Positions 1 through 64,000 of a DNA stretch of 64,000 nucleotides are shown here, in pieces. The position numbers were made by a program, and so were the translations under genes. Below the pieces are notes generated by a model. It worked only from the letters and a program-made list of their open reading frames with translations. It had not been told where the DNA came from and searched no databases. Origin of the DNA: Balanoglossus misakiensis (taxonomy: Eukaryota; Animalia; Hemichordata); assembly GCA_040954595.2 (NCBI GenBank), contig JBECUI020000027.1:310001-374000 (forward strand). The letters are read 5' to 3'. Positions within the stretch are counted from its first letter, which is position 1; every line of letters begins with the position of its first letter.

Positions 1-69
1 GCTATACGGTTTTTTTGTAACCGTGCTGTCTCTGTTTTGTCAATTCTTCTTAGCTGATTATTGGGAAAG

Positions 70-767
70 GAAGTTCTGTACACCGTATGCAGATTTCTTC
101 TTACTGGAAGGAACTTCTGTACACCGTATGCAGATTCTTCTTACTGGAAAGGAAATTCTATACACCGTATGCAGATTCTTCTTACTGGAAAGGAAGTTCT
201 GTACTCCATATGCAGATTCTTCTTACCGGAAGGAACTTCTGTACACCGTATGCAGATTCTTCTTATTGGAAGGAACTTCTGTACTCCATATGCAGATTCT
301 TCTTACTGGAAAGGAAATTCTATACACCGTATGCAGATTCTTCTTACTGGAAAGGAAATTCTATACACCATATGAAGATTCTTCTTATTGGAAGGAACTT
401 TCTGTACTCCATATGCAGATTCTTCTTACTGGAAAGGAAATTCTATACACCGTATGCAGATTCTTCTTACTGGAAAGGAAATTCTATACACCATATGAAG
501 ATTCTTCTTATTGGAAGGAACTTCTGTACACCGTATGCAGATTCTTCTTACTGGAAAGGAAGTTCTGTACACCGTATGCAGATTCTTCTTACTGGAAAGG
601 AAGTTCTGTACACCGTATGCAGATTCTTCTTACTGGAAAGGAAGTTCTGTACACCGTATGCAGATTCTTCTTACTGAGAAAGAAAATTCTTCTACACCAT
701 ACACCGTATGCAGATTCTTCTTATCGAAAAGGAACTTCTTCTACACCGTATGCAGATTCTTCTTACT
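70..767. repeat. Tandem repeat, ~17 copies of a 40-41 bp unit (TACACCGTATGCAGATTCTTCTTACTGGAAAGGAAGTTCTG)
   Basis: Core CAGATTCTTCTTA recurs at about 90, 131, 172, 213, 253, 293, 334, 375, 416, 457, 498, 538, 579, 620, 661, 711 and 753. Confidence 0.95.
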
Positions 768-851
768 GAAAAGGATTACTCCCCTATTGAAAAGGATTAC
801 TCCCCTATTGAGAAGGTTTACTCCCCTATTGAGAAGGTTTACTCCCCGGTT
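768..851. repeat. Four tandem 21-bp repeats (GARAAGGWTTACTCCCCTATT)
   Basis: Directly visible immediately after the 41-bp array; the last copy is degenerate. Confidence 0.9.
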
Positions 852-928
852 ACCCTGGCCTTTAGTCAGGTGAGTTTAGTGGGATGGAATGTGTTAGGGA
901 TACGGAGGGTGAGGGCAGGGCCCTCAGA

Positions 929-1006
929 TCTCCGCCGTAGGCGGAGAGCCGGAGCGAAGCGTAGCCCAGAGCAGCCCGACCCCCGCCGATAGGCGGGGGG
1001 AACACC
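929..1006. repeat. GC-rich double-hairpin REP-like element
   Basis: Inverted repeats CTCCGCC-GTA-GGCGGAG and CCCCCGCC-GATA-GGCGGGGG; a similar element lies at ~11170-11240. Confidence 0.5.
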
Positions 1007-1076
1007 CTTATTCATAATATAAGCTTGGGAAAAGGAATTTCTGGTATTTCTCTTTGTTAACTGCTATAGTGTTTTT

Positions 1077-4028
1077 GTGGAATCGATAGATATTTCTTCT
1101 ACAGTGAAGTCCCTGCAATACGGGGAGAATATTTTCCATGAGCTTATGCGCTGGCGTATCCGCCGTATTCTTCTGGTGCTTCCCCATTATGATGCCTGGA
1201 TTCTCGAATATGATGCGAAGCTTTCCGAACAGATTGTGGGGGAGTACCACCAACTCAACTTAACCACAGTGCCCCGGCTGATAACCGTTCCCGATGGGAA
1301 AATGGCTTTGGAACTTCTCGCGGAGAAGACTTTTGAGCTGATGATTATTGGGATGAGAGTGGGTGAAATGCATCCCTATATTCTGGCAAGAGAGGCCAAG
1401 AAGTTACAACCCGAGCTGGTGGCTCTGCTTCTTTATCCTTCTCGCAGCGATCTGGCGGCTCTGCCGTGGAATCCCGAGATGGCAGGGGCAATGGATGCCT
1501 CTTTCCTGTGGGGGGGGGATTCCCGCCTTTTGTTGGCCATGATTAAGTTCGTGGAGGATATGAAGAACGCCCCTAGTGATACTAAAGAGGGCTTGGTGGG
1601 GGTTCTCCTGGTGGTAGAAGATTCGGTTCCTTTTTATTCGGTCTACCTTCCCCTGCTTTACGGAGAGGTGATGAGGCAAACTCAACGCCTGATTGCTGAA
1701 GAAATGAACGATACGGATAAGTACTACCGTATGCGTACCCGTCCCAAGGTTCTCCTGGCGCGGCATTGGGAAGAGGCGGTGTCCCTTACTAAGAGGTATG
1801 GGGATGTTCTTCTGGGGGTGATTTCTGATATTGAATTTCGCCGCAATGGTGAGATGGATTCCCAGGCGGGTTTTCTTTTTCTGGAGGATTTAAGAAAACG
1901 GGTCCAGGGGGTTCCAGTGCTTTTGCAGTCCTCTGATGCCGAACGGCGTGAGGAGGCCTACAACCATGGGACGAGTTTCCAAACAAAGGGGGCTCGGGAT
2001 CTTCTTAAAGGGATACGGAAGTTCCTTTTGGAGGAGATGGGCTTTGGAGATTTTGTTTTTCGTGATCCCCAAGGAAGAGAAAGCCACCGCGTAAAAACTC
2101 TGCGGGGATTTGAAAAGGCAGTGGAGCATCTCCCGGGGGATGTTCTTACTTACCATGGGGCACGCAATAACTACTCTATGTGGCTGGGGGCCCATGGTGA
2201 ACATCTGGTGGCTAAGGAAATCCGACCAGTACATTTTACGGATTTCCCCAATACCGAGGCTTATAGGGATTTTTTAGTCCGTTCTTTCCGAAAGGTGCGG
2301 GAACGTCGCCACCGGGGACGTTTGGTGGATTTCCATGCTGATGATCCGGGGATCGAGAGTTCCTTGGCAAGGATTGGCAGCGGGTCTTTGGGGGGTAAGG
2401 GACGGGGTTTGGCATTTTTTTCGGCCCTGCTTGCTGCAGAGGTCTGGGAAAAACGCTATCCTCGTTTCTCCCTTCGTATTCCTTGGGCGGTCATTCTGAG
2501 CACTAGTGAGTTTGATCTTTTTATGGAAACCGTGGAGATGCCCCCCCATCCCGCTCATGATAGGGAAGTACGGCAGGCTTTTCTTCGGACTCCTCTGGCT
2601 CCTCCCTTGGTGGAAAATCTCAAAGATCTTATTACCAACGAGTCCGGTCCCCTTGCTATACGTTCATCAAGTCTTCTGGAAGATTCCCAAGCCCTTCCTT
2701 TTGCGGGTATTTATGATACTTTTATGATCTCGGGAGAAGAGGATAAAGATATCCGCTTAGCCCAATTGATGGATGCCATCCGGCTGGTCTGGGCCAGCGT
2801 TTTCTACAGGGCTGCCTGTGCTTACCGTGAGGCTTTGGGTGTGGGGCAGGAAGAGGAAAAAATGGCGGTGGTTATTCAAAGAATTGCCGGCAGCCCCCAT
2901 GGGGATTATTTCTATCCCCGTATTTCCGGCACGGCCCAATCTACTAATTACTATCCTATTGAACCCATGGCTAGGCAGGATGGGGCGGCCCGTATCGTTT
3001 TGGGGCTGGGGCTCTCGGTGGTGCAGGGAGAAAGGGGCTACTTCTTTTGTCCCAGACATCCAACGGTTCCTTATGGAACACAGGAGGATAGATGGCGGAA
3101 GGGACAGAGCCATTTCTGGGCATTGAGGCTGGGGAATGAAAAAATTGACTTAAGTCAGGGCGAGAGGGCCACTCTGGAAAAATTGACGGTGCGGGATGCC
3201 GAGAAACAGGGTGTTCTGCGGCATCTGGCTTCCACATGGGATCACGATGGAAGGCGTATCTGCGATGGTTTGGAATCTCCAGGCCCCAGGATTTTGGATT
3301 TTAAGGATATTCTTGTTTACGATTGGTTACCCCTGGCTCCTTTGTTGGGAGATCTCTTGCTTACGGCTCGGAAGGCTTTAGGGACTTCGGTTGAGCTGGA
3401 ATTTGCGGTGGATTGGGAGGGGGATGTTCCCCAAAATGCGGTTTTTTCTCTCCTTCAGGTGCGTCCTTTAAGTTCTCTGACCCACGAGTATAGCTTGGTG
3501 CCAGAACCCCCTCTGGAGAAGGAACTTTTTCTTCAGTCAGAATGTTCCTTAGGTCATGGGGTGTTGTATGGCATCCAGGACATCCTCTGGGTAGATCCTA
3601 CCCTCTATGATTCCACCCAAACTGAAACCTATCAGGCTCTTATAGCTTCTTATGACAAACAACTGGCTGCTGAGAATCGCCATGCCATTGTGCTGGGGCC
3701 GGGCCGTTGGGGCAGTCGGGATCGCTTTTTGGGGATTCCTGTTTCCTGGTCCCAGATAAGCCAAGCAAAGTTGATTGTGGAGGTGGCCCAGGGAGAAGGG
3801 GATCCCGAACCTTCTCAAGGTTCCCATTTCTTCCATAATCTGGTGGCTTGTGGAGTGGGATACGCCCATGTTTCTCAGGACTCTAAACAAGGGGGTTTTG
3901 TGGATTGGGCCTGGCTGAGGAGTCAATCTGAGGAGGACGATGGGGTGGTGCGCCATGCTCGACTGGAAAACCCGCTGAGTGTTATTATGGATGGCCGCAA
4001 TGGCCGACTGTGGGTTCCTAAAAAATGA
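1077..4028 (+). CDS. PEP/pyruvate-binding (PPDK_N, ATP-grasp) domain protein with N-terminal receiver-like domains
   Basis: 983 aa; GSGSLGGKGRGL, LAIRSSSLLEDS...FAGIY and C-terminal PSQGSHFFHNL motifs; LLVVED and ISDIEF receiver-like segments; GTG start. Confidence 0.8.
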   Translation: MESIDISSTVKSLQYGENIFHELMRWRIRRILLVLPHYDAWILEYDAKLSEQIVGEYHQLNLTTVPRLITVPDGKMALELLAEKTFELMIIGMRVGEMHPYILAREAKKLQPELVALLLYPSRSDLAALPWNPEMAGAMDASFLWGGDSRLLLAMIKFVEDMKNAPSDTKEGLVGVLLVVEDSVPFYSVYLPLLYGEVMRQTQRLIAEEMNDTDKYYRMRTRPKVLLARHWEEAVSLTKRYGDVLLGVISDIEFRRNGEMDSQAGFLFLEDLRKRVQGVPVLLQSSDAERREEAYNHGTSFQTKGARDLLKGIRKFLLEEMGFGDFVFRDPQGRESHRVKTLRGFEKAVEHLPGDVLTYHGARNNYSMWLGAHGEHLVAKEIRPVHFTDFPNTEAYRDFLVRSFRKVRERRHRGRLVDFHADDPGIESSLARIGSGSLGGKGRGLAFFSALLAAEVWEKRYPRFSLRIPWAVILSTSEFDLFMETVEMPPHPAHDREVRQAFLRTPLAPPLVENLKDLITNESGPLAIRSSSLLEDSQALPFAGIYDTFMISGEEDKDIRLAQLMDAIRLVWASVFYRAACAYREALGVGQEEEKMAVVIQRIAGSPHGDYFYPRISGTAQSTNYYPIEPMARQDGAARIVLGLGLSVVQGERGYFFCPRHPTVPYGTQEDRWRKGQSHFWALRLGNEKIDLSQGERATLEKLTVRDAEKQGVLRHLASTWDHDGRRICDGLESPGPRILDFKDILVYDWLPLAPLLGDLLLTARKALGTSVELEFAVDWEGDVPQNAVFSLLQVRPLSSLTHEYSLVPEPPLEKELFLQSECSLGHGVLYGIQDILWVDPTLYDSTQTETYQALIASYDKQLAAENRHAIVLGPGRWGSRDRFLGIPVSWSQISQAKLIVEVAQGEGDPEPSQGSHFFHNLVACGVGYAHVSQDSKQGGFVDWAWLRSQSEEDDGVVRHARLENPLSVIMDGRNGRLWVPKK

Positions 4029-4070
4029 TGAATTGATCAAAAATAGTCGTTTTTTTTTATATTTTCATCA

Positions 4071-5478
<1,408 letters not shown>

Positions 5479-5487
5479 AGCTCTTCC

Positions 5488-5529
5488 GTAACGCCGTACC
5501 CGTTCCGCAGGGCTAGGGGGCGGCGTTAC
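5488..5529 (+). terminator. Inverted repeat after gdhA (possible terminator or stabilising hairpin)
   Basis: GTAACGCCG...CGGCGTTAC starting ~10 bp after the stop codon; weak U-tract. Confidence 0.35.
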
Positions 5530-6368
5530 TTCCCAATCCATGGGGGAAATTTTCAGCCATCTTGAGGGTGGAGGGGCCATGGCGTAAAAAGAGAAACCTC
5601 CTATCCTAAAATCTCTGCCATGCTTTTAAAAAACATTTCTACCACAGGAAGTGGGAAATGGTATTCTTGCCATGGTTTCAGGAGAAACACAGAGGGAAAT
5701 CCCTTTCTTTAAACAAGGACCTGCATACCTCCCCATTGTTATGGGAAAATGAATAACCAGGAAGGGTAAATTTCTCATGTAGGGAAACAACTCCCCAGGC
5801 TTGGAATTCCACCTTTAAGGTTATTTTGCAATTCCTTGTAGCTAACCTGGTTTTGCTCCTGGCACAGTGGCGATGTACTGGCGCAGGAGTTTTCCCCTTG
5901 GGAGTTATCTTCTCTTGGATGAGGAGATGGGCCAGGTCTTAAGCCCCAAGGGCGAGACTGATGGCCATAGGTTTCATGCTTAGAGAGGTCTCCCGCCGAA
6001 GGGCGTTCTTCGTTATTTCTTTATTTAGCCTTGGGAAACTACCCCTTCGGTTTCTAGTTTCCTGATTCGGAGAAAATCGGTGCTTTATGCCCTCCTGCCG
6101 CCATGGATAGCCTTGCTTTTGAGTTCTCAAGGAGGAAGGGCCGGGAATAAATGCTTTCCCCAAAAAACAAGGTTCAGAGTGTTTCTATCTCTGGACTTTG
6201 CTGGGAATCCTCTTTTTGTTGATTTCTTCTTCGTTTCTCTCTCCCAGGAATTGTCCGCCATTCCTTAGGCAAGAAAGTCCCATGGGGAGGCAAAAACTGT
6301 TCCCAGGTGATAAAAATGAGGGGCCGTTTCTCCTTGTATCCTCCAAAAATTTCTGATACATTGGTAGA

Positions 6369-7592
6369 ATGTCTTCCTTCAGTGTTTATTCTGAAATTGG
6401 AGTTCTCAAGCAGATTCTGCTTCATCGACCTGGAAGGGAATTGGAAATTCTAACACCGCAGTACCTGGAGGAACTTCTTTTTGACGATATTCCCTGGGTG
6501 AACCGCATTCAAGATGAACACGACAGATTTGCCGAGACTCTCAGAGATAGGGGCTGTGAGGTTTTCTATTATAGTGAACTTCTGGAGGATATTCTTCAGG
6601 ACGATGGGGTGCGGAAAGAGTTAATCAACGCCGTTTTAACCCGTAGTCGCATCCCTGATGAGCGATTAAAGGACGATATCTGTCAACTTTTTGAAGTGTA
6701 TTCGGAACAAAAACTGGCGGAAGTTCTCATAAGCGGCCTCCGAAAGGAAGAAATTCCCCACACAGAGGAGGAAAAGCGCCTCTCTTACTATATTAAAACT
6801 GATTTTCCCTATTATATAAATCCACTTCCTAATTTCTACTTTACCAGGGATCCAGGAGCCATGATAGGCGATGGTATGGCGGTTCATGCCATGAAAACCA
6901 CTGCCCGCTCCCGGGAAACACTTATTTTAGAATATATTGTGAGGAATCATCCTCTTTTTAAGGAGACTGCAAAGAAAATCTGGTACACCCCAAAGGATGA
7001 GGACAGCCTTGAAGGGGGGGATATCCTCGTTCTGAGTCCTCATGTGCTGGCCATAGGCTGCAGTGCCCGAACCAGCAGCGAAGGCATAGAGAAACTTGCC
7101 GGGCGTCTGCTCCGAGGAGAAACAAGTATCCGGGAAGTTGTGGTCATTCAGATACCTAATACCCGAGCTTACATGCATTTAGACACGGTATTCACCATGG
7201 TGGATCGGGATAAGTTTACTATTTTCCCAGGGATTGCAGAGAGCATCAAGGTTTTCCGCCTGACTCCGGGTAAGGGAGAAAATCTCCGTATTGAATCCAT
7301 GGAAAACCTGGTTAGGGCCCTGAAAGATTCCCTGAATCTTTCTGCCATCGAGCTAATACAAAGCGGCGGCGATGATAGGTTTACAGCAGCCCGAGAACAG
7401 TGGAATGACAGCACCAATACCTTAGCTCTGGCCCCTGGAGTTGTTGTGACCTACAAAAGAAATGTCCATTCCAATGACGCCCTACGCCACCATGGTATTG
7501 AGGTTGTGGCCATAGAGGGTTCCGAACTAGTACGAGGCCGGGGAGGCCCCCGCTGTATGAGCATGCCTTTAAATAGATTGCCCATGAATTGA
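6369..7592 (+). CDS. arcA: Arginine deiminase
   Basis: 407 aa; VYSEIG, LLFDDIP, FTRD, EGGD, MHLDTVFTMVD, EQWNDSTN and GRGGPRCMSMPL motifs. Confidence 0.97.
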   Translation: MSSFSVYSEIGVLKQILLHRPGRELEILTPQYLEELLFDDIPWVNRIQDEHDRFAETLRDRGCEVFYYSELLEDILQDDGVRKELINAVLTRSRIPDERLKDDICQLFEVYSEQKLAEVLISGLRKEEIPHTEEEKRLSYYIKTDFPYYINPLPNFYFTRDPGAMIGDGMAVHAMKTTARSRETLILEYIVRNHPLFKETAKKIWYTPKDEDSLEGGDILVLSPHVLAIGCSARTSSEGIEKLAGRLLRGETSIREVVVIQIPNTRAYMHLDTVFTMVDRDKFTIFPGIAESIKVFRLTPGKGENLRIESMENLVRALKDSLNLSAIELIQSGGDDRFTAAREQWNDSTNTLALAPGVVVTYKRNVHSNDALRHHGIEVVAIEGSELVRGRGGPRCMSMPLNRLPMN

Positions 7593-7629
7593 TGGGTAAG
7601 TTTGTCCATGAATTCTCAGACTGCTAAAG

Positions 7630-7647
7630 CCTTGGGATGGCCCAAGG
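7630..7647 (+). terminator. Hairpin downstream of arcA
   Basis: CCTTGGG-ATGG-CCCAAGG; no strong U-tract. Confidence 0.3.
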
Positions 7648-8192
7648 ACTAGGTTCACTTTCTTCCTAAGCACCCTAAGCCCCCTTTATTCCCGTAGTTC
7701 TGGACATGCATTCCCGCAGTGCCTGCTGGGAGGCTCCATGGACTAGCAGAATTTTTGCCACTAGACCCCGGTCCGACCAGCCTGTGAAGTTTTAACTGAA
7801 GCCTTTTTTACCTCTCTGAAGGACTCTAGCCTGAATCACTCCTTCTGCCAGCACCTCTGCGACGAGACCTCTTGGGGTAATTCTGAGAAAAAAACTCCGG
7901 AACCCTCATGGCAGACCGGAAGCCCACAAGATTCCTGCCTCATCAGATTGAAAACCCTGGGGAAGTCCGCATCAGCATAAAAACCACATCGATGCCGACT
8001 TCAGCAATGAAGACCATAGCAACAGCAGATTCTAACTCAACAATCTTCACAGGATCTAAGTCCACCTTGACCGAAGGAGCTCCTCACTACCTGCCGGATG
8101 GGAAAAAAAGACTCCCTAGGAGACCGGCTGAATAGCCCCTCCCGACAAGCCCCCCCCTTGAGCGAAGCCCAGCGCCAGACTTACCAACCTGA

Positions 8193-8229
8193 GTTCCAAT
8201 ACCATAACCAATTACCTCATTACTGAATC
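8193..8229 (+). CRISPR. Isolated degenerate terminal-type CRISPR repeat
   Basis: GTTCCAATACCATAACCAATTACCTCATTACTGAATC, followed by the same trailer sequence seen after 9219 and 9858. Confidence 0.75.
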
Positions 8230-8747
8230 CCTCTGCGGATTCTTCCTAAACAATAACAATCCCAGACAAATAAATTCTCAAAATTAGCCCAATCCTTTAT
8301 AATGCTGTTATGAAGTTAAGCACCCATCACCAGGCATGCTTCCAAAAGAACTGGGCAATTCCAGTAAGGAAGCAAAACTAATGGGAGCATGTTCAGCCAT
8401 GCTGGAAAGGATAGAAGTTATGGCGCTCATGCCCAAAACTCAGCAAATGACGGTTTCCTTAAGAACAGAAACTCAAGCCGCAGCCTCAGAGGAGAACATT
8501 TTTTCCTTTAAAGAAAGAAAACCCTTGAAGAGGAAACAAAAGCTTCCTTCCAAAAATAAGAAATACCAAACGCAGAAAACCCGCTCACCATACCCAGGTG
8601 ATTACAAGTTAAATCATGCAGGTGCTCTCTCCATCCAACCCTTTTTTTCGCAAAATACCAAGGTTTTTGAACAATCCAACCATTTTCGAAAAAAAAGCGG
8701 TACGGCCCCAACACGAATTCCTTATTTTATAAAGAATAAGTGTTGGG
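8230..8747 (+). repeat. CRISPR trailer+leader block, copy 1 (near-identical to 9220-9746)
   Basis: Direct repeat at a 999-bp offset; AT-rich end abuts the first repeat. Confidence 0.85.
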
Positions 8748-9219
8748 GTTCCAATACCATATACCAATTACCTAATTACTGAAACTTAAACCTTCCCATG
8801 AATTTTTTGCCGTCTGTGAAGTTCCAATACCATATACCAATTACCTAATTACTGAAACTTATCAAAACCTCTTATAGCAACAACACTTTCATGTTCCAAT
8901 ACCATATACCAATTACCTAATTACTGAAACTGGGAGACAAGATAGTTGATACAATCTTGTCTTGTGTTCCAATACCATATACCAATTACCTAATTACTGA
9001 AACCTTATAGAAAATGCGTCCTTTGGTGACTATTCTGGTTCCAATACCATATACCAATTACCTAATTACTGAAACAGCCACGGCTGTAGTCAAGATATAA
9101 CGATTCGTGTTCCAATACCATATACCAATTACCTAATTACTGAAACTGTCGCACAGCGGGAGACTGGACTCTCTTACATCGGTTCCAATACCATATACCA
9201 ATTACCTAATTACTGAATC
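8748..9219 (+). CRISPR. CRISPR array 1: 7 repeats of 38 bp (GTTCCAATACCATATACCAATTACCTAATTACTGAAAC), 6 spacers of 33-35 bp
   Basis: Repeats start at 8748, 8821, 8893, 8966, 9038, 9109 and 9182; the last ends GAATC; spacers are unique; no cas genes in the window. Confidence 0.97.
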
Positions 9220-9746
9220 CATCTGCGCAATCTGCGGATTCTTCCTAAACAATAACAATCCCAGATAAATAAATTCTCAAAATAAGACCAATTCTTTATA
9301 ATGCTGTTATGAAGTTGAACACCCATCACCAGGCATGCTTCCAGAAGAACTGGGCAATTCCAGTAAGGAAGCAAAACGAATGGGAGCATGTTCAGCCATG
9401 CTGGAAAGGATAGAAGTTATGGCGCTCATGCCAAAAACTCAGCAAATGACGGTTTCCTTAAGAACGGAAACTCAAGCCGCAGCCTCAGAGGAGAACATTT
9501 TTTCCCTTAAAGAAAGAAAACCCTTGAAGAGGAAACAAAAGCTTCCTTCCAAAAATAAGAAATACCAAACGCAGAAAGCCCCCTCACCATACCCAGGTGC
9601 TTACAAGTTAAATAATGCAGGTGCTCTCTCCATCCAACCCTTTTTTTCGCAAAATACCAAGGTTTTTGAACAATCCAACCATTTTCGAAAAAAAAGCGGT
9701 ACGGCCCCAACACGAATTCCTTATTTTATAAAGAATAAGTGTTGGG
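9220..9746 (+). repeat. CRISPR trailer+leader block, copy 2
   Basis: Near-identical to 8230-8747. Confidence 0.85.
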
Positions 9747-9858
9747 GTTCCAATACCATATACCAATTACCTAATTACTGAAACTGGCTGTTGCATAGAT
9801 TACCGTGTCTAGTACCTCGTGTTCCAATACCATATACCAATTACCTAATTACTGAATC
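9747..9858 (+). CRISPR. CRISPR mini-array 2: 2 repeats, one 36-bp spacer
   Basis: Repeats at 9747-9784 and 9821-9858 (terminal GAATC variant). Confidence 0.93.
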
Positions 9859-9999
9859 CATCTGCGTAATCTGCGGATTCTTCCTAAACAATAACAATCC
9901 CAGACAAATAAATTCTCAAAATCAGTCCAATTCTTTATAATGCTGTTATGAAGTTGAATAGCCATCACCATGCATGCTTTCAGAAAAAAGGAGTTCCTC

Positions 10000-10926
10000 A
10001 TGTTCTCTAAAATCTTATTGATTCTCCTGGGGATATTCCCCATTTCCTCTGTGTTTTCTCAGTCTTTCGGTCTTCCCTTGTTTTCGGATACCGATACAGT
10101 TGTAGAGCACAGTTTCTATACATTGCAGTACAACGAAGAACTGGAACTTGCCTCTTGGGTGGCCTACGAACTAACCCGGCAAGAGGTGGAGGGAGTGTTC
10201 CCCCGCAGCGAAGATTTCCGTATTGATCCCAAGGTAAGTTCTGGGTCGGCGAGGCCTTACGATTACCGCAATACAGGTTTCGATAGGGGGCATTTGGCGC
10301 CTTCGGGAGATATGAAGCTCACGGCGAGGAGCATGAGTGAATCTTTTTTTATGAGCAATATGGCTCCTCAGCGCCCCGGGTTTAACCGAGGAATTTGGTT
10401 GCGGCTTGAAAAAACGGTGCGGACTTGGGCTGTGGAGAATCAGGAGATTTTTGTTGTTACTGGTCCCCTGCTCAACCAGCCTTCCTACCAAAGGATAGGC
10501 AGGAGCAACGTGGCTGTTCCCGAAGCTTTTTTTAAGGTGATTTTAGACTATCGGGAACCAGAACTTAAAGCTATCGGTTTTATTCTTCCTAATCAATCGA
10601 GTTCCCTGCCTTTACGCAACTATGCGGTTTCTATTGATCAGGTGGAAGAGGCAACCGGTATAGATTTTTTCCCTCAGCTCCCCGAGGAGTTGGAAAAAGC
10701 CTTGGAATCTGGTTTTCACTTGGAACTCTGGTCCTTTGTTCAATACCAGGGAAAAAGAGGGACGCCTCCGCCTTCGCCTCCGCTTTCTCTTGAAAAGGGC
10801 AGGTACTGGATAAATAGTGCTTCTAATGTTAGGCACAATTCTTCTTGCCGTTACTACGGGAAGACAAAGGACGGGTACTATACTAACGATTTAGTGGGAC
10901 GGGCTGGAAAGATCTGCGGGGGGTGA
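10000..10926 (+). CDS. Secreted DNA/RNA non-specific endonuclease (NucA/EndoG family)
   Basis: FDRGHLAP active-site motif, ESFFMSNMAPQ, FNRGIW, VPEAFFKV; hydrophobic signal peptide; AAGGAG RBS before ATG 10000; short Cys/His-containing C-terminal domain. Confidence 0.92.
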   Translation: MFSKILLILLGIFPISSVFSQSFGLPLFSDTDTVVEHSFYTLQYNEELELASWVAYELTRQEVEGVFPRSEDFRIDPKVSSGSARPYDYRNTGFDRGHLAPSGDMKLTARSMSESFFMSNMAPQRPGFNRGIWLRLEKTVRTWAVENQEIFVVTGPLLNQPSYQRIGRSNVAVPEAFFKVILDYREPELKAIGFILPNQSSSLPLRNYAVSIDQVEEATGIDFFPQLPEELEKALESGFHLELWSFVQYQGKRGTPPPSPPLSLEKGRYWINSASNVRHNSSCRYYGKTKDGYYTNDLVGRAGKICGG

Positions 10927-11731
10927 TGTCTTAAGAGATAGGGGCTAGGGCTAGTCAGGTTTCCCAGAGTTGTGGTGGGTGCCCATGTGTTTGTTTCCTG
11001 AACTCCTCTGTTTAAAGGTCTGTCGTTATGAAAACTGGGGGTTAGAGGGGGCTTCAGATGAAGGAGAAACGAGCCCTGTCGTCAAGGGGTTGGGGCTGTG
11101 CCGATACCCATGCCCCTTGGCGGTGTCCTGATGCTTCCCGGTGGGGCTCCCTCGGTTAGGGATAGGAGGGGAGCCGAAGGCTGCCCCCGAAGGGGGCCGA
11201 AGCCCCGGATAGCCCGGCCCCCAAAGGGGGCAACCGCCCCTGCATAGGGATAGTTCTTTATTTAGGGGCTGGTTTTGGTTTGATGAGGGCTCCAGGGGGG
11301 GCTGTTCCATGAAGCTTCCCACAGCGGAAGCGGGTTTACAGTGGGGGCGATGTTATGGGGGCGGTGGAGAGAAGAAAGTTAGGGCCTGTCTCTGCAAGGG
11401 GGGCTGGGGGGGAAGGTGCGGCTTTATGTGATTGGGAATGGTTGGCGTAGGTATTCCAGTCGGGGCTGTAGTGTTCTGTCTGCTTGCCTCAGGTTATCCA
11501 GTTTTTCGGCTACTCCGACCGAAAAGCTCCAGGAAGGGCCCCCTGCTATGGGTTCAATGAGAGTGTTCTTCGGGTTTTCTGCTATGCTCTCTTCTGCGGG
11601 ATGCAGGGATGTTCTCCTGGCTTCTCCCTGGGGCTAGGGTTCTTATGGATGTTCCCCGGACTGCAAAGAGCAGCATTAATTGTCTGTTTGAATAGAACAG
11701 ATTTTTCCTTTCTAATCAATCCATCCTTTTC

Positions 11732-11784
11732 TTGACTTTTGTCTACCCTTGATTAAATTATGGAGAATGAGTGACTACTCAATT
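11732..11784 (+). promoter_or_regulatory. Putative promoter and palindromic TetR operator upstream of the SDR-tetR operon
   Basis: TTGACT (11732) and TAAATT (11754), then the inverted repeat TGAGT-GACT-ACTCA (11768-11781). Confidence 0.45.
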
Positions 11785-11815
11785 AGAATACTTATTGAAG
11801 GAGAGAAGAACAACC

Positions 11816-12637
11816 ATGTACTTTGAAGAGAAAACCATATTGGTAACGGGGGCTTCCTCGGGTATTGGCCTGGCACTGGCAAAGGACCTTGCCAAAAGAG
11901 GGGGGCGATTGATTCTCTGCGCACGATCGACTGAGAAACTCGATCAATTAGCCGAAACTATTCGGGGTATGGGGAGAGATGCGCATGTTTTTACCTGCGA
12001 TTTAAGTCTTCCTGGTTCAGCGGATGGGTTGTATGGGGAAATCAGACAGGCAGGTTTGAACGTGGATGTTTTGATTAACAATGCCGGTTATGGTAGATGG
12101 GGTGAATTTACAGCTTATGGGGGGGCTGATTATGCCAGAATGATTCAACTCAATATTACTTCTTTAACGGAACTTTGCCGTCTTTTTATTCCTGATATGG
12201 TCAAAAGAGGCCATGGCGGTGTTATTAATGTTGGTTCTGTCGCTTCCTTTATGCCGATTCCGTATGCTGCGGTCTATGCTTCATCCAAGTCCTATGTATT
12301 GTTGCTTACAGAGGCTCTGCGATATGAGTATGATGCGGCTGGTATACGTATTATGGCTTTGTGTCCGGGCAATACCAGGACAAATTTTGCTTCTGTTGCC
12401 TCTGAAAAATCAGAGATTGTGGCGGCTCAGGTAAAGAAATGGAAGCAAGTAAGTACCGATGATAGTGCTAGTGCCCAGGAGGTTGCTCATCAGGGCTTGG
12501 AGGCCTTTGAGAAAGACAAGATGTATGTTATTACGGGGAAACAGAGTAAGTTCAGGCAGAGCTTAGTGCGGCTTCTCTCTCGGGAAACTGTACTGAAGCT
12601 CGCTGGGAAACAGTTTGGGAAAGTGGTAGGAAAATAA
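11816..12637 (+). CDS. Short-chain dehydrogenase/reductase (SDR family)
   Basis: TGASSGIG, NNAG and YASSK motifs; AAGGAG upstream of ATG 11816. Confidence 0.93.
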   Translation: MYFEEKTILVTGASSGIGLALAKDLAKRGGRLILCARSTEKLDQLAETIRGMGRDAHVFTCDLSLPGSADGLYGEIRQAGLNVDVLINNAGYGRWGEFTAYGGADYARMIQLNITSLTELCRLFIPDMVKRGHGGVINVGSVASFMPIPYAAVYASSKSYVLLLTEALRYEYDAAGIRIMALCPGNTRTNFASVASEKSEIVAAQVKKWKQVSTDDSASAQEVAHQGLEAFEKDKMYVITGKQSKFRQSLVRLLSRETVLKLAGKQFGKVVGK

Positions 12638-12691
12638 TGGGGGGCACTTTGCCTTGTTGAATGAGGCAGTTGCGGGGGGGAATGATTTATA

Positions 12692-13258
12692 ATGTTGGCT
12701 ACAAGGGTTAGGATTGAAAAGTGTGCATTGAAATTATTTGCCAAACAGGGCATTAAGCAGACTTCAACTGCCCAGATTACCCAAAAAGCTGGTATCGCAA
12801 CGGGTACTTTGTTTGTTCATTTTAAAACCAAGCAGGAGTTAATTGATTCGCTTTACCTGAATATAAAAGAAACCGCCTTTTCTGGTTTTGAAGCTATTAT
12901 TCAAGCCAATTCAACAATGGAGGAGAAGGTTAAGGCTATAGCTAAGCGAGTTATTGAATATTTTCTTAGGAATTATCATGCCTTTGTTTTCTTAGAGTTA
13001 GTGGAGACCGATCCTTTGGTTTCTGAGGAAAAGGTTGATTCGGGTTATGAGCAGCTTCGGGAGTGCATGACTTGGACAAATAAGGGGCATGCTGAGGGTA
13101 TCGATGTCACTCTTATTCATCAATTGAACTGGAATGTGGTGAAGACCATTATTAAGTTTTTAAAGAAAAACAACCAGAAAGAGGTGGATGAAAAGTTATT
13201 GACTGTTGTTTGGAACATGCTAAGATGCGCGGGGGGAAAGGTCCTCCCGCATTCATAA
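12692..13258 (+). CDS. TetR/AcrR family transcriptional regulator
   Basis: N-terminal HTH ALKLFAKQGIKQTSTAQITQKAGIATGTLFVHFKTKQEL. Confidence 0.92.
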   Translation: MLATRVRIEKCALKLFAKQGIKQTSTAQITQKAGIATGTLFVHFKTKQELIDSLYLNIKETAFSGFEAIIQANSTMEEKVKAIAKRVIEYFLRNYHAFVFLELVETDPLVSEEKVDSGYEQLRECMTWTNKGHAEGIDVTLIHQLNWNVVKTIIKFLKKNNQKEVDEKLLTVVWNMLRCAGGKVLPHS

Positions 13259-13329
13259 GCTCTTATGGTGGTTTTTCTGTAAAGTAGTCCGCCGGTGCTT
13301 CATCGGGTGGACAGGGTCCTCTTCTATGA

Positions 13330-13710
13330 GGTAATTGTCTTAGGGCCCTTAGGTGTTGGAGTGGGAAGTTTCTTCTGAAGCCCATCTTTGAGATTACCAG
13401 AATGGCAAGTATAAGCCTGGGTATCCGCTCTGAAAACAGAGAGGGCAATCCTATAGCCAAGTTGCTTTGCTTGTTCTTGATGAATGCGGGTATCAGATTA
13501 TGGGCCAGAACAGCTACTCATCTTCTTTTCCAATTGATCAAATGCCGGGTAGATAAAGGGGGCCGTAATCAACACGAACAAGCGATTAGTAAAAGACTAA
13601 GGGGGGGGATTTTGCCAATGACTCCGTGGCTGCTCCTGCTCTTTTAGTTCGGTTATTGTATTGTTTTCATTTGCTGAATATCGATGGGAATACTTATCGG
13701 CTGAAAGTTT
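13330..13710 (+). pseudogene. istB: Degraded IS21-family IstB-like ATPase fragment
   Basis: Read across frameshifts: LGPLGVG (Walker A-like), LLVLDECGY (Walker B), HLLFQLI and DSVAAPALLVRLL...NIDGNTYRLK, matching the IstB C-terminal pattern. Confidence 0.65.
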
Positions 13711-14090
13711 TCCAGCTCATGGTGAAGGATCAATGAGGCATGATCAGGCATCAAGAGATACACAGCCGATTCATTCGGAAATTTCAGAGCTTCTTGATGC
13801 GCGTTATAGGGTTTGGTGATTTGAGATATCTATACGGTCCCTAAGGGATAGCCTTAGTCCGCCTGTTTCTACCTTGGCCTGGCCGATTGTTTCTGTATCG
13901 GCTTTCCCCCCCCCTGTCCATGCCCCCCTGTCCATGCCCCCCCTACCAATCCCTGCCAGGGAAGAGGGGAAGGTTAACTTCTCGTTTAAGGGTTCTGCCT
14001 AGTAAAGTTCAGCAGAGGGTGAGTCAATGACTTTTTTTAGGCTCCTCCTAAGTTTCCTCATTCTGCACGGACAGGGCAGGTAGGCGCTAA

Positions 14091-17000
14091 CTACGGCACT
14101 GTATGGGTAATTACTGTCCATGTTGCTCCACCCCAGGATTCGCCTGATAAAGGATAGCCTGAGGTATCTCCCGAATTGGGAATAGACAAGGTTGGTGCAG
14201 TACTTATGAAAAGGAACGCTTCGTCTCCAATACTCGGTGCCGGTGTAGCGTCTATGATTAGCAAGGTAATGGGATTAAAGACAAAGGCCCCCTCCCCTAT
14301 GCTTGTCAGGCCTGCGGGGAGCGCTACTTCAGTAAGCGCTCCAAAACTAAAGGCTCTCGGTCCTATAGTTCTTAAGCTTAGAACAGTCGATAAGTCAACT
14401 TTATCAAGCAAATTTTCCTCAAAGGCAGATTCTCCTATGCTAACTAAGTTTACAGCATTGGAGAAATCCACACTGGTGAGATCGTCGCTATCATCATCGT
14501 GAGTTCTATCTTCAAAGGCGCGATCAGATATGCCCCTTACATTGTAGGAAATACCGTTATGCGTGATTACAGCTGGTATCGTAATATCTCGTGCAGAACC
14601 GGGAACCCTTCCTGCAGCCAAGGCTTCTCCAGTAACGATTCCATAGTAAAGATTATTAATTATAATAATGGAATAGGTTGTGGCCATTGGTAGACCGTTT
14701 GTGCCCAAATCAGAGAATACTGCTACAGGATTACCTAGAAAGGTGTCGGTACCTAGCTGCGTGCTTGTCCCGTGAAATGTTACCTCTGTAATAAGGTTGT
14801 TTTTGAAGGCATTGTCTCCTAGGCTTGTTAGCCCCAATGGTATAGACAGGTCTGCAATGTCATTCTCGGCAAAAGCATTCTCTCCTATACTGCTTAAGCT
14901 TGTGTTCCCTGAGAGGTTCACACTGGTAATTTGATTCTCCGCAAAAGCATGCGCTCCTATGCTGGCTAAGCTTGTAGCTCCTGTAAAATCTACCGTGACA
15001 ATATTATTAAAACTAAAAGCATTAGCCTGTATGCTGCCTAAGTTTGTGGCTGCTGAGAGATCCACACTGGTAATTGCATTTTCTGAAAAAGCGTAATCCC
15101 CTATGCTGCTTAAGTTTGTGGCTCCTGAAAAATTCACATTGGTGATGTCATTGTTCCAAAAGGCATACGTTCCTATACTGCCTAAGTTTGTAGCTACTGA
15201 GAGATCCACACTGGTAATGTCATTTCCTGAAAAAACGTGATCCCCTATGCTGGTGATACTTTGAGATAACTTTACCCTGGTAATGGCATTGTATCTGAAT
15301 GCTTCTCCTCCAAGGGTTTGTAACATTGGCATACTAGCAAAATCTACTTCACCAGCAATATCGTTACTTCGAAAAGCGGAGGCCCCTATGCTGGAAACTT
15401 GGGCCGGTATCACTAGGCTTGTAAGCTTGTTAGAGTGAAAGGCTCCTTCGCTTATGCTCTGTAAAACGGTGTTCCCCGAAAAGTCCACACTGCTGATACG
15501 ATTGAAGCTGAATACCCTGACGCCTAAGCTGCTTATGGCTGGGGGCAGCACCACGCTGGTGAGTTCGTTCCCCCTGAAGGCCTCATTTCCTAAGCTAGTT
15601 ACGGTGTAACTCTCTCCCCCTTTCATAACAAAGCTCGGTATGAGGACTTCTGTAATAGCTCCGTTATAATCGGTGATCTCAACGGAGTTCTGTGTGCCTA
15701 TTGTCCATGAGCCAAACCTGAAACCAGAGTACAACCCTGAGGCTATTGTTGCGTTGTTAGCAAAGTTTACCATGGTGCCATCGCTATCCTTGTATACATC
15801 GCCTACAAGGTAGGTGTTTTCAAACACATTGCTCCCCATCAGGTTTGTATCGCTTACCTCAAATTCTATGGCAAACAAGTTTGTGTTATCGGCAAAGGCG
15901 CCACTTCTTATATGGCTCACATTTTCAGGGACAGAAACGCTGGTGAGATTTTTGTTTCGAAAGGCATCAACGCCTATGCTTCTAACGGGATACGTGGTAC
16001 CCGATTCTATGATGCTTCCAGGAATCGTTATGGTTGTAGCACTCCCCCCGTATGCGATGATGGTTGCTCCTGAAGCCCCTCCAAGTTCTTCTGGAATTCC
16101 TGTTACCGGGGTGTAGCGCTGTATTGTTCCCAATTCATAGGTATAATCGCCTTGTGTTGTTTCTGCACCGGAGATGTATTCATAGAGGCCCTGAGCTACG
16201 GATACAGAACCAAAAGAACTCTCCTGAGGTTTCTTAAAATGTCCTTCTAATAGAGTCCCTTGGAATATACCGGTTGTTGTTGTGTCATCTCCCCATCGCT
16301 CCATTGCTGTTTCTGTTCCCATGAAATTGACGGAAGCCAACAAGGCATTGCCCGAAAAAGCATTATGCCCCAGAGACAGCACCGCTGCTGGAATTATCAG
16401 GCTTGTAAGGTCATTATCAGCGAACGCTCCTTCATCTATAGCTAGGGTAGCCGGCGGTATGACAACATGGCTAAGGTTCTTATTTCTCAAGGCATCTTGC
16501 CCTATGTATGTTACCTCATACCTTAGGCCCGACAAATCTCTTATATCCTCAGGGATTGTTATGTCAGTAGCACTTCCTCCATACGCTGTAAGCATGGCGC
16601 GAAGAGTGCTAAGATTCAATTCTACGTTGCCCTGGCCTGATGTATAACGGTGAAATACAGGCAGATCATAGGTATAATCGCCTATTATCTCTGATTTTTG
16701 GGGGATAATTTCATATAAGCCTTGGGGTATAACCGTATGATCAGCTACTCTCTTAAAATGCCATTCCAAAAGGGTTCCGGCAAATATCCCGTTCGGACTT
16801 TCCCTCCATACGTTAATAAGGGCATTGCCTCCTTGAAATTCTATTGAGCTCAAGTTCGTATTATTGGTGAAGGCACTGTCTCCTATACTCGTGATGCTTG
16901 CAGGAATCACAGCACTTGTAAGTTCTTTATTACTCAAGGCACTGGCTCCGATTTCTGTCACTGTATAGACATTTCCTGCTCCACTGCTGACGCTGCCTGG

Positions 17001-20000
17001 AATTCTCAGGCTGGTATCGCTGCCTGTGTAGGCGGTAATATGAGCTTGGGCAGAAGGACTTGTCTCCCTGGGGCCAGCAGTCGGCACATAGGCTTCATGT
17101 TCATTCAAACTGTAGGCATAACCGTCTATCGTTTCTGATGTTCCCGCAATGTATTTATAACTTCCTTGTGCAGGGGCTGTATTATCGGCTGTTCTCTTAA
17201 AATGCCCTTTTAATGGAGTGCTATTAAACACGCCATCCCCTGTGTTTGAATCGCCCCATACACTGACAACCGTTGCATCTCCATCGAAATCAACAGAGAC
17301 AAGAGGATTATTGTCAAAAGCAAGCATTTCTAAATTTGTCACACTTGCCGGTATCCTCACGCTTGTGATCCCATTGAGTGAAAAGGCAGCAAACTTTATG
17401 CTGCTCAAGCTCACAGTATTAGAAAAATCCACACTCGTAATATTGTTATTTAAAAAGGCAGTTCGGCCTATGCTTTCTACACTTGAAGGGATTGTTACAC
17501 TCCTAAGGTCATTCCTCTGAAATGCAGAAGTGCCTATTCGTAGAAGTTTTGAGGCATTGGAGAAATCCACACTCGTAAGTTTATTGGCCCCCCCATAAAA
17601 AGCCGTTGCCCCAACTCCTGTTATATCGTAACTTCTGCCTTCAATGCTAACGTTTGCGTCTATGCTGATTGTTTGGACATTCTTGTCAACTCGACCTGCC
17701 AGCACTGCTTCGCCATTTTCGAGGGCATAATACATATTATTAGACATGACTACTTCATAAGTTCTTGCCTCAGGAGTTTCCCCGTCTCCCAAGGAGGAAA
17801 ATGCAGCTACTGGATTAAAAATACTGAAAACCCCATCATTAAGGTATGTAGAGGCTCCCTCAAAGGTAACTTTTGTGAGGGCATTGCTTCTAAAGGCAGT
17901 GCTGCCTAAGGATGTTACACTTGCCGGTATTGTCATTTCTGTGAGTTCGTTGTAGATAAAAGCCCTCCTATCTATGCTGAGGAGGTTGCTTGCCTTGGAG
18001 AGATCTACACTTGTAAGAGATTTATTTTCAAAGGCCCCTTCCCAATGAAGAGAACTTCCACCAGGGGGTATAGAACCACTTATACTCACTATTGGATACG
18101 TATTATTACCTAGAGTCACACTGGCAGGTATAGCCACCGATGCCAAGGCGACGGTGACATGATCGGTAAAATAATCAGTAATGTGTATATCGGCGGAAGT
18201 CTCTGGTAGTCCTACTTCTCCCGTTATCGATGAGAACTGAAAAGCAGAATATAATTCCGCAAGTACGCTGCCGGGATTCAGGGCCGCTAAGCGACTTGAG
18301 CCATCACTTATGTATACTGTGCTGGAAAGATGGGTGTTTTGAAAAACTGTTGACCCTAAAACCGTGTTACTTCCTTTAAATTCTGCTGTTACCAAATCCT
18401 CATTATCGGCAAAGGCACTGTCTCCGATACTTGTGATGCTTGCAGGTATCACGACACTGATGAGTTCTTTATTGCTAAGCGCATTGGCTTTGATTTCCGA
18501 CACCACATAGGCATGACTTGTAACACTGGTTACCGTATCAGGGATGCTTAGAGCGGTATCACTGCCTGCATACTGCGTAATGACGGCTTCTCTTCCTCCC
18601 TGTTCCTCTGGGATTCCAGAAGCGGGTGTATAGCTGTATATGGTGCCCAGATTATACGTATAATCGCCTATTGCCTCAGAGGAACCTTCAATGGTTTCGT
18701 ATAATCCCTGCGGCACTTTGCCATGGTCTACTTGCTTAAAATGTCCTTCTAGCAAAGTTCCCTGAAATATCCCTTCAGGACTTTCTCCCCAGACATTCAC
18801 CGAAGCATTGGATCCCTTAAATTCAACAGAAGACAGGGCGGGGTTACCGGCAAAGGCAGCATCGCCAATGCTCGTTATACCCGCAGGAAGCAGCACATGA
18901 GTAAGTCCCTTTCCAGTAAAGACGTTGGGGCCGATTGAGCTTACGGTGTAGCTGTTGCCTGCTCCACTGATAACATTTTCGGCAAGGCTCAGAGAGGTAT
19001 CACTGCCTGCATACTGCGTAATGACGGCTTCTCTTCCTCCCTGTTCCTCTGGGATTCCAGAAGCGGGAGTATAACGGTATATGGTGCCCAGATTATACGT
19101 ATAATCGCCTATTGTCTCAGAGGAACCTTCAATGGTTTCGTATAATCCCTGCGGCACTTTGCCATGGTCTACTTGCTTAAAATGTCCTTCTAGCAAAGTT
19201 CCCTGAAATATCCCTTCAGGACTTTCTCCCCAGACATTCACCGAAGCATTGGATCCCTTAAATTCAACAGAAGACAGGGCGGGGTTACCGGCAAAGGCAG
19301 CATCGCCAATGCTCGTTATACCCGCAGGAAGCAGCACATGAGTAAGACCCTTTCCAGTAAAGACGTTGGGGCCGATTGAGCTTACGGTGTAGCTGTTGCC
19401 TGCTCCACTGATAACATTTTCGGCAAGGCTCAGAGCGGTATCACTGCCTGCATACTGCGTAATGACGGTTTCTCTTCCTCCCTGTTCCTCTGGGATTCCA
19501 GAAGCGGGAGTATAACGGTATATGGTGCCCAGATCATACGTATAATCGCCTATTGCCTCAGAAGAACCTTCAATGGTTTCGTATAATCCCTGCGGCACTT
19601 TGCCATGGTCTACTTGCTTAAAATGTCCTTCTAGCAAAGTTCCCTGAAATATCCCTTCAGGACTTCCTCCCCAGACATTCACCGAAGCATTGGATCCCTT
19701 AAACTCAACAGAAGACAGGGCGGGGTTACCGGCAAAGGCAGCATCGCCAATGCTCGTTATACCCGCAGGAAGCTCCAAAAGAGTGAGACCTTTGTTAAAC
19801 AATGCCTTCTCAGTAATGCCGATGATAATTTTACCACTTACTGTTCTTTCTGGAATAATGAGCACGGACGCACTACCAGTGTAGTCAAGGAGATGGACGC
19901 CTTCCTTATTTGTAGAATCTTCTCGATATAAGAGATTGCCTTCATAAAACTCCGTGTCTCCCGCGGGATTGATGCAGGAAAATATTGTTATGGATAACAT

Positions 20001-20042
20001 CAAAACCAATATCAGGTTTAACAACGAGCTAATTCTTTGCAT
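14091..20042 (-). CDS. Large BspA-family leucine-rich-repeat (LRR_5/TpLRR) surface lipoprotein
   Basis: 1983 aa; signal peptide with TIFS-C lipobox; many LxSIGxxAFxxNxLTSVxIP repeats. Confidence 0.9.
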   Translation of the reverse strand: MQRISSLLNLILVLMLSITIFSCINPAGDTEFYEGNLLYREDSTNKEGVHLLDYTGSASVLIIPERTVSGKIIIGITEKALFNKGLTLLELPAGITSIGDAAFAGNPALSSVEFKGSNASVNVWGGSPEGIFQGTLLEGHFKQVDHGKVPQGLYETIEGSSEAIGDYTYDLGTIYRYTPASGIPEEQGGRETVITQYAGSDTALSLAENVISGAGNSYTVSSIGPNVFTGKGLTHVLLPAGITSIGDAAFAGNPALSSVEFKGSNASVNVWGESPEGIFQGTLLEGHFKQVDHGKVPQGLYETIEGSSETIGDYTYNLGTIYRYTPASGIPEEQGGREAVITQYAGSDTSLSLAENVISGAGNSYTVSSIGPNVFTGKGLTHVLLPAGITSIGDAAFAGNPALSSVEFKGSNASVNVWGESPEGIFQGTLLEGHFKQVDHGKVPQGLYETIEGSSEAIGDYTYNLGTIYSYTPASGIPEEQGGREAVITQYAGSDTALSIPDTVTSVTSHAYVVSEIKANALSNKELISVVIPASITSIGDSAFADNEDLVTAEFKGSNTVLGSTVFQNTHLSSTVYISDGSSRLAALNPGSVLAELYSAFQFSSITGEVGLPETSADIHITDYFTDHVTVALASVAIPASVTLGNNTYPIVSISGSIPPGGSSLHWEGAFENKSLTSVDLSKASNLLSIDRRAFIYNELTEMTIPASVTSLGSTAFRSNALTKVTFEGASTYLNDGVFSIFNPVAAFSSLGDGETPEARTYEVVMSNNMYYALENGEAVLAGRVDKNVQTISIDANVSIEGRSYDITGVGATAFYGGANKLTSVDFSNASKLLRIGTSAFQRNDLRSVTIPSSVESIGRTAFLNNNITSVDFSNTVSLSSIKFAAFSLNGITSVRIPASVTNLEMLAFDNNPLVSVDFDGDATVVSVWGDSNTGDGVFNSTPLKGHFKRTADNTAPAQGSYKYIAGTSETIDGYAYSLNEHEAYVPTAGPRETSPSAQAHITAYTGSDTSLRIPGSVSSGAGNVYTVTEIGASALSNKELTSAVIPASITSIGDSAFTNNTNLSSIEFQGGNALINVWRESPNGIFAGTLLEWHFKRVADHTVIPQGLYEIIPQKSEIIGDYTYDLPVFHRYTSGQGNVELNLSTLRAMLTAYGGSATDITIPEDIRDLSGLRYEVTYIGQDALRNKNLSHVVIPPATLAIDEGAFADNDLTSLIIPAAVLSLGHNAFSGNALLASVNFMGTETAMERWGDDTTTTGIFQGTLLEGHFKKPQESSFGSVSVAQGLYEYISGAETTQGDYTYELGTIQRYTPVTGIPEELGGASGATIIAYGGSATTITIPGSIIESGTTYPVRSIGVDAFRNKNLTSVSVPENVSHIRSGAFADNTNLFAIEFEVSDTNLMGSNVFENTYLVGDVYKDSDGTMVNFANNATIASGLYSGFRFGSWTIGTQNSVEITDYNGAITEVLIPSFVMKGGESYTVTSLGNEAFRGNELTSVVLPPAISSLGVRVFSFNRISSVDFSGNTVLQSISEGAFHSNKLTSLVIPAQVSSIGASAFRSNDIAGEVDFASMPMLQTLGGEAFRYNAITRVKLSQSITSIGDHVFSGNDITSVDLSVATNLGSIGTYAFWNNDITNVNFSGATNLSSIGDYAFSENAITSVDLSAATNLGSIQANAFSFNNIVTVDFTGATSLASIGAHAFAENQITSVNLSGNTSLSSIGENAFAENDIADLSIPLGLTSLGDNAFKNNLITEVTFHGTSTQLGTDTFLGNPVAVFSDLGTNGLPMATTYSIIIINNLYYGIVTGEALAAGRVPGSARDITIPAVITHNGISYNVRGISDRAFEDRTHDDDSDDLTSVDFSNAVNLVSIGESAFEENLLDKVDLSTVLSLRTIGPRAFSFGALTEVALPAGLTSIGEGAFVFNPITLLIIDATPAPSIGDEAFLFISTAPTLSIPNSGDTSGYPLSGESWGGATWTVITHTVP
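18550..19773. repeat. ~2.8 near-identical tandem 441-bp (147-aa) repeats inside the BspA-like gene
   Basis: GGGTTACCGGCAAAGGCAGC recurs at 18841, 19282 and 19723. Confidence 0.92.
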
Positions 20043-20869
20043 ACGATACTCCTTGATATGTCTGCAGTAGGATACTTGCTGCCCATTAACTTTGCCAAGT
20101 CAAGTATAACATCTAACTTCAAGTATACATCCATCCTTTGGGTCAGGGAAATAACTCAATTTAATCTTTGCTTTAACAAAATTTTATGTTCACTTGTGAG
20201 TAAACTAGGATTGCTACTTGAGAATAGGCAAGATTGCTTCATCATCTACCCTATACTATATTCGTACCCGCCTTGTATTCAATAACAAGATTTTGGAAGT
20301 AGCACAATTCTAATCTCAAATCACAACTTATTTTTCTTGGAGAAACCATCAGATCCACCTCGCTTTTTTAACAAAGGAAGAACTTGACAAACCTGCACAT
20401 TATCCAGGGCTTTACCTGGACATGCCTCCTGTCAGCCATGCTCTCCTATAATGCGGAATGGAATTATTGAGAGCTTCCCGATATAAGCAAGTTCGGATCG
20501 GTTGGGGAATTGTTTTAACGATAAGAAGAATCTGCTTACTGGTATCCCGAAGTCCTAGGCTAGGCTTTCAGGGGGGATTGCCCCGCCCCCTGAGGCCCGG
20601 GAAACCTTTAGCCACCGTCCTAATTCCCTACGGCAGCCTTCAACCCCCATAACTCCAAACAATCCCCCTAAATCAGGGATGGGAATCTTTCGGGATTCTC
20701 TCTGAATGTATTGATGCAAAAAGTAAGAACTAAAAAATTCGCCTTGGGGATATTATGACTTCAAAGATAGGGGAAGGTAATATCAATTACGTAGTGAACA
20801 TAAGCTATTATGATGCTAATTTTTATTACGAACTTACAATTCAAGATGACTACTTTGAATTTTTAGGCT

Positions 20870-21004
20870 GTTGACCAGAAACAGACTATTCCTCCCCTTC
20901 ACCGAATAACAAAGCAAGGCCTACATTGGGTTCAATTGTCGAGTGGAGCTCGGGGTAGCAATTCCCCCGATGACTATATTGATTGGCGCATCATAGAAAG
21001 GTAG
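20870..21004 (+). pseudogene. Remnant copy 0 of the lipoprotein array (upstream-like sequence fused to the last ~28 codons)
   Basis: Encodes GLHWVQLSSGARGSNSPDDYIDWRIIER-stop and is followed by a standard array spacer; a degenerate spacer is also present at ~20515-20635. Confidence 0.75.
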
Positions 21005-21444
21005 TCTTTGTCTCGGCAGGGGATGTGCTGTTCTCATGCTGGGACAGCTGCCAAGGATGCCATGGAGAAAGAAAAGAAAGGCTCCCCTTGGGGCTAAAAT
21101 GATGACTTTTCAGTAACTTCCAGGCCTAAGCAGTTCCTCGGGGGCTAGAGGGAGTAAAAACGATAAGAAGGATCTGCTTACTGGTACCCCCAAAGCCCTA
21201 GGACAGGCTTTCGGGGTGTGCCCGCTCCCAGATGCCCGGAAAACCTTAGCCAGCACCCTAATCTCCCTATGATTCCTATGCTTTTCCTCAGGTTACTAAC
21301 CAAGAAAAGATCATTTCACCCCCTTACCAAAAAGAGATAATAGTCCCCTTGATAAAATCCAGATAAGGAGATAGACTGAAGCTTAAGTTCAAATCTAGTA
21401 AACCAAAGCCTTGTAAGAGGCTATTTTTAAGGAGGCATACAAAG

Positions 21445-22625
21445 ATGATCAGCAATTTAAGGAAACTCACTCACTCACTCACTCACTCACTCACTCACTC
21501 ACTCACTCACTCACCAACTCTTGCGCGTTAGGACTTCAAAGAAAGCCTAGTTCCCTTCGCCGTTTTTCCCCGTTAAAAGCAATACTTTTCTGTATAATCC
21601 CAGCGCTGTTCCTGACAGGCTGCGGCCCCACCGGTCCAAGTCGAGAAACCCTCATAACAACTTTGACCATCAACGGCCTGGAGGGAGTGGCAACAGTTGA
21701 TGAAACCAAAACCGTTTTTTCTTTTGATAAACTAGACTCAGGTGCGGTAAGCACCTTTGACCTCAGCGTATCCCCTGGGGCCACGGTTACCCATGCCGAC
21801 GGTACCGCTCTGACGGCTGAGAATCTTCTTATTGGCGAGGAATTCCCCGTGCTCGTTACCGCAGAGGATGGACTTACTACCCAAACCTACACCTTATTAA
21901 TTACCGGGGATATTCTCATTACCAACAAATACAGCAACGGCTACTACGTCTGGTTTGACCTAACCTTGCATCAAAACACTACGGTGGATTTCTACGCAGT
22001 AGAAGAAGGAACGACCCTGCCCAGCGCCGATTCTGTGGCGGCCATGGATGACACCGATGGGGACCAGGCCGTTGACGGACAACACTTCAGAGATGCCTTG
22101 GTTGCCGGGGAACCCCACCGTATTGTTCTGTACAACTTGGACACCTCCAAAAACTACGATATTGGCAGCTATTTCAGTGATGCTAAGTATCCCGGCTCTC
22201 ACGCCGCTGTTTTGACACAGATGACTACAGCCGCAGAACCCAGCACTACCGGCAAGGTGGTTTGGCAGGCTTACGAAGGGCAGCGAATTATTCTGCCGCC
22301 TGCAAGGTTGTTGTCAAATAATGATCTTGCTGAAACATCCAAAGCTCATAGTCTTTACGTACGAAAAACTACAGCAGAGGGGGAGCAAGTCATCTACAAT
22401 TTATTTAATATAATTCCAGATAATTCTTATTCGTTCGGCCCTCAGTACAACCCAGCTATTTATCAGACTGTAGAGGTTCTTTTTACTCCTCCGGGATATT
22501 ATTTCATAAATTTTACAGATGTTATGAAATCACAAGAAGGCATATATTGGGTTCGATGGGGGGACGAAGATGCCGATACCGATTTCCCCGATGACTATAT
22601 TGATTTGCGCATCATAGAAAGGTAG
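21445..22625 (+). CDS. Variable lipoprotein copy 1, phase OFF ((CTCA)12)
   Basis: AGGAGG-ATG; ATG-to-LTING distance 218 nt, out of frame; downstream ORF intact. Confidence 0.88.
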
Positions 22626-23071
22626 TCTTTGTCTCGGCAGGGGATGTGCTGTTCTCATGCTAGGACGGCTGCCAAAGAATGCCATGGAGAAAGAAAAGAA
22701 AGGCTCCCGTTGGGGCCACAATGATGACTTTTCAGCAACCTCTAGGCCTGGGCAGTCCCTCGGGAACTAGAGGGAGTAAAAACGATAAGAAGAATCTGCT
22801 TACTGGTACCCCCAAAGCCCTAGAATAGGCTTTCGGGGTGTGCCCGCTCCCAGATGCCCGGAAAACCCTAGCCAGCACCCTAATCTCCCTATGATTCCTA
22901 TGCTTTTCCTCGGTTACTAACCAAGAAAAGATCATTTCACCCCCTTACCAAACAATAAAGAGATAACACCCCCCCTTGATAAAATCCAGATAGCGAGATA
23001 GACTGAAGCTTAAGTTCAAATCTAGTAAACCAAAGCCTTGTAAGAGGCTATTTTTAAGGAGGCATACAAAG

Positions 23072-24255
23072 ATGATCAGCAATTTAAGGAAACTCACTCA
23101 CTCACTCACTCACTCACTCACTCACTCACTCACTCACTCACTCACTCACTCACCAACTCTTGCGCGTTAGAACTTCAAAGAAAGCCTAATTCCCTTCGCC
23201 GTTTTTCCCCGTTAAAAGCAATACTTTTCTGTTTAATCCCAGCGCTATTCCTGGCAGGCTGCGGCAGCCCCACTCCGAGCAGTGAAGCCCTCATAACAAC
23301 TTTGACCATCAACGGCCTGGAGGGAGTGGCAACAATTGATGAAACCAAAGCCGTTTTTTCTTTTGATAAACTAGACTCAGGTGCGGTAAGCACCTTTGAC
23401 CTCAGCGTATCCCCCGGGGCCACGGTTACCCATGCCGACGGTACCGCTCTGACGGCTGAGAATCTTCTTATCGGCGAGGAATTCCCCGTGCTCGTTACAG
23501 CAGAGGATGGACTTACTACCCAAACCTACACCCTATTAATTACCGGGGATATTCTGATTACCAACAAATACAGCAACGGCTACTACGTCTGGTTTGACCT
23601 AACCTTGCATCAAAACGCTACGGTGGATTTCTACGCAGTAGAAGAAGGAACGACCCTGCCCAGCGCCGATTCCGTGGCGGCCATGGATGACACCGATGGC
23701 GACCAGGCCGTCGACGGTCGACACTTCAAAGATGACTTGGTTGCCGGGGAACCCCACCGTATTGTTCTCTACAACCTGGACACTTCCAAAAACTACGATA
23801 TTGGCAGCTATTTCAACGATGGTAAGTATCCCGGCTCTCACGCCGCTGTATTGACACAGATGACTACAGCCGCAGAACCCAGCACCACGGGCAAGGTGGT
23901 TTGGCAGGCTTACGAAGGGCAGCGAATCATTCTGCCGCCTGCAAGGTTGATGTCAAGGAATGATCTATCTGCTGGATCACCCGCCACTCAGTCTCTTTTC
24001 GTAAAAGAAACTACGGGAGAGAATAGAAGGGATATATATATAATCACTCCAGGTTCCTATCAATTGGGCAATGAGTACGAGGCTCCTATAGATCAGACTA
24101 TAAAGCTTATTTTTGCTCCTATGGGATATTATTTCGTAAACTTTGAGGATGTTATGAAATCACAAGAAGGCATATATTGGGTTCGAGTGTCGGCAATAAA
24201 TGACGATACCGATTCCCCCGATGACTATATTGATTTGCGCATCATAGAAAGGTAG
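23072..24255 (+). CDS. Variable lipoprotein copy 2, phase OFF ((CTCA)15)
   Basis: Distance 230 nt; LAGC lipobox; downstream ORF intact. Confidence 0.88.
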
Positions 24256-24699
24256 TCTTTGTCTCGGCAGGGGATGTGCCGTTCTCATGCTGGGACAGCT
24301 GCCAAGAATGCCATGGAGAAAGAAAAGAAAGGCTCCCCTTGGGGCCCAAATGATGACTTTTCAGTAACTTCCAGGCCTAAGCAGTCCCTCGGAGGCTAGA
24401 GGGAATAAAAACGATAAGAAGAATCTGCTTACTGGTACCCCCAAAGCCCTAGAATAGGCTTTCGGGGTGTGCCCGCTCCCCGATGCCCGGGACACCTTAG
24501 CCAGCACCCTAATTCCCTATGGCTACTACGCTTTTCTCAAGTTATTGACCAAAGAACAGACCATTTCTCCCCTTACCAAACAATAAAGAGATAACACCCC
24601 CCCTTGATAAAATCCAGATAGCGAGATAGACTGAAAGTTAAGTTCAAATCTAGTAAACTAAAGCCTTGTAAGAGGCTATTTTTAAGGAGGCATACAAAG

Positions 24700-25884
24700 A
24701 TGATCAGCAATTTAAGGAAACTCACTCACTCACTCACTCACTCACTCACTCACTCACTCACTCACTCACTCACTCACCAACTCTTGCGCGCTAGAACTCC
24801 AAAGAAAGCCTAGTTCCCTTCGCCGTTTTTCCCCGTTAAAAGCAATACTTTTCTGTTTAATCCCAGCGCTGTTTCTGACAGGATGCGGCAGCCCCACTCC
24901 GAGCAGTGAAGCCCTCATAACAACTTTGACCATCAACGGCCTGAGGGAGTGGCAACAGTTGATGAAACAAAAGCCGTTTTTTCTTTTGATAAACTAGACT
25001 CCAGCACGGTAAGCACCTTTGACCTCAGCGTATCCCCCGGGGCCACGGTTACCCATGCCGACGGTACCGCTCTGACAGCTGAAAATCTTCTTATCGGCGA
25101 GGAATTCCCCGTGCTCGTTACCGCAGAGGATGGGCTTACTACCCAAACCTACACCCTGTTAATTACCGGGGATATTCTCATTACCAACAAGTACAGCAAC
25201 GGCTACTATGTCTGGTTTGACCTAACCTTGCATCAAAATGCTACGGTGGATTTCTACGCAGTAGAAGAAGGAACGACCCCGCCCAGCGCCGATTCCGTGG
25301 CGGCCATGGATGACACCGATGGCGACCAGGCCGTTGACGGTCGGCACTTCAGAGATGACTTGGTTGCCGGGGAACCCCACCGTATTGTTCTGTACAACCT
25401 GGACACCTCCAAAAACTACGATATTGGCAGCTATTTCAACGATGGTAAGTATCCCGGCTCTCACGCCGCTGTTTTGACACAGATGACTACAGCCGCAGAA
25501 CCCAGCACTACAGGTAAGGTGGTTTGGCAGGCTTACGAAGGGCAGCGAATCATTCTGCCGCCTGCAAGGTTGTTGTCAAATAACGATATACCTGCTGGAA
25601 CAACCGAATCTCATTCTCTTCATGTGCAAAAAACTACGGCAGAGGGGGAGGTAGTCATTTCTCATATATTTTTAGTAACAAGTAGCTATCTTATCGGCGA
25701 TGATTATGACGACATTATTCATCAGACTATAGAGGTTATTTTTTCTCCTCTGGGATATTATTTCATAAATTTTAAGGATGTTATGAAATCACAAGAAGGC
25801 ATATATTGGGTTCGAAAGTCGGCAGCTGAGGACGATACCAATTCCCCCGATGACTATATTGATTTGCGCATCATAGAAAGGTAG
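24700..25884 (+). pseudogene. Variable lipoprotein copy 3, phase OFF ((CTCA)14) with an extra 1-bp deletion
   Basis: CTGAGGGAG at ~24941 instead of CTGGAGGGAG; could be a sequencing error. Confidence 0.75.
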
Positions 25885-26331
25885 TCTTTGTCTCGGCAGG
25901 GGAGGTGCCGTTCTCATGCTGGGACGGCTGCCAGGAATGCCATGGAGAAAGAAAAGAAAGGCTCCCCTAGGGGGGGCCCCATGATGACTTTGCAGTAACT
26001 TCCAGGCCCAATCACTCCCTCGGGGACTAGAGGGAGTAAAAACGATAAGAAGAATCTGCTTACTGGTACCCCCAAAGCCCTAGAATAGGCTTTCGGGGTG
26101 TGCCCGCCCCCAGATGCCCGGAAAACCCTAGCCAGCACCCTAATCTCCCTATGATTCCTATGCTTTTCCTCGGTTACTAACCAAGAACAGACCATTTCTC
26201 CCCTTACCAAACAATAAAGAGATAACACCCCCCCCTTGATAAAATCCAGATAGCGAGATAGACTGAAGCTTAAGTTCAAATCTAGTAAACTAAAGCCTTG
26301 TAAGAGGCTATTTTTAAGGAGGCATACAAAA

Positions 26332-27502
26332 ATGATCAGCAATTTAAGGAAACTCACTCACTCACTCACTCACTCACTCACTCACTCACTCACTCACTCA
26401 CTCACTCACCAGCTCTTGCGCGTTAGGACTTCAAAGAAAGCCTAATTCCCTTCGCCGTTTTTCCCCGTTAAAAGCAATACTTTTCTGTTTAATCCCAGCG
26501 CTGTTCCTGACAGGCTGCGGCAGCCCCACTCCGAGCAGTGAAGCCCTCATAACAACTTTGACCATCAACGGCCTGGAGGGAGTGGCAACAATTGATGAAA
26601 CCAAAGCCGTTTTTTCTTTTGATAAACTAGACTCAGGTGCGGTGACCGCCTTTGACCTCAGCGTATCACCCGGGGCCACGGTTACCCATGCCGACGGTAC
26701 CGCTCTGACAGCTGAAAATCTTCTTATCGGCGAGGAATTCCCCGTGCTCGTTACAGCAGAAGATGGGCTTACTACCCAAACCTACACCCTGTTAATTACC
26801 GGGGATATGCTCATTACCAACAAGTACAGCAACGGCTACTATGTCTGGTTTGACCTAACCTTGCATCAAAATGCTACGGTGGATTTCTACGCAGTAGAAG
26901 AAGGAACGACCCTGCCCAGCGCCGATTCCGTGGCGGCCATGACTGACACCGATGGCGACCAGGCCATCGACGGTCGACACTTCAGAGATGACTTGGTTGC
27001 CGGGGAACCCCACCGGATTGTTCTTTACAACTTGGACACCTCCAAAAACTACGATATTGGCGGCTATTTCAACGATGGTAAGTATCCCGGCTCTCACGCC
27101 GCTGTATTGACACAGATGACTACAGCCGCAGAACCCAGCACTACGGGCAAGGTGGTTTGGCAGGCTTACGAAGGGCAGCGAATCATTCTGCCGCCTGCAA
27201 GGTTGATGTCAAGGAATGATCTTGCTGGAACAAGCCTAGGTCATTCTTTTGCCGTACGAAGAACTACGGGAGAGAGTGGAAGGAATATATATCTAATCAC
27301 TTCAGGTTCCTATTTCTGGAGCACTTACTACGAGGCTCCTATACATCAGACTATAGAGGTTATTTTTGCTCCTCTAGGATATTATTTCGTAAACTTTGAG
27401 AATGTTATGAAATCACAAGAAGGCATATATTGGGTTCGATGGTTTGCGGAAGGTACCGATTCCCCCGATGACTATATTGATTTACGCATCATAGAAAGGT
27501 AG
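26332..27502 (+). CDS. Variable lipoprotein copy 4, phase OFF ((CTCA)14)
   Basis: Distance 226 nt; downstream ORF intact. Confidence 0.88.
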
Positions 27503-27951
27503 TCTTTGTCTCAACAGGGGATCTGCTGTTCTCATGCTGGGACGGCTGCCAAGAATGCCATGGAGAAAGAAAAGAAAGGCTCCCCTTGGGGCCAAAATGA
27601 TGACTTTTCAGTAACTTCCAGGCCCAATCACTCCCTCGGGGACTAGAGGGAGTAAAAACGATAAGAAGAATCTGCTTACTCCCCACCCCTGAAGGCCCTA
27701 GGGCAGGCTTTCTGGGGACTGCCCGCTCCCAGATGCCTTGAAAACCTTAGCCAGCACCCTAATTCCCTATGGCTACTACGCTTTTTCTCAAGTTACTGAC
27801 CAAAGAACAGACCATTTCTCCCCTTACCAAACAATAAAGAGATAATACCCCCCCCTTGATAAAATCCAGATAGCGAGATAGACTGAAATTTAAGTTCAAA
27901 TCTAGTAAACTAAAGCCTTGTAAGAGGCTATTTTTAAGGAGGCATACAAAG

Positions 27952-29119
27952 ATGATCAGCAATTTAAGGAAACTCACTCACTCACTCACTCACTCACTCA
28001 CTCACTCACTCACTCACTCACTCACTCACCAGCTCTTGCGCGTTAGGACTTCAAAGAAAGCCTAATTCCCTTCGCCGTTTTTCCCCGTTAAAAGCAATAC
28101 TTTTCTGTTTAATCCCAGCGCTGTTTCTGACAGGATGCGGCAGCCCCACTCCGAGCAGTGAAGCCCTCATAACAACTTTGACCATCAACGGCCTGGAGGG
28201 AGTGGCAACAGTTGATGAAACCAAAGCCGTTTTTTCTTTTGATAAACTAGACTCAGGTGCGGTAAGCACCTTTGACCTCAGCGTATCCCCCGGGGCCACG
28301 GTTACCCATGCCGACGGTACCGCTCTGACAGCTGAAAATCTTCTTATTGGCGAGGAATTCCCCGTGCTCGTTACCGCAGAGGATGGACTTACTACCCAAA
28401 CCTACACCCTATTAATTACCGGGGATATGCTCATTACCAACAAATACAGCAACGGCTACTATGTCTGGTTTGACCTAACCTTGCATCAAAATGCTACGGT
28501 GGATTTCTACGCAGTAGAAGAAGGAACAGCCCTGCCCAGCGCCGCTTCCGTTTCGGCCATGGATGACACCGATGGCGACCAGGCCATCGACGGTCGGCAC
28601 TTCAGAGATGCCTTGGTTGCCGGGGAACCCCACCGTATTGTTCTTTATAACTTGGACACCTCCAAAAACTACGATATTGGCAGCTATTTCAACGATGGTA
28701 AGTATCCCGGCTCTCACGCCGCTGTTTTGACACAGATGACTACAGCCGCAGAACCCAGCACTACAGGTAAGGTGGTTTGGCAGGCTTACGAAGGGCAGCG
28801 AATTATTCTGCCGCCTGCAAGGTTATTGTCAAATAATGATCTATCTGGAGCTGAAACGCACATGTTTTACGTACGGACAACTGTGGCAGTAGCGGATATA
28901 TTTGAAATGTTTTCAGGTACCTATCAGTTTGCCTCTTATTACGACCCAGCTGTTTATCATACCATAGAGATTATTATTGCTCCCCTGGGATATTATTTCA
29001 TAAATTTTAAGGATGTTATGAAATCACTAGAAGGTATATATTGGGTTCGATGGACGGCAGACGCTCAGGATACCAATTCCCCCGATGACTATATTGATTT
29101 GCGCATCATAGAAAGGTAG
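27952..29119 (+). CDS. Variable lipoprotein copy 5, phase OFF ((CTCA)14)
   Basis: Distance 226 nt; downstream ORF intact. Confidence 0.88.
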
Positions 29120-29278
29120 TCTTTGTCTCGGCAGGGGATGTGCCGTTCTCATGCTAGGACGGCTGCCAAGAATGCCATGAAGAAAGAAAAGAAAGGCTCC
29201 CCTTGGGGCCCAAATGATGACTTTTCAGTAACTTCCAGGCCTAAGCAGTCCCTCGGGGGCTAGAGGGAGTAAAAACGA

Positions 29279-29295
29279 TAAGAAGAATCTGCTTA
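29279..29295. promoter_or_regulatory. 17-bp imperfect palindrome TAAGAAGA-A-TCTGCTTA (example; one per array spacer)
   Basis: Arms TAAGAAGA and TCTGCTTA (one mismatch); ~175 bp upstream of the -35 box; function unknown. Confidence 0.5.
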
Positions 29296-29470
29296 CTGGT
29301 ACCCCCAAAGCCCTAGGACAGGCTCTCGGGGTGTGCCCGCTCCCAGATGCCCGGGAAACCCTAGCCAGCACCCTAATTCCCTATGGCTACTACGCTTTTT
29401 CTCAAGTTATTGACCAAGAAAAGATCATTTCACCCCCTTACCAAACAATAAAGAGATAACACACACCCCC

Positions 29471-29499
29471 TTGATAAAATCCAGATAAGGAGATAGACT
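29471..29499 (+). promoter_or_regulatory. Putative sigma70 promoter of copy 6 (equivalent present in every unit)
   Basis: TTGATA-17 bp-TAGACT (TAAACT in some units); AGGAGG at 29552-29557. Confidence 0.65.
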
Positions 29500-29566
29500 G
29501 AAAGTTAAGTTCAAATCTAGTAAACTAAAGCCTTGTAAGAGGCTATTTTTAAGGAGGCATACAAGG

Positions 29567-30751
29567 ATGATCAGCAATTTAAGGAAACTCACTCACTCAC
29601 TCACTCACTCACTCACTCACTCACTCACTCACTCACTCACCAACTCTTGCGCGTTAGGACTTCAAAGAAAGCCTAGTTCCCTTCGCCGTTTTTCCCCGTT
29701 AAAAGCAATACTTTTCTGTTTAATCCCAGCGCTGTTCCTGACAGGCTGCGGCAGCCCCACTCCGAGCAGTGAAGCCCTCATAACAACTTTGACCATCAAC
29801 GGCCTGGAGGGAGTGGCAACAATTGATGAAACCAAAGCCGTTTTTTCTTTTGATAAACTAGACTCAGGTGCGGTGACCGCCTTTGACCTCAGCGTATCAC
29901 CCGGGGCCACGGTTACCCATGCCGACGGTACCGCTCTGACGATGGCTAATCTTGTTATTGGCGAGGAATTCCCCGTGCTCGTTACCGCAGAGGATGGACT
30001 TACTACCCAACCCTACACCTTATTAATTACCGGGGATATGCTCATTACCAACAAATACAGCAACGGCTACTATGTCTGGTTTGACCTAACCTTGCATCAA
30101 AACGCTACGGTGGATTTCTACGCAGTAGAAGAAGGCACTACCCTACCCAGCGCCGATTCCGTGGCGGCCATGGATGACACCGATGGCGACCAGGCCGTCG
30201 ACGGTCGGCACTTCAGAGATGCCTTGGTTGCCGGGGAACCCCACCGTATTGTTCTCTATAACTTAGACACTTCCAAAAACTACGATATTGGCAGCTATTT
30301 CAGTGATGCTATGTATCCCGACTCTCACGCCGCTGTATTGACACAGATGACTACAGCCGCAGAACCCAGCACCACGGGCAAGGTGGTTTGGCAGGCTTAC
30401 GAAGGGCAGCGAATTCTTCTGCCGCCTGCAAGGTTGTTGTCAAGGAATGATCTTGCTGGAACATCCGAAACTCATGGTCTTTACGTACGAAAAACTACAG
30501 CAGAGGGAGAGGAAGTCATCTACAATTTATATCTTATGTTTTCAGACAGTACTTATACGATCGGCTCTGATTACAACCAAGCTATTCATCAGACTATAGA
30601 GGTTATTTTTGATCCTCTGGGATATTATTTCATAAATTTTACAGATGTTATGAAATCACAAGAAGGCATATATTGGGTTCGATGGGCGGAAGAAGATGCC
30701 GATACCGATTTCCCCGATGACTATATTGATTTGCGCATCATAGAAAGGTAG
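29567..30751 (+). CDS. Variable lipoprotein copy 6, phase ON ((CTCA)13): signal peptide, cadherin-like/Ig beta-sandwich domain, variable C-terminus
   Basis: 394-aa ORF reads through the tract as (LTHS)n to the lipobox LFLTG-C61; the VTAEDGxTTxxY motif is typical of cadherin-like beta-sandwich domains. Confidence 0.92.
   Translation: MISNLRKLTHSLTHSLTHSLTHSLTNSCALGLQRKPSSLRRFSPLKAILFCLIPALFLTGCGSPTPSSEALITTLTINGLEGVATIDETKAVFSFDKLDSGAVTAFDLSVSPGATVTHADGTALTMANLVIGEEFPVLVTAEDGLTTQPYTLLITGDMLITNKYSNGYYVWFDLTLHQNATVDFYAVEEGTTLPSADSVAAMDDTDGDQAVDGRHFRDALVAGEPHRIVLYNLDTSKNYDIGSYFSDAMYPDSHAAVLTQMTTAAEPSTTGKVVWQAYEGQRILLPPARLLSRNDLAGTSETHGLYVRKTTAEGEEVIYNLYLMFSDSTYTIGSDYNQAIHQTIEVIFDPLGYYFINFTDVMKSQEGIYWVRWAEEDADTDFPDDYIDLRIIER
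29588..29639 (+). repeat. (CTCA)13 simple-sequence repeat in the signal-peptide coding region (present in all 20 copies, n = 8-27)
   Basis: Directly visible; in frame only when n mod 3 = 1. Confidence 0.97.
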
Positions 30752-31198
30752 TCTTTGTCTCGGCAGGGGATGTGCTGTTCTCATGCTAGGACGGCTGCCA
30801 AAGAATGCCATGGAGAAAGAAAAGAAAGGCTCCCGTTGGGGCCAAAATGATGACTTTTCAGCAACCTCTAGGCCTGGGCAGTCCCTCGGAGACTAGAGGG
30901 AGTAAAAACGATAAGAAGAATCTGCTTACTGGTACCCCCAAAGCCCTAGAATAGGCTTTCGGGGTGTGCCCGCTCCCAGATGCCCGGGAAACCTTAGCCA
31001 GCACCCTAATTCCCTATGGCTACTACGCTTTTTCTCAAGTTATTGACCAAGAAAAGATCATTTCACCCCCTTACCAAACAATAAAGAGATAACACCCCCC
31101 CCTTGATAAAATCCAGATAAGGAGATAAACTGAAAATTAAGTTCAAATCTAGTAAACCAAAGCCTTGTAAGAGGCTATTTTTAAGGAGGCATACAAAG

Positions 31199-32366
31199 AT
31201 GATCAGCAATTTAAGGAAACTCACTCACTCACTCACTCACTCACTCACTCACCAGCTCTTGCGCGCTAGAACTCCAAAGAAAGCCTAGTTCCCTTCGCCG
31301 TTTTTCCCCGTTAAAAGCAATACTTTTCTGTCTAATCCCAGCGCTGTTCCTGACAGGCTGCGGCAGCCCCACTCCGAGCAGTGAAGCCCTCATAACAACT
31401 TTGACCATCAACGGCCTGGAGGGAGTGGCAACAATTGATGAAACCAAAGCCGTTTTTTATTTTGATAAACTAGACTCCGGTACGGTAAGCACCTTTGATC
31501 TCAGCGTATCCCCGGGGGCCACGGTTACCCATGCCGACGGTACCGATCTGACGGCTGAAAATCTTCTTATCGGCGAGGAATTCCCCGTGCTCGTTACCGC
31601 AGAGGATGGACTTACTACCCAAACCTACACCTTATTAATTACCGGGGATATACTCATTACCAACAAATACAGCAACGGCTACTACGTCTGGTTTGACCTA
31701 ACCTTGCATCAAAATGCCACGGTGGATTTCTACGCAGTAGAAGAAGGCACTACCCTACCCAGCGCCGCTTCCGTGGAGGCCATGGATGACACCGATGGCG
31801 ACCAGGCCGTCGACGGTCGGCACTTCAGAGATGCCTTGGTTGCCGGGGAACCCCACCGTATTGTTCCCTACAACTTGGACACCTCCAAAAACTACGATAT
31901 TGGCGGCTATTTCAGTGATGCTAAGTATCCCGGCTCTCACGCCGCTGTATTGACACAGATGACTACAGCCGCAGAACCCAGCACCACGGGCAAGGTGGTT
32001 TGGCAGGCTTACGAAGGGCAGCGAATCATTCTGCCGCCTGCAAGGTTGTTGTCAAATAACGATTTACCTGTTGGAACATCCAAATCTCATAGTCTTTACG
32101 TACGAAAAACTACAGCAGAGGGGGAGCAAGTCATCTACAGTTTATTTAAGATAATTTCAGATAATTATTATTCGTTCGGCCCTCATTACAACCCAGATAT
32201 TTATCAGACTGTAGAGGTTCTTTTTACTCCTCCGGGATATTATTTCATAAACTTTGAGGATGTTATGAAATTACAAGAAGGTATATATTGGGTTCGATGG
32301 ACGGAAGAAGCTGACGATACCGATCCCCCCGATGACTATATTGATTTGCGCATCATAGAAAGGTAG
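31199..32366 (+). CDS. Variable lipoprotein copy 7, phase OFF ((CTCA)8)
   Basis: Distance 202 nt; downstream ORF intact. Confidence 0.88.
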
Positions 32367-32817
32367 TCTTTGTCTCGGCAGGGGATGTGCCGTTCTCATG
32401 CTGGGACGGCTGCCAAGGATGCCATGAAGAAAGAAAAGAAAGGCTCCCCTTGGGGCCAAAATGATGACTTTTCAGTAACTTCCAGGCCCAATCACTCCCT
32501 CGGGGACTAGAGGGAGTAAAAACGATAAGAAGAATCTGCTTACTCCCCACCCCTGAAGGCCCTAGGGCAGGCTTTCTGGGGACTGCCCGCTCCCAGATGC
32601 CTTGAAAACCTTAGCCAGCACCCTAATTTCCTATGGCTACTACGCTTTTTCTCAAGTTACTGACCAAAGAACAGACCATTTCTCCCCTTACCAAACAATA
32701 AAGAGATAATACCCCCCCCCCTTGATAAAATCCAGATAGCGAGATAGACTGAAAGTTAAGTTCAAATCTAGTAAACTAAAGCCTTGTAAGAGGCTATTTT
32801 TAAGGAGGCATACAAAG

Positions 32818-33998
32818 ATGATCAGCAATTTAAGGAAACTCACTCACTCACTCACTCACTCACTCACTCACTCACTCACTCACTCACCAACTCTTGCGCG
32901 TTAGAACTCCAAAGAAAGCCTAGTTCCCTTCGCCGTTTTTCCCCGTTAAAAGCAATACTTTTCTGTCTAATCCCAGCGCTGTTCCTGACAGGCTGCGGCA
33001 GCCCCACTCCGAGCAGTGAAGCCCTCATAACAACTTTGACCATCAACGGCCTGGAGGGAGCGGCAACAATTGATGAAACCAAAGCCGTTTTTTCTTTTGA
33101 TAAACTAGACTCAGGTGCGGTAAGCACCTTTGACCTCAGCGTATCCCCCGGGGCCACGGTTACCCATGCCGACGGTACCGCTCTGACAGCTGAAAACCTT
33201 CTTATCGGCGAGGAATTCCCCGTGCTCGTTACCGCAGAGGATGGGCTTACTACCCAAACCTACACCCTGTTAATTACCGGGGATATTTTCATTACCAACA
33301 AATACAGCAACGGCTACTATGTCTGGTTTGACCTAACCTTGCATCAAAATGCTACGGTGGATTTCTACGCAGTAGAAGAAGGAACGACCCTGCCCAGCGC
33401 CGATTCCGTGGCGGCCATGGATGACACCGATGGCGACCAGGCCGTTGACGGACAACACTTCAGAGATGACTTGGTTGCCGGGGAACCCCACCGGATTGTT
33501 CTCTACAACTTGGACACCTCCAAAAACTACGATATTGGCAGCTATTTCAGTGATGCTCAGTATCCCGACTCTCACGCCGCTGTTTTGACACAGATGACTA
33601 CAGCCGCAGAACCCCGCACCACGGGCAAGGTGGTTTGGCAGGCTTACGAAGGGCAGCGAATTATTTTGCCGCCTGCAAGGTTGTTGTCAAATAACGATTT
33701 ACCTGTTGGAACATCCAAATCTCATACTCTTCTTTTGCAAAAAACTACGGCAGAGGGGGAGGTAGTCAACTATGCCTTATTTACTCTAAATCCAGGTGCC
33801 TATCAGTTTTCCTCTGATTACGACCCAGCTGTTTATCATACCATAGAGATTATTATTGCTCCCCTGGGATATTATTTCATAAATTTTAAGGATGTTATGA
33901 AATCACAAGAAGGCATATATTGGGTTCGATGGACGCTTACAGATCAGGATACCAATTCCCCCGATGACTATATTGATTTGCGCATCATAGAAAGGTAG
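32818..33998 (+). CDS. Variable lipoprotein copy 8, phase OFF ((CTCA)12)
   Basis: Distance 218 nt; downstream ORF intact. Confidence 0.88.
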
Positions 33999-34449
33999 TC
34001 TTTGTCTCGGCAGGGGAGGTGCCGTTCTCATGCTGGGGCGGCTGCCAGGAATGCCATGGAGAAAGAAAAGAAAGGCTCCCGTTGGGGCCCAAATGATGAC
34101 TTTTCAGCAACCTCTAGGCCTGGGCAGTCCCTCGGAGACTATAGGGAGTAAAAACGATAAGAAGAATCTGCTTACTGGTACCCCGAAAGCCCTAGGATAG
34201 GCTTTCGGGGTGTGCCCGCTCCCAGATGCCCGGAAACCCTAGCCAGCACCCTAATCTCTCTATGATTCCTATGCTTTTTTTCTCTCAAGTTATTGACCAA
34301 AGAACAGACCATTTCTCCCCTTACCAAACAATAAAGAGATAACACCCCCCCCCTTGATAAAATCCAGATAGCGAGATAGACTGAAAGTTAAGTTCAAATC
34401 TAGTAAACTAAAGCCTTGTAAGAGGCTATTTTTAAGGAGGCATACAAAG

Positions 34450-35623
34450 ATGATCAGCAATTTAAGGAAACTCACTCACTCACTCACTCACTCACTCACT
34501 CACTCACTCACTCACTCACTCACTCACCAGCTCTTGCGCGTTAGGACTTCAAAGAAAGCCTAATTCCCTTCGCCGTTTTTCCCCGTTAAAAGCAATACTT
34601 TTCTGTTTAATCCCAGCGCTGTTCCTGACAGGCTGCGGCAGCCCCACTCCGAGCAGTGAAGCCCTCATAACAACTTTGACCATCAACGGCCTGGAGGGAG
34701 TGGCAACAGTTGATGAAACCAAAGCCGTTTTTTCTTTTGATAAACTAGACTCCAGTGCGGTAAGCACCTTTGACCTCAGCGTATCCCCCGGGGCCACGGT
34801 TACCCATGCCAACGGTACCGCTCTGACGGCTGAAAATCTTCTTATCGGCGAGGAATTCCCCGTGCTCGTTACTGCAGAGGATGGACTTACTACCCAAACC
34901 TACACCCTGTTAATTACCGGGGATATTCTCATTACCAACAAATACAGCAACGGCTACTACGTCTGGTTTGACCTAACCTTGCATCAAAATGCTACGGTGG
35001 ATTTCTACGCAGTAGAAGAAGGAACGACCCTACCCAGCGCCGCTTCCGTTGCGGCCATGGATGACACCGATGGCGACCAAGCCGTTGACGGTCAACACTT
35101 CAGAGATGCCTTGGTTGCCGGGGAACCCCACCGTATTGTTCTCTACAACTTGGACACCTCCAAAAACTACGATATTGGCGGCTATTTCAACGATGGTAAG
35201 TATCCCGGCTCTCACGCCGCTGTTTTGACACAAATGACTACAGCCGCAGAACCCAGCACTACGGGCAAGGTGGTTTGGCAGGCTTACGAAGGGCAGCGAA
35301 TTATTCTGCCGCCTGCAAGGTTATTGTCAAGTAACGATCTATCTGGAGCTAAAACGCACAGTATTTACACGCGAAGAACTGCAGGGGTGGTGGACGGAGC
35401 TATATATGAAATGATTCAAGGTTCTTATCAGATCGGCTCTAGTTACGACTCAGCTATTGATCAGACTATAAAGCTTATTTTTGCTCCTATGGGATATTAT
35501 TTCGTAAATTTTGAGGATGTTCTGAAATTACAAGAAGGTATATATTGGGTTCGAGTGTCGGCAATAAATGACGATACCAATTCCCCCGATGACTATATTG
35601 ATTTGCGCATCATAGAAAGGTAG
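34450..35623 (+). CDS. Variable lipoprotein copy 9, phase OFF ((CTCA)14)
   Basis: Distance 226 nt; downstream ORF intact. Confidence 0.88.
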
Positions 35624-36069
35624 TCTTTGTCTCGGCAGGGGATGTGCCGTTCTCATGCTGGGACAGCTGCCAGGAATGCCATGAAGAAAGAAAAGAAAGG
35701 CTCCCCTTGGGGCCCAAATGATGACTTTTCAGTAACTTCCAGGCCTAAGCAGTCCCTCGGGGGCTAGAGGGAGTAAAAACGATAAGAAGAATCTGCTTAC
35801 TGGTACCCCCAAAGCCCTAGGACAGGCTCTCGGGGTGTGCCCGCCCCCAGATGCCCGGAAAACCCTAGCCAGCACCCTAATCTCCCTATGATTCCTATGC
35901 TTTTCCTCGGTTACTAACCAAGAACAGACCATTTCACCCCCTTACCAAACAATAAAGAGATAACACCCCCCCCTTGATAAAATCCAGATAAGGAGATAAA
36001 CTGAAAGTTAAGTTCAAATCTAGTAAACTAAAGCCTTGTAAGAGGCTATTTTTAAGGAGGCATACAAAG

Positions 36070-37261
36070 ATGATCAGCAATTTAAGGAAACTCACTCACT
36101 CACTCACTCACTCACTCACTCACTCACTCACTCACTCACTCACTCACTCACTCACTCACCAGCTCTTGCGCGCTAGAACTCCAAAGAAAGCCTAGTTCCC
36201 TTCGCCGTTTTTCCCCGTTAAAAGCAATACTTTTCTGTTTAATCCCAGCACTGTTCCTGACAGGCTGCGGCAGCCCCACTCCGAGCAGTGAAGCCCTCAT
36301 AACAACTTTGACCATCAACGGCCTGGAGGGAGTGGCAACAATTGATGAAACCAAAGCCGTTTTTTCTTTTGATAAACTAGACTCAGGTGCGGTGACCGCC
36401 TTTGACCTCAGCGTATCCCCCGGGGCCACGGTTACCCATGCCGACGGTACCGCTCTGACGGCTGAAAATCTTGTTATCGGCGAGGAATTCCCCGTGCTCG
36501 TTACCGCAGAGGATGGACTTACTACCCAAACCTACACCCTATTAATTACCGGGGATATTCTGATTACCAACAAATACAGCAACGGCTACTATGTCTGGTT
36601 TGACCTAACCTTGCATCAAAATGCTACGGTGGATTTCTACGCAGTAGAAGAAGGAACGACCCTACCCAGCGCCGATTCCGTGGCGGCCATGGATGACACC
36701 GATGGCGACCAGGCCGTTGACGGTCGGCACTTCAAAGATGACTTGGTTGCCGGGGAACCCCACCGTATTGTTCTCTACAACTTGGACACCTCCAAAAACT
36801 ACGATATTGGCAGCTATTTCAGTGATGCTAAGTACCCTGGCTCTCACGCCGCTGTTTTGACACAGATGACTACAGCCGCAGAACCCAGCACTACCGGCAA
36901 GGTGGTTTGGCAGGCTTACGAAGGGCAGCGAATCATTCTGCCGCCTGCAAGGTTGATGTCAAGGAATGATATACCTGCTGGAACAACCGAAACGCATTCT
37001 TTTTACGTACGAGGAACTACGGGAGGGAGTAAAAGGAATATATATCTAATCACTCCAGGTCCCTATTTCTTGGGCACTGAATACGAGGCTCCTATACATC
37101 AGACTATAAAGCTTATTTTTGCTCCTATGGGATATTATTTCTTAAACTTTGAGGATGTTATGAAATCACAAGAAGGCATATATTGGGTTCGATGGTCGGC
37201 AGTAGGTGCCGATACCGATTCCCCCGATGACTATATTGATTTGCGCATCATAGAAAGGTAG
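36070..37261 (+). CDS. Variable lipoprotein copy 10, phase OFF ((CTCA)17)
   Basis: Distance 238 nt; downstream ORF intact. Confidence 0.88.
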
Positions 37262-37708
37262 TCTTTGTCTCGGCAGGGGATGTGCCGTTCTCATGCTGGG
37301 ACGGCTGCCAAGAATGCCATGGAGAAAGAAAAGAAAGGCTCCCCTTGGGGCCCCCATGATGACTTTGCAGTAACTTTCCTGGCCCAATCACTCCCTCGGG
37401 GACTAGAGGACGTAAAAACGATAAGAAGAATCTGCTTACTGGTACCCCCAAAGCCCTAGAATAGGCTTTCGGGGTGTGCCCGCTCCCCGATGCCCGGGAA
37501 ACCCTAGCCAGCACCCTAATTCCCTATGGCTACTACGCTTTTTCTCAAGTTATTGACCAAGAAAAGATCATTTCACCCCCTTACTAACCAATAAAGAGAT
37601 AACACCCCCCCCTTGATAAAATCCAGATAAGGAGATAAACTGAAAGTTAAGTTCAAATCTAGTAAACCAAAGCCTTGTAAGAGGCTATTTTTAAGGAGGC
37701 ATACAAAG

Positions 37709-38880
37709 ATGATCAGCAATTTAAGGAAACTCACTCACTCACTCACTCACTCACTCACTCACTCACTCACTCACTCACTCACTCACTCACCAACTCTTGC
37801 GCGCTAGAACTCCAAAGAAAGCCTAATTCCCTTCGCCGTTTTTCCCCGTTAAAAGCAATACTTTTCTGTTTAATCCCAGCGCTGTTCCTGACAGGCTGCG
37901 GCCCCACCGGTCCAAGTCGAGAAACCCTCATAACAACTTTGACCATCAACGGCCTGGAGGGAGTGGCAACAATTGATGAAACCAAAGCCGTTTTTTCTTT
38001 TGATAAACTAGACTCCAGCACGGTAAGCACCTTTGACCTCAGCGTATCCCCCGGGGCCACGGTTACCCATGCCGACGGTACCGCTCTGACAGCTGAAAAT
38101 CTTCTTATCGGCGAGGAATTCCCCGTGCTCGTTACTGCAGAAGATGGACTTACTACCCAAACCTACACCCTATTAATTACCGGGGATATTCTGATTACCA
38201 ACAAATACAGCAACGGCTACTATGTCTGGTTTGACCTAACCTTGCATCAAAATGCTACGGTGGATTTCTACGCAGTAGAAGAAGGAACGACCCTGCCCAG
38301 CGCCGATTCCGTGGCGGCCATGGATGACACCGATGGCGACCAGGACATCGACGGTCAACACTTCAGAGATGACTTGGTTGCCGGGGAACCCCACCGTATT
38401 GTTCTCTACAACCTGGACACCTCCAAAAACTACGATATTGGCAGCTATTTCAACGATGGTAAGTATCCCGGCTCTCACGCCGCTGTATTGACACAGATGA
38501 CTACAGCCGCAGAACCCAGCACTACCGGCAAGGTGGTTTGGCAGGCTTACGAAGGGCAGCGAATCATTCTGCCGCCTGCAAGGTTGTTGTCAAATAACGA
38601 TCTATCTGGAGCTAAAACGCACATGTTTTACGTACGGACAACTGTGCCAGCAGGGGCTATATATGAAATATTTTCAGATACCTATCAGATTGCCTTTAAT
38701 TACGACGCAGCTATTCATCAGACTATAGAGGTTATTATTGCTCCTCTGGGATATTATTTCATAAATTTTAAAGATGTTATGAAATCACAAGAAGGCATAT
38801 ATTGGGTTCGATGGACGGCAAAAGCTGACGATACCGATTCCCCCGATGACTATATTGATTTGCGCATCATAGAAAGGTAG
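37709..38880 (+). CDS. Variable lipoprotein copy 11, phase OFF ((CTCA)15)
   Basis: Distance 230 nt; downstream ORF intact. Confidence 0.88.
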
Positions 38881-39318
38881 TCTTTGTCTCGGCAGGGGAT
38901 GTGCCGTTCTCATGCTGGGACGGCTGCCAAGAATGCCATGCAGAAAGAAAAGAAAGACTCCCCTGGGGGCCCCCATGATGACTTTGCAGTAACTTTCCTG
39001 GCCCAATCACTCCCTCGGGGACTAGAGGGCGTAAAAACGATAAGAAGAACCTGCTTACTGGTACCCCCAAAGCCCTAGAATAGGCTTTCGGGGTGTGCCC
39101 GCTTCCAGATGCCCGGGAAACCCTAGCCAGAACCCTAATTCCCTATGGCTACTACGCTTTTTCTCAAGTTATTGACCAAATTTCTCCCCTTACCAAACAA
39201 TAAAGAGATAACACCTCCCCCCTTGATAAAATCCAGATAAGGAGATAGACTGAAAGTTAAGTTCAAATTTAGTAAACTAAAGCCTTGTAAGAGGCTATTT
39301 TTAAGGAGGCATACAAGG

Positions 39319-40517
39319 ATGATCAGCAATTTAAGGAAACTCACTCACTCACTCACTCACTCACTCACTCACTCACTCACTCACTCACTCACTCACTCAC
39401 TCACTCACTCACCAACTCTTGCGCGCTAGAACTCCAAAGAAAGCCTAGTTCCCTTCGCCGTTTTTCCCCGTTAAAAGCAATACTTTTTTGTTTACTCCTA
39501 GCACTTTTCCTGACAAGCTGCGGCCCCACCGGTCCAAGTCGAGAAACCCTCATAACAACTTTGACCATCAACGGCCTGGAGGGAGTGGCAACAGTTGATG
39601 AAACCAAAGCCGTTTTTTCTTTTGATAAACTAGACTCAGGTGCGGTAAGCACCTTTGACCTCAGCGTATCCCCCGGGGCCACGGTTACCCATGCCGACGG
39701 TACCGCTCTGACAGCTGAAAATCTTCTTATCGGCGAGGAATTCCCCGTGCTCGTTACCGCAGAGGATGGGCTTACTACCCAAACCTACACCCTGTTAATT
39801 ACCGGGGATATTCTCATTACCAACAAGTACAGCAACGGCTACTATGTCTGGTTTGACCTAACCTTGCATCAAAATGCTACGGTGGATTTCTACGCAGTAG
39901 AAGAAGGAACGACCCTGCCCAGCGCCGATTCCGTGGCGGCCATGGATGACACCGATGGCGACCAGGCCGTTGACGGTCGGCACTTCAGAGATGACTTGGT
40001 TGCCGGGGAACCCCACCGTATTGTTCTCTACAACTTGGACACCTCCAAAAACTACGATATTGGCGGCTATTTCAACGATGGTAAGTATCCCGGCTCTCAC
40101 GCCGCTGTATTGACACAGATGACTACAGCCGCAGAACCCAGCACTACGGGTAAGGTGGTTTGGCCGGCTTACGAAGGGCAGCGAATCATTCTGCCGCCTG
40201 CAAGGTTGATGTCAAGGAATGATCTTGCTGGAACATCCGAAACTCATGGTCTTTACGTACGAAAAACTACAGCAGAGGGAGAGGAAGTCATCTACAATTT
40301 ATATCTTATGTTTTCAGACAGTACTTATACGATCGGCTCTGATTACAACCAAGCTATTCATCAGACTATAGAGGTTATTTTTGATCCTCTGGGATATTAT
40401 TTCATAAATTTTACAGATGTTATGAAATCACAAGAAGGCATATATTGGGTTCGATGGGCGGAAGAAGATACCGATTTCCCCGATGACTATATTGATTTGC
40501 GCATCATAGAAAGGTAG
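39319..40517 (+). CDS. Variable lipoprotein copy 12, phase OFF ((CTCA)18)
   Basis: Distance 242 nt; LTSC lipobox; mature protein identical to copy 18. Confidence 0.88.
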
Positions 40518-40965
40518 TCTTTGTCTCGGCAGGGGATGTGCCGTTCTCATGCTGGGACGGCTGCCAGGAATGCCATGGAGAAAGAAAAGAAAGGCTCCCG
40601 TTGGGGCCAAAATGATGACTTTTCAGCAACCTCTAGGCCTGGGCAGTCCCTCGGAGACTAGAGGGAATAAAAACGATAAGAAGAATCTGCTTACTGGTAC
40701 CCCCAAAGCCCTAGAATAGGCTTTCGGGGTGTGCCCGCTCCCAGATGCCCGGGAAACCCTAGCCAGAACCCTAATTCCCTATGGCTACTACGCTTTTTCT
40801 CAAGTTATTGACCAAAGAACAGACCATTTCACCCCCTTACCAAACAATAAAGAGATAACACCCCCCCCCTTGATAAAATCCAGATAGCGAGATAGACTGA
40901 AAGTTAAGTTCAAATCTAGTAAACCAAAGCCTTGTAAGAGGCTATTTTTAAGGAGGCATACAAAG

Positions 40966-42124
40966 ATGATCAGCAATTTAAGGAAACTCACTCACTCACT
41001 CACTCACTCACTCACTCACTCACTCACTCACTCACTCACTCACCAACTCTTGCGCGCTAGAACTCCAAAGAAAGCCTAATTCCCTTCGCCGTTTTCCCCC
41101 GTTAAAAGCAATACTTTTCTGTTTAATCCCAGCGCTGTTCCTGACAGGCTGCGGCCCCACCGGTCCAAGTCGAGAAACCCTCATAACAACTTTGACCATC
41201 AACGGCCTGGAGGGAGTGGCAACAGTTGATGAAACCAAAGCCGTTTTTTCTTTTGATAAACTAGACTCAGGTGCGGTAAGCACCTTTGACCTCAGCGTAT
41301 CACCCGGGGCCACGGTTACCCATGCCGACGGTACCGCTCTGACGGCTGAAAATCTTGTTATTGGCGAGGAATTCCCCGTGATCGTTACTGCAGAGGATGG
41401 ACTTACTACCCAAACCTACACCCTGTTAATTACCGGGGATATGCTCATTACCAACAAATACAGCAACGGCTACTACGTCTGGTTTGACCTAACCTTGCAT
41501 CAAAATGCTACGGTGGATTTCTACGCAGTAGAAGAAGGAACGACCCTGCCCAGCGCTGCTTCCGTAGCGGCCATGGATGACACCGATGGCGACCAGGCCG
41601 TCGACGGTCGGCACTTCAAAGATGACTTGGTTGCCGGGGAACCCCACCGTATTGTTCTCTACAACTTGGACACCTCCAAAAACTACGATATTGGCAGCTA
41701 TTTCAACGATGGTAAGTATCCCGACTCTCACGCCGCTGTATTGACACAAATGACTACAGCCGCAGAACCCAGCACTACGGGCAAGGTGATTTGGCAGGCT
41801 TACGAAGGGCAGCGAATCATTCTGCCGCCTGCAAGGTTGTTGTCAAATAACGATCTATCTTCACCTGTATCGCACACACTTACTGTGGCAGGGAAATACA
41901 AGTCTGTATTAGAAATTATTCCAAATACCTATCAAGTTGGTACTAGTCACGACGCAACTGTTCATCAGACTATAGAGGTTATTATTGCTCCTATGGGATA
42001 TTATTTCCTTAATTTTACAGATGCTATGAAATCACAAGAAGGCATACATTGGGTTCGAATAACGACGGTAAGTGCCGATATCATCCCCGATGACTATATT
42101 GATTTGCGCATCATAGAAAGGTAG
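40966..42124 (+). CDS. Variable lipoprotein copy 13, phase OFF ((CTCA)14)
   Basis: Distance 226 nt; shortest and among the most divergent C-termini. Confidence 0.88.
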
Positions 42125-42573
42125 TCTTTGTCTCGGCAGGGGATGTGCCGTTCTCATGCTGGGACGGCTGCCAAGGATGCCATGAAGAAAGAAAAGAAAG
42201 GCTCCCCTTGGGGCCCAAATGATGACTTTTCAGTAACTTCCAGGCCCAATCACTCCCTCGGGGACTAGAGGGAGTAAAAACGATAAGAAGAATCTGCTTA
42301 CTGGTACCCCCCAAAGCCCTAGAATAGGCTTTCGGGGTGTGCCCGCTCCCCGATGCCCGGGAAACCCTAGCCAGCACCCTAATTCCCTATGGCTACTACG
42401 CTTTTTCTCAAGTTACTAACCAAGAACAGACCATTTCACCCCCTTACCAAACAATAAAGAGATAACACCCCCCCCCCTTGATAAAATCCAGATAAGGAGA
42501 TAAACTGAAAGTTAAGTTCAAATCTAGTAAACCAAAGCCTTGTAAGAGGCTATTTTTAAGGAGGCATACAAAG

Positions 42574-43757
42574 ATGATCAGCAATTTAAGGAAACTCACT
42601 CACTCACTCACTCACTCACTCACTCACTCACTCACTCACTCACCAACTCTTGCGCGCTAGGACTTCAAAGAAAGCCTAATTCCCTTCGCCGTTTTTCCCC
42701 GTTAAAAGCAATGCTTTTCTGTTTAATCCCAGCGCTATTCCTGGCAGGCTGCGGCAGCCCCACTCCGAGCAGTGAAGCCCTCATAACAACTTTGACCATC
42801 AACGGCCTGGAGGGAGTGGCAACAATTGATGAAACCAAAGCCGTTTTTTCTTTTGATAAACTAGACTCAGGTGCGGTGACCGCCTTTGACCTCAGCGTAT
42901 CCCCCGGGGCCACGGTTACCCATGCCGACGGTACCGCTCTGACGGCTGAGAATCTTGTTATCGGCGAGGAATTCCCCGTGCTCGTTACAGCAGAGGATGG
43001 ACTTACTACCCAAACCTACACCTTATTGATTACCGGGGATATTCTCATTACCAATAAATACAGCAACGGCTACTACGTCTGGTTTGACCTAACCTTGCAT
43101 CAAAACGCTACGGTGGATTTCTACGCAGTAGAAGAAGGAACGACCCTGCCCAGCGCCGATTCCGTGGCGGCTATGGATGACACCGATGGGGACCAGGCCG
43201 TTGACGGTCAACACTTCAGAGATGCCTTGGTTGCCGGGGAACCCCACCGTATTGTTCTCTACAACTTGGACACCTCCAAAAACTACGATATTGGCAGCTA
43301 TTTCAGTGATGCTAAGTATCCCGACTCTCACGCCGCTGTATTGACACAGATGACTACAGCCGCAGAACCCAGCACCACGGGCAAGGTGGTTTGGCAGGCT
43401 TACGAAGGGCAGCGAATTATTCTGCCGCCTGCAAGGTTGTTGTCAAATAACGATATACCTGCTGGAACAACCAAAACTCAGTCTCTTTTCGCACGAAAAA
43501 CTACAGCAGAGGGAGAGGAAGTCATCTACCATTTATATTTTCTGTTTTCAGGTAATATTTATTCGTTCGGCTCTAATTACAACCCAGCTATTTATCATAC
43601 CGTAGAGATTATTATTGCTCCTCTGGGATATTATTTCATAAATTTTACAGATGTTATGAAATCACAAGGAGGTATATATTGGGTTCGATGGACGGAAGAA
43701 GCTGACGATACCGATTCCCCCGATGACTATATTGATTTGCGCATCATAGAAAGGTAG
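42574..43757 (+). CDS. Variable lipoprotein copy 14, tract OFF ((CTCA)12) but with an internal in-frame ATG at 42711
   Basis: Distance 218 nt; an ATA>ATG change yields MLFCLIPALFLAG-C. Confidence 0.85.
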
Positions 43758-43831
43758 TCTTTGTCTCGGCAGGGGATGTGCCGTTCTCATGCTGGGACGG
43801 CTGCCAAGGATGCCATGAAGAAAGAAAAGAA

Positions 43832-45182
43832 GGTAGTGTCAAGAATTTTGCGCACTTTCAAATCTCCAATGTTGAAAGAGCCTAACTTACATCTTGCCTT
43901 ATCGCTTCAAGTAAGTCCATATTCAAATACTTTTCTGTACTCCATTTTGTTCCCATGATGTACCTGAGCCTGGCAGCTGATAGCATAAGGGCCGAATCCC
44001 CATCGGGGAAATGTTCTGCAACTTTGGTTCTGCGTTTGATTTCTTTCATGATTCTTTCAAGAGGATTATTAGTCCTGATCCGAATCCAATGTTCCTGAGG
44101 GAAATACATATGCTCAAGAGTTTCGTGGATATAGTTTTTCACCATGTTAGCAGCCTTGGGAAGTTTCATATTGCGGAGTTTCGTTTCAATCAGTTGAGCC
44201 TTCTCAAGAGCAGCATCACGATCTTCTTGCGCATGAATTGCCTTCAACATTGCTGCAACTTCACGGACCTTCTCACGGGGAACTACTGAGAATACATTCC
44301 GGTAATAGTGAACAACGCATCGTTGCCATCGTGCTTTAGGGAAAAACTCTTCGATGGATTCGATCAATCCGATGCATTTGTCGCTTATGAAGAGCTGAGT
44401 ATCCTTAAGCCCTCGATTTTTCAAGTGTGCAAGGAAGTTGCTCCATCCAGCTTTATCTTCCTTTTCACCTTCAACAACACCTAAAACACTACGATATCCG
44501 CTTTCTGAGACGCCTATCGCTACCAGAATGCTCACATTTCGCACTTCTCCAGCCCATGAGCGCTTAAGGATTGTCCCATCCAGATACACATAAGGAAAGT
44601 TCTCCTTGATGGGTTGATTCCGCCAAGTATTGATTCTCACGTAGAGATCCTGGTTCAAATTGCTCATTGTCCCAGGGCTGACCTTGGTTCCCCAAAGGGC
44701 CTCGGTAATATCTTTAACTCGGCGCACTGAAACACCAGCTAAATACATTTCAACTAAGGCTTCTTCAACGGATGTTTCCCGGCGTTTATAACGCTCAATA
44801 ATTGCTGTTTCGAATGGAAGCTTTCTTAGCTTTGGAATTTTCAAGTTAACTCTTCCAGCAGCGATATCCAACTTCCTAGTGTAATGTCCAGCACGAGTAT
44901 CTTTTCGTGCATCCGTACGCTCGTATTTTTCAGCCTGAAGTAAAAAATCTACCTCTGCATTGAGCATGGCATTCAAGGTTCCCTCTACGGTTGTTTTAAC
45001 CATTTGGCTTAACTTGCTCTGTACAAGACCTTCATCGATCTGTATGATCTTTCCCGTGGGGTCTTTTTCTGACCTCATTTTGTCCTCCGTGTGAATGGTT
45101 TTACATTCGATTCCATTTCAACATTGGAGGACATTTTTTTTCAATGCCTTTTTAGAATGTGCGCAAAATTCTTGACACTACC
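43832..45182 (-). mobile_element. IS256-family insertion sequence, 1351 bp
   Basis: Perfect 24-bp terminal inverted repeats GGTAGTGTCAAGAATTTTGCGCAC; 8-bp target duplication GAAAAGAA (43824-43831 and 45183-45190). Confidence 0.97.
43882..45078 (-). CDS. IS256-family (mutator-type) DDE transposase
   Basis: 398 aa; EMYLAGVSVR, YVYLDG, FISD, WQRCVVH and IRTNNPLER motifs. Confidence 0.96.
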   Translation of the reverse strand: MRSEKDPTGKIIQIDEGLVQSKLSQMVKTTVEGTLNAMLNAEVDFLLQAEKYERTDARKDTRAGHYTRKLDIAAGRVNLKIPKLRKLPFETAIIERYKRRETSVEEALVEMYLAGVSVRRVKDITEALWGTKVSPGTMSNLNQDLYVRINTWRNQPIKENFPYVYLDGTILKRSWAGEVRNVSILVAIGVSESGYRSVLGVVEGEKEDKAGWSNFLAHLKNRGLKDTQLFISDKCIGLIESIEEFFPKARWQRCVVHYYRNVFSVVPREKVREVAAMLKAIHAQEDRDAALEKAQLIETKLRNMKLPKAANMVKNYIHETLEHMYFPQEHWIRIRTNNPLERIMKEIKRRTKVAEHFPDGDSALMLSAARLRYIMGTKWSTEKYLNMDLLEAIRQDVS

Positions 45183-45562
45183 GAAAAGAAAGGCTCCCCT
45201 TGGGGCCCAAATGATGACTTTTCAGTAACTTCCAGGCCCAATCACTCCCTCGGGGACTAGAGGGAGTAAAAACGATAAGAAGAATCTGCTTACTGGTACC
45301 CCCAAAGCCCTAGAATAGGCTTTCGGGGTGTGCCCGCTCCCCGATGCCCGGGAAACCCTAGCCAGCACCCTAATTCCCTATGGCTACTACGCTTTTTCTC
45401 AAGTTACTAACCAAGAAAAGATCATTTCACCCCCTTACCAAACAATAAAGAGATAACACCCCCCCCTTGATAAAATCCAGATAAGGAGATAAACTGAAAG
45501 TTAAGTTCAAATCTAGTAAACCAAAGCCTTGTAAGAGGCTATTTTTAAGGAGGCATACAAAG

Positions 45563-46727
45563 ATGATCAGCAATTTAAGGAAACTCACTCACTCACTCAC
45601 TCACTCACTCACTCACTCACTCACTCACCAGCTCTTGCGCGCTAGAACTCCAAAGAAAGCCTAATTCCCTTCGCCGTTTTTCCCCGTTAAAAGCAATACT
45701 TTTCTGTTTAATCCTAGCGCTGTTCCTGACAGGCTGCGGCCCCACCGGTCCAAGTCGAGAAACCCTCATAACAACTTTGACCATCAACGGCCTGGAGGGA
45801 GTGGCAACAATTGATGAAACCAAAGCCGTTTTTTCTTTTGATAAACTAGACTCCAGCACGGTAAGCACCTTTGACCTCAGCGTATCCCCCGGGGCCACGG
45901 TGACCCATGCCGACGGTACCGCTCTGACAGCTGAAAATCTTCTTATCGGCGAGGAATTCCCCGTGCTCGTTACTGCAGAGGATGGACTTACTACCCAAAC
46001 CTACACCCTGTTAATTACCGGGGATATGCTCATTACCAACAAATACAGCAACGGCTACTACGTCTGGTTTGACCTAACCTTGCATCAAAACGCTACGGTG
46101 GATTTCTACGCAGTAGAAGAAGGCACTACCCTACCCAGTGCCGATTCCGTGGCGGCCATGGATGACACCGATGGCGACCAGGCCGTCGACGGTCGGCACT
46201 TCAGAGATGCCTTGATTGCCGGGGAACCCCACCGTATTGTTCTGTACAACCTGGACACCTCCAAAAACTACGATATTGGCGGCTATTTCAACGATGGTAA
46301 GTATCCCGGCTCTCACGCCGCTGTTTTGACACAGATGACTACAGCCGCAGAACCCAGCACTACAGGTAAGGTGGTTTGGCAGGCTTACGAAGGGCAGCGA
46401 ATTATTTTGCCGCCTGCAAGGTTATTGTCAAGGAATGATCTTGCTGGAACAAACAGAACTCATTCTCTTTTCGTAAAAGAAACTACGGGAGAGAGTAGAA
46501 GGATTGTATATGTAATCACTCCAGGTTCCTATCAATTGGGCAATCACTACGATGCTTCTATACATCAGACTATAAAGCTTATTTTTGCTCCTATGGGATA
46601 TTATTTCGTAAACTTTGAGGATGTTATGAAATCACAAGAAGGCATATATTGGGTTCGATGGACGCTTACAGATCAGGATACCAATTCCCCCGATGACTAT
46701 ATTGATTTGCGCATCATAGAAAGGTAG
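45563..46727 (+). CDS. Variable lipoprotein copy 15, phase OFF ((CTCA)11)
   Basis: Distance 214 nt; downstream ORF intact. Confidence 0.88.
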
Positions 46728-47178
46728 TTTTTGTCTCGGCAGGGGATGTGCCGTTCTCATGCTGGGACGGCTGCCAAGAATGCCATGAAGAAAGAAAAGA
46801 AAGGCTCCCCTTGGGGCCCAAATGATGACTTTCCAGCAACTTCTAGGCCTAAGCAGTCCCTCGGGGACTAGAGGGAGTAAAAACGATAAGAAGAATCTGC
46901 TTACTCCCCACCCCTGAAGGCCCTAGGGCAGGCTTTCTGGGGACTGCCCGCTCCCAGATGCCTTGAAAACCTTAGCCAGCACCCTAATTCCCTATGGCTA
47001 CTACGCTTTTTCTCAAGTTATTGACCAAAGAACAGACCATTTCTCCCCTTACCAAACAATAAAGAGATAACACCCCCCCCCCTTGATAAAATCCAGATAG
47101 CGAGATAGACTGAAAGTTAAGTTCAAATCTAGTAAACTAAAGCCTTGTAAGAGGCTATTTTTAAGGAGGCATACAAAG

Positions 47179-48380
47179 ATGATCAGAAATTTAAGGAAAC
47201 TCACTCACTCACTCACTCACTCACTCACTCACTCACTCACTCACTCACTCACTCACTCACCCACTCACTCACCAACTCTTGCGCGCTAGAACTCCAAAGA
47301 AAGCCTAATTCCCTTCGCCGTTTTTCCCCGTTAAAAGCAATACTTTTCTGTTTAATCCCAGCGCTGTTCCTGACAGGCTGCGGCAGCCCCACTCCGAGCA
47401 GTGAAGCCCTCATAACAACTTTGACCATCAACGGCCTGGAGGGAGTGGCAACAATTGATGAAACCAAAGCCGTTTTTTCTTTTGATAAACTAGACTCCAG
47501 TGCGGTAAGCACCTTTGACCTCAGCGTATCCCCCGGGGCCACGGTTACCCATGCCAACGGTACCGCTCTGACGGCTGAAAATCTTCTTATCGGCGAGGAG
47601 TTCCCCGTGCTCGTTACAGCAGAGGATGGACTTACTACCCAAACCTACACCCTGTTAATTACCGGGGATATTCTGATTACCAACAAATACAGCAACGGCT
47701 ACTATGTCTGGTTTGACCTAACCTTGCATCAAAATGCTACGGTGGATTTCTACGCAGTAGAAGAAGGCACTACCCTACCCAGCGCCGCTTCCGTTGCGGA
47801 CATGGATGACACCGATGGCGACCAGGCCGTCGACGGTCGGCACTTCAGAGATGACTTGGTTGCCGGGGAACCCCACCGTATTGTTCTGTACAACCTGGAC
47901 ACCTCCAAAAACTACGATATTGGCGGCTATTTCAGTGATGCTAAGTACCCTGGCTCTCACGCCACTGTATTGACACAGATGACTACAGCCGCAGAACCCA
48001 GCACTACGGGCAAGGTGGTTTGGCAGGCTTACGAAGGGCAGCGAATCATTCTGCCGCCTTCAAGGTTGTCGTCAAATAACGATCTATCTGGAAATGAAAC
48101 GCATAAACTTTCCGTACGGAGAACTGTGGCAGGGGTGGAGGAATACCTTATAACTGTATATGAAATCATTCCAGGAGGTCACTATCAATTTGGCTATGAT
48201 TACGATGCAGCTACTCATCAGACTATAGAGGTTATTATTGATCCTCTGGGATATTATTTCATAAATTTTACAGATGTTATGAAATCACAAGAAGGCCTAT
48301 ATTGGATTCGAGTGCCGGCAGAAGGGGACGATACCATTACCCCCGATGAATATATTGATTTGCGCATCATAGAAAGGTAG
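47179..48380 (+). CDS. Variable lipoprotein copy 16, phase OFF (18 units, one interrupted as CCCA)
   Basis: Distance 242 nt; downstream ORF intact. Confidence 0.88.
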
Positions 48381-48833
48381 TCTTTGTCTCGGCAGGGAAT
48401 GTGCCGTTCTCATGCTGGGACAGCTGCCAGGAATGCCATGGAGAAAGAAAAGAAAGGCTCCCCTGGGGGCCCCCATGATGACTTTGCAGTAACTTCCAGG
48501 CCCAATCACTCCCTCGGGAGCTAGAGGGAGTAAAAACGATAAGAAGAATCTGCTTAATGGTACCCCGAAAGCCCTAGAATAGGCTTTCGGGGTGTGCCCG
48601 CTCCCAGATGCCCGGGAAACCCTAGCCAGCACCCTAATTCCCTATAATTCCTATGCTTTTTTTCTCTCAAGTTATTGACCAAAGAACAGACCATTTCACC
48701 CCCTTACCAAACAATAAAGAGATAACACCCCCCCCCCTTGATAAAATCCAGATAAGGAGATAAACTGAAAGTTAAGTTCAAATCTAGTAAACTAAAGCCT
48801 TGTAAGAGGCTATTTTTAAGGAGGCATACAAAG

Positions 48834-50031
48834 ATGATCAGCAATTTAAGGAAACTCACTCACTCACTCACTCACTCACTCACTCACTCACTCACTCACT
48901 CACTCACTCACTCACTCACTCACCAACTCTTGCGCGCTAGAACTTCAAAGAAAGCCTAATTCCCTTCGCCGTTTTTCCCCGTTAAAAGCAATACTTTTCT
49001 GTTTAATCCCAGCGCTATTCCTGGCAGGCTGCGGCAGCCCCACTCCGAGCAGTGAAGCCCTCATAACAACTTTGACCATCAACGGCCTGGAGGGAGTGGC
49101 AACAATTGAGGGAACCAAAGCCGTTTTTTCTTTTGATAAACTAGACTCAGGTGCGGTGACCGCCTTTGACCTCAGCGTATCCCCCGGGGCCACGGTTACC
49201 CATGCCGACGGTACCGCTCTGACGGCTGAAAATCTTGTTATCGGCGAGGAATTCCCCGTGCTCGTTACCGCAGAGGATGGACTTACTACCCAAACCTACA
49301 CCCTGTTAATTACCGGGGATATTCTCATTACCAACAAATACAGCAACGGCTACTACGTCTGGTTTGACCTAACCTTGCATCAAAATGCTACGGTGGATTT
49401 CTACGCAGTAGAAGAAGGAACGACCCTGCCCAGCGCCACTTCCGTTTCGGCCATGGATGACACCGATGGCGACCAGGCCGTTGACGGTCGGCACTTCAGA
49501 GATGCCTTGATTGCTGGGGAACCCCACCGTATTGTTCTGTACAACCTGGACACCTCCAAAAACTACGATATTGGCAGCTATTTCAACGATGGTAAGTATC
49601 CCGGCTCTCACGCCGCTGTTTTGACACAGATGACTACAGCCGCAGAACCCAGCACTACAGGTAAGGTGGTTTGGCAGGCTTACGAAGGGCAGCGAATCAT
49701 TCTGCCGCCTGCAAGGTTGTTGTCAAATAACGATATACCTGCTGGAACAACCGAATCTCATTCTCTTCATGTGCAAAAAACTACGGCAGAGGGGGAGGTA
49801 GTCATTTCTCATATATTTTTAGTAACAAGTAGCTATCTTATCGGCGATGATTATGACGACATTATTCATCAGACTATAGAGGTTATTTTTTCTCCTCTGG
49901 GATATTATTTCATAAATTTTAAGGATGTTATGAAATCACAAGAAGGCATATATTGGGTTCGAAAGTCGGCAGCTGAGGACGATACCAATTCCCCCGATGA
50001 CTATATTGATTTGCGCATCATAGAAAGGTAG
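48834..50031 (+). CDS. Variable lipoprotein copy 17, phase OFF ((CTCA)17)
   Basis: Distance 238 nt; C-terminal half identical to copy 3. Confidence 0.88.
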
Positions 50032-50479
50032 TCTTTGTCTCGGCAGGGGAGGTGCCGTTCTCATGCTGGGACGGCTGCCAGGAATGCCATGGAGAAAGAA
50101 AAGAAAGGCTCCCCTAGGGGGGGCCCCATGATGACTTTGCAGTAACTTCCAGGCCCAATCACTCCCTCGGGGACTAGAGGACGTAAAAACGATAAGAAGA
50201 ATCTGCTTACTGGTACCCCCCAAGCCCTATAATAGGCTTTCGGGGTGTGCCCGCCCCCAGATGCCCGGAAAACCCTAGCCAGCACCCTAATCTCCCTATG
50301 ATTCCTATGCTTTTCCTCGGTTACTAACCAAGAACAGACCATTTCTCCCCTTACCAAACAATAAAGAGATAACACCTCCCCCCTTGATAAAATCCAGATA
50401 AGGAGATAGACTGAAAGTTAAGTTCAAATTTAGTAAACTAAAGCCTTGTAAGAGGCTATTTTTAAGGAGGCATACAAGG

Positions 50480-51654
50480 ATGATCAGCAATTTAAGGAAA
50501 CTCACTCACTCACTCACTCACTCACTCACTCACTCACTCACTCACTCACCAACTCTTGCGCGCTAGAACTCCAAAGAAAGCCTAGTTCCCTTCGCCGTTT
50601 TTCCCCGTTAAAAGCAATACTTTTTTGTTTACTCCTAGCACTTTTCCTGACAAGCTGCGGCCCCACCGGTCCAAGTCGAGAAACCCTCATAACAACTTTG
50701 ACCATCAACGGCCTGGAGGGAGTGGCAACAGTTGATGAAACCAAAGCCGTTTTTTCTTTTGATAAACTAGACTCAGGTGCGGTAAGCACCTTTGACCTCA
50801 GCGTATCCCCCGGGGCCACGGTTACCCATGCCGACGGTACCGCTCTGACAGCTGAAAATCTTCTTATCGGCGAGGAATTCCCCGTGCTCGTTACCGCAGA
50901 GGATGGGCTTACTACCCAAACCTACACCCTGTTAATTACCGGGGATATTCTCATTACCAACAAGTACAGCAACGGCTACTATGTCTGGTTTGACCTAACC
51001 TTGCATCAAAATGCTACGGTGGATTTCTACGCAGTAGAAGAAGGAACGACCCTGCCCAGCGCCGATTCCGTGGCGGCCATGGATGACACCGATGGCGACC
51101 AGGCCGTTGACGGTCGGCACTTCAGAGATGACTTGGTTGCCGGGGAACCCCACCGTATTGTTCTCTACAACTTGGACACCTCCAAAAACTACGATATTGG
51201 CGGCTATTTCAACGATGGTAAGTATCCCGGCTCTCACGCCGCTGTATTGACACAGATGACTACAGCCGCAGAACCCAGCACTACGGGTAAGGTGGTTTGG
51301 CCGGCTTACGAAGGGCAGCGAATCATTCTGCCGCCTGCAAGGTTGATGTCAAGGAATGATCTTGCTGGAACATCCGAAACTCATGGTCTTTACGTACGAA
51401 AAACTACAGCAGAGGGAGAGGAAGTCATCTACAATTTATATCTTATGTTTTCAGACAGTACTTATACGATCGGCTCTGATTACAACCAAGCTATTCATCA
51501 GACTATAGAGGTTATTTTTGATCCTCTGGGATATTATTTCATAAATTTTACAGATGTTATGAAATCACAAGAAGGCATATATTGGGTTCGATGGGCGGAA
51601 GAAGATACCGATTTCCCCGATGACTATATTGATTTGCGCATCATAGAAAGGTAG
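50480..51654 (+). CDS. Variable lipoprotein copy 18, phase OFF ((CTCA)12)
   Basis: Distance 218 nt; duplicate of copy 12. Confidence 0.88.
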
Positions 51655-52102
51655 TCTTTGTCTCGGCAGGGGATGTGCCGTTCTCATGCTGGGACGGCTG
51701 CCAGGAATGCCATGGAGAAAGAAAAGAAAGGCTCCCGTTGGGGCCAAAATGATGACTTTTCAGCAACCTCTAGGCCTGGGCAGTCCCTCGGAGACTAGAG
51801 GGAATAAAAACGATAAGAAGAATCTGCTTACTGGTACCCCCAAAGCCCTAGAATAGGCTTTCGGGGTGTGCCCGCTCCCAGATGCCCGGGAAACCCTAGC
51901 CAGAACCCTAATTCCCTATGGCTACTACGCTTTTTCTCAAGTTATTGACCAAAGAACAGACCATTTCACCCCCTTACCAAACAATAAAGAGATAACACCC
52001 CCCCCCTTGATAAAATCCAGATAGCGAGATAGACTGAAAGTTAAGTTCAAATCTAGTAAACCAAAGCCTTGTAAGAGGCTATTTTTAAGGAGGCATACAA
52101 AG

Positions 52103-53285
52103 ATGATCAGCAATTTAAGGAAACTCACTCACTCACTCACTCACTCACTCACTCACTCACTCACTCACTCACTCACTCACCAACTCTTGCGCGCTAGAAC
52201 TCCAAAGAAAGCCTAATTCCCTTCGCCGTTTTCCCCCGTTAAAAGCAATACTTTTCTGTTTAATCCCAGCGCTGTTCCTGACAGGCTGCGGCCCCACCGG
52301 TCCAAGTCGAGAAACCCTCATAACAACTTTGACCATCAACGGCCTGGAGGGAGTGGCAACAGTTGATGAAACCAAAGCCGTTTTTTCTTTTGATAAACTA
52401 GACTCAGGTGCGGTAAGCACCTTTGACCTCAGCGTATCACCCGGGGCCACGGTTACCCATGCCGACGGTACCGCTCTGACGGCTGAAAATCTTGTTATTG
52501 GCGAGGAATTCCCCGTGATCGTTACTGCAGAGGATGGACTTACTACCCAAACCTACACCCTGTTAATTACCGGGGATATGCTCATTACCAACAAATACAG
52601 CAACGGCTACTATGTCTGGTTTGACCTAACCTTGCATCAAAATGCTACGGTGGATTTCTACGCAGTAGAAGAAGGAACGACCCTGCCCAGCGCCGATTCC
52701 GTGGCGGCCATGGATGACACCGATGGGGACCAGGCCGTTGACGGACAACACTTCAGAGATGCCTTGGTTGCCGGGGAACCCCACCGTATTGTTCTCTATA
52801 ACTTAGACACTTCCAAAAACTACGATATTGGCAGCTATTTCAACGATGGTAAGTATCCCGGCTCTCACGCCGCTGTATTGACACAGATGACTACAGCCGC
52901 AGAACCCAGCACCACGGGCAAGGTGGTTTGGCAGGCTTATGAAGGGCAGCGAATTATTTTGCCGCCTGCAAGGTTATTGTCAAATAACGATCTATCTGGA
53001 GCTGAAACGCATAAACTTTCCGTACGGAGAACTGTGGCAGGGGTGGAGGAATACCTTGTATATGTATATGAACTCATTCCAGGTGCCTATCAATTGGGCG
53101 CTGATTACGACGCAGCTACTCATCAGACTATAGAGGTTATTTTTGATCCTCTGGGATATTATTTCATAAATTTTACAGATGTTATGAAATCACAAGAAGG
53201 CCTATATTGGATTCGAATGCCGGCAGAAGGAAAAAATCTCATTACCCCCGATGAATATATTGATTTGCGCATCATAGAAAGGTAG
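52103..53285 (+). CDS. Variable lipoprotein copy 19, phase OFF ((CTCA)14)
   Basis: Distance 226 nt; 5' part matches copy 13, 3' part resembles copy 16. Confidence 0.88.
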
Positions 53286-53725
53286 TCTTTGTCTCGGCAG
53301 GGGATGTGCCGTTCTCATGCTGGGACGGCTGCCAAGAATGCCATGGAGAAAGAAAAGAAAGACTCCCCTGGGGGCCCCCATGATGACTTTGCAGTAACTT
53401 CCAGCCCCAATCAGTCCCTCGGGGGCTAAGAGCTAGTAAACAAAACGATAAGAAGAATCTGCTTACTGATACCCCCAAAGCCCTAGGATAGGCTTTCGGG
53501 GTGTGCCCTCTCCCAGAGTTCCGGGAAACCTTAGCAAGCACCCTAATCTCCCTATGCTTTTCCTCGGTTACTGACCAAGAACAGACCATTTCTCCCCTTA
53601 CCAAACAATAAAGAGATAACACCCCCCCCTTGATAAAATCCAGATAAGGAGATAGACTGAAAGTTAAGTTCAAATCTAGTAAACTAAAGCCTTGTAAGAG
53701 GCTATTTTTAAGGAGGTATACAAAG

Positions 53726-54954
53726 ATGATCAGCAATTTAAGGAAACTCACTCACTCACTCACTCACTCACTCACTCACTCACTCACTCACTCACTCACT
53801 CACTCACTCACTCACTCACTCACTCACTCACTCACTCACTCACTCACTCACTCACCAACTCTTGCGCGTTAGGACTTCAAAGAAAGCCTAGTTCCCTTCG
53901 CCGTTTTTCCCCGTTAAAAGTAATACTTTTCTGTTTAATCCCAGCGCTGTTCCTGACAGGCTGCGGCCCCACCGGTCCAAGTCGAGAAACCCTCATAACA
54001 ACTTTGACCATCAACGGCCTGGAGGGAGTGGCAACAATTGATGAAACCAAAGCCGTTTTTTCTTTTGATAAACTAGACTCCAGCACGGTAAGCACCTTTG
54101 ACCTCAGCGTATCCCCCGGGGCCACGGTTACCCATGCCGACGGTACCGCTCTGACAGCTGAAAATCTTCTTATCGGCGAGGAATTCCCCGTGCTCGTTAC
54201 TGCAGAGGATGGACTTACTACCCAAACCTACACCCTATTAATTACCGGGGATATGCTCATTACCAACAAATACAGCAACGGCTACTATGTCTGGTTTGAC
54301 CTAACCTTGCATCAAAACGCTACGGTGGATTTCTACGCAGTAGAAGAAGGAACGACCCTGCCCAGCGCCGCTTCCGTGACGGCCATGGATGACACCGATG
54401 GCGACCAAGCCGTCGACGGTCAACACTTCAGAGATGCTTTGGTTGCCGGGGAACCCCACCGGATTGTTCTCTACAACCTGGACACCTCCAAAAACTACGA
54501 TATTGGCAGCTATTTCAACGATGGTAAGTATCCCGGCTCTCACGCCGCTGTATTGACACAGATGACTACAGCCGCAGAACCCAGCACCACGGGCAAGGTG
54601 GTTTGGCAGGCTTACGAAGGGCAGCGAATTATTCTGCCGCCTGCAAGGTTATTGTCAAATAACGATCTATCTGGAACTGATTCGCATAAACTTTCCGTAC
54701 GGAGAACTGTGGCAGGGGTGGAGGAAACCTTTGAATCTGTATATGAATTTCTTCCAGGTGCCTATCAGGTCGCCCCTCAGTACGACTCAGCTATTCATCA
54801 GACTATAGAGGTTATTTTTTCTCCTCTGGGATATTATTTCATAAATTTTACAGATGTTATGAAATCACAAGAAGGTATATATTGGGTTCGAATGACAACG
54901 GGAGGTACCGATTCCCCCGATGACTATATTGATTTGCGCATCATAGAAAGGTAG
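53726..54954 (+). CDS. Variable lipoprotein copy 20, phase OFF ((CTCA)27)
   Basis: Distance 278 nt; longest tract (53747-53854). Confidence 0.88.
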
Positions 54955-55094
54955 TCTTTGTCTCGGCAGGGGATGTACTGTTCTCATGCTGGGACAGCTG
55001 CTCAGTCCCTCGGGGACTAGAGGACGTAAAAACGATAAGAAGAATCTGCTTACTGGCACCCCGAAGGAGCATCAAATAATAGGTCAAGGTCGAA

Positions 55095-55240
55095 TATAGA
55101 AAACTACTGATTCAACGAAATCCCATGGCCGCCGATTAACGCTTTCAGGCAGATAGGGGCTATGGATTACCTTTTTATACGTCGAAAGGGGGCCTAACCT
55201 AAAGACCTTAGTCGTTATCGATTTATTCCCTCGCTGAATG
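55095..55240 (+). pseudogene. Possible IS3-family transposase (integrase core) fragment
   Basis: Frameshifted remnants QIGAMDY and NLKTLVVIDLFPR resemble the WxMDF...LxVIDxFxR core. Confidence 0.3.
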
Positions 55241-55430
55241 GATAGTCCTTATGGAATCTTTAGGTCACAAGGGCCTGAGAAGATGTCTTACGGATGAACC
55301 GAAGGCGAAGAAACGACAACGTAGAGTCACACCGTAATTAATTTTAAACAAAGCAAAACAATATTGACTGTAATCTGATCAATCCAGGAAAGCCGGTTGA
55401 GAACTTGATGGCTAAAAGCTTTGAATCCCC

Positions 55431-56440
55431 TTAATTCCATAAATCGGAAAAGGCACAAAACTCAATCATGTCGCCTTTCTGAACGGCTGTATCCTGGGGA
55501 ATAAGGGCAAACCCGTGGGAATGTGCAGCGGTAAGAAGAGTACCGGAACTTTGTTCGCTTGCAAGTACGGCGAATTCTTTGCCGGAATCTCTCTGAAGGC
55601 AGGCCGTAGATAGCGTTCTCTTTTGTCGGCTGCCACCGAAAAGCCGCTGGACGCAGAGTGAGTTCGGGGCAAAATATCTGATTTTCGGCCCTGCATGGCC
55701 CGCAGAGCAGGAATAACTAACGCTGCCATAACCGTTAAAGCGGAACCGGGATTCCCCGGCAAACCAAATAAGGGTAGGGATCTTTGAGAAATGAGTAGGG
55801 AACCGAAAAGAAAGGGCTTTCCCGGTTTGATAGCTACCTTCCATTGATGAACTTTCCCTATGTCCTTCAGTACCCGCTGCAGATAATCTTCTTCTCCTAC
55901 TGAAGCCCCGCCTGTTGTTATGATGCAATCGGCAGGGTCTGTCTGCTCCAGAGCTTGCTGCAGACTGTGGTAAGAATCATCAACAAGCTTATAGAAAACA
56001 ATTTCGGCGTTGGCATCTGCCAGCAGGCCGCGAAGCAGGTATTCATTGGAATTGTAGATTTTCCCAGGCCCTAGCGCTTTGTTTTTTTCTACGGGAACAA
56101 GCTCGTTTCCACTGGTGATAATCGCTATCTTAAGCTTCCTAAACACCGGTACCCATGCCATACCCAGCATCGCTAACACGCCCATATCAATTGATGAGAG
56201 TTTGGTACCCGCTTTAAAAACGATGTCGTCTTTTTTCATTTCCATGCCGCGGCAGCGTATATGCTGCCCCGCCAACGGAACGGAAGAAAGACGCCCCCCC
56301 CTGCTGGAGAACTGGCAGTCTTCCTGTGGTACTACCGCATCGGCACCTACCGGGAGGGGGGCCCCGGTAAAAATCCGCACACAGCTGCCTCGTTTCAAAA
56401 CCGTTCCCAGCGGATCGCCGGCTCCTACCACCGCTGCCAA
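55431..56440 (-). pseudogene. moeA: Molybdopterin molybdotransferase MoeA, apparently N-terminally truncated and frameshifted
   Basis: RIFTGAPLPVGADAVVPQED, TSGNEL, IYNSN, TTGGASVGEEDY, KPGKP and GLPGNP motifs; the C-terminal QSSG...GDMIEF lies in another frame; the N-terminal SAMDGYA region was not found. Confidence 0.85.
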
Positions 56441-56956
56441 AGGCCCTCGGCGGCGGCAGGCTCATAAATGGTACAGATAGGTTCAAAAAAACGGCTGCTA
56501 TGAACATAGGCGGTAACATGTTTGTCTTTGTGTCACTGAGCGACAAGGATCGGGGAGGGTTGGGTCAGTGGGGGAGTCCGGGGACAGGATATTTCTCTTC
56601 AGGGTCTAAGGGGGTTTTTAGAAACCAGGCAAATGGGGATTGGATTTTTTGATGTGGTAGATCTTTCCGGTAGATATTTTCCCTGTAATCAAGCTTATAT
56701 CATTGTAAGCGAATAAGTATTGAAAGGGGCTCTCCTTTCCAGGCGGTCTGTTTTCACAAGGACAAGGGGAAAAAAAGAAAATTATAGAGGGAAAACAACT
56801 TTTGTGATAAAATATGGAAGTAAGACCTCCTTTCCCCATAGGTGGGGTGTTTGTTTCTCGCTTCCCGTTTTGCTGTCATTGAGTGTTTCCTCTTGCGGAA
56901 AGCAAAATGGTTAGTGAATAAAAATAGATTTTGACCTTTAATAAGAGGCTATCCCT

Positions 56957-59900
56957 ATGTTTAATCGTTTATTCTTATTGGCTCGTGTCGTTGCTGCCAT
57001 TGTATTATTTTCATTATTACTCGCATGTGACGAGAGAAGTCTTGACACCATAAATGTTGAATTGATGGATTTGAAGATAGGAGAGGTCACTAGTGAAACA
57101 CTGGTTCTGGAATGGATGCCGCAAGAAAGTATTGAAAACTATATTATCTACCTCAAGTTAGAGACAGAAAATACCTTTGATGAAATAGCGATTGATAATA
57201 GTTCGTTGGCTCCAGGCAGCACAGGAACGGTTTCCTATCGGATAGAAAATCTCCTTCCACAGACATTCTACATTGTCCAATTTGCTGTAGTCACGCAAAA
57301 GGGGGAAATAAGCTCCCCCATCATACCCTCAGGTAGTCTCATAGATACAGAAGGGAAGGTTTGTACCCTACCGCTACAAAAACCGTACTTTGCCGAAGAG
57401 GCAACAATAGATAAGGATAACACAGAAAAGGAACTCGGCAAACTGAAGATACAATGGCCGCCAGCAATACCGGGAAAAATGGCTGATGGGAGCGAGGCTC
57501 CTTTTCATTACGAGGTTAAATACCGCAAGGCGGCAGAGGCTCAGTCGGGATCATGGATATTCTATGAAGGTGCCATTGACGCACAACCCCCTGGACTGAC
57601 AGCAACCTTGAGTCAGCTTGAAGGGGCGGCAGATTATGATATTCAGGTAGAAGCCGTATACAAAGATGATAATGTTGATTTGAGAAGCACTTTAGAAACG
57701 AGCCAGCCTCTGACCAGTAATGGTATAAAGCATCTATTCCTTATAAAGGGAGGTGTGGAGGCACCGTCTACGCTGGAATTGCTGCAAGGCGATGATCTGG
57801 TTTTGGGGGTTGATATTCTTGCTATCAATGTATCCCCTGGAGTAACGTGGACCACCAATGTTCCCGATCTTGTAGACATCCAGCAATCTGATGGAAATGT
57901 CGTAACCATAACCGGTATACACGCTGGATCGGTGACTATTTCCGCAACCTCAGAAAGCGATATAACAAAAAAAGATACTATTGGAATTACGGTGACCTTG
58001 CCGCCGGAGATTTCTGGTGCATTGAGTTACCATACGGATACTTCTGCTGTGTATGGGCATCAGCAAAGTTACCCACCAAGCCTATCAGGGCTTCCAGAAG
58101 GGCTCACCTCTTCAGATTTAACGTATGCCATCACCGCAGTTCGTAGCTCCTCTGCTGCTGCTGATTTATTATCCTTTGATATTGATGCCCATGGAATTAT
58201 CTCCACAGCTATAGATGTTCTACCGGGTACCTATGGTATTGATGTTACAGCATCGCATACGCAGTACCGCGGAGAACTGACAGCTGTTGTGTCAATAACT
58301 GTCAATAAGGCTCCCTTTGATTCGTTTGTTTTCAACTACAACGATCTGCTGGTAGCTAAGCAGGGAGAAGAAACAAAATTTCCTCTTCATTTTTCTGTAA
58401 ATATTCCTGCTAACGTCCAGGTTGTTTATAGCATAACCGGTCCGGCGGGAATTTCTATAGATACAGAAGGGGCTATTCTCGTTTCCTCTGCTGTTCCTTC
58501 AGGGGATAACCAGATTACTGTTACGGTAAGCGTAAGCCCGGAGGGCGACCCCCTTTATATTGGTAGCAAATCTATTGAGAGAACCCTTTATGTTCGGCCT
58601 TCGGACAGGGGATTGAATCTGGAATACAAACAGGAGATGGGGCCGGAGGCACAGCAATATTTCAGTACAGGGGATATTGATAATCCCTTCCTCTTTGTCT
58701 TACCTGGCTTGATAGTAAAAGAAGGTCTTTCAGCAAGGATCGTTATCTATGCCGTTAGTTCGCAAGCCATTTTTTATGACAGTGAAGATGCTGATATCAT
58801 AACCGAACAAAATAACGTGGTAGGGATTGGTCCGCAGGTATCGTATGACTCTGATTGGATCAACATGTTAGCTGACAATTCGAAAGTGCGGATAGCTGTA
58901 CAGCTTGAAGGAAGCATATCGGAAATACTGTTGGTAGAGAAAGATCTGGCAGAAAAGGAAGATATCTACACTTGGCGGGACTTGCAGGCAATACGTCACG
59001 CTCTGAAGGGGAACTACTTTTTACGGACAGACATTTCTTTCCCATCCCCCGGGACCTACGGTTTCCCTGACACAGGTTTTGAACCATTGGGCCGCTCATG
59101 GGGAAGTCGCTACATAGGGGATATGTATGAACCTCCCTTTACGGGGAGTCTTACTGGTACCAATGGCAGCAATGATAACTACACCATTAGGAATCTGTAT
59201 ATAAAAGACAGTGGATTAAGCTATGGAGGCTTGTTCGGAAGAATAAGAGGAAGCGGGAGTCAGCGTGTTGTGGTAAAAGATATCACATTTGTTGACCCCT
59301 CCATTGAGGTGAGTTTTTTTGCAGGAGTTCTTGTGGGGTGGCTGGAAAGAGGAGTCGTCACAGGTGTTCATGTAGATATTACGGACACTAGCACCACTAC
59401 CGTGAAAACACTTTACGCCGATTCTGGTAATGTTCCTAGTGCTGTGAGTGGCATAACAGGAGGAGTGGCGGGGTATGTTGATGTAGAGGCTTCACTTTAT
59501 GCCAGTAGTGAAGCGAACGTACATGCTCTGGCATCTAATGGAGGAGAATCTAAGGCAACGGTTGGCGGTTTAGTGGGATCTAGTAGGGGCACAGTAGTCG
59601 GTTATACCGTGGGAAATGTAAGAGGAGAGAAAGACTACGTTGGCGGATTAGTGGGCTATCAGAATGGTGGCCGTATTATAGGCTATGCCACGGGAGATGT
59701 GATCGGAACGGTATATGTGGGAGGACTGACCGGCGTTAGTAATGGTCTCGTTTCCGGCTACTCAACAGGGGAAGTAATCGGAACCAAATATGTCGGTGGA
59801 CTAGTAGGAAAGGTTAAAAGCCAAGTTACCGGCTATACACGCGCTACAGTAACAAGATCCCGGGGCTATAATACCCAATTCGGCGCATTGTTTGGCGAGG

Positions 59901-60298
59901 TTTACTTTGGAGACGACCTCTGGGGCAAGTGGATACATAGCTATTTTGATGGTCTGTCGGTAAACGATGAGTATGCAAGCGGAAAGGAGTTAGGTGCTAT
60001 TGGAACCATTGATTTAACAGGAGATCTTCCGCTAGGCAATTATGCCGCCGAAGTAAGTGCTGAAGCGAACATAAAGCAAATGATTCTAACGGCCCCTCCC
60101 CTTACTATTTACTACGATGACCTTGGTACTGCTGAACCCTCAGATGACAAAATCCTCTTTCCGGATACTCATTGGACTGTTCACAGTACCGTTGGTCAGG
60201 ATGGTTCTCTTGGTGAATGGGTTTGGGTTGGTGAAGGGAAATGGCCCCATCTCTGGGATACAGCTGATAAGCAGTACTTTGGAGATCAGCCTCATTAA
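56957..60298 (+). CDS. Large surface lipoprotein with FN3/Ig-like domains and C-terminal GLUG-type (VGGLVG) repeats
   Basis: 1113 aa; LLLA-C lipobox; FN3-like W/Y pattern; Big_2-like VTWTT; repeated VGGLVG. Confidence 0.8.
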   Translation: MFNRLFLLARVVAAIVLFSLLLACDERSLDTINVELMDLKIGEVTSETLVLEWMPQESIENYIIYLKLETENTFDEIAIDNSSLAPGSTGTVSYRIENLLPQTFYIVQFAVVTQKGEISSPIIPSGSLIDTEGKVCTLPLQKPYFAEEATIDKDNTEKELGKLKIQWPPAIPGKMADGSEAPFHYEVKYRKAAEAQSGSWIFYEGAIDAQPPGLTATLSQLEGAADYDIQVEAVYKDDNVDLRSTLETSQPLTSNGIKHLFLIKGGVEAPSTLELLQGDDLVLGVDILAINVSPGVTWTTNVPDLVDIQQSDGNVVTITGIHAGSVTISATSESDITKKDTIGITVTLPPEISGALSYHTDTSAVYGHQQSYPPSLSGLPEGLTSSDLTYAITAVRSSSAAADLLSFDIDAHGIISTAIDVLPGTYGIDVTASHTQYRGELTAVVSITVNKAPFDSFVFNYNDLLVAKQGEETKFPLHFSVNIPANVQVVYSITGPAGISIDTEGAILVSSAVPSGDNQITVTVSVSPEGDPLYIGSKSIERTLYVRPSDRGLNLEYKQEMGPEAQQYFSTGDIDNPFLFVLPGLIVKEGLSARIVIYAVSSQAIFYDSEDADIITEQNNVVGIGPQVSYDSDWINMLADNSKVRIAVQLEGSISEILLVEKDLAEKEDIYTWRDLQAIRHALKGNYFLRTDISFPSPGTYGFPDTGFEPLGRSWGSRYIGDMYEPPFTGSLTGTNGSNDNYTIRNLYIKDSGLSYGGLFGRIRGSGSQRVVVKDITFVDPSIEVSFFAGVLVGWLERGVVTGVHVDITDTSTTTVKTLYADSGNVPSAVSGITGGVAGYVDVEASLYASSEANVHALASNGGESKATVGGLVGSSRGTVVGYTVGNVRGEKDYVGGLVGYQNGGRIIGYATGDVIGTVYVGGLTGVSNGLVSGYSTGEVIGTKYVGGLVGKVKSQVTGYTRATVTRSRGYNTQFGALFGEVYFGDDLWGKWIHSYFDGLSVNDEYASGKELGAIGTIDLTGDLPLGNYAAEVSAEANIKQMILTAPPLTIYYDDLGTAEPSDDKILFPDTHWTVHSTVGQDGSLGEWVWVGEGKWPHLWDTADKQYFGDQPH

Positions 60299-60760
60299 AA
60301 ATCACCATAGGCTCTGTTGTCGACTTTCTTAAAATGATCTTCCAGCAAAAACTTTCCGTTGGGATCTGCACCCCATGCGGTAACGGCGGTATTCGCTCCT
60401 CTAAATTCCACAGAAGCCAGGGGAGCGTTAAGGGCAAAGGCACCGGCATTTATACGCCTGATATTGACGGGAATCACCAGGCTCACAAGACCTTTGTTGG
60501 CAAAAGCGATGTCCTCCAATGGTGCTTACGCGGGTATAGCCGTTTCCACGGGTAACACTATCGGGAATGGTAAGTGCTGTATCACTGCCTGCATACGCCG
60601 TCATAATTGTTTCTGATCCTCCCTGTTCTTCTGGATTGCCGGAATCAGGAGTGTAGCGTTGTACAGGATCGAAATCATAGGTATAGTCGCCTATGGTTTC
60701 AGAGATGCTGGGAATATATTCATAAAGCCCCAGAAGCGCTTTGCCTTTGTCGACTTTCTT
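60295..60760 (-). pseudogene. Frameshifted single-module fragment of a BspA-like LRR gene
   Basis: TIGDYTYDF..QRYTPDSGNPEEQGG and AFANKGLVSLVIP segments, homologous to modules in 14091-20042 and 61217-64000, split over two frames. Confidence 0.75.
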
Positions 60761-61216
60761 AATAGGAAGGGGGGGGAACAACTTATCAAATATGCTGATT
60801 TGTATTACTATTTCAGAATCCCTGGATTGATTCTCTCTAAACAAAATATCCTGAAACAGTGAGGATTTGTATTTTCAACAAGTAAAGCGGTATTTACTTT
60901 TTTCTTAAGAGTCTGTAAAAACTTCCGGTCTGTTTTCTCTACCTGCTATGCTGTTCCGTCGGCAAAATCAGAATTATAACCCCAAGGAACCCCTTGTCCT
61001 CAGGGCAACAGAACCCCCCTTTTTTGCTTCCCGTAACTACGCCCCCTGAATGTAAATCTGGTAAAACCGGACTTCAGGAGTTGTCCCTAAAACAAAAACG
61101 GTGACCCCCTGAATTCTTAAAAAATCCTATCCGATTAGGGGACAGATCAATAAAGCTCCCCTCCTGTGTCTATTGCTTTAGTCAGGCACTTTGGCAATAG
61201 ATAAGAGGGGCGATAT

Positions 61217-64000
61217 TTACGGCACTGTTACCGTATGGGTAGTTACCGCCGGCCAAGTTCTTCCCCCCCATGTTTCGCCTGCTGCAGGATACCCTGAAGT
61301 ATCCCCCGCATCGGGAATAGAGAAAGTGAGCCTGCGATGACTGCCATCCGGGTGATAGAACGTGTTGTCTTGGACATTCGGTGCAGGCACAGCATCTATG
61401 GTTACTGCGATGAGGGGTATAGAGAAAAATGCGTTTTCATCCAAATTTTCCAGGTTTGCAGGCAAATGCAAAACTCTGGTAGGTGTCCACTGAAAGGCAC
61501 TTCCGTGAATAGTTTTCAAACTTAAAGCCGTTGATAAATCAACAGCTTCAATCTCTGTATCATAAAAAGCACCAAATCCTATGCTAACAAGATTTGTAGC
61601 TCCTGAAAAATCTACACCGTTGACTTTATCAAAATAGGGGCCAGGTAATCTACCATCAGAAAATATCTTCTCTCCAAAGGCCCAGTCAGCTATTTTTGTT
61701 ACGTTGTAGGAAGTACTGTTGTGAGTTATTGCCGCTGGTATCGTAATTGCCTTTGAAGAAAGGGATACCCTGCCTCCAATCGCGGCTACTCCGTTATTGA
61801 TAGCATAGTAAATATCATTATCAATAATAAGGGAATAAGTTTGCGCTCTTGGTGTCATGCCGTTTCCTAAATCAGAAAAGGCATGTACCGGATTATAGAG
61901 ACAAACATCATTACCCAATACCGTACCTGATCCTTCAAATGTTATTGCGGTCAGGAGGTTGCGGGTAAGAACTTCGTCGCCTAAGCTTGTTATCCCTGAA
62001 GGTATAGTGATATTTGAAATCAAATTGTTAGAAAAAGCCTTAGAACCAATACTCAAGTCTGTGCTTCCTGGTGGTAAATTTACACTGGTAATAGAATTCT
62101 TCTTAAAAGCTTCAGCGCCGATGCTCTTAAGATTTGTGTTTGCTGATAAATCTACAATGACAAGATCATTAGAAGAAAAAGCCTCAGGACCTATACTCCT
62201 TAGATTTGTAGCCCTTGAAAAATCTGTTGTCTCAATATCATTATAGTAAAAAGCTCTTTCTCCTATGCTGGAAACACTGTCGGGGATCATGATGCTTATC
62301 AAATCATTCGCTTTAAATGCGTTGTGTCCTATGGTGGTTACGCTTGCAGGTAGTGCTATACTTTCAATATAATTGACACGAAAAGCTTCGCTGCCAATGG
62401 TTTCCAAAACAGTGTTTCCTGATAAATCTACACGTTTAATGTAATTGTAAGAAAAAGCCTTAGAACCTATGTTGGTTATGGTTGGAGGCAGGACAACGCT
62501 GTTGAGATTCTGATTATTGAAGGCCTCGGCAGCTATGCTGGTTACCTCATAACCTATGCCACCTTTTACAACGCTGGCCGGTATGATAAGATCCGTGATT
62601 TCTGCAATTCTGTTATAAGCTGAAACCTCAACGGTGTTTTGTGTGCCCTCTGTCCATGCGCCAAATCTGAAACTGGAATAAAGTCCTTCCTCTATCGTGG
62701 CGTTTGTAAGGTTCACCAATGATCCGTCACTCCCCTTGTAGACAGGTTCTGCAAAATCGGAATTTTCAAATACATTGGCTTTCAATGCCGTATTGCTTGA
62801 CATGAATTCTACAGAAATCAATTCTGAGTTGTCACTAAAAGCTCTATCTTCTATGAGTGCTACTGTTGCCGGCAGTACCACGCTTCTAAGATTTTTGTTG
62901 GCAAAGGCCAGGGGTTCTATCGTTGAAATACTGTAGGTATTACCTAAGGTGACCCTCTCAGGAATCGTTATATCTTGAGAGGTTCCTATGTATTGGGAAA
63001 TCGTCGCTTCTGAGGCACTACCTTTCTCTTGCGGCACGCCCACATGAGGAGGAGGTGTATAGCGCTGTAAAGCTCCCAGACTGTAAACAAAATCTCCTTG
63101 CGTCAGTGATCTACCGGGAATGGTTTCATATAAGCCTTTAGGCACAGCGCGGTAGCCAAGTCCCGGTCCGTCAAAGTCTGTAAAGTGTCCTTCCAGTAGA
63201 GTCCCGTTGAATACTCCATTATTTGATGATGCTGTTCCCCATATATCTATCCATGCTTCATGGCCCTTGAATTCCACAGAACCCAACAAAGGATTCTGAG
63301 AAAACGCATTGGAGGATATTGATCGTAAACTTGAGGGTAAAACCACACTGGTAAGGTTTTTGTTACTAAATGCATGACTAGCTATATATAAGATTGGATA
63401 AGATCTGTTGTTCATAGGGGGAATGCTTTCAGGGATCGTTATATCGGTAGCATTTCCTGTATAGTCAATAATGTTTCGCGAGATCCAGGTCTTATTTAAT
63501 TCTTCGTTTCCATTGATTGGAACATAGCGTTGGAAACTGTGAAAAACATAGGTGAAATCGTCTATTGTGTGGGTTTCTTGGGGGACCAATTGATATAAGC
63601 CTGCCCGTGCTGCCCTATTATTTTGTACTGTTGACCGAAAATGAAGATGTAACTTTGTTCCTTCAAATACACCATAAAACCATTGCGAAATAACAGTACT
63701 GCCCCCCTCAAATTTCACAGAAGCCAAATTGGGATTATAAGCAAAAGCTTTGTTGGCTATAAGCGAAATGCTTGCGGGAACCACCAGGCTTACAAGACCT
63801 TTGTTGGCAAATGCGCTGTTCCCGATTACGGCTATGGTGTGGGTGCGGCCGGTTCTCCGGGTAACACTATCGGGAATGCTTAGGTCGGTATCACTTCCTA
63901 TATAGGCCGTAATCGTTGTTCTTGATCCCACCAGTTCTTCCGGAGTGCCGGAGAGAGGAGTGTAGCGTTGTTCGGCAGAACCGAAATCATAGGTATAGTC
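61217..64000 (-). CDS. BspA-family LRR surface protein, 5' end outside the window
   Basis: Frame stays open to base 64000 (DYTYDFGSAEQRYTP...); LRR_5-type repeats; C-terminus GDTSGYP..GExWGG similar to the 14091 paralog. Confidence 0.9.
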   Translation of the reverse strand, partial: DYTYDFGSAEQRYTPLSGTPEELVGSRTTITAYIGSDTDLSIPDSVTRRTGRTHTIAVIGNSAFANKGLVSLVVPASISLIANKAFAYNPNLASVKFEGGSTVISQWFYGVFEGTKLHLHFRSTVQNNRAARAGLYQLVPQETHTIDDFTYVFHSFQRYVPINGNEELNKTWISRNIIDYTGNATDITIPESIPPMNNRSYPILYIASHAFSNKNLTSVVLPSSLRSISSNAFSQNPLLGSVEFKGHEAWIDIWGTASSNNGVFNGTLLEGHFTDFDGPGLGYRAVPKGLYETIPGRSLTQGDFVYSLGALQRYTPPPHVGVPQEKGSASEATISQYIGTSQDITIPERVTLGNTYSISTIEPLAFANKNLRSVVLPATVALIEDRAFSDNSELISVEFMSSNTALKANVFENSDFAEPVYKGSDGSLVNLTNATIEEGLYSSFRFGAWTEGTQNTVEVSAYNRIAEITDLIIPASVVKGGIGYEVTSIAAEAFNNQNLNSVVLPPTITNIGSKAFSYNYIKRVDLSGNTVLETIGSEAFRVNYIESIALPASVTTIGHNAFKANDLISIMIPDSVSSIGERAFYYNDIETTDFSRATNLRSIGPEAFSSNDLVIVDLSANTNLKSIGAEAFKKNSITSVNLPPGSTDLSIGSKAFSNNLISNITIPSGITSLGDEVLTRNLLTAITFEGSGTVLGNDVCLYNPVHAFSDLGNGMTPRAQTYSLIIDNDIYYAINNGVAAIGGRVSLSSKAITIPAAITHNSTSYNVTKIADWAFGEKIFSDGRLPGPYFDKVNGVDFSGATNLVSIGFGAFYDTEIEAVDLSTALSLKTIHGSAFQWTPTRVLHLPANLENLDENAFFSIPLIAVTIDAVPAPNVQDNTFYHPDGSHRRLTFSIPDAGDTSGYPAAGETWGGRTWPAVTTHTVTVP

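Follow-up and report, generated by a model that had tools for sequence, protein, structure and literature searches.

A 17-bp palindrome shared by a minisatellite and a lipoprotein gene array

We found one 17-bp imperfect palindrome both in a 41-bp minisatellite and in every spacer of a tandem lipoprotein gene array in the window, that is, the whole stretch of 64,000 nucleotides analyzed. The sharing of the 17-mer between minisatellite and array spacer exceeds chance (P ~2e-4 to 1e-3). With about even confidence, we interpret it as a lineage-specific REP-like palindrome that is common to both loci by descent and probably seeded the first duplication of the array. The minisatellite and its neighbors are as follows:

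64..775, + strand: minisatellite with a 41-bp unit; 17 units (17.2 copies) of 40/41 bp, with edge units of 42 and 50 bp
707..726, + strand: edge unit 16, the closest minisatellite match to the array site; 706-726 agrees at 20/21 bases, on the opposite strand
767..847, + strand: 21-bp tandem repeat (3.9 copies) that adjoins the minisatellite and lacks the 17-mer

The minisatellite unit is an imperfect inverted repeat in itself, with the 17-mer at its end. The sequence TATGCAGATTCTTCTTA is exact in 14 units and carries a C-to-A change in 2 (at 371 and 494), and unit 1 (86-103) has an additional T within the motif. The earlier note had placed the 17-mer in each unit, which holds for 16 of the 17, the exception being unit 1. 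Variable columns were scarcer in the 17-mer (1/17 versus 5/14, P = 0.05). The sites are spaced by 40/41 bp, or 3.8 to 3.9 helical turns, and the drift exceeds one full turn along the block; they are therefore not in helical phase. A coding function was ruled out by the mixture of 40- and 41-bp units, and the sole Pfam match was weak and under the cut-off. The adjoining 21-bp repeat appears to have arisen from the 41-bp unit by deletion.

The second locus is the lipoprotein array:

20517..55066, + strand: tandem array of 20 full lipoprotein genes and one 3' remnant; period of ~1.63 kb; 22 palindrome copies
20517..20634, + strand: left edge copy of the spacer element; array homology begins 5 bp ahead of the palindrome (20522-20538)
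22976..23004, + strand: sigma-70-like promoter match in one spacer (9/12; 1 found versus 0.5 expected in shuffles; consensus match only)
55031..55066, + strand: right edge copy; array homology stops 14 bp past the palindrome (55036-55052)

Each lipoprotein gene contains an (ACTC)n tract, and 1 of the 20 genes is in frame. The palindrome TAAGAAGAATCTGCTTA occurs in 22 copies at 20522-55052, all on the + strand. Twenty are exact and the others lie at 21164 and 39041, in agreement with the earlier report of one copy per spacer. Internal copies are situated ~160 bp 3' of the stop codon and 165 to 182 bp 5' of the predicted -35 box. The 34.5-kb array is bounded by a 36-bp direct repeat, as 20517-20552 and the right edge copy are identical at 34 of 36 bases. 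The first unit is degenerate and short (~640 bp), and the left boundary could represent erosion up to a functional site.

We then compared the two versions of the motif. The reverse complement of the array site agrees with the minisatellite 17-mer at 16/17 positions (15/17 in two units), as had been claimed, and 710-726 is indeed the exact complement of the spacer sequence CGATAAGAAGAATCTGC. The CTGG said to follow both versions is present after 9 of the 16 intact minisatellite motifs and after 17 of the 22 array sites. When 41-bp units were shuffled, a match with at most one mismatch arose in 1/5000 cases against one 444-bp spacer, in 0/3000 against the 1628-bp array unit, and in 4/300 against the 31-kb non-redundant window. 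Real background 17-mers matched the spacer in 0 of 290,522 cases and the whole array unit in 6 of 290,522. The evidence is one match between two tandemly duplicated families, not ~40 independent sites. Likeness beyond the 17-mer is limited to 1 of the 22 array copies, the left edge copy, in which 31 of 37 columns align alike with the reverse-complemented 41-bp unit; this extension score was reached in 4/150 permutations (best over all pairs), and the left flank was not significant. On the same strand, TCTKCTTACTGG forms the end of both families, which would be expected from an older, longer palindrome.

Conservation of the palindrome in the array

The 17-mer forms an 8-1-8 dyad, with 7/8 positions paired in the spacer version and 6/8 in the repeat version, and the sole substitution seen in the minisatellite 17-mer increases this symmetry. 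Its diversity in the array is low (pi of 0.012 versus 0.094). Elsewhere in the spacer, comparable conservation is confined to the promoter/RBS region and a block close to a GC hairpin, and divergent flank haplotypes end at the edges of the palindrome site. The 17-mer thus combines dyad symmetry with conservation above its flanks, as an operator would, to a modest degree (P = 0.05 in the minisatellite). This local conservation fits a protein-bound site and suggests a present-day constraint that a pure passenger would not need.

Two other possibilities were considered for the ~118 bp past the site. A structured RNA or attC-like hairpin made up of the site and these 118 bp was not supported: none of the 17 predicted pairs showed a two-sided, compensatory change among 19 copies, and Rfam gave no match. 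Membership of the 118 bp in the GC-rich repeat at 892-1010 (pairwise z of 4.7) was unsupported by profile searches and was rejected.

Distribution of the motif

Outside both expansions, no copy of the 17-mer with at most one mismatch was found in 29 kb of the window. One further site lies in a coding sequence:

6408..6422, + strand: perfect 15-bp palindrome that matches the motif core, within the arginine deiminase coding sequence (P ~0.1 for a match with at most two mismatches)

This palindrome is probably due to chance; it was not preserved in the 19 relatives in which the N terminus was read. Among spirochaetes, motif counts were at background level in a set of 5 genomes and in 38 genomes of the order, 151 of the class, and 401 of the phylum. 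Five high-count genomes were re-inspected and contained scattered single matches, those read lying mostly in ORFs. Metagenomes yielded 30 single motif matches, mostly in ORFs, and viral contigs yielded 0 and 13. The 41-bp unit had no match among phages and plasmids, and the repeat unit and spacer, used as DNA queries in the 38 genomes, produced only short weak matches; five of these, in one genome (G021), share a single context, read as an IS coding region. In contigs of the probable source run, neither the left edge element nor the minisatellite end had a copy whose flanks were clearly foreign, lone 17-mers being invisible in contigs. No lipoprotein homologue was found in the protein database or in GTDB contigs, and no Atlas match was informative; weak N-terminal matches were present in 2 of 5 relatives, and none of the database or genome searches yielded a full-length relative. 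The motif strings appeared in the literature only in papers on unrelated topics. The intergenic DNA of the genome contains further dispersed palindromic repeats that also occur in relatives.

The CRISPR trailers belong to another repeat family

The earlier note had proposed the sequences after the terminal CRISPR repeats as a third link. We do not retain it: the matches represent one duplicated sequence, occur at chance level, and form an arm of a different repeat family.

9219..9247, + strand: CRISPR trailer match; comprises flank and an arm of the GCAGATT-word (GxxExxY-associated) repeat; a second copy at ~9858-9886 and a shortened one at 8232-8248

The matches at 8232, 9231, and 9870 all fall within a single segment that has been duplicated (identity of 95.5% over 604 bp and 86% over 168 bp). 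The trailer is identical to the repeat version at 14/17 positions and to the spacer version at 13/17, and chance alone should give about one match to the degenerate consensus, at up to three mismatches, in 29 kb (mean 0.94 to 1.06). It fits the consensus of the GCAGATT family, which had 50 copies in 5 relatives and 0 in reversed controls. We defined this family by at least two tandem 9-base words ending in GCAGAT, dispersal in relatives, and the position of some copies beside GxxExxY remnants; the trailer has these features, and the fragment beside it matches TIGR04256 with an E value of 1e-6, under the curated cut-off. The 17-mer has one word per unit rather than two or more in tandem. The trailer match lies outside the 17-mer family. 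The CRISPR spacers had no match elsewhere in the window.

The two kinds of repeat are alike in arrangement. The GCAGATT repeats also form gene-less tandem arrays in relatives as well as one-per-unit copies in gene arrays: of the 30 copies of the arm in one relative (G004), 11 lie in a 175-bp tandem array that contains no ORF of 90 aa, and another relative (G001) has it once per unit of a four-gene tandem array. The end of the G001 array adjoins an IS-like fragment and is not a clean comparator. The minisatellite has one 10-base word in common with a variant of the GCAGATT family. Conversely, the word stands alone in the 17-mer instead of in a tandem of two or three, it is altered in the array version, and none of 5 relatives contained the minisatellite 13-mer. 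No description of the GCAGATT-word repeat was found in the literature searched.

A probable REP-like palindrome amplified twice

In the explanation that we prefer, the 17-mer would be the core of one small (~25 to 37 bp) lineage-specific palindromic repeat, inherited at both loci. One copy would have been amplified head-to-tail into the minisatellite through slippage, aided by the hairpin of the unit itself. An ancestral lipoprotein gene would have been flanked by two copies in direct orientation, which provided the junction for the first duplication, by template switch or recombination. Unequal crossing-over would then have enlarged the array, each unit carrying one palindrome copy, and the ~17 and 22 copies would be passengers of the two expansions. 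By REP/BIME criteria, the 17-mer is a short extragenic imperfect palindrome that is clustered (17 tandem units) and present once per array unit. REP-like families are defined by dispersal over the genome; within the window, the 17-mer was seen at two loci. REP/BIME-type repeats have a cognate RAYT transposase and a conserved 5' tetranucleotide; of the 59 window ORFs, 19 were scanned, and neither a RAYT transposase nor a recombinase was detected in these.

REP/BIME sequences are described as extragenic pseudo-palindromes of ~38 bp that are clustered and found at tandem-amplification junctions, with clusters bound by IHF, Pol I, and gyrase (excerpts of PMC3161906 and PMC3184786). REP sequences contained 16 of 40 amplification junctions in E. 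coli (PMC3161906). Like the enterobacterial elements, the palindrome is short, extragenic, clustered, and located at the array boundary, but its core is AT-rich, it has no sequence likeness, and its counts in relatives are at background. By analogy with REP clusters, a protein may bind it. A dedicated sponge is unnecessary to explain the observations. The earlier reading of the sites as a sponge or loading array is not upheld: the copy numbers are not independent evidence because two tandem expansions produced them, helical phase is lost, and the adjoining 21-bp repeat has no motif.

Alternative explanations

An unlikely alternative is that the palindrome is a putative operator for a dimeric DNA-binding protein at the lipoprotein promoters, acting from ~175 bp upstream through looping or as a roadblock to read-through, with the minisatellite as an amplified operator that may titrate the protein. 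The TetR protein encoded in the window (12692-13258) is one candidate regulator. The dyad, the substitution that raises its symmetry, the scarcity of equally conserved spacer parts, and the haplotype boundaries at the site all point that way. However, gene conversion alone is able to homogenize short blocks, helical phase is lost in the minisatellite, and the window contains no second regulon member save the chance-level arginine deiminase match. Counts in relatives are at background, and in 8 relatives the region ahead of the orthologous PPDK-like gene was read and lacked the motif, although their proteins are only 40 to 58% identical. A further elaboration is very unlikely: that the minisatellite serves as a decoy array, tunable in length, that captures a regulator or recombinase binding one site per phase-variable lipoprotein gene 20 to 54 kb away, the VNTR serving as a trans rheostat on the expression or shuffling of surface antigens. 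No precedent for a bacterial VNTR decoy was found in a narrow literature search. It is hardly probable at all that the minisatellite is transcribed into an antisense or sponge RNA against the spacers. RNA from its + strand would have 16 to 20 bases of complementarity to read-through RNA from the + strand of the array, and two units fold stably (z = -4.0), but no sigma-70-like promoter was found in 1-1150 (0 versus 2.6 expected), the target lies 5' of the predicted lipoprotein promoter and so is probably not in the mRNA, and Rfam gave no match for the minisatellite or the site region. A sponge or antisense role specifically is unsupported by the present results.

The 36-bp boundary element could also be a site-specific recombination site or crossover signal, similar to the DHS of Borrelia hermsii, that adds, removes, or shuffles units, the minisatellite consisting of empty sites. 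We regard this as quite unlikely. The arrangement is as expected, since every unit and each array end has one element and all elements point the same way, and the site shows only baseline linkage between its two sides (r2 of 0.04 to 0.07, versus 0.42 and 0.17 over equal short distances elsewhere); yet other invariant gaps show equally low linkage (0.025 to 0.057 in four of 30 gaps, versus 0.052 at the site), no recombinase was present among the 19 ORFs scanned, and the 1-bp center is unlike the 6- to 8-bp spacer of tyrosine-recombinase sites. We give little credence to the view that the two 17-mers are alike by chance or word bias and were paired merely by the reader's search. The comparison is a single independent one, picked after the fact, 4/300 shuffles matched somewhere, and the lipoprotein coding sequence also contains a 15/16 look-alike of the minisatellite motif; against this stand the low probability for spacer or unit and the coincidence of the match with a conserved island, a palindrome, and the array boundary. 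A genome-wide chromosome-organizing or uptake motif (parS-, matS-, or DUS-like), also raised earlier, is extremely unlikely: the motif is palindromic and of suitable length, but it has no copy within one mismatch in the 29 kb outside the expansions, is not enriched in spirochaete genomes at any level, and the high-count genomes checked contain mostly single coding matches.

Comparison with other surface-antigen loci

The B. hermsii DHS is a 214-bp element with a 31-bp inverted repeat, which takes part in gene conversion from promoterless genes into one expression site (PMC6011951). Both cases concern a spirochaete and an extragenic inverted-repeat element beside variable lipoprotein genes. The array genes here differ in that each has promoter-like sequence and a frameshifting tract, and no special crossover was detected at the site. 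In Mycoplasma gallisepticum vlhA clusters, GAA tracts affect transcription; these clusters likewise comprise homologous surface-protein genes, each of which has a simple repeat, and additional conserved motifs lie upstream (PMC5138195). In contrast, (ACTC)n shifts the reading frame here, and a remote tandem copy of a motif is not described for vlhA in those parts of the source.

Among the features of the window, the array, in which a single gene of the 20 is in frame, is probably more striking than the palindrome. Should the decoy exist, it would add a new layer of contingency control, in which a non-coding repeat titrates for a distant gene family. If the preferred REP-like explanation is true, a small palindromic repeat marks the junction at which an antigen-like array of 20 genes originated; as REP-type junctions are already known, this would be useful but unsurprising.

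The 17-mer in the minisatellite and the lipoprotein array

We compared a 17-bp palindrome in a minisatellite near the left end of the window with its counterpart in the spacers of the lipoprotein gene array.

64-775: 41-bp tandem repeat, 17 units

The sequence TATGCAGATTCTTCTTA is exact in 14 of the 17 units and has a C-to-A variant in two; the first has an extra T, and the motif is thus not intact in every unit. Twenty complete lipoprotein genes, which bear (ACTC)n tracts, and a single 3' remnant make up the array. Its spacer 17-mer is present in 22 copies between 20522 and 55052, all on the + strand and 20 of them exact. As described earlier, the two versions match at 16/17 positions, bases 710-726 are a perfect complement of the spacer 17-mer, and CTGG frequently follows the motif (9/16 minisatellite and 17/22 array copies).

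Since both families are tandem expansions, the link between them is a single comparison. Shuffled units reached one mismatch or fewer in 1/5,000 cases against the spacer, 0/3,000 against the array unit, and 4/300 against the non-redundant window. Of 290,522 17-mers taken from real DNA as background, none had a match in the spacer and 6 had one in the whole unit. We consider the link real (P ~1e-3), for a comparison picked after the fact and with the caution that a 15/16 look-alike of the minisatellite repeat also lies within lipoprotein coding sequence; a chance likeness is improbable.

Twenty tandem lipoprotein genes (21445-54954) carry an (ACTC)8-27 tract right behind each start codon, and the gene at 29567, with 13 repeats, is the sole one in frame (P = 0.003 for at most 1 of 20 at one third). 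The lipoproteins, for which no full-length relative was found, have a near-constant N-terminal half, a variable C-terminal part, and mosaic haplotypes. An IS256/Mutator-family element (43832-45182) with an 8-bp target duplication is inserted within one spacer. When window positions 20950-21100 were compared with contigs of runs X1 and X2, array-like loose ends without a letter-for-letter match in the window were seen; they suggest further gene variants in the sample or population, and one X2 loose end, starting at GATC, could be a ligation junction. At 14091-20042 (divergent from the array, with a 441-bp internal repeat) and 61217-63931 lie the genes of two large surface proteins with BspA-type leucine-rich repeats.

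Conservation and array boundary

In the 20 internal spacers, diversity was 0.012 over the 17-mer versus 0.094 overall, in an alignment whose first 70 columns are inflated by one IS-interrupted row. Nine percent of the 17-column spacer windows are as conserved, those listed lying in the promoter and ribosome-binding region. Across 13 regular minisatellite units, 1/17 motif columns varied, compared to 5/14 neighboring ones (P = 0.05). Internal array sites lie ~160 bp past a stop codon and 165-182 bp ahead of a -35-like box.

Array similarity starts 5 bp ahead of the first palindrome and stops 14 bp past the last, which the earlier note had not remarked, and the two edge copies are identical at 34/36 bases; thus, a direct repeat containing the site bounds the array. 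The left edge copy and a reversed minisatellite unit are alike in 31 of 37 aligned columns. The extension past the 17-mer was equaled in 4/150 permutations and is present in 1/22 array copies; on the other flank, the extension was not significant in the permutation test. TCTKCTTACTGG ends both families on the same strand, a hint that the palindrome was once longer, ~25 bp.

CRISPR trailers

The CRISPR trailers, previously grouped with these sites, do not belong with them: the three matches lie in one duplicated segment, and about one such match is expected per 29 kb. The trailer sequence is AATCTGCG(C/T)AATCTGCGG, a motif with 22 copies in 5/38 related genomes and none in reversed controls. 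With a looser pattern, 50 copies turned up in 5 genomes, and the trailer agrees with their consensus. In one relative, at the sole locus checked, a copy adjoins a GxxExxY fragment, which scores below the cut-off for TIGR04256 (E 1e-6). A search of the openly accessible literature yielded no published description of GxxExxY-linked repeats and no relevant paper for the motif strings. The CRISPR array (8193-9900) is split by a duplicated ~600-bp trailer-plus-leader segment into 1, 7, and 2 repeats; no cas genes were found among the scanned window ORFs, and its spacers matched nothing elsewhere in the window.

Host and related genomes

Judged by sequence, the window DNA belongs to an uncultured spirochaete. 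For its PPDK-like protein (1077-4028), the best relatives show ~60% identity, and those top matches that carry names are Spirochaetales/Spirochaetaceae. The closest genomes reached (G001-G004, G030, G034, and G035) are distant relatives, since identity is 56-58% for this protein and 64-74% for arginine deiminase. A GC-rich dispersed palindromic element (892-1010 and 11155-11240) also occurs in 7/38 related genomes, at 75-76% over ~115 bp in G001 and G004.

Spirochaete genomes, in sets of 38, 151, and 401, had the motif at background level. The top counts (10 and 8, where controls reached at most 6) consisted of single matches in scattered places, those read lying mostly within ORFs; metagenome and viral scans gave nothing beyond single matches. 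Neither minisatellite nor spacer had a relative among the 38 genomes. A comparable design is seen at two loci with another repeat, the GCAGATT arm of the GxxExxY-associated family.

L163 (G004), 1193-3056: gene-less GCAGATT-arm tandem array, eleven units
L116 (G001:C1:152000-164000): four near-identical tandem genes, ~1.3-kb period, one GCAGATT arm each

In G004, the arm is both dispersed and arrayed, in 165-175-bp units without ORFs; in G001, each unit of the four-gene array, which we take by motif to encode an Rpn-like nuclease, has one. Thus, in this clade an ordinary dispersed repeat can yield a motif common to a gene-less block and gene-array units.

Origin of the shared palindrome

We give about even chances to the 17-mer being a lineage-specific REP-like palindrome, common to both loci by descent. 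Slippage would have amplified one copy into the minisatellite; two direct copies would have provided the junction at which the lipoprotein gene was first duplicated, and unequal crossing-over would then have grown the array. The data show the match, its place at the array boundary, and its conservation; the descent, the dispersal over the genome, and the succession of events we infer. Counting against a REP-like palindrome, the site looks constrained today. In E. coli, 16/40 amplification junctions lie within REP sequences, according to PMC3161906, and PMC3184786 describes REP clusters bound by IHF, Pol I, and gyrase. PMC7661048 has Shyamala et al. 1990 among its references.

The constraint could also be that of a putative operator, with or without decoy function, which we regard as possible and clearly less probable. 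The minisatellite spacing is 3.8-3.9 helical turns, and phase drifts out along the block. The 21-bp repeat adjoining the minisatellite lacks the motif. The arginine deiminase gene has a perfect 15-bp version of the motif 39 bp in, but a match this good has P ~0.1, and its codons are not preserved in the relatives' loci whose N-terminus was read (19/20). In the boldest reading, which is unlikely, the minisatellite would be a VNTR decoy that adjusts the antigen array in trans. A dedicated recombination site, which would be analogous to the B. hermsii DHS (PMC6011951), is likewise unlikely. Linkage across the site between variants on either side was at baseline (18 units; first two, last, and IS-interrupted sites excluded); because it is equally low over several other invariant gaps, no special crossover is shown there. 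A GC hairpin within the 118 bp 3' of the site had no compensatory changes (0/17 pairs, 19 copies). The minisatellite as an antisense RNA source is very improbable: we found no sigma-70-like promoter in 1-1150, and no Rfam family matched in the window. We hold a genome-wide organizing motif to be equally remote, given background-level counts in the spirochaete genomes. A palindromic lineage-specific repeat at an amplification junction is a kind already known.

Follow-up and report, generated by a model that had tools for sequence, protein, structure and literature searches.

The opa genes of Neisseria lie scattered across the chromosome and encode beta-barrels, and the vlp genes of Mycoplasma hyorhinis are clustered, with IS elements between them. 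In the cited sections of the literature, opa genes are described as complete, multi-copy genes that switch frame through a repeat in the signal-peptide codons, that carry two hypervariable regions shuffled by recombination and that include identical pairs within a genome (PMC4534519, PMC13183285); in-frame opa genes are scarcer than chance, at 1.7 against 3.4 expected (PMC13183285). The vlhA and vlp families of Mycoplasma consist of tandem full-length genes, each with a repeat switch that acts on transcription (PMC4534519, PMC10502178).

Here we describe an array of 20 genes that shares with opa the complete, multi-copy genes, the repeat in the signal-peptide codons, the two hypervariable regions, the identical pairs and in-frame copies below chance, but carries CTCA in the n-region of genes in one tandem block, where opa has CTCTT at 9-12 loci (PMC4534519, PMC13183285); it also differs in encoding a lipoprotein with a predicted Ig-fold tip, in having no sequence kinship to Opa, and in belonging to another phylum. 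In Mycoplasma gallisepticum, too, the vlhA genes for variable lipoproteins are full-length and stand in tandem, and every gene has an ORF, a promoter and a repeat switch to itself; there, a trinucleotide repeat lying upstream of the promoter switches transcription, as opposed to the coding tetranucleotide frameshift of the array (PMC4534519); no Pfam match of the array protein to VlhA was found. Mycoplasma hyorhinis vlp resembles the array in having a separate transcript and an ON/OFF slip switch for each lipoprotein gene, and differs in its promoter poly-A, its size variation through 3' repeats and its unrelated protein (PMC10502178). As the cited section has it, hgp of Haemophilus influenzae also comprises paralogous surface-protein genes turned ON and OFF in frame by a tetranucleotide, (CCAA)n, in the 5' coding region; the paralogues are few, their role is in nutrient uptake, and their ON fractions of 31.5% and 22.2% are near chance, compared with 1/20 in the array (PMC9341677). 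In the spirochaete Treponema pallidum, surface genes are switched by repeat length too, through poly-G homopolymers in single-gene promoters that act on transcription (PMC7864442). We think it likely that the 20 genes, in what is probably a spirochaete, encode surface lipoproteins whose translation is switched by slippage in each gene's own (CTCA)n tract, which would change the displayed, predicted V-set-like tip.

Layout of the array and its probable repeat switch

The window, by which we mean the whole 64,000-nucleotide stretch that was analysed, contains 20 near-identical lipoprotein genes in tandem, head-to-tail, each with its own promoter-like site, ribosome-binding site (RBS) and ATG-proximal (CTCA)8-27 tract (Table 1). 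All 20 units of about 1.62 kb given in the preliminary description were recovered, at intervals of 1608-1655 bp in 18/19 cases; the interval between units 14 and 15 is 2989 bp because an IS256-family element has inserted in the spacer, upstream of the unit 15 promoter-like site. The genes had all been taken to be full-length, which holds for 19/20 bodies behind the tract, since unit 3 has a second frameshift, of one base, near 24,940, which could be real or an assembly error. There are 19 distinct coding sequences.

Table 1. Features of the lipoprotein array. Positions are those of the window; n is the number of repeats in the tract.
Feature	Position	Strand	Tract	n	Remarks
3' remnant of additional copy	20756..21004	+			degenerate; family C-terminal motif at end; normal spacer after; precedes unit 1
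Whole array	21349..54954	+			20 transcription-unit-like repeats, from the -35 box of unit 1 through the stop of unit 20
Unit 1	21445..22625	+	21466-21513	12	out of frame
Unit 2	23072..24255	+	23093-23152	15	out of frame
Unit 3	24700..25884	+	24721-24776	14	out of frame; tip identical to unit 17 tip
Unit 4	26332..27502	+	26353-26408	14	out of frame
Unit 5	27952..29119	+	27973-28028	14	out of frame
Unit 6	29567..30751	+	29588-29639	13	only in-frame copy; 394-aa prolipoprotein, lipobox Cys61
Unit 7	31199..32366	+	31220-31251	8	out of frame
Unit 8	32818..33998	+	32839-32886	12	out of frame
Unit 9	34450..35623	+	34471-34526	14	out of frame
Unit 10	36070..37261	+	36091-36158	17	out of frame
Unit 11	37709..38880	+	37730-37789	15	out of frame
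Unit 12	39319..40517	+	39340-39411	18	out of frame; CDS as unit 18 except tract
Unit 13	40966..42124	+	40987-41042	14	out of frame
Unit 14	42574..43757	+	42595-42642	12	out of frame
Unit 15	45563..46727	+	45584-45627	11	out of frame
Unit 16	47179..48380	+	47200-47271	18	out of frame; repeats include one CCCA
Unit 17	48834..50031	+	48855-48922	17	out of frame
Unit 18	50480..51654	+	50501-50548	12	out of frame
Unit 19	52103..53285	+	52124-52179	14	out of frame
Unit 20	53726..54954	+	53747-53854	27	out of frame; truncated spacer after
Identical block	39180..41475	+			equals 50341-52612; 2,170 bp with tracts masked
IS256-family element	43832..45182	-			14/15 spacer; 398-aa transposase, 24-bp inverted repeats, 8-bp target duplication
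Unit 6 promoter-like site	29466..29499	+			poly-C run directly before TTGATA-17-TAGACT; consensus match only
Unit 6 signal peptide	29567..29746	+			60 aa; tract-encoded (LTHS)n in long n-region; h-region about residues 42-60; lipobox LTGC
Unit 6 domain 1	29774..30037	+			DUF5018/cadherin-like beta-sandwich stalk domain; 3owr_A Z 9.2, rmsd 2.6, 83 aligned
Unit 6 domain 2	30038..30361	+			likely FN3-like stalk domain; HHalign probability 61%; model unreliable in this part
Unit 6 domain 3	30362..30748	+			predicted cysteine-free V-set Ig-like tip
Unit 6 hypervariable region 1	30452..30616	+			in model: distal BC loop through C, C', C'' to D
Unit 6 hypervariable region 2	30680..30712	+			in model: FG loop, CDR3 site in antibodies

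As previously described, TTGATA-17-TA(A/G)ACT, AGGAGG and the start ATG ATC AG(C/A) AAT TTA AGG AAA, followed by the CTCA tract, are each present in 20/20 units. The tract lengths and the ATG-to-LTING distance of 170+4n were also reproduced in 20/20, with the refinement that the unit 16 tract reads 15 CTCA, one CCCA and two CTCA, the other 19/20 tracts being perfect. No other tetranucleotide run of at least three units was found in the window, and the maximum in 100 Markov simulations was three units.

The frame from the ATG into the signal peptide is open only if n≡1 mod 3; any other n leads to a stop after 28-48 codons. Only unit 6 is in frame, 1/20 against 6.7 expected (P=0.003 (0.0033)), or 1/17 when units 3, 18 and 19 are dropped (P=0.0096), and these P values are too small because the copies are not independent. 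Lengths of 12 and 14 occur four and six times, and 15, 17 and 18 twice each; between them 13 occurs once and 16 never. Tract lengths are weakly more similar where the flanks are more similar (Spearman -0.18, P=0.014, over pairs that are not independent).

The preliminary description had set against its own reading a start behind the tract in all copies. Such a start, with the tract neutral or acting in a leader only to tune expression, is extremely unlikely. Unit 14 does have an in-frame ATG behind its tract (42711, 13 codons before the Cys), and such CTCA leaders exist, since two spirochaete genomes rich in AT have a leader ORF with (CTCA)n upstream of a gene that has its own start. However, the other 19/20 copies have no in-frame ATG, GTG or TTG between tract and lipobox, and 0/20, unit 14 included, have an SD-like sequence there. 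The spacing follows 170+4n exactly, n has no effect on the predicted accessibility of the RBS, and avoidance of n≡1 mod 3 is not expected of a neutral tract.

Artefacts of long-read consensus or mis-assembly are also a very improbable source of the tract lengths or of part of the array. Long reads do produce one-base frameshifts like that in unit 3, a mis-join could account for the perfect 2,170-bp duplication, and the order of the units comes from the assembly alone; yet random miscounts would leave 1/3 of the tracts in frame, no tract ends in a partial unit, and the coding sequences are nearly all distinct. Three runs were compared, as contigs of one sample that is possibly the assembly's own source. 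In run X1 a contig of depth 14.3 matches 55058-60400 letter for letter (5.3 kb of flank, including the broken moeA). Single array contigs of this run have depths of 153-204, and the tip common to units 3 and 17 a depth of 25.8, which is compatible with many copies, contig depth not being equal to copy number; none of the contigs listed bridges the array end or fixes the unit order.

The predicted tip and the selection acting on it

The protein would consist of a lipid-anchored stalk of two beta-sandwich domains presenting a tip, which we predict, with modest confidence, to be an immunoglobulin domain of V-set type, lacking cysteines and with its variation on the binding face. The tip model, built with 19 near-copies (pLDDT 63, pTM 0.58), has the strand order A' B C C' C'' D E F G, as in animal V-set domains. 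Structure searches, which the preliminary description had proposed for the mature protein, were run with this model of the tip. Foldseek returned 106 PDB matches at E<=0.001, the 46 listed being antibody, TCR, CD8, nectin and BARF1-complex entries, and a non-redundant VIA search listed 50 matches, every one an animal Ig-superfamily chain. V domains are, however, abundant in the PDB. VIA scores were Z 6.2-7.1, with no match at Z 8, below which, per the tool, a match may mean just a common arrangement. A Pfam scan of 19 members found no V-set or other Ig family.

The preliminary description gave the protein a conserved body and a variable C-terminus. The variation lies in two hypervariable blocks of the tip (mean identity 42-43%) inside a conserved frame, but the extreme C-terminus is itself conserved (98% over the final 12 residues). 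Mapped on the model, it falls on the distal BC loop, C-C'-C'' and the FG loop, with A', B, E, F and G nearly invariant. V domains use this face and these loops for binding. The tip differs from animal V-set and bacterial Ig-like domains in lacking cysteines and a Pfam V-set match, in its identity of 4-16%, and in being kept as a switchable, positively selected repertoire of 20 genes; bacterial adhesin domains of Ig-like type are described, in the cited section, for streptococcal SrpA (V-set-like) and the beta-protein (IgI3) (PMC8013792).

Purifying selection acts on the signal peptide and stalk (dN/dS 0.25, 95% 0.16-0.38), and diversifying selection on both hypervariable regions together (1.51, 1.10-2.10). 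Region 2 alone gives a dN/dS of 3.0; for region 1 alone the interval of 0.96-1.91, from a gappy alignment of recombining sequences, touches 1, and six hand-picked close pairs show 98.5 nonsynonymous against 9.5 synonymous differences there (pN/pS 3.2, Fisher P=9e-5). The protein is likely to be an adhesin whose binding face would be diversified by host receptors or host recognition. That its role is antigenic is something we infer, and a role in receptor tropism, or in the evasion of phage, would agree equally well with the sequence.

Recombination and the proposed switching mechanism

Site incompatibility grows from 0.20 to 0.69 as the sites lie farther apart (permutation P=0.001), and on the evidence of their sequences the array copies are recombinant mosaics. 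Region 1 of unit 6, the ON copy, equals that of units 12 and 18 across a 140-column block. Within the 2,170-bp identical block the first tract differs (18 against 12) and the second is the same (14 against 14); a tract has therefore changed without any point mutation accruing.

The mosaicism, the 19/20 OFF copies and the shared region 1 of the ON copy would all suit out-of-frame copies that are chiefly a silent reservoir from which gene conversion feeds whichever copy is ON, with tracts that silence and seldom flip back, and conversion from the expressed copy could by itself maintain intact bodies. We consider this unlikely, as the promoter-like site, RBS, ATG and signal peptide are retained in 20/20, signal and stalk are under purifying selection, and the tracts, 19/20 of them perfect at 8-27 units, differ between identical copies. 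The cited account of silent cassettes in pilS-type systems has them without promoters and RBSs, unlike the array copies, which keep promoter-like sites and RBSs (PMC4534519).

As a reading of the sequence, translational phase variation by slipped strands in a tandem family of surface lipoproteins is well supported, because of the anatomy of the units, the shortage of in-frame copies, the tracts that differ in otherwise identical copies and the pattern of selection. Replication slippage would alter n by single units, at a high rate and independently in each gene. A cost of about 10x the switching rate for each additional ON gene would hold most copies OFF, so that a cell would show no variant, a single one or a small number; in a toy mutation-selection model with the cost at 10x the switch rate, each locus is ON at 4.5%. 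Over a longer timescale, gene conversion and unequal crossing-over between units would produce new tips and altered copy number. The variable poly-C run before the -35 box (five in unit 6, 4-10 among units) may tune transcription as a second layer, perhaps comparable to the poly-G tracts of Treponema pallidum (PMC7864442).

By analogy the mechanism is not a new one, the switch being opa-like and the layout vlhA/vlp-like. The locus had been put forward as a candidate new antigenic-variation system; a slip-switched tandem family is well supported, but its newness was overstated given the opa/hgp mechanism and the vlhA/vlp tandem precedent. The predicted V-set Ig tip, the 1/20 in-frame bias, the recombination and the IS element were absent from that account.

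Host bacterium and relatives

The bacterium carrying the array is likely a spirochaete. Among the neighbouring genes are some for LRR proteins of the BspA type and one for a protein with FN3/Ig domains and a lipoprotein-like leader, which are typical of host-associated bacteria, and the window holds two small CRISPR-like arrays, a sign of phage exposure. It is possible, if doubtful, that the switch works as described but is selected by phage or by cell-cell (kin) recognition and not by an animal host, the tips being phage receptors or self-recognition tags; the OFF state would be favoured for keeping the receptor hidden. It is common for V-set domains to pair with like domains by way of the GFC face. 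Hypervariable surface proteins are described as evolving also in hosts without adaptive immunity (PMC4534519, cited section). The neighbouring genes, and the animal adhesion and immune receptors that are the closest folds among the matches listed, speak for an animal host, although phage would still be compatible with both.

No full-length relative and no comparable array were found; the search for CTCA arrays suggested in the preliminary description yielded ATG-proximal CTCA tracts elsewhere, in single genes. The nearest family found is a pair of tandem lipoproteins in genome G556. This pair differs from the array in having no repeat tract, no detectable tip match and a signal of 25 residues, against an unusually long predicted signal of 60 here. 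Like the array genes, the two lie in tandem and differ in their C-termini, and an alignment of 132 columns (HHalign probability 90%) covers the lipobox context, domain 1 and the beginning of domain 2.

Coding repeat tracts and the frame of each gene

The window contains 20 CTCA tracts, each beginning 21 bases past an ATG; in its 64 kb no further tetranucleotide is repeated three times or more in a row. AGGAGG and a promoter-like consensus match, TTGATA-17-TA(A/G)ACT, precede the ATG in all 20 units. A recount reproduced both the tract lengths (n, in CTCA units) of the preliminary description and its rule that the distance from the ATG to LTING equals 170+4n. The ATG is joined to the signal peptide and body only if n≡1 mod 3, which fits 20 of 20 units; with all other tract lengths a stop follows after 28-48 codons. 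Of the 20 tracts, nine have n≡0 mod 3 and ten n≡2 mod 3; the remaining one, that of unit 6 (n=13, 394 aa, lipobox Cys61), is in frame. Lengths 12, 14, 15, 17 and 18 are well filled, 13 occurs once and 16 is absent. The shortage of in-frame copies, one in 20 against one third expected, gives P=0.0033, or P=0.0096 without units 3, 18 and 19, which are broken or duplicated; both values are too small, because the copies are not fully independent.

The bodies behind the tract are intact in 19 of the 20 units. The preliminary description named translation of all copies from a start downstream of the tract as a refuting case; 19 of the 20 copies have no in-frame ATG, GTG or TTG between tract and lipobox, and the downstream ATG of unit 14 has no SD-like sequence. 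Predicted accessibility of the RBS is independent of n. Units 12 and 18 have zero coding differences, yet their tracts are 18 and 12 units long; an identical 2,170-bp block (tracts masked) is present twice in the array, and the second tract inside it has 14 units in both copies. This evidence for tract speed comes from within one genome. From these features it is probable that the CTCA tracts are slip-switches acting at translation, of the opa/hgp type. Slippage would flip each gene independently of the others, and a small cost per ON gene would hold most genes OFF; in a toy model 4.5% are ON when the cost is ten times the switch rate. A poly-C run, 4-10 long, abuts the -35 box and may add transcriptional tuning on top of the CTCA switch. 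Between the promoter-like site and the RBS there is a conserved hairpin with a T run behind it, a possible attenuator with a signal not above shuffle background; an Rfam search gave no match.

Contigs from public sequencing runs show the sequence to be real. The three runs are available as contigs of one sample, and one of them, X1, may itself be the source of the assembly; an X1 contig with a depth of 14.3 is identical to window positions 55058-60400, with no difference. Single contigs over conserved parts of the array have depths of 153-204 and the tip common to units 3 and 17 a depth of 25.8, these depths being no copy numbers. No contig bridging the array end was present among the run contigs listed. 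Two loose contig ends, in X1 and a second run, X2 (compared with window 24780-26345 and 53860-60400), match nothing in the window closely and may come from additional paralogues at other places in the genome or from a second strain.

Diversification and predicted fold of the tip

Selection was estimated on 18 distinct intact copies. The signal and stalk (domains 1 and 2) are 92-95% identical, with a dN/dS of 0.25 (0.16-0.38); identity falls to 42-43% in the two hypervariable blocks of the last domain, where dN/dS is 1.34 (0.96-1.91) for block 1, 3.0 (1.55-8.1) for block 2 and 1.51 (1.10-2.10) for both together. Block 1 has a pN/pS of 3.2 in six close pairs, hand-picked by nearest neighbour. 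Site incompatibility rises from 0.20 at less than 10 bp to 0.69 at more than 250 bp (126 informative sites, permutation P=0.001), the nearest-neighbour copy differs from block to block, and linkage between the two hypervariable blocks is weak (Mantel rho 0.16, P=0.045). Taken together, the intact bodies, selection and mosaicism therefore indicate working-quality mosaic genes, not decaying pseudogenes. Recombination would renew the tips, which the stalk would present at the cell surface; the selecting agent could be a host receptor, host immunity, phage or kin.

Domain 1 matches DUF5018 and cadherin-like repeats (structure match BF4250, Z 9.2), and domain 2 is likely FN3-like (match probability 61%). 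The full-length model is poor (pLDDT 49). Domain 3, the tip, modelled alone on 19 copies (pLDDT 63), is predicted to have nine strands in V-set order with the topology A'GFCC'C''/BED, and the model is most similar to V domains, with Z at most 7.1. Foldseek matched the tip model to PDB chains at E<=0.001, 106 in all; those listed, 46 in number, are antibody, TCR, CD8, nectin and BARF1-complex chains, with TM 0.43-0.56. In a search of 48,161 non-redundant chains, each of the best 50 is an animal Ig-superfamily domain (Z 6.2-7.1, with no match reaching 8), and the viral structure matches are headed by herpesvirus membrane glycoproteins. Strands A', B, E, F and G have almost no entropy, which is concentrated in the FG loop, C-C'-C'' and the distal BC loop. 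The E-F segment resembles the V-set tyrosine-corner motif. No Pfam V-set or other Ig family matched in 19 members, and a B-F disulphide is excluded in a tip that has no Cys; the disulphide is likewise absent from certain V domains of animals, such as those of CD2 and CEACAM N. On balance the models favour a V-set Ig fold for the tip.

Should the tip prove to be a V-type Ig fold that diversifying selection acts on, the array would hold a bacterial variable-Ig repertoire, which, if true, bears on the rise of such folds and repertoires outside vertebrate immunity. An antibody-like version of this is speculative and rather unlikely: 20 V-set Ig domains, recombined and shown roughly singly, each under its own CTCA switch, would serve variant-specific recognition of host molecules or kin, the domain possibly being animal-derived, with a GC content of 42% vs 52% in the stalk. 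Under this antibody-like reading, the diversified loops and face are those with which antibodies and adhesion receptors bind. Bacterial adhesins with V-set-like and with I-set-like domains have been described (PMC8013792).

Relatives, probable lineage and CTCA tracts elsewhere

The preliminary description had recognised neither the protein family nor the CTCA switch; the former holds for the literature and databases searched, and the latter gives way to CTCA tracts found in single genes elsewhere. Word-based protein searches returned no full-length relative, either with unit 6 or with the tip alignment against longer proteins, and HMMER against 1.84 billion representatives gave nine matches, confined to domains 1 or 2. 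One PDB sequence search gave no match and another a single one, to a CEACAM5 construct (E=1), which was out of register and discarded. None was confirmed among 28 pattern matches in GTDB genomes and 209 in metagenomes, and the ESM Atlas gave sub-0.9 leads only. There was one match in 401 sampled Spirochaetota genomes (domain 1 only), one in the 38 genomes of the closest family and none for the tip alignment in the five closest genomes. A viral-contig match (31% over 45 aa) does not stand, since only 18 residues are open in the frame where the match starts. The literature searched, which covers few subscription journals, describes neither the locus nor any lipoprotein array switched by CTCA. 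These negative searches are weak because short reads break such arrays, and similar loci may be widely missed in short-read assemblies for the same reason.

By its sequence, the bacterium bearing the array is likely a spirochaete. Its GdhA is 71% identical to that of a Spirochaetia MAG and sister to it in a quick tree (39 rows, 38 of 80 loci) that does not recover Spirochaetota as a single group; because of this the placement rests also on arginine deiminase, whose best cluster (74%) includes Spirochaetaceae records and whose best named match (66%) is Spirochaeta sp. LUC14_002_19_P3, a MAG presumably from a lucinid clam. The seven best-matching genomes all belong to one family of 38. Genome G556 alone among the 38 has related genes, two tandem lipoproteins that share domain 1 and part of domain 2; their signal is 25 residues long, they have no tract, and no match to the tip was detectable in them; (CTCA)5 is found in none of the 38. 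The switch and expansion therefore look lineage-specific. The neighbouring BspA-type LRR genes, the broken moeA and the IS suggest host association.

The CTCA switch is not unique, as ATG-proximal tracts also occur in single genes. (CTCA)7 is present in three of 401 genomes of the phylum, in leader ORFs, with no lipoprotein array among the three loci read. A metagenome pattern scan gave at least 117 stretches, 13 with an open frame of at least 150 aa behind the tract; those 13 hold no second tract, and 37 of the 117 have short flanks only. No tandem array of CTCA-switched genes was seen among these stretches and the phylum loci read. Four metagenome contigs (L090, L096, L109 and L153) carry a DNA-methylase-like gene with ATG-proximal n of 11, 9, 12 and 11, a candidate phase-variable methyltransferase labelled from a visible motif. 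Six loci of other bacteria (L108, L110, L122, L162, L172 and L190) are single secreted-protein genes with (CTCA)7-16 in the signal-peptide n-region. In two AT-rich spirochaetes (L203 in G126, L202 in G281), short leaders with (CTCA)15-20 stand before methyltransferase-like ORFs with their own start, the tracts directly behind RBS and ATG in two of three cases; because no frame fuses leader and gene, leader n may act through translational coupling. A similar leader precedes a membrane-protein ORF in L204 (G386).

Comparison with known systems, and the neighbourhood

The proposal of a new system divides: the mechanism is probably the already known opa-type switch, and the lipoprotein family with its predicted Ig tip is undescribed in the literature searched. 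Complete genes, a signal-peptide repeat, two hypervariable regions and recombination are opa-like (PMC4534519), and H. influenzae hgp also has a coding tetranucleotide (PMC9341677). Pfam and NCBIfam gave no match to the Opa outer-membrane barrel; there are instead a lipobox and beta-sandwich models. The layout resembles M. gallisepticum vlhA and M. hyorhinis vlp, tandem full-length genes each with its own promoter (here promoter-like), with no VlhA or Vlp homology by Pfam or NCBIfam. Those switches act on transcription (PMC4534519, PMC10502178); the CTCA tract, being coding, misfits a promoter switch of that type, but the poly-C run at the -35 box may be comparable. Silent-cassette donors (vlsE, tprK, pilS) have no promoter, RBS or 5' end and serve one expression site. 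The distinction from silent-cassette gene conversion drawn from the first holds, as all 20 units retain a promoter-like site, RBS and 5' end, although recombination between copies is present nonetheless. Invertase shufflons and DGRs have a recombinase or reverse transcriptase beside the locus and inverted cassettes; here all 20 units lie on one strand, with neither enzyme among the 18 ORFs scanned in the window. Judged from its sequence, the locus is a tandem array of the vlhA type whose genes carry probable translational switches of the opa type. They encode a lipoprotein family for which the literature searched has no description and whose tip is predicted to be a V-type Ig domain, and the bacterium is likely a spirochaete.

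This would mean that the opa strategy was invented independently in another phylum and packed, with about double the number of switches, into a single locus of 33 kb. Opa genes too are in frame less often than by chance (1.7 vs 3.4), and why so few are in frame with no known exclusion mechanism is an open question (PMC13183285); spirochaete switching in the literature searched is of the promoter poly-G kind only (PMC7864442); dinucleotide frameshifts in BspA-like genes of Ca. Mycoplasma girerdii were measured in metagenome reads (PMC5476646); and phase variation of many genes at once is among the under-studied subjects named in a 2025 review (PMC11868660). With twenty switches that share one repeat and have nearly the same leader, the array is a natural experiment for the question raised on opa.

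Units are spaced 1608-1655 bp apart, except for the 14/15 interval. A degenerate 3' remnant upstream of unit 1 and a truncated spacer downstream of unit 20 are as would be expected of an array growing or shrinking by unequal crossing-over.

Coordinates of features in and around the array
Feature	Window position	Details
41-bp tandem array	64-775	17 copies
CRISPR-like array, small	8748-9218	7 repeat copies
CRISPR-like array, small	9747-9857	2 repeat copies
Large surface-protein gene	14091-20042	beside array
Hairpin and T run	29529-29544	and equivalents
Identical block, copy 1	39180-41475	
IS256 element	43832-45182	14/15 spacer; 8-bp target duplication; adds 1,359 bp
Identical block, copy 2	50341-52612	
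moeA	55431-56440	5'-truncated and frameshift-split
Large surface-protein gene	56957-60298	beside array
Large surface-protein gene	60428-63931	beside array

Of the three flanking surface genes, two encode BspA-type LRR proteins and one a protein with FN3/Ig domains behind a lipoprotein-like leader. The second LRR gene is apparently split close to its end, and a repeat switch is absent from all three. The moeA break is likely real, because X1 shows the same letters. The CRISPR-like arrays, both behind a duplicated leader, have a repeat of about 37 bp and unique spacers of about 35 bp; the two 148-aa ORFs there are likely spurious, and no cas genes were found among the 18 ORFs scanned in the window. 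The 41-bp array holds the reverse complement of a motif that nearly every spacer of the lipoprotein array has and that recurs at 20520 and at 55034; a dispersed repeat element is likely.

Follow-up and report, generated by a model that had tools for sequence, protein, structure and literature searches.

The window analyzed here, a stretch of 64,000 nucleotides, contains, in tandem on the forward strand (21445–54954), an array of 20 ∼1.63-kb units, each made up of a promoter spacer and a lipoprotein gene. The analyses below make it likely that this array is an opa-style contingency locus, in which 20 genes, one of them in frame, exchange segments along their entire length, diversify a predicted V-set-like tip, and display a single variant at any time. 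We read the owner of the array as a Spirochaetaceae-like bacterium; the closest relatives of the arginine deiminase are from uncultured Spirochaetaceae (68–74% identity).

Results

The copies are numbered c1 to c20, as in an earlier, sequence-only reading of this DNA, and all are on the forward strand. The only in-frame copy is c6 (29567–30751), which encodes 394 amino acids and has its lipobox Cys codon at 29747. The out-of-frame copies upstream of it are c1 (21445–22625, GPTGPS type, PPARL at 22296), c2 (23072–24255, GSPTPS type, PPARL at 23935), c3 (24700–25884, PPARL at 25558), which has an extra 1-nt deletion past the lipobox, c4 (26332–27502, PPARL at 27191), and c5 (27952–29119, PPARL at 28811), which has a tract in common with c8. 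Those downstream are c7 (31199–32366, PPARL at 32034), c8 (32818–33998), in which c7-, c5-, and c15-like segments make up a mosaic tip, c9 (34450–35623), c10 (36070–37261), c11 (37709–38880), c12 (39319–40517), c13 (40966–42124), which has the most divergent tip, and c14 (42574–43757), which is out of frame from its main ATG and has an additional in-frame ATG 13 codons 5' of the Cys. The c14/c15 spacer contains an IS256-family element on the reverse strand (43832–45182, transposase at 43882–45078), and it is followed by c15 (45563–46727), c16 (47179–48380), in which the ACTC tract described below is interrupted and the PPARL motif reads PPSRL, c17 (48834–50031), c18 (50480–51654), c19 (52103–53285), in which a c13-type start is fused to a c16/c20-type tip, and c20 (53726–54954), which has the longest tract of the array (27 units). 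A degenerate relic on the same strand, copy 0 (20516–21004), consists of a spacer fragment and a decayed C-terminal end and is devoid of the ACTC tract.

Several of these genes are closely similar to one another. The C halves of c3 and c17 are identical, and c18 is the same gene as c12 past the tract, which has 12 units in c18 versus 18 in c12. An exact forward-strand repeat of 2065 nt, comprising c12, the spacer, and the start of c13 (39411–41475), recurs at 50548–52612 (c18, the spacer, and the start of c19) and stops inside c13/c19. When CRISPR spacers were compared with the array, we found no targeting, with matches of 12 nt only.

Each of the 20 copies has a promoter-like site, an RBS, and an ATG. 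The site is of the sigma70-like type TTGATA-17-TAGACT (in c6, 29471–29499, forward strand), and a C-rich tract that varies in length lies before it. Between the ATG and the signal peptide, every copy carries a coding (ACTC)n tract of 8.5–27.5 units (in c6, 29587–29640, forward strand), so the 5' coding region of each gene contains a repeat whose unit length is not a multiple of 3 and whose length varies by copy. These coding tracts are the only tandem repeats within the array. One copy in 20 is in frame, with the phases distributed 1:10:9 (P = 0.0033, given a one-third chance for each copy). The frame 3' of the tract is intact in 19 of the 20 genes, and in 19 copies no further in-frame start is present between the tract and the Cys. 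The presence of a tract in every copy and of a single copy in frame supports the repeat layer of the ON/OFF switching that the sequence-only reading had assumed. An Rfam match on the ACTC tract was rejected as a chance hit, and no other Rfam match was obtained.

The encoded proteins consist of a conserved stalk and a variable tip. In c6, the stalk (29747–30361, forward strand) contains a cadherin-like/DUF5018-like beta domain and then a second beta domain with a weak fn3-like match, and the terminal domain (30362–30748, forward strand) has a predicted V-set-like Ig fold, with variation beginning past PPARL (30422). Across all 190 pairs, mean identity is 94.1% (amino acids) and 95.1% (nucleotides) in the N part and 63.7 and 79.6%, respectively, in the C part, so the concentration of variation past PPARL that had been reported is borne out (protein identity of 94% before versus 64% after). 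Among the conserved anchors said to separate the variable blocks, PD[DE]YIDLRIIER is present in 20 of 20 copies and PPARL in 19, but the others are looser than had been written, with [HQ]TI in 17 copies and the full P[LM]GYYF..YWVR pattern in just 11. The segment after the Cys reads GPTGPSRETL in 8 copies versus GSPTPSSEAL in 12. This dimorphism had been described as unlinked to the C-terminal type, and it is (permutation p = 0.49, 19 copies); c6 and c12, the pair given as an example, differ at 7 C-terminal versus 58 N-terminal alignment positions.

All five blocks previously reported as shared were found in the copies named: YDPAVYHTIEIIIAP in c5 and c8, WTLTDQDTNSP in c8 and c15, VSAINDDT in c2 and c9, HKLSVRRTVAGVEE in c16, c19, and c20, and LPVGTSKSH in c7 and c8. 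In a GENECONV-like test, the c5/c8 and c8/c15 blocks were individually significant, and the c7/c8 and c2/c9 blocks were not (global p about 0.20). The recombination tests were performed on 19 copies, with c18 omitted as a duplicate. The PHI test gave p = 1e-4 in the N part and likewise in the C part, site incompatibility rose from 0.37 at 1–5 nt to 0.73 at >500 nt, and significant identical tracts were found in 19 of 171 pairs. When the genes were divided into six segments, each segment rejected the trees of the others. Since AU tests favour each segment's own tree, we relied instead on simulation under a single tree: the likelihood gap for the three tip segments was 104, compared with a maximum of 11.3 in 100 data sets simulated on one tree at the observed site rates. 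A single tree for the C-terminal region is thus rejected. The proposed reassortment of segments therefore stands, but its restriction to the C terminus does not, as the N part gives an equally strong PHI signal and contains 14 of the 19 significant tracts. The C terminus is distinctive in its amino acid diversity, and the mosaicism is gene-wide.

The similarity of two copies had no relation to their distance in the array (Mantel rho 0.07, p about 0.4). A weak periodicity of six units (p = 0.042 globally, in a post hoc test) suggests unequal crossing-over besides conversion. Conversion had been proposed as the mechanism; the reassortment agrees with it, but a single assembly cannot show non-reciprocal transfer. 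About a third of the minor alleles in the tip (84 of 264) are private to one copy, so the raw material comes from point mutation and indels.

The ratio dN/dS had been suggested as a check, and it was raised in the tip (1.3–1.6 versus 0.25 in the stalk). Maximum likelihood omega, which is inflated by recombination, was 0.247 in the stalk and 1.562 in the tip; on segment-specific trees the three tip segments gave 1.39, 1.86, and 1.85 (summed p = 0.0034), and a counting method gave 1.26 for the tip, with a confidence interval that spans 1 (0.93–1.74). Synonymous divergence is also higher in the tip (0.114 in the stalk, 0.178 in the tip), an increase expected from relaxed homogenisation alone. From these results, we conclude that amino acid substitutions are removed from the stalk, and that those in the tip are tolerated or favoured.

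A model of the tip, derived from a shallow alignment of 18 rows, was of medium confidence (pLDDT 65, pTM 0.63), and the model of the full-length protein was poor (pLDDT 56). At that confidence, the tip model has eight strands and one short strand, with A'BCC'C''DEFG as the topology sought and with strand names that are our mapping onto the DSSP string. The best Foldseek matches of this model (E = 1.4e-5) were V domains of TCRs and antibodies, and in an unbiased structural search of 48,161 chains the best 50 rows were, by title, chains of the animal Ig superfamily, with V-type domains leading, at Z of 6.0–7.1 across the entire domain. The V-domain matches span the full tip with Z of 6–7.4 and rmsd of 3–4 Å, and a Z below 8 may reflect merely a common arrangement. 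Mean entropy was 0.0 in strand G, 0.08 in B, 0.12 in A', and 0.24 in E and F, and it was 1.3–2.0 in BC, C, CC', C', C'C'', C'', C''D, and FG. Thus, in this medium-confidence model of a terminal beta-sandwich, the variable residues map to loops and to the edge of one sheet. No copy of the 20 has a Cys past the lipobox, so the cysteines of the B-F disulfide are missing, and strand C is without a Trp; V domains of the CD2/CEACAM type are likewise not known to have this disulfide. None of 18 tips matched the Pfam V-set or Ig families at E up to 10 in a filter-limited search. A new result of this analysis is the prediction that the tip adopts a V-set-like Ig fold free of cysteines.

Searches for relatives of the tip or the whole protein found no homologue, whether by word-index protein search with full length or by scanning genomes and metagenome contigs, and none when the tip was aligned with longer proteins. 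A profile run against 1.84 billion representatives gave 45 matches, whose best stretches were inside profile positions 8–211, none of them in the tip, and the ESM Atlas gave no match at 0.9 or above. The single PDB sequence match, to CEACAM5 (E = 1.2), was rejected as it enters the C-terminal tail of the construct. No Siglec or streptococcal Siglec-like binding region (SLBR) chain was among the best 50 structural rows, which does not exclude such chains. In a related Spirochaetaceae genome, the stalk matched two lipoproteins (L081 and L082; hhalign probability 83%, residues 1–137). Like the array, they have a similar lipobox and N-terminal stalk and differ most from each other at the C terminus; unlike it, they are two dispersed copies in a genome without (ACTC)6, and their C-terminal domain is unmatched. 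An (ACTC)6 tract was found in none of five related genomes, and a metagenome scan for RBS-ATG-(ACTC)7 gave no related locus among 80 examined of at least 119. A few of these loci resemble solitary bacterial genes that bear this leader repeat. Literature searches, limited to open papers, listed no description of a comparable system in spirochaetes.

Discussion

The earlier interpretation is supported in part: reassortment, elevated dN/dS in the tip, the repeat layer, and variation in loops are retained. An explanation by relaxed constraint and concerted evolution, with near-neutral drift of the tip in mostly silent copies, recombination as a by-product of tandem homology, and diversity that is not selected for, is improbable. 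It is in keeping with the counting estimate of dN/dS, which is not significantly above 1, with the low significance of tip segment C1 (omega 1.39, p = 0.096), with recombination as strong in the conserved stalk, and with the c3 frameshift and the decay of copy 0. It does not account well for the frames that are intact past the tract in 19 of 20 genes, for tip indels that preserve the reading frame, for framework strands that are near-invariant in the very domain that varies, with core positions exchanging among hydrophobics, or for omega above 1 in two of three tip segments on their own trees. Chimeric joining of units during assembly, giving rise to the mosaics and the c12/c18 duplicate, is very unlikely. 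Such an error could explain why c12 equals c18 across 2065 nt, and the best public run has 0.37 of the words of 21400–31300 and bears tip alleles absent from the 20 copies; against it, the shared tracts are 30–100 nt, many, interleaved, and accompanied by private differences, the c12 and c18 tracts differ in length, the tests ran without c18, and many tips are unique.

We give almost no credence to a diversity-generating retroelement, which would act by adenine-specific mutagenesis from a template repeat. Hypervariability at the C terminus of an Ig-like fold and the partial relic upstream would suit one, but columns with an A majority do not show the highest variability (A 0.53, C 0.66, G 0.67, T 0.38), indels are numerous, and no reverse transcriptase was found among 18 window proteins scanned against Pfam. 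A repertoire of adhesins or lectins tuned to ligands, rather than to immune escape, is conceivable but doubtful; here the Arg of the F strand (GIYWVR, or G[IL][YH]W[VI]R across copies) would grip a shared sugar or protein group, with specificity set by the variable loops. R107 and the F and G strands do not vary, unlike CC' and FG, and SLBRs provide a precedent, in that their V-set fold combines a motif on the F strand with variable CD/EF/FG loops (PMC9117288). However, the PhiTRX motif given for the SLBR F strand in PMC9117288 is absent from the tips, where this strand reads YWVR, the EF loop is conserved here, and near-single expression suits evasion over broad adhesion. This alternative is in any case a sub-case of the contingency-locus explanation and does not exclude it.

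The contingency locus that we favor shares features with several known systems. As in Neisseria opa, the genes are complete and multicopy, with a frame set by a repeat within the sequence that encodes the signal peptide. According to 10.64898/2026.02.02.703239 and PMC4534519, recombination shuffles the opa variable regions, identical pairs are found, and the number of in-frame copies is below that predicted by chance. Whereas opa genes occupy 9–12 separate loci, carry a CTCTT pentamer, and encode outer-membrane proteins, the array has 20 tandem lipoprotein genes and an ACTC tetramer, and its tip is predicted to be Ig V-like and is unrelated in sequence. Opa proteins are beta-barrels; the array gave no Opacity match in Pfam or NCBIfam, has ACTC rather than CTCTT repeats, and encodes a lipobox. 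The vlhA (pMGA) genes of Mycoplasma gallisepticum are likewise tandem, full-length, mosaic lipoprotein genes with their own promoters and repeat control (PMC4534519; PMC5138195). There, a GAA tract 5' of the promoter controls transcription, whereas the main tract here is coding and would act by frameshift, and the protein and phylum are unrelated; we found no VlhA family among Pfam/NCBIfam matches and no GAA tract in the array. Borrelia vlsE and Treponema tprK, from the same phylum, also have variable blocks amid invariant anchors and segmental mosaics, in systems that use gene conversion (PMC4534519). They use one expression site and silent partial donors, whereas all 20 genes here are full and carry a promoter and switch; no dedicated expression site with promoterless partial cassettes was found, as 20 of 20 copies have a promoter-like site. 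The SLBRs of SrpA, Hsa, and GspB, bacterial domains with a V-set Ig fold, hypervariable loops, and a conserved F strand (PMC9117288; 10.1101/2020.06.09.141622), resemble the tip as predicted, and differ in that they sit in serine-rich repeat proteins rather than in a switchable array. A strain is not known to carry more than a single SLBR gene.

In the contingency locus proposed here, slipped-strand changes in ACTC number would toggle each gene ON or OFF. RecA-type conversion, with unequal crossing-over from time to time, would start in the stalk (95% identical), the anchors, and the spacers and would spread and recombine loop variants that the 19 silent copies store, and selection on the single displayed copy would retain new ones. 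The displayed protein would consist of a two-domain stalk that carries an Ig V-like sandwich without cysteines, variable in its loops and along its C/C'/C'' edge, and it may bind a variable host-side partner or evade a host or phage recogniser. Going further, the array might be a bacterial antibody-like repertoire, a tandem V-set Ig library of an uncultured spirochaete in which CDR-equivalent loops and the C'C'' edge are diversified by conversion and positive selection and about one member is expressed via the slippage switch; we regard this as a tentative proposal that is rather unlikely to hold in full.

Antigen systems that combine a switch with shuffling are mainly known from vertebrate pathogens. 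If our interpretation is correct, the array combines the mechanism of opa with the layout of vlhA in a spirochaete, on a domain without a detectable sequence relative. Should the V-like fold be right, the array would represent convergence on the antibody design of fixed framework, variable loops, conversion, and near-single expression. An antibody-like repertoire, if real, would be the first array of repeat-switched multigene surface antigens to be described in Spirochaetaceae and would suggest that the host has a variable receptor or immune system. The 18 distinct natural tip variants are a resource for asking whether a host receptor, host immunity, or phage selects this variation.

Organization of the lipoprotein array and its flanks

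The tandem lipoprotein genes make up an array of 20 units (c1–c20) of ∼1.63 kb each (window positions 21445–54954). A decayed copy 0 precedes the array, and one of the spacers contains an IS256 element. All 20 units have a TTGATA-17-TA[GA]ACT promoter-like site, an AGGAGG-type ribosome-binding site, an ATG, an (ACTC)n tract (n of 8.5–27.5), a signal peptide, and a lipobox cysteine. Only c6 is in frame; the frame phases are distributed 1:10:9 among the 20 copies (P = 0.0033 under a one-in-three chance per copy). In addition, c3 has an extra 1-nt deletion, and c14 is the only copy with another in-frame ATG close to the cysteine. Upstream of every array gene (e.g. at 29450–29499), a C-rich tract of variable length immediately precedes the −35 box, and the −10 box occurs as TAGACT or TAAACT; these features could possibly provide a second, transcriptional tuning layer.

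The arginine deiminase encoded in the window is closest to those of uncultured Spirochaetaceae (74, 68, and 68% identity), so the source organism is likely a spirochaete. On one side the array is flanked by a gene for a BspA-type LRR_5 protein (14091–20042), which contains an internal 441-nt repeat (2.8 copies, 98%), and on the other by an apparently truncated moeA-like ORF (55466–56440), whose MoeA_N match starts only at position 72. Beyond this fragment lie genes for an fn3/Big_2 protein and for another BspA-type LRR_5 protein (61217–63931). At 64–847, 17 tandem copies of a 41-nt unit give way to a 21-nt repeat; the ORFs there are probably spurious. Two CRISPR-like mini-arrays (8748–9218 and 9747–9858) contain 7 and 2 copies of a 38-nt repeat with spacers of 33–36 nt; a degenerate repeat lies near 8193, and no cas genes were found among the window proteins scanned. 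Each mini-array is preceded by a duplicated leader of ∼530 nt, and the two 148-aa ORFs inside these leaders (8336 and 9335) are probably not genes. The spacer at 9076–9108 has a 17-nt exact match within the second BspA-type gene (62962–62978), which is probably due to chance.

A related Spirochaetaceae genome encodes, at dispersed sites, two lipoproteins (L081:1423–2724 and L082:1423–2748) that have the N-terminal stalk in common with the array proteins and differ most from each other at their C termini. Metagenome genes that are unrelated to the array, judged by eye to be methyltransferase-like (L089, L093, L103, and L141), lipoprotein-like (L115 and L156), or secreted-protein-like (L102), have (ACTC)7–12 directly after the start and, from this leader tract, are likely phase-variable.

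Segments are reassorted among copies

Amino acid identity among copies is 94% before the PPARL motif and 64% after it, in the C-terminal tip. The sequence-only reading had described the tip as a mosaic, and all five blocks shared between copies are where it placed them. The post-cysteine dimorphism (GPTGPSRETL or GSPTPSSEAL) is also as described and shows no association with tip type (p = 0.49). The conserved anchors are present but looser than had been written, the long one occurring in only 11 of the 20 copies.

Recombination was analyzed in 19 copies, as c18 is an exact duplicate of c12. The PHI test gave p = 1e-4 for both parts, from 85 informative sites in the N part and 102 in the C part (where the wider window gave p = 0.012), and site incompatibility climbs with distance from 0.37 to 0.73. 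A GENECONV-like test was significant for 19 of 171 pairs, with 14 tracts N-terminal, 4 C-terminal, and 1 across both. When this test was applied to the tip alone, 6 of 171 pairs were significant, including c5/c8 and c8/c15; the c7/c8 and c2/c9 blocks did not reach significance. A single tree for all segments had been named beforehand as one refutation of this proposal, and it does not succeed, because the likelihood gap (104 versus ≤11.3) and the PHI z (−5.2 versus ≥ −2.4) are outside the values from 100 single-tree simulations run with the observed site rates; each of six segments tested also rejects the trees of the others.

Exact identity extends over 2065 nt between c12–c13 and c18–c19, terminating within the gene, and across 665 nt between c3 and c17. 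Copy similarity shows no relation to distance in the array. In a post hoc comparison, tips six units apart were closer than expected (global p = 0.042; lag-six p = 0.018 without c18), a pattern suggestive of an earlier block duplication on which conversion was later superimposed. The direction of transfer is not readable from a single assembly.

Predicted structure of the tip and probable selection on it

The full-length model is weak; three β domains are visible, the first cadherin-like or DUF5018-like. Modeled alone (pLDDT 65, pTM 0.63), the tip retrieved T-cell receptor and antibody V domains first in Foldseek (E = 1.4e-5, TM ∼0.5). In an unbiased search covering 48,161 chains, the best 50 rows were, by title, animal Ig-superfamily chains, led by CD8, LAG3, CAR, and CD48 (Z of 6.0–7.1), and a further search gave Z up to 7.4; such values are middling. 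RL11/CR1-type Ig proteins lead the viral matches. The tip sequences have no match to Pfam V-set and lack cysteine.

With V-set strand names (PMC12051499) assigned by our own mapping, strands A′, B, E, F, and G of the modeled tip are nearly fixed, and variation and indels sit in BC, C, CC′, C′, C′C″, C″, C″D, and FG. Variability is lower at hydrophobic strand positions (0.66) than in loops (1.14) or at other strand positions (1.24), which in this model is consistent with an exposed variable side. Since the domain is tethered by its N terminus, general V topology would put the CDR-equivalent loops nearer the stalk and CC′/C″D distally.

Counting-based dN/dS was 0.23 (0.15–0.34) for the mature N part, 1.26 (0.93–1.74) for the tip, and 2.56 (1.4–6.1) for the FG-loop block. 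Maximum likelihood ω was 0.247 for the N part and 1.562 for the tip, and 1.39, 1.86, and 1.85 on the tip segment trees (p = 0.096, 0.013, and 0.031). Because recombination inflates the tip ω estimates and synonymous divergence is also higher there, these codon comparisons make diversifying selection on the tip likely but do not prove it.

Source of variants

Among the tip minor alleles, 180 are shared and 84 private (18 copies); thus, new mutations and in-frame indels feed the shuffling. No adenine bias was found in tip variation. Over 5343 nt of the unique right flank, the public sequencing run X1 shows 0 differences. The strain is therefore present in X1, which may itself be the source sample and is not independent. 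Some tip sequence in X1 is missing from all 20 copies. A contig with near single-copy depth has at least 6 differences in 33 positions from every place in the array, and two loose ends lack an exact match. These extra alleles would be accounted for by additional copies elsewhere as well as by variation within the population.

Comparison with known systems and proposed mechanism

Neisseria opa resembles this array in mechanism, including the deficit of in-frame copies, and M. gallisepticum vlhA resembles it in layout. In contrast, vlsE and tprK are expression-site systems, and this array is not of that type. No such array in spirochaetes was reported in the literature searched. The invariant Arg on strand F (R107), with variable CC′ and FG loops next to it, is reminiscent of Siglec-type binding, but the tip lacks the F-strand motif of streptococcal Siglec-like binding regions. 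We claim no transfer from an animal, because V-set-like folds are already known in bacteria and Ig-like folds may originate convergently (PMC13262535).

Based on these analyses, the mosaic observation is confirmed, and its interpretation, that conversion diversifies an exposed ligand-binding or antigenic domain in addition to on/off switching, is supported in part. Most likely, slippage would determine which of the genes is translated, homologous exchange between the 95%-identical units would reshuffle every part of the gene, and selection on the displayed tip would retain new loop variants, with the silent copies acting as a store. The resulting tip variation could serve escape or the binding of new partners.
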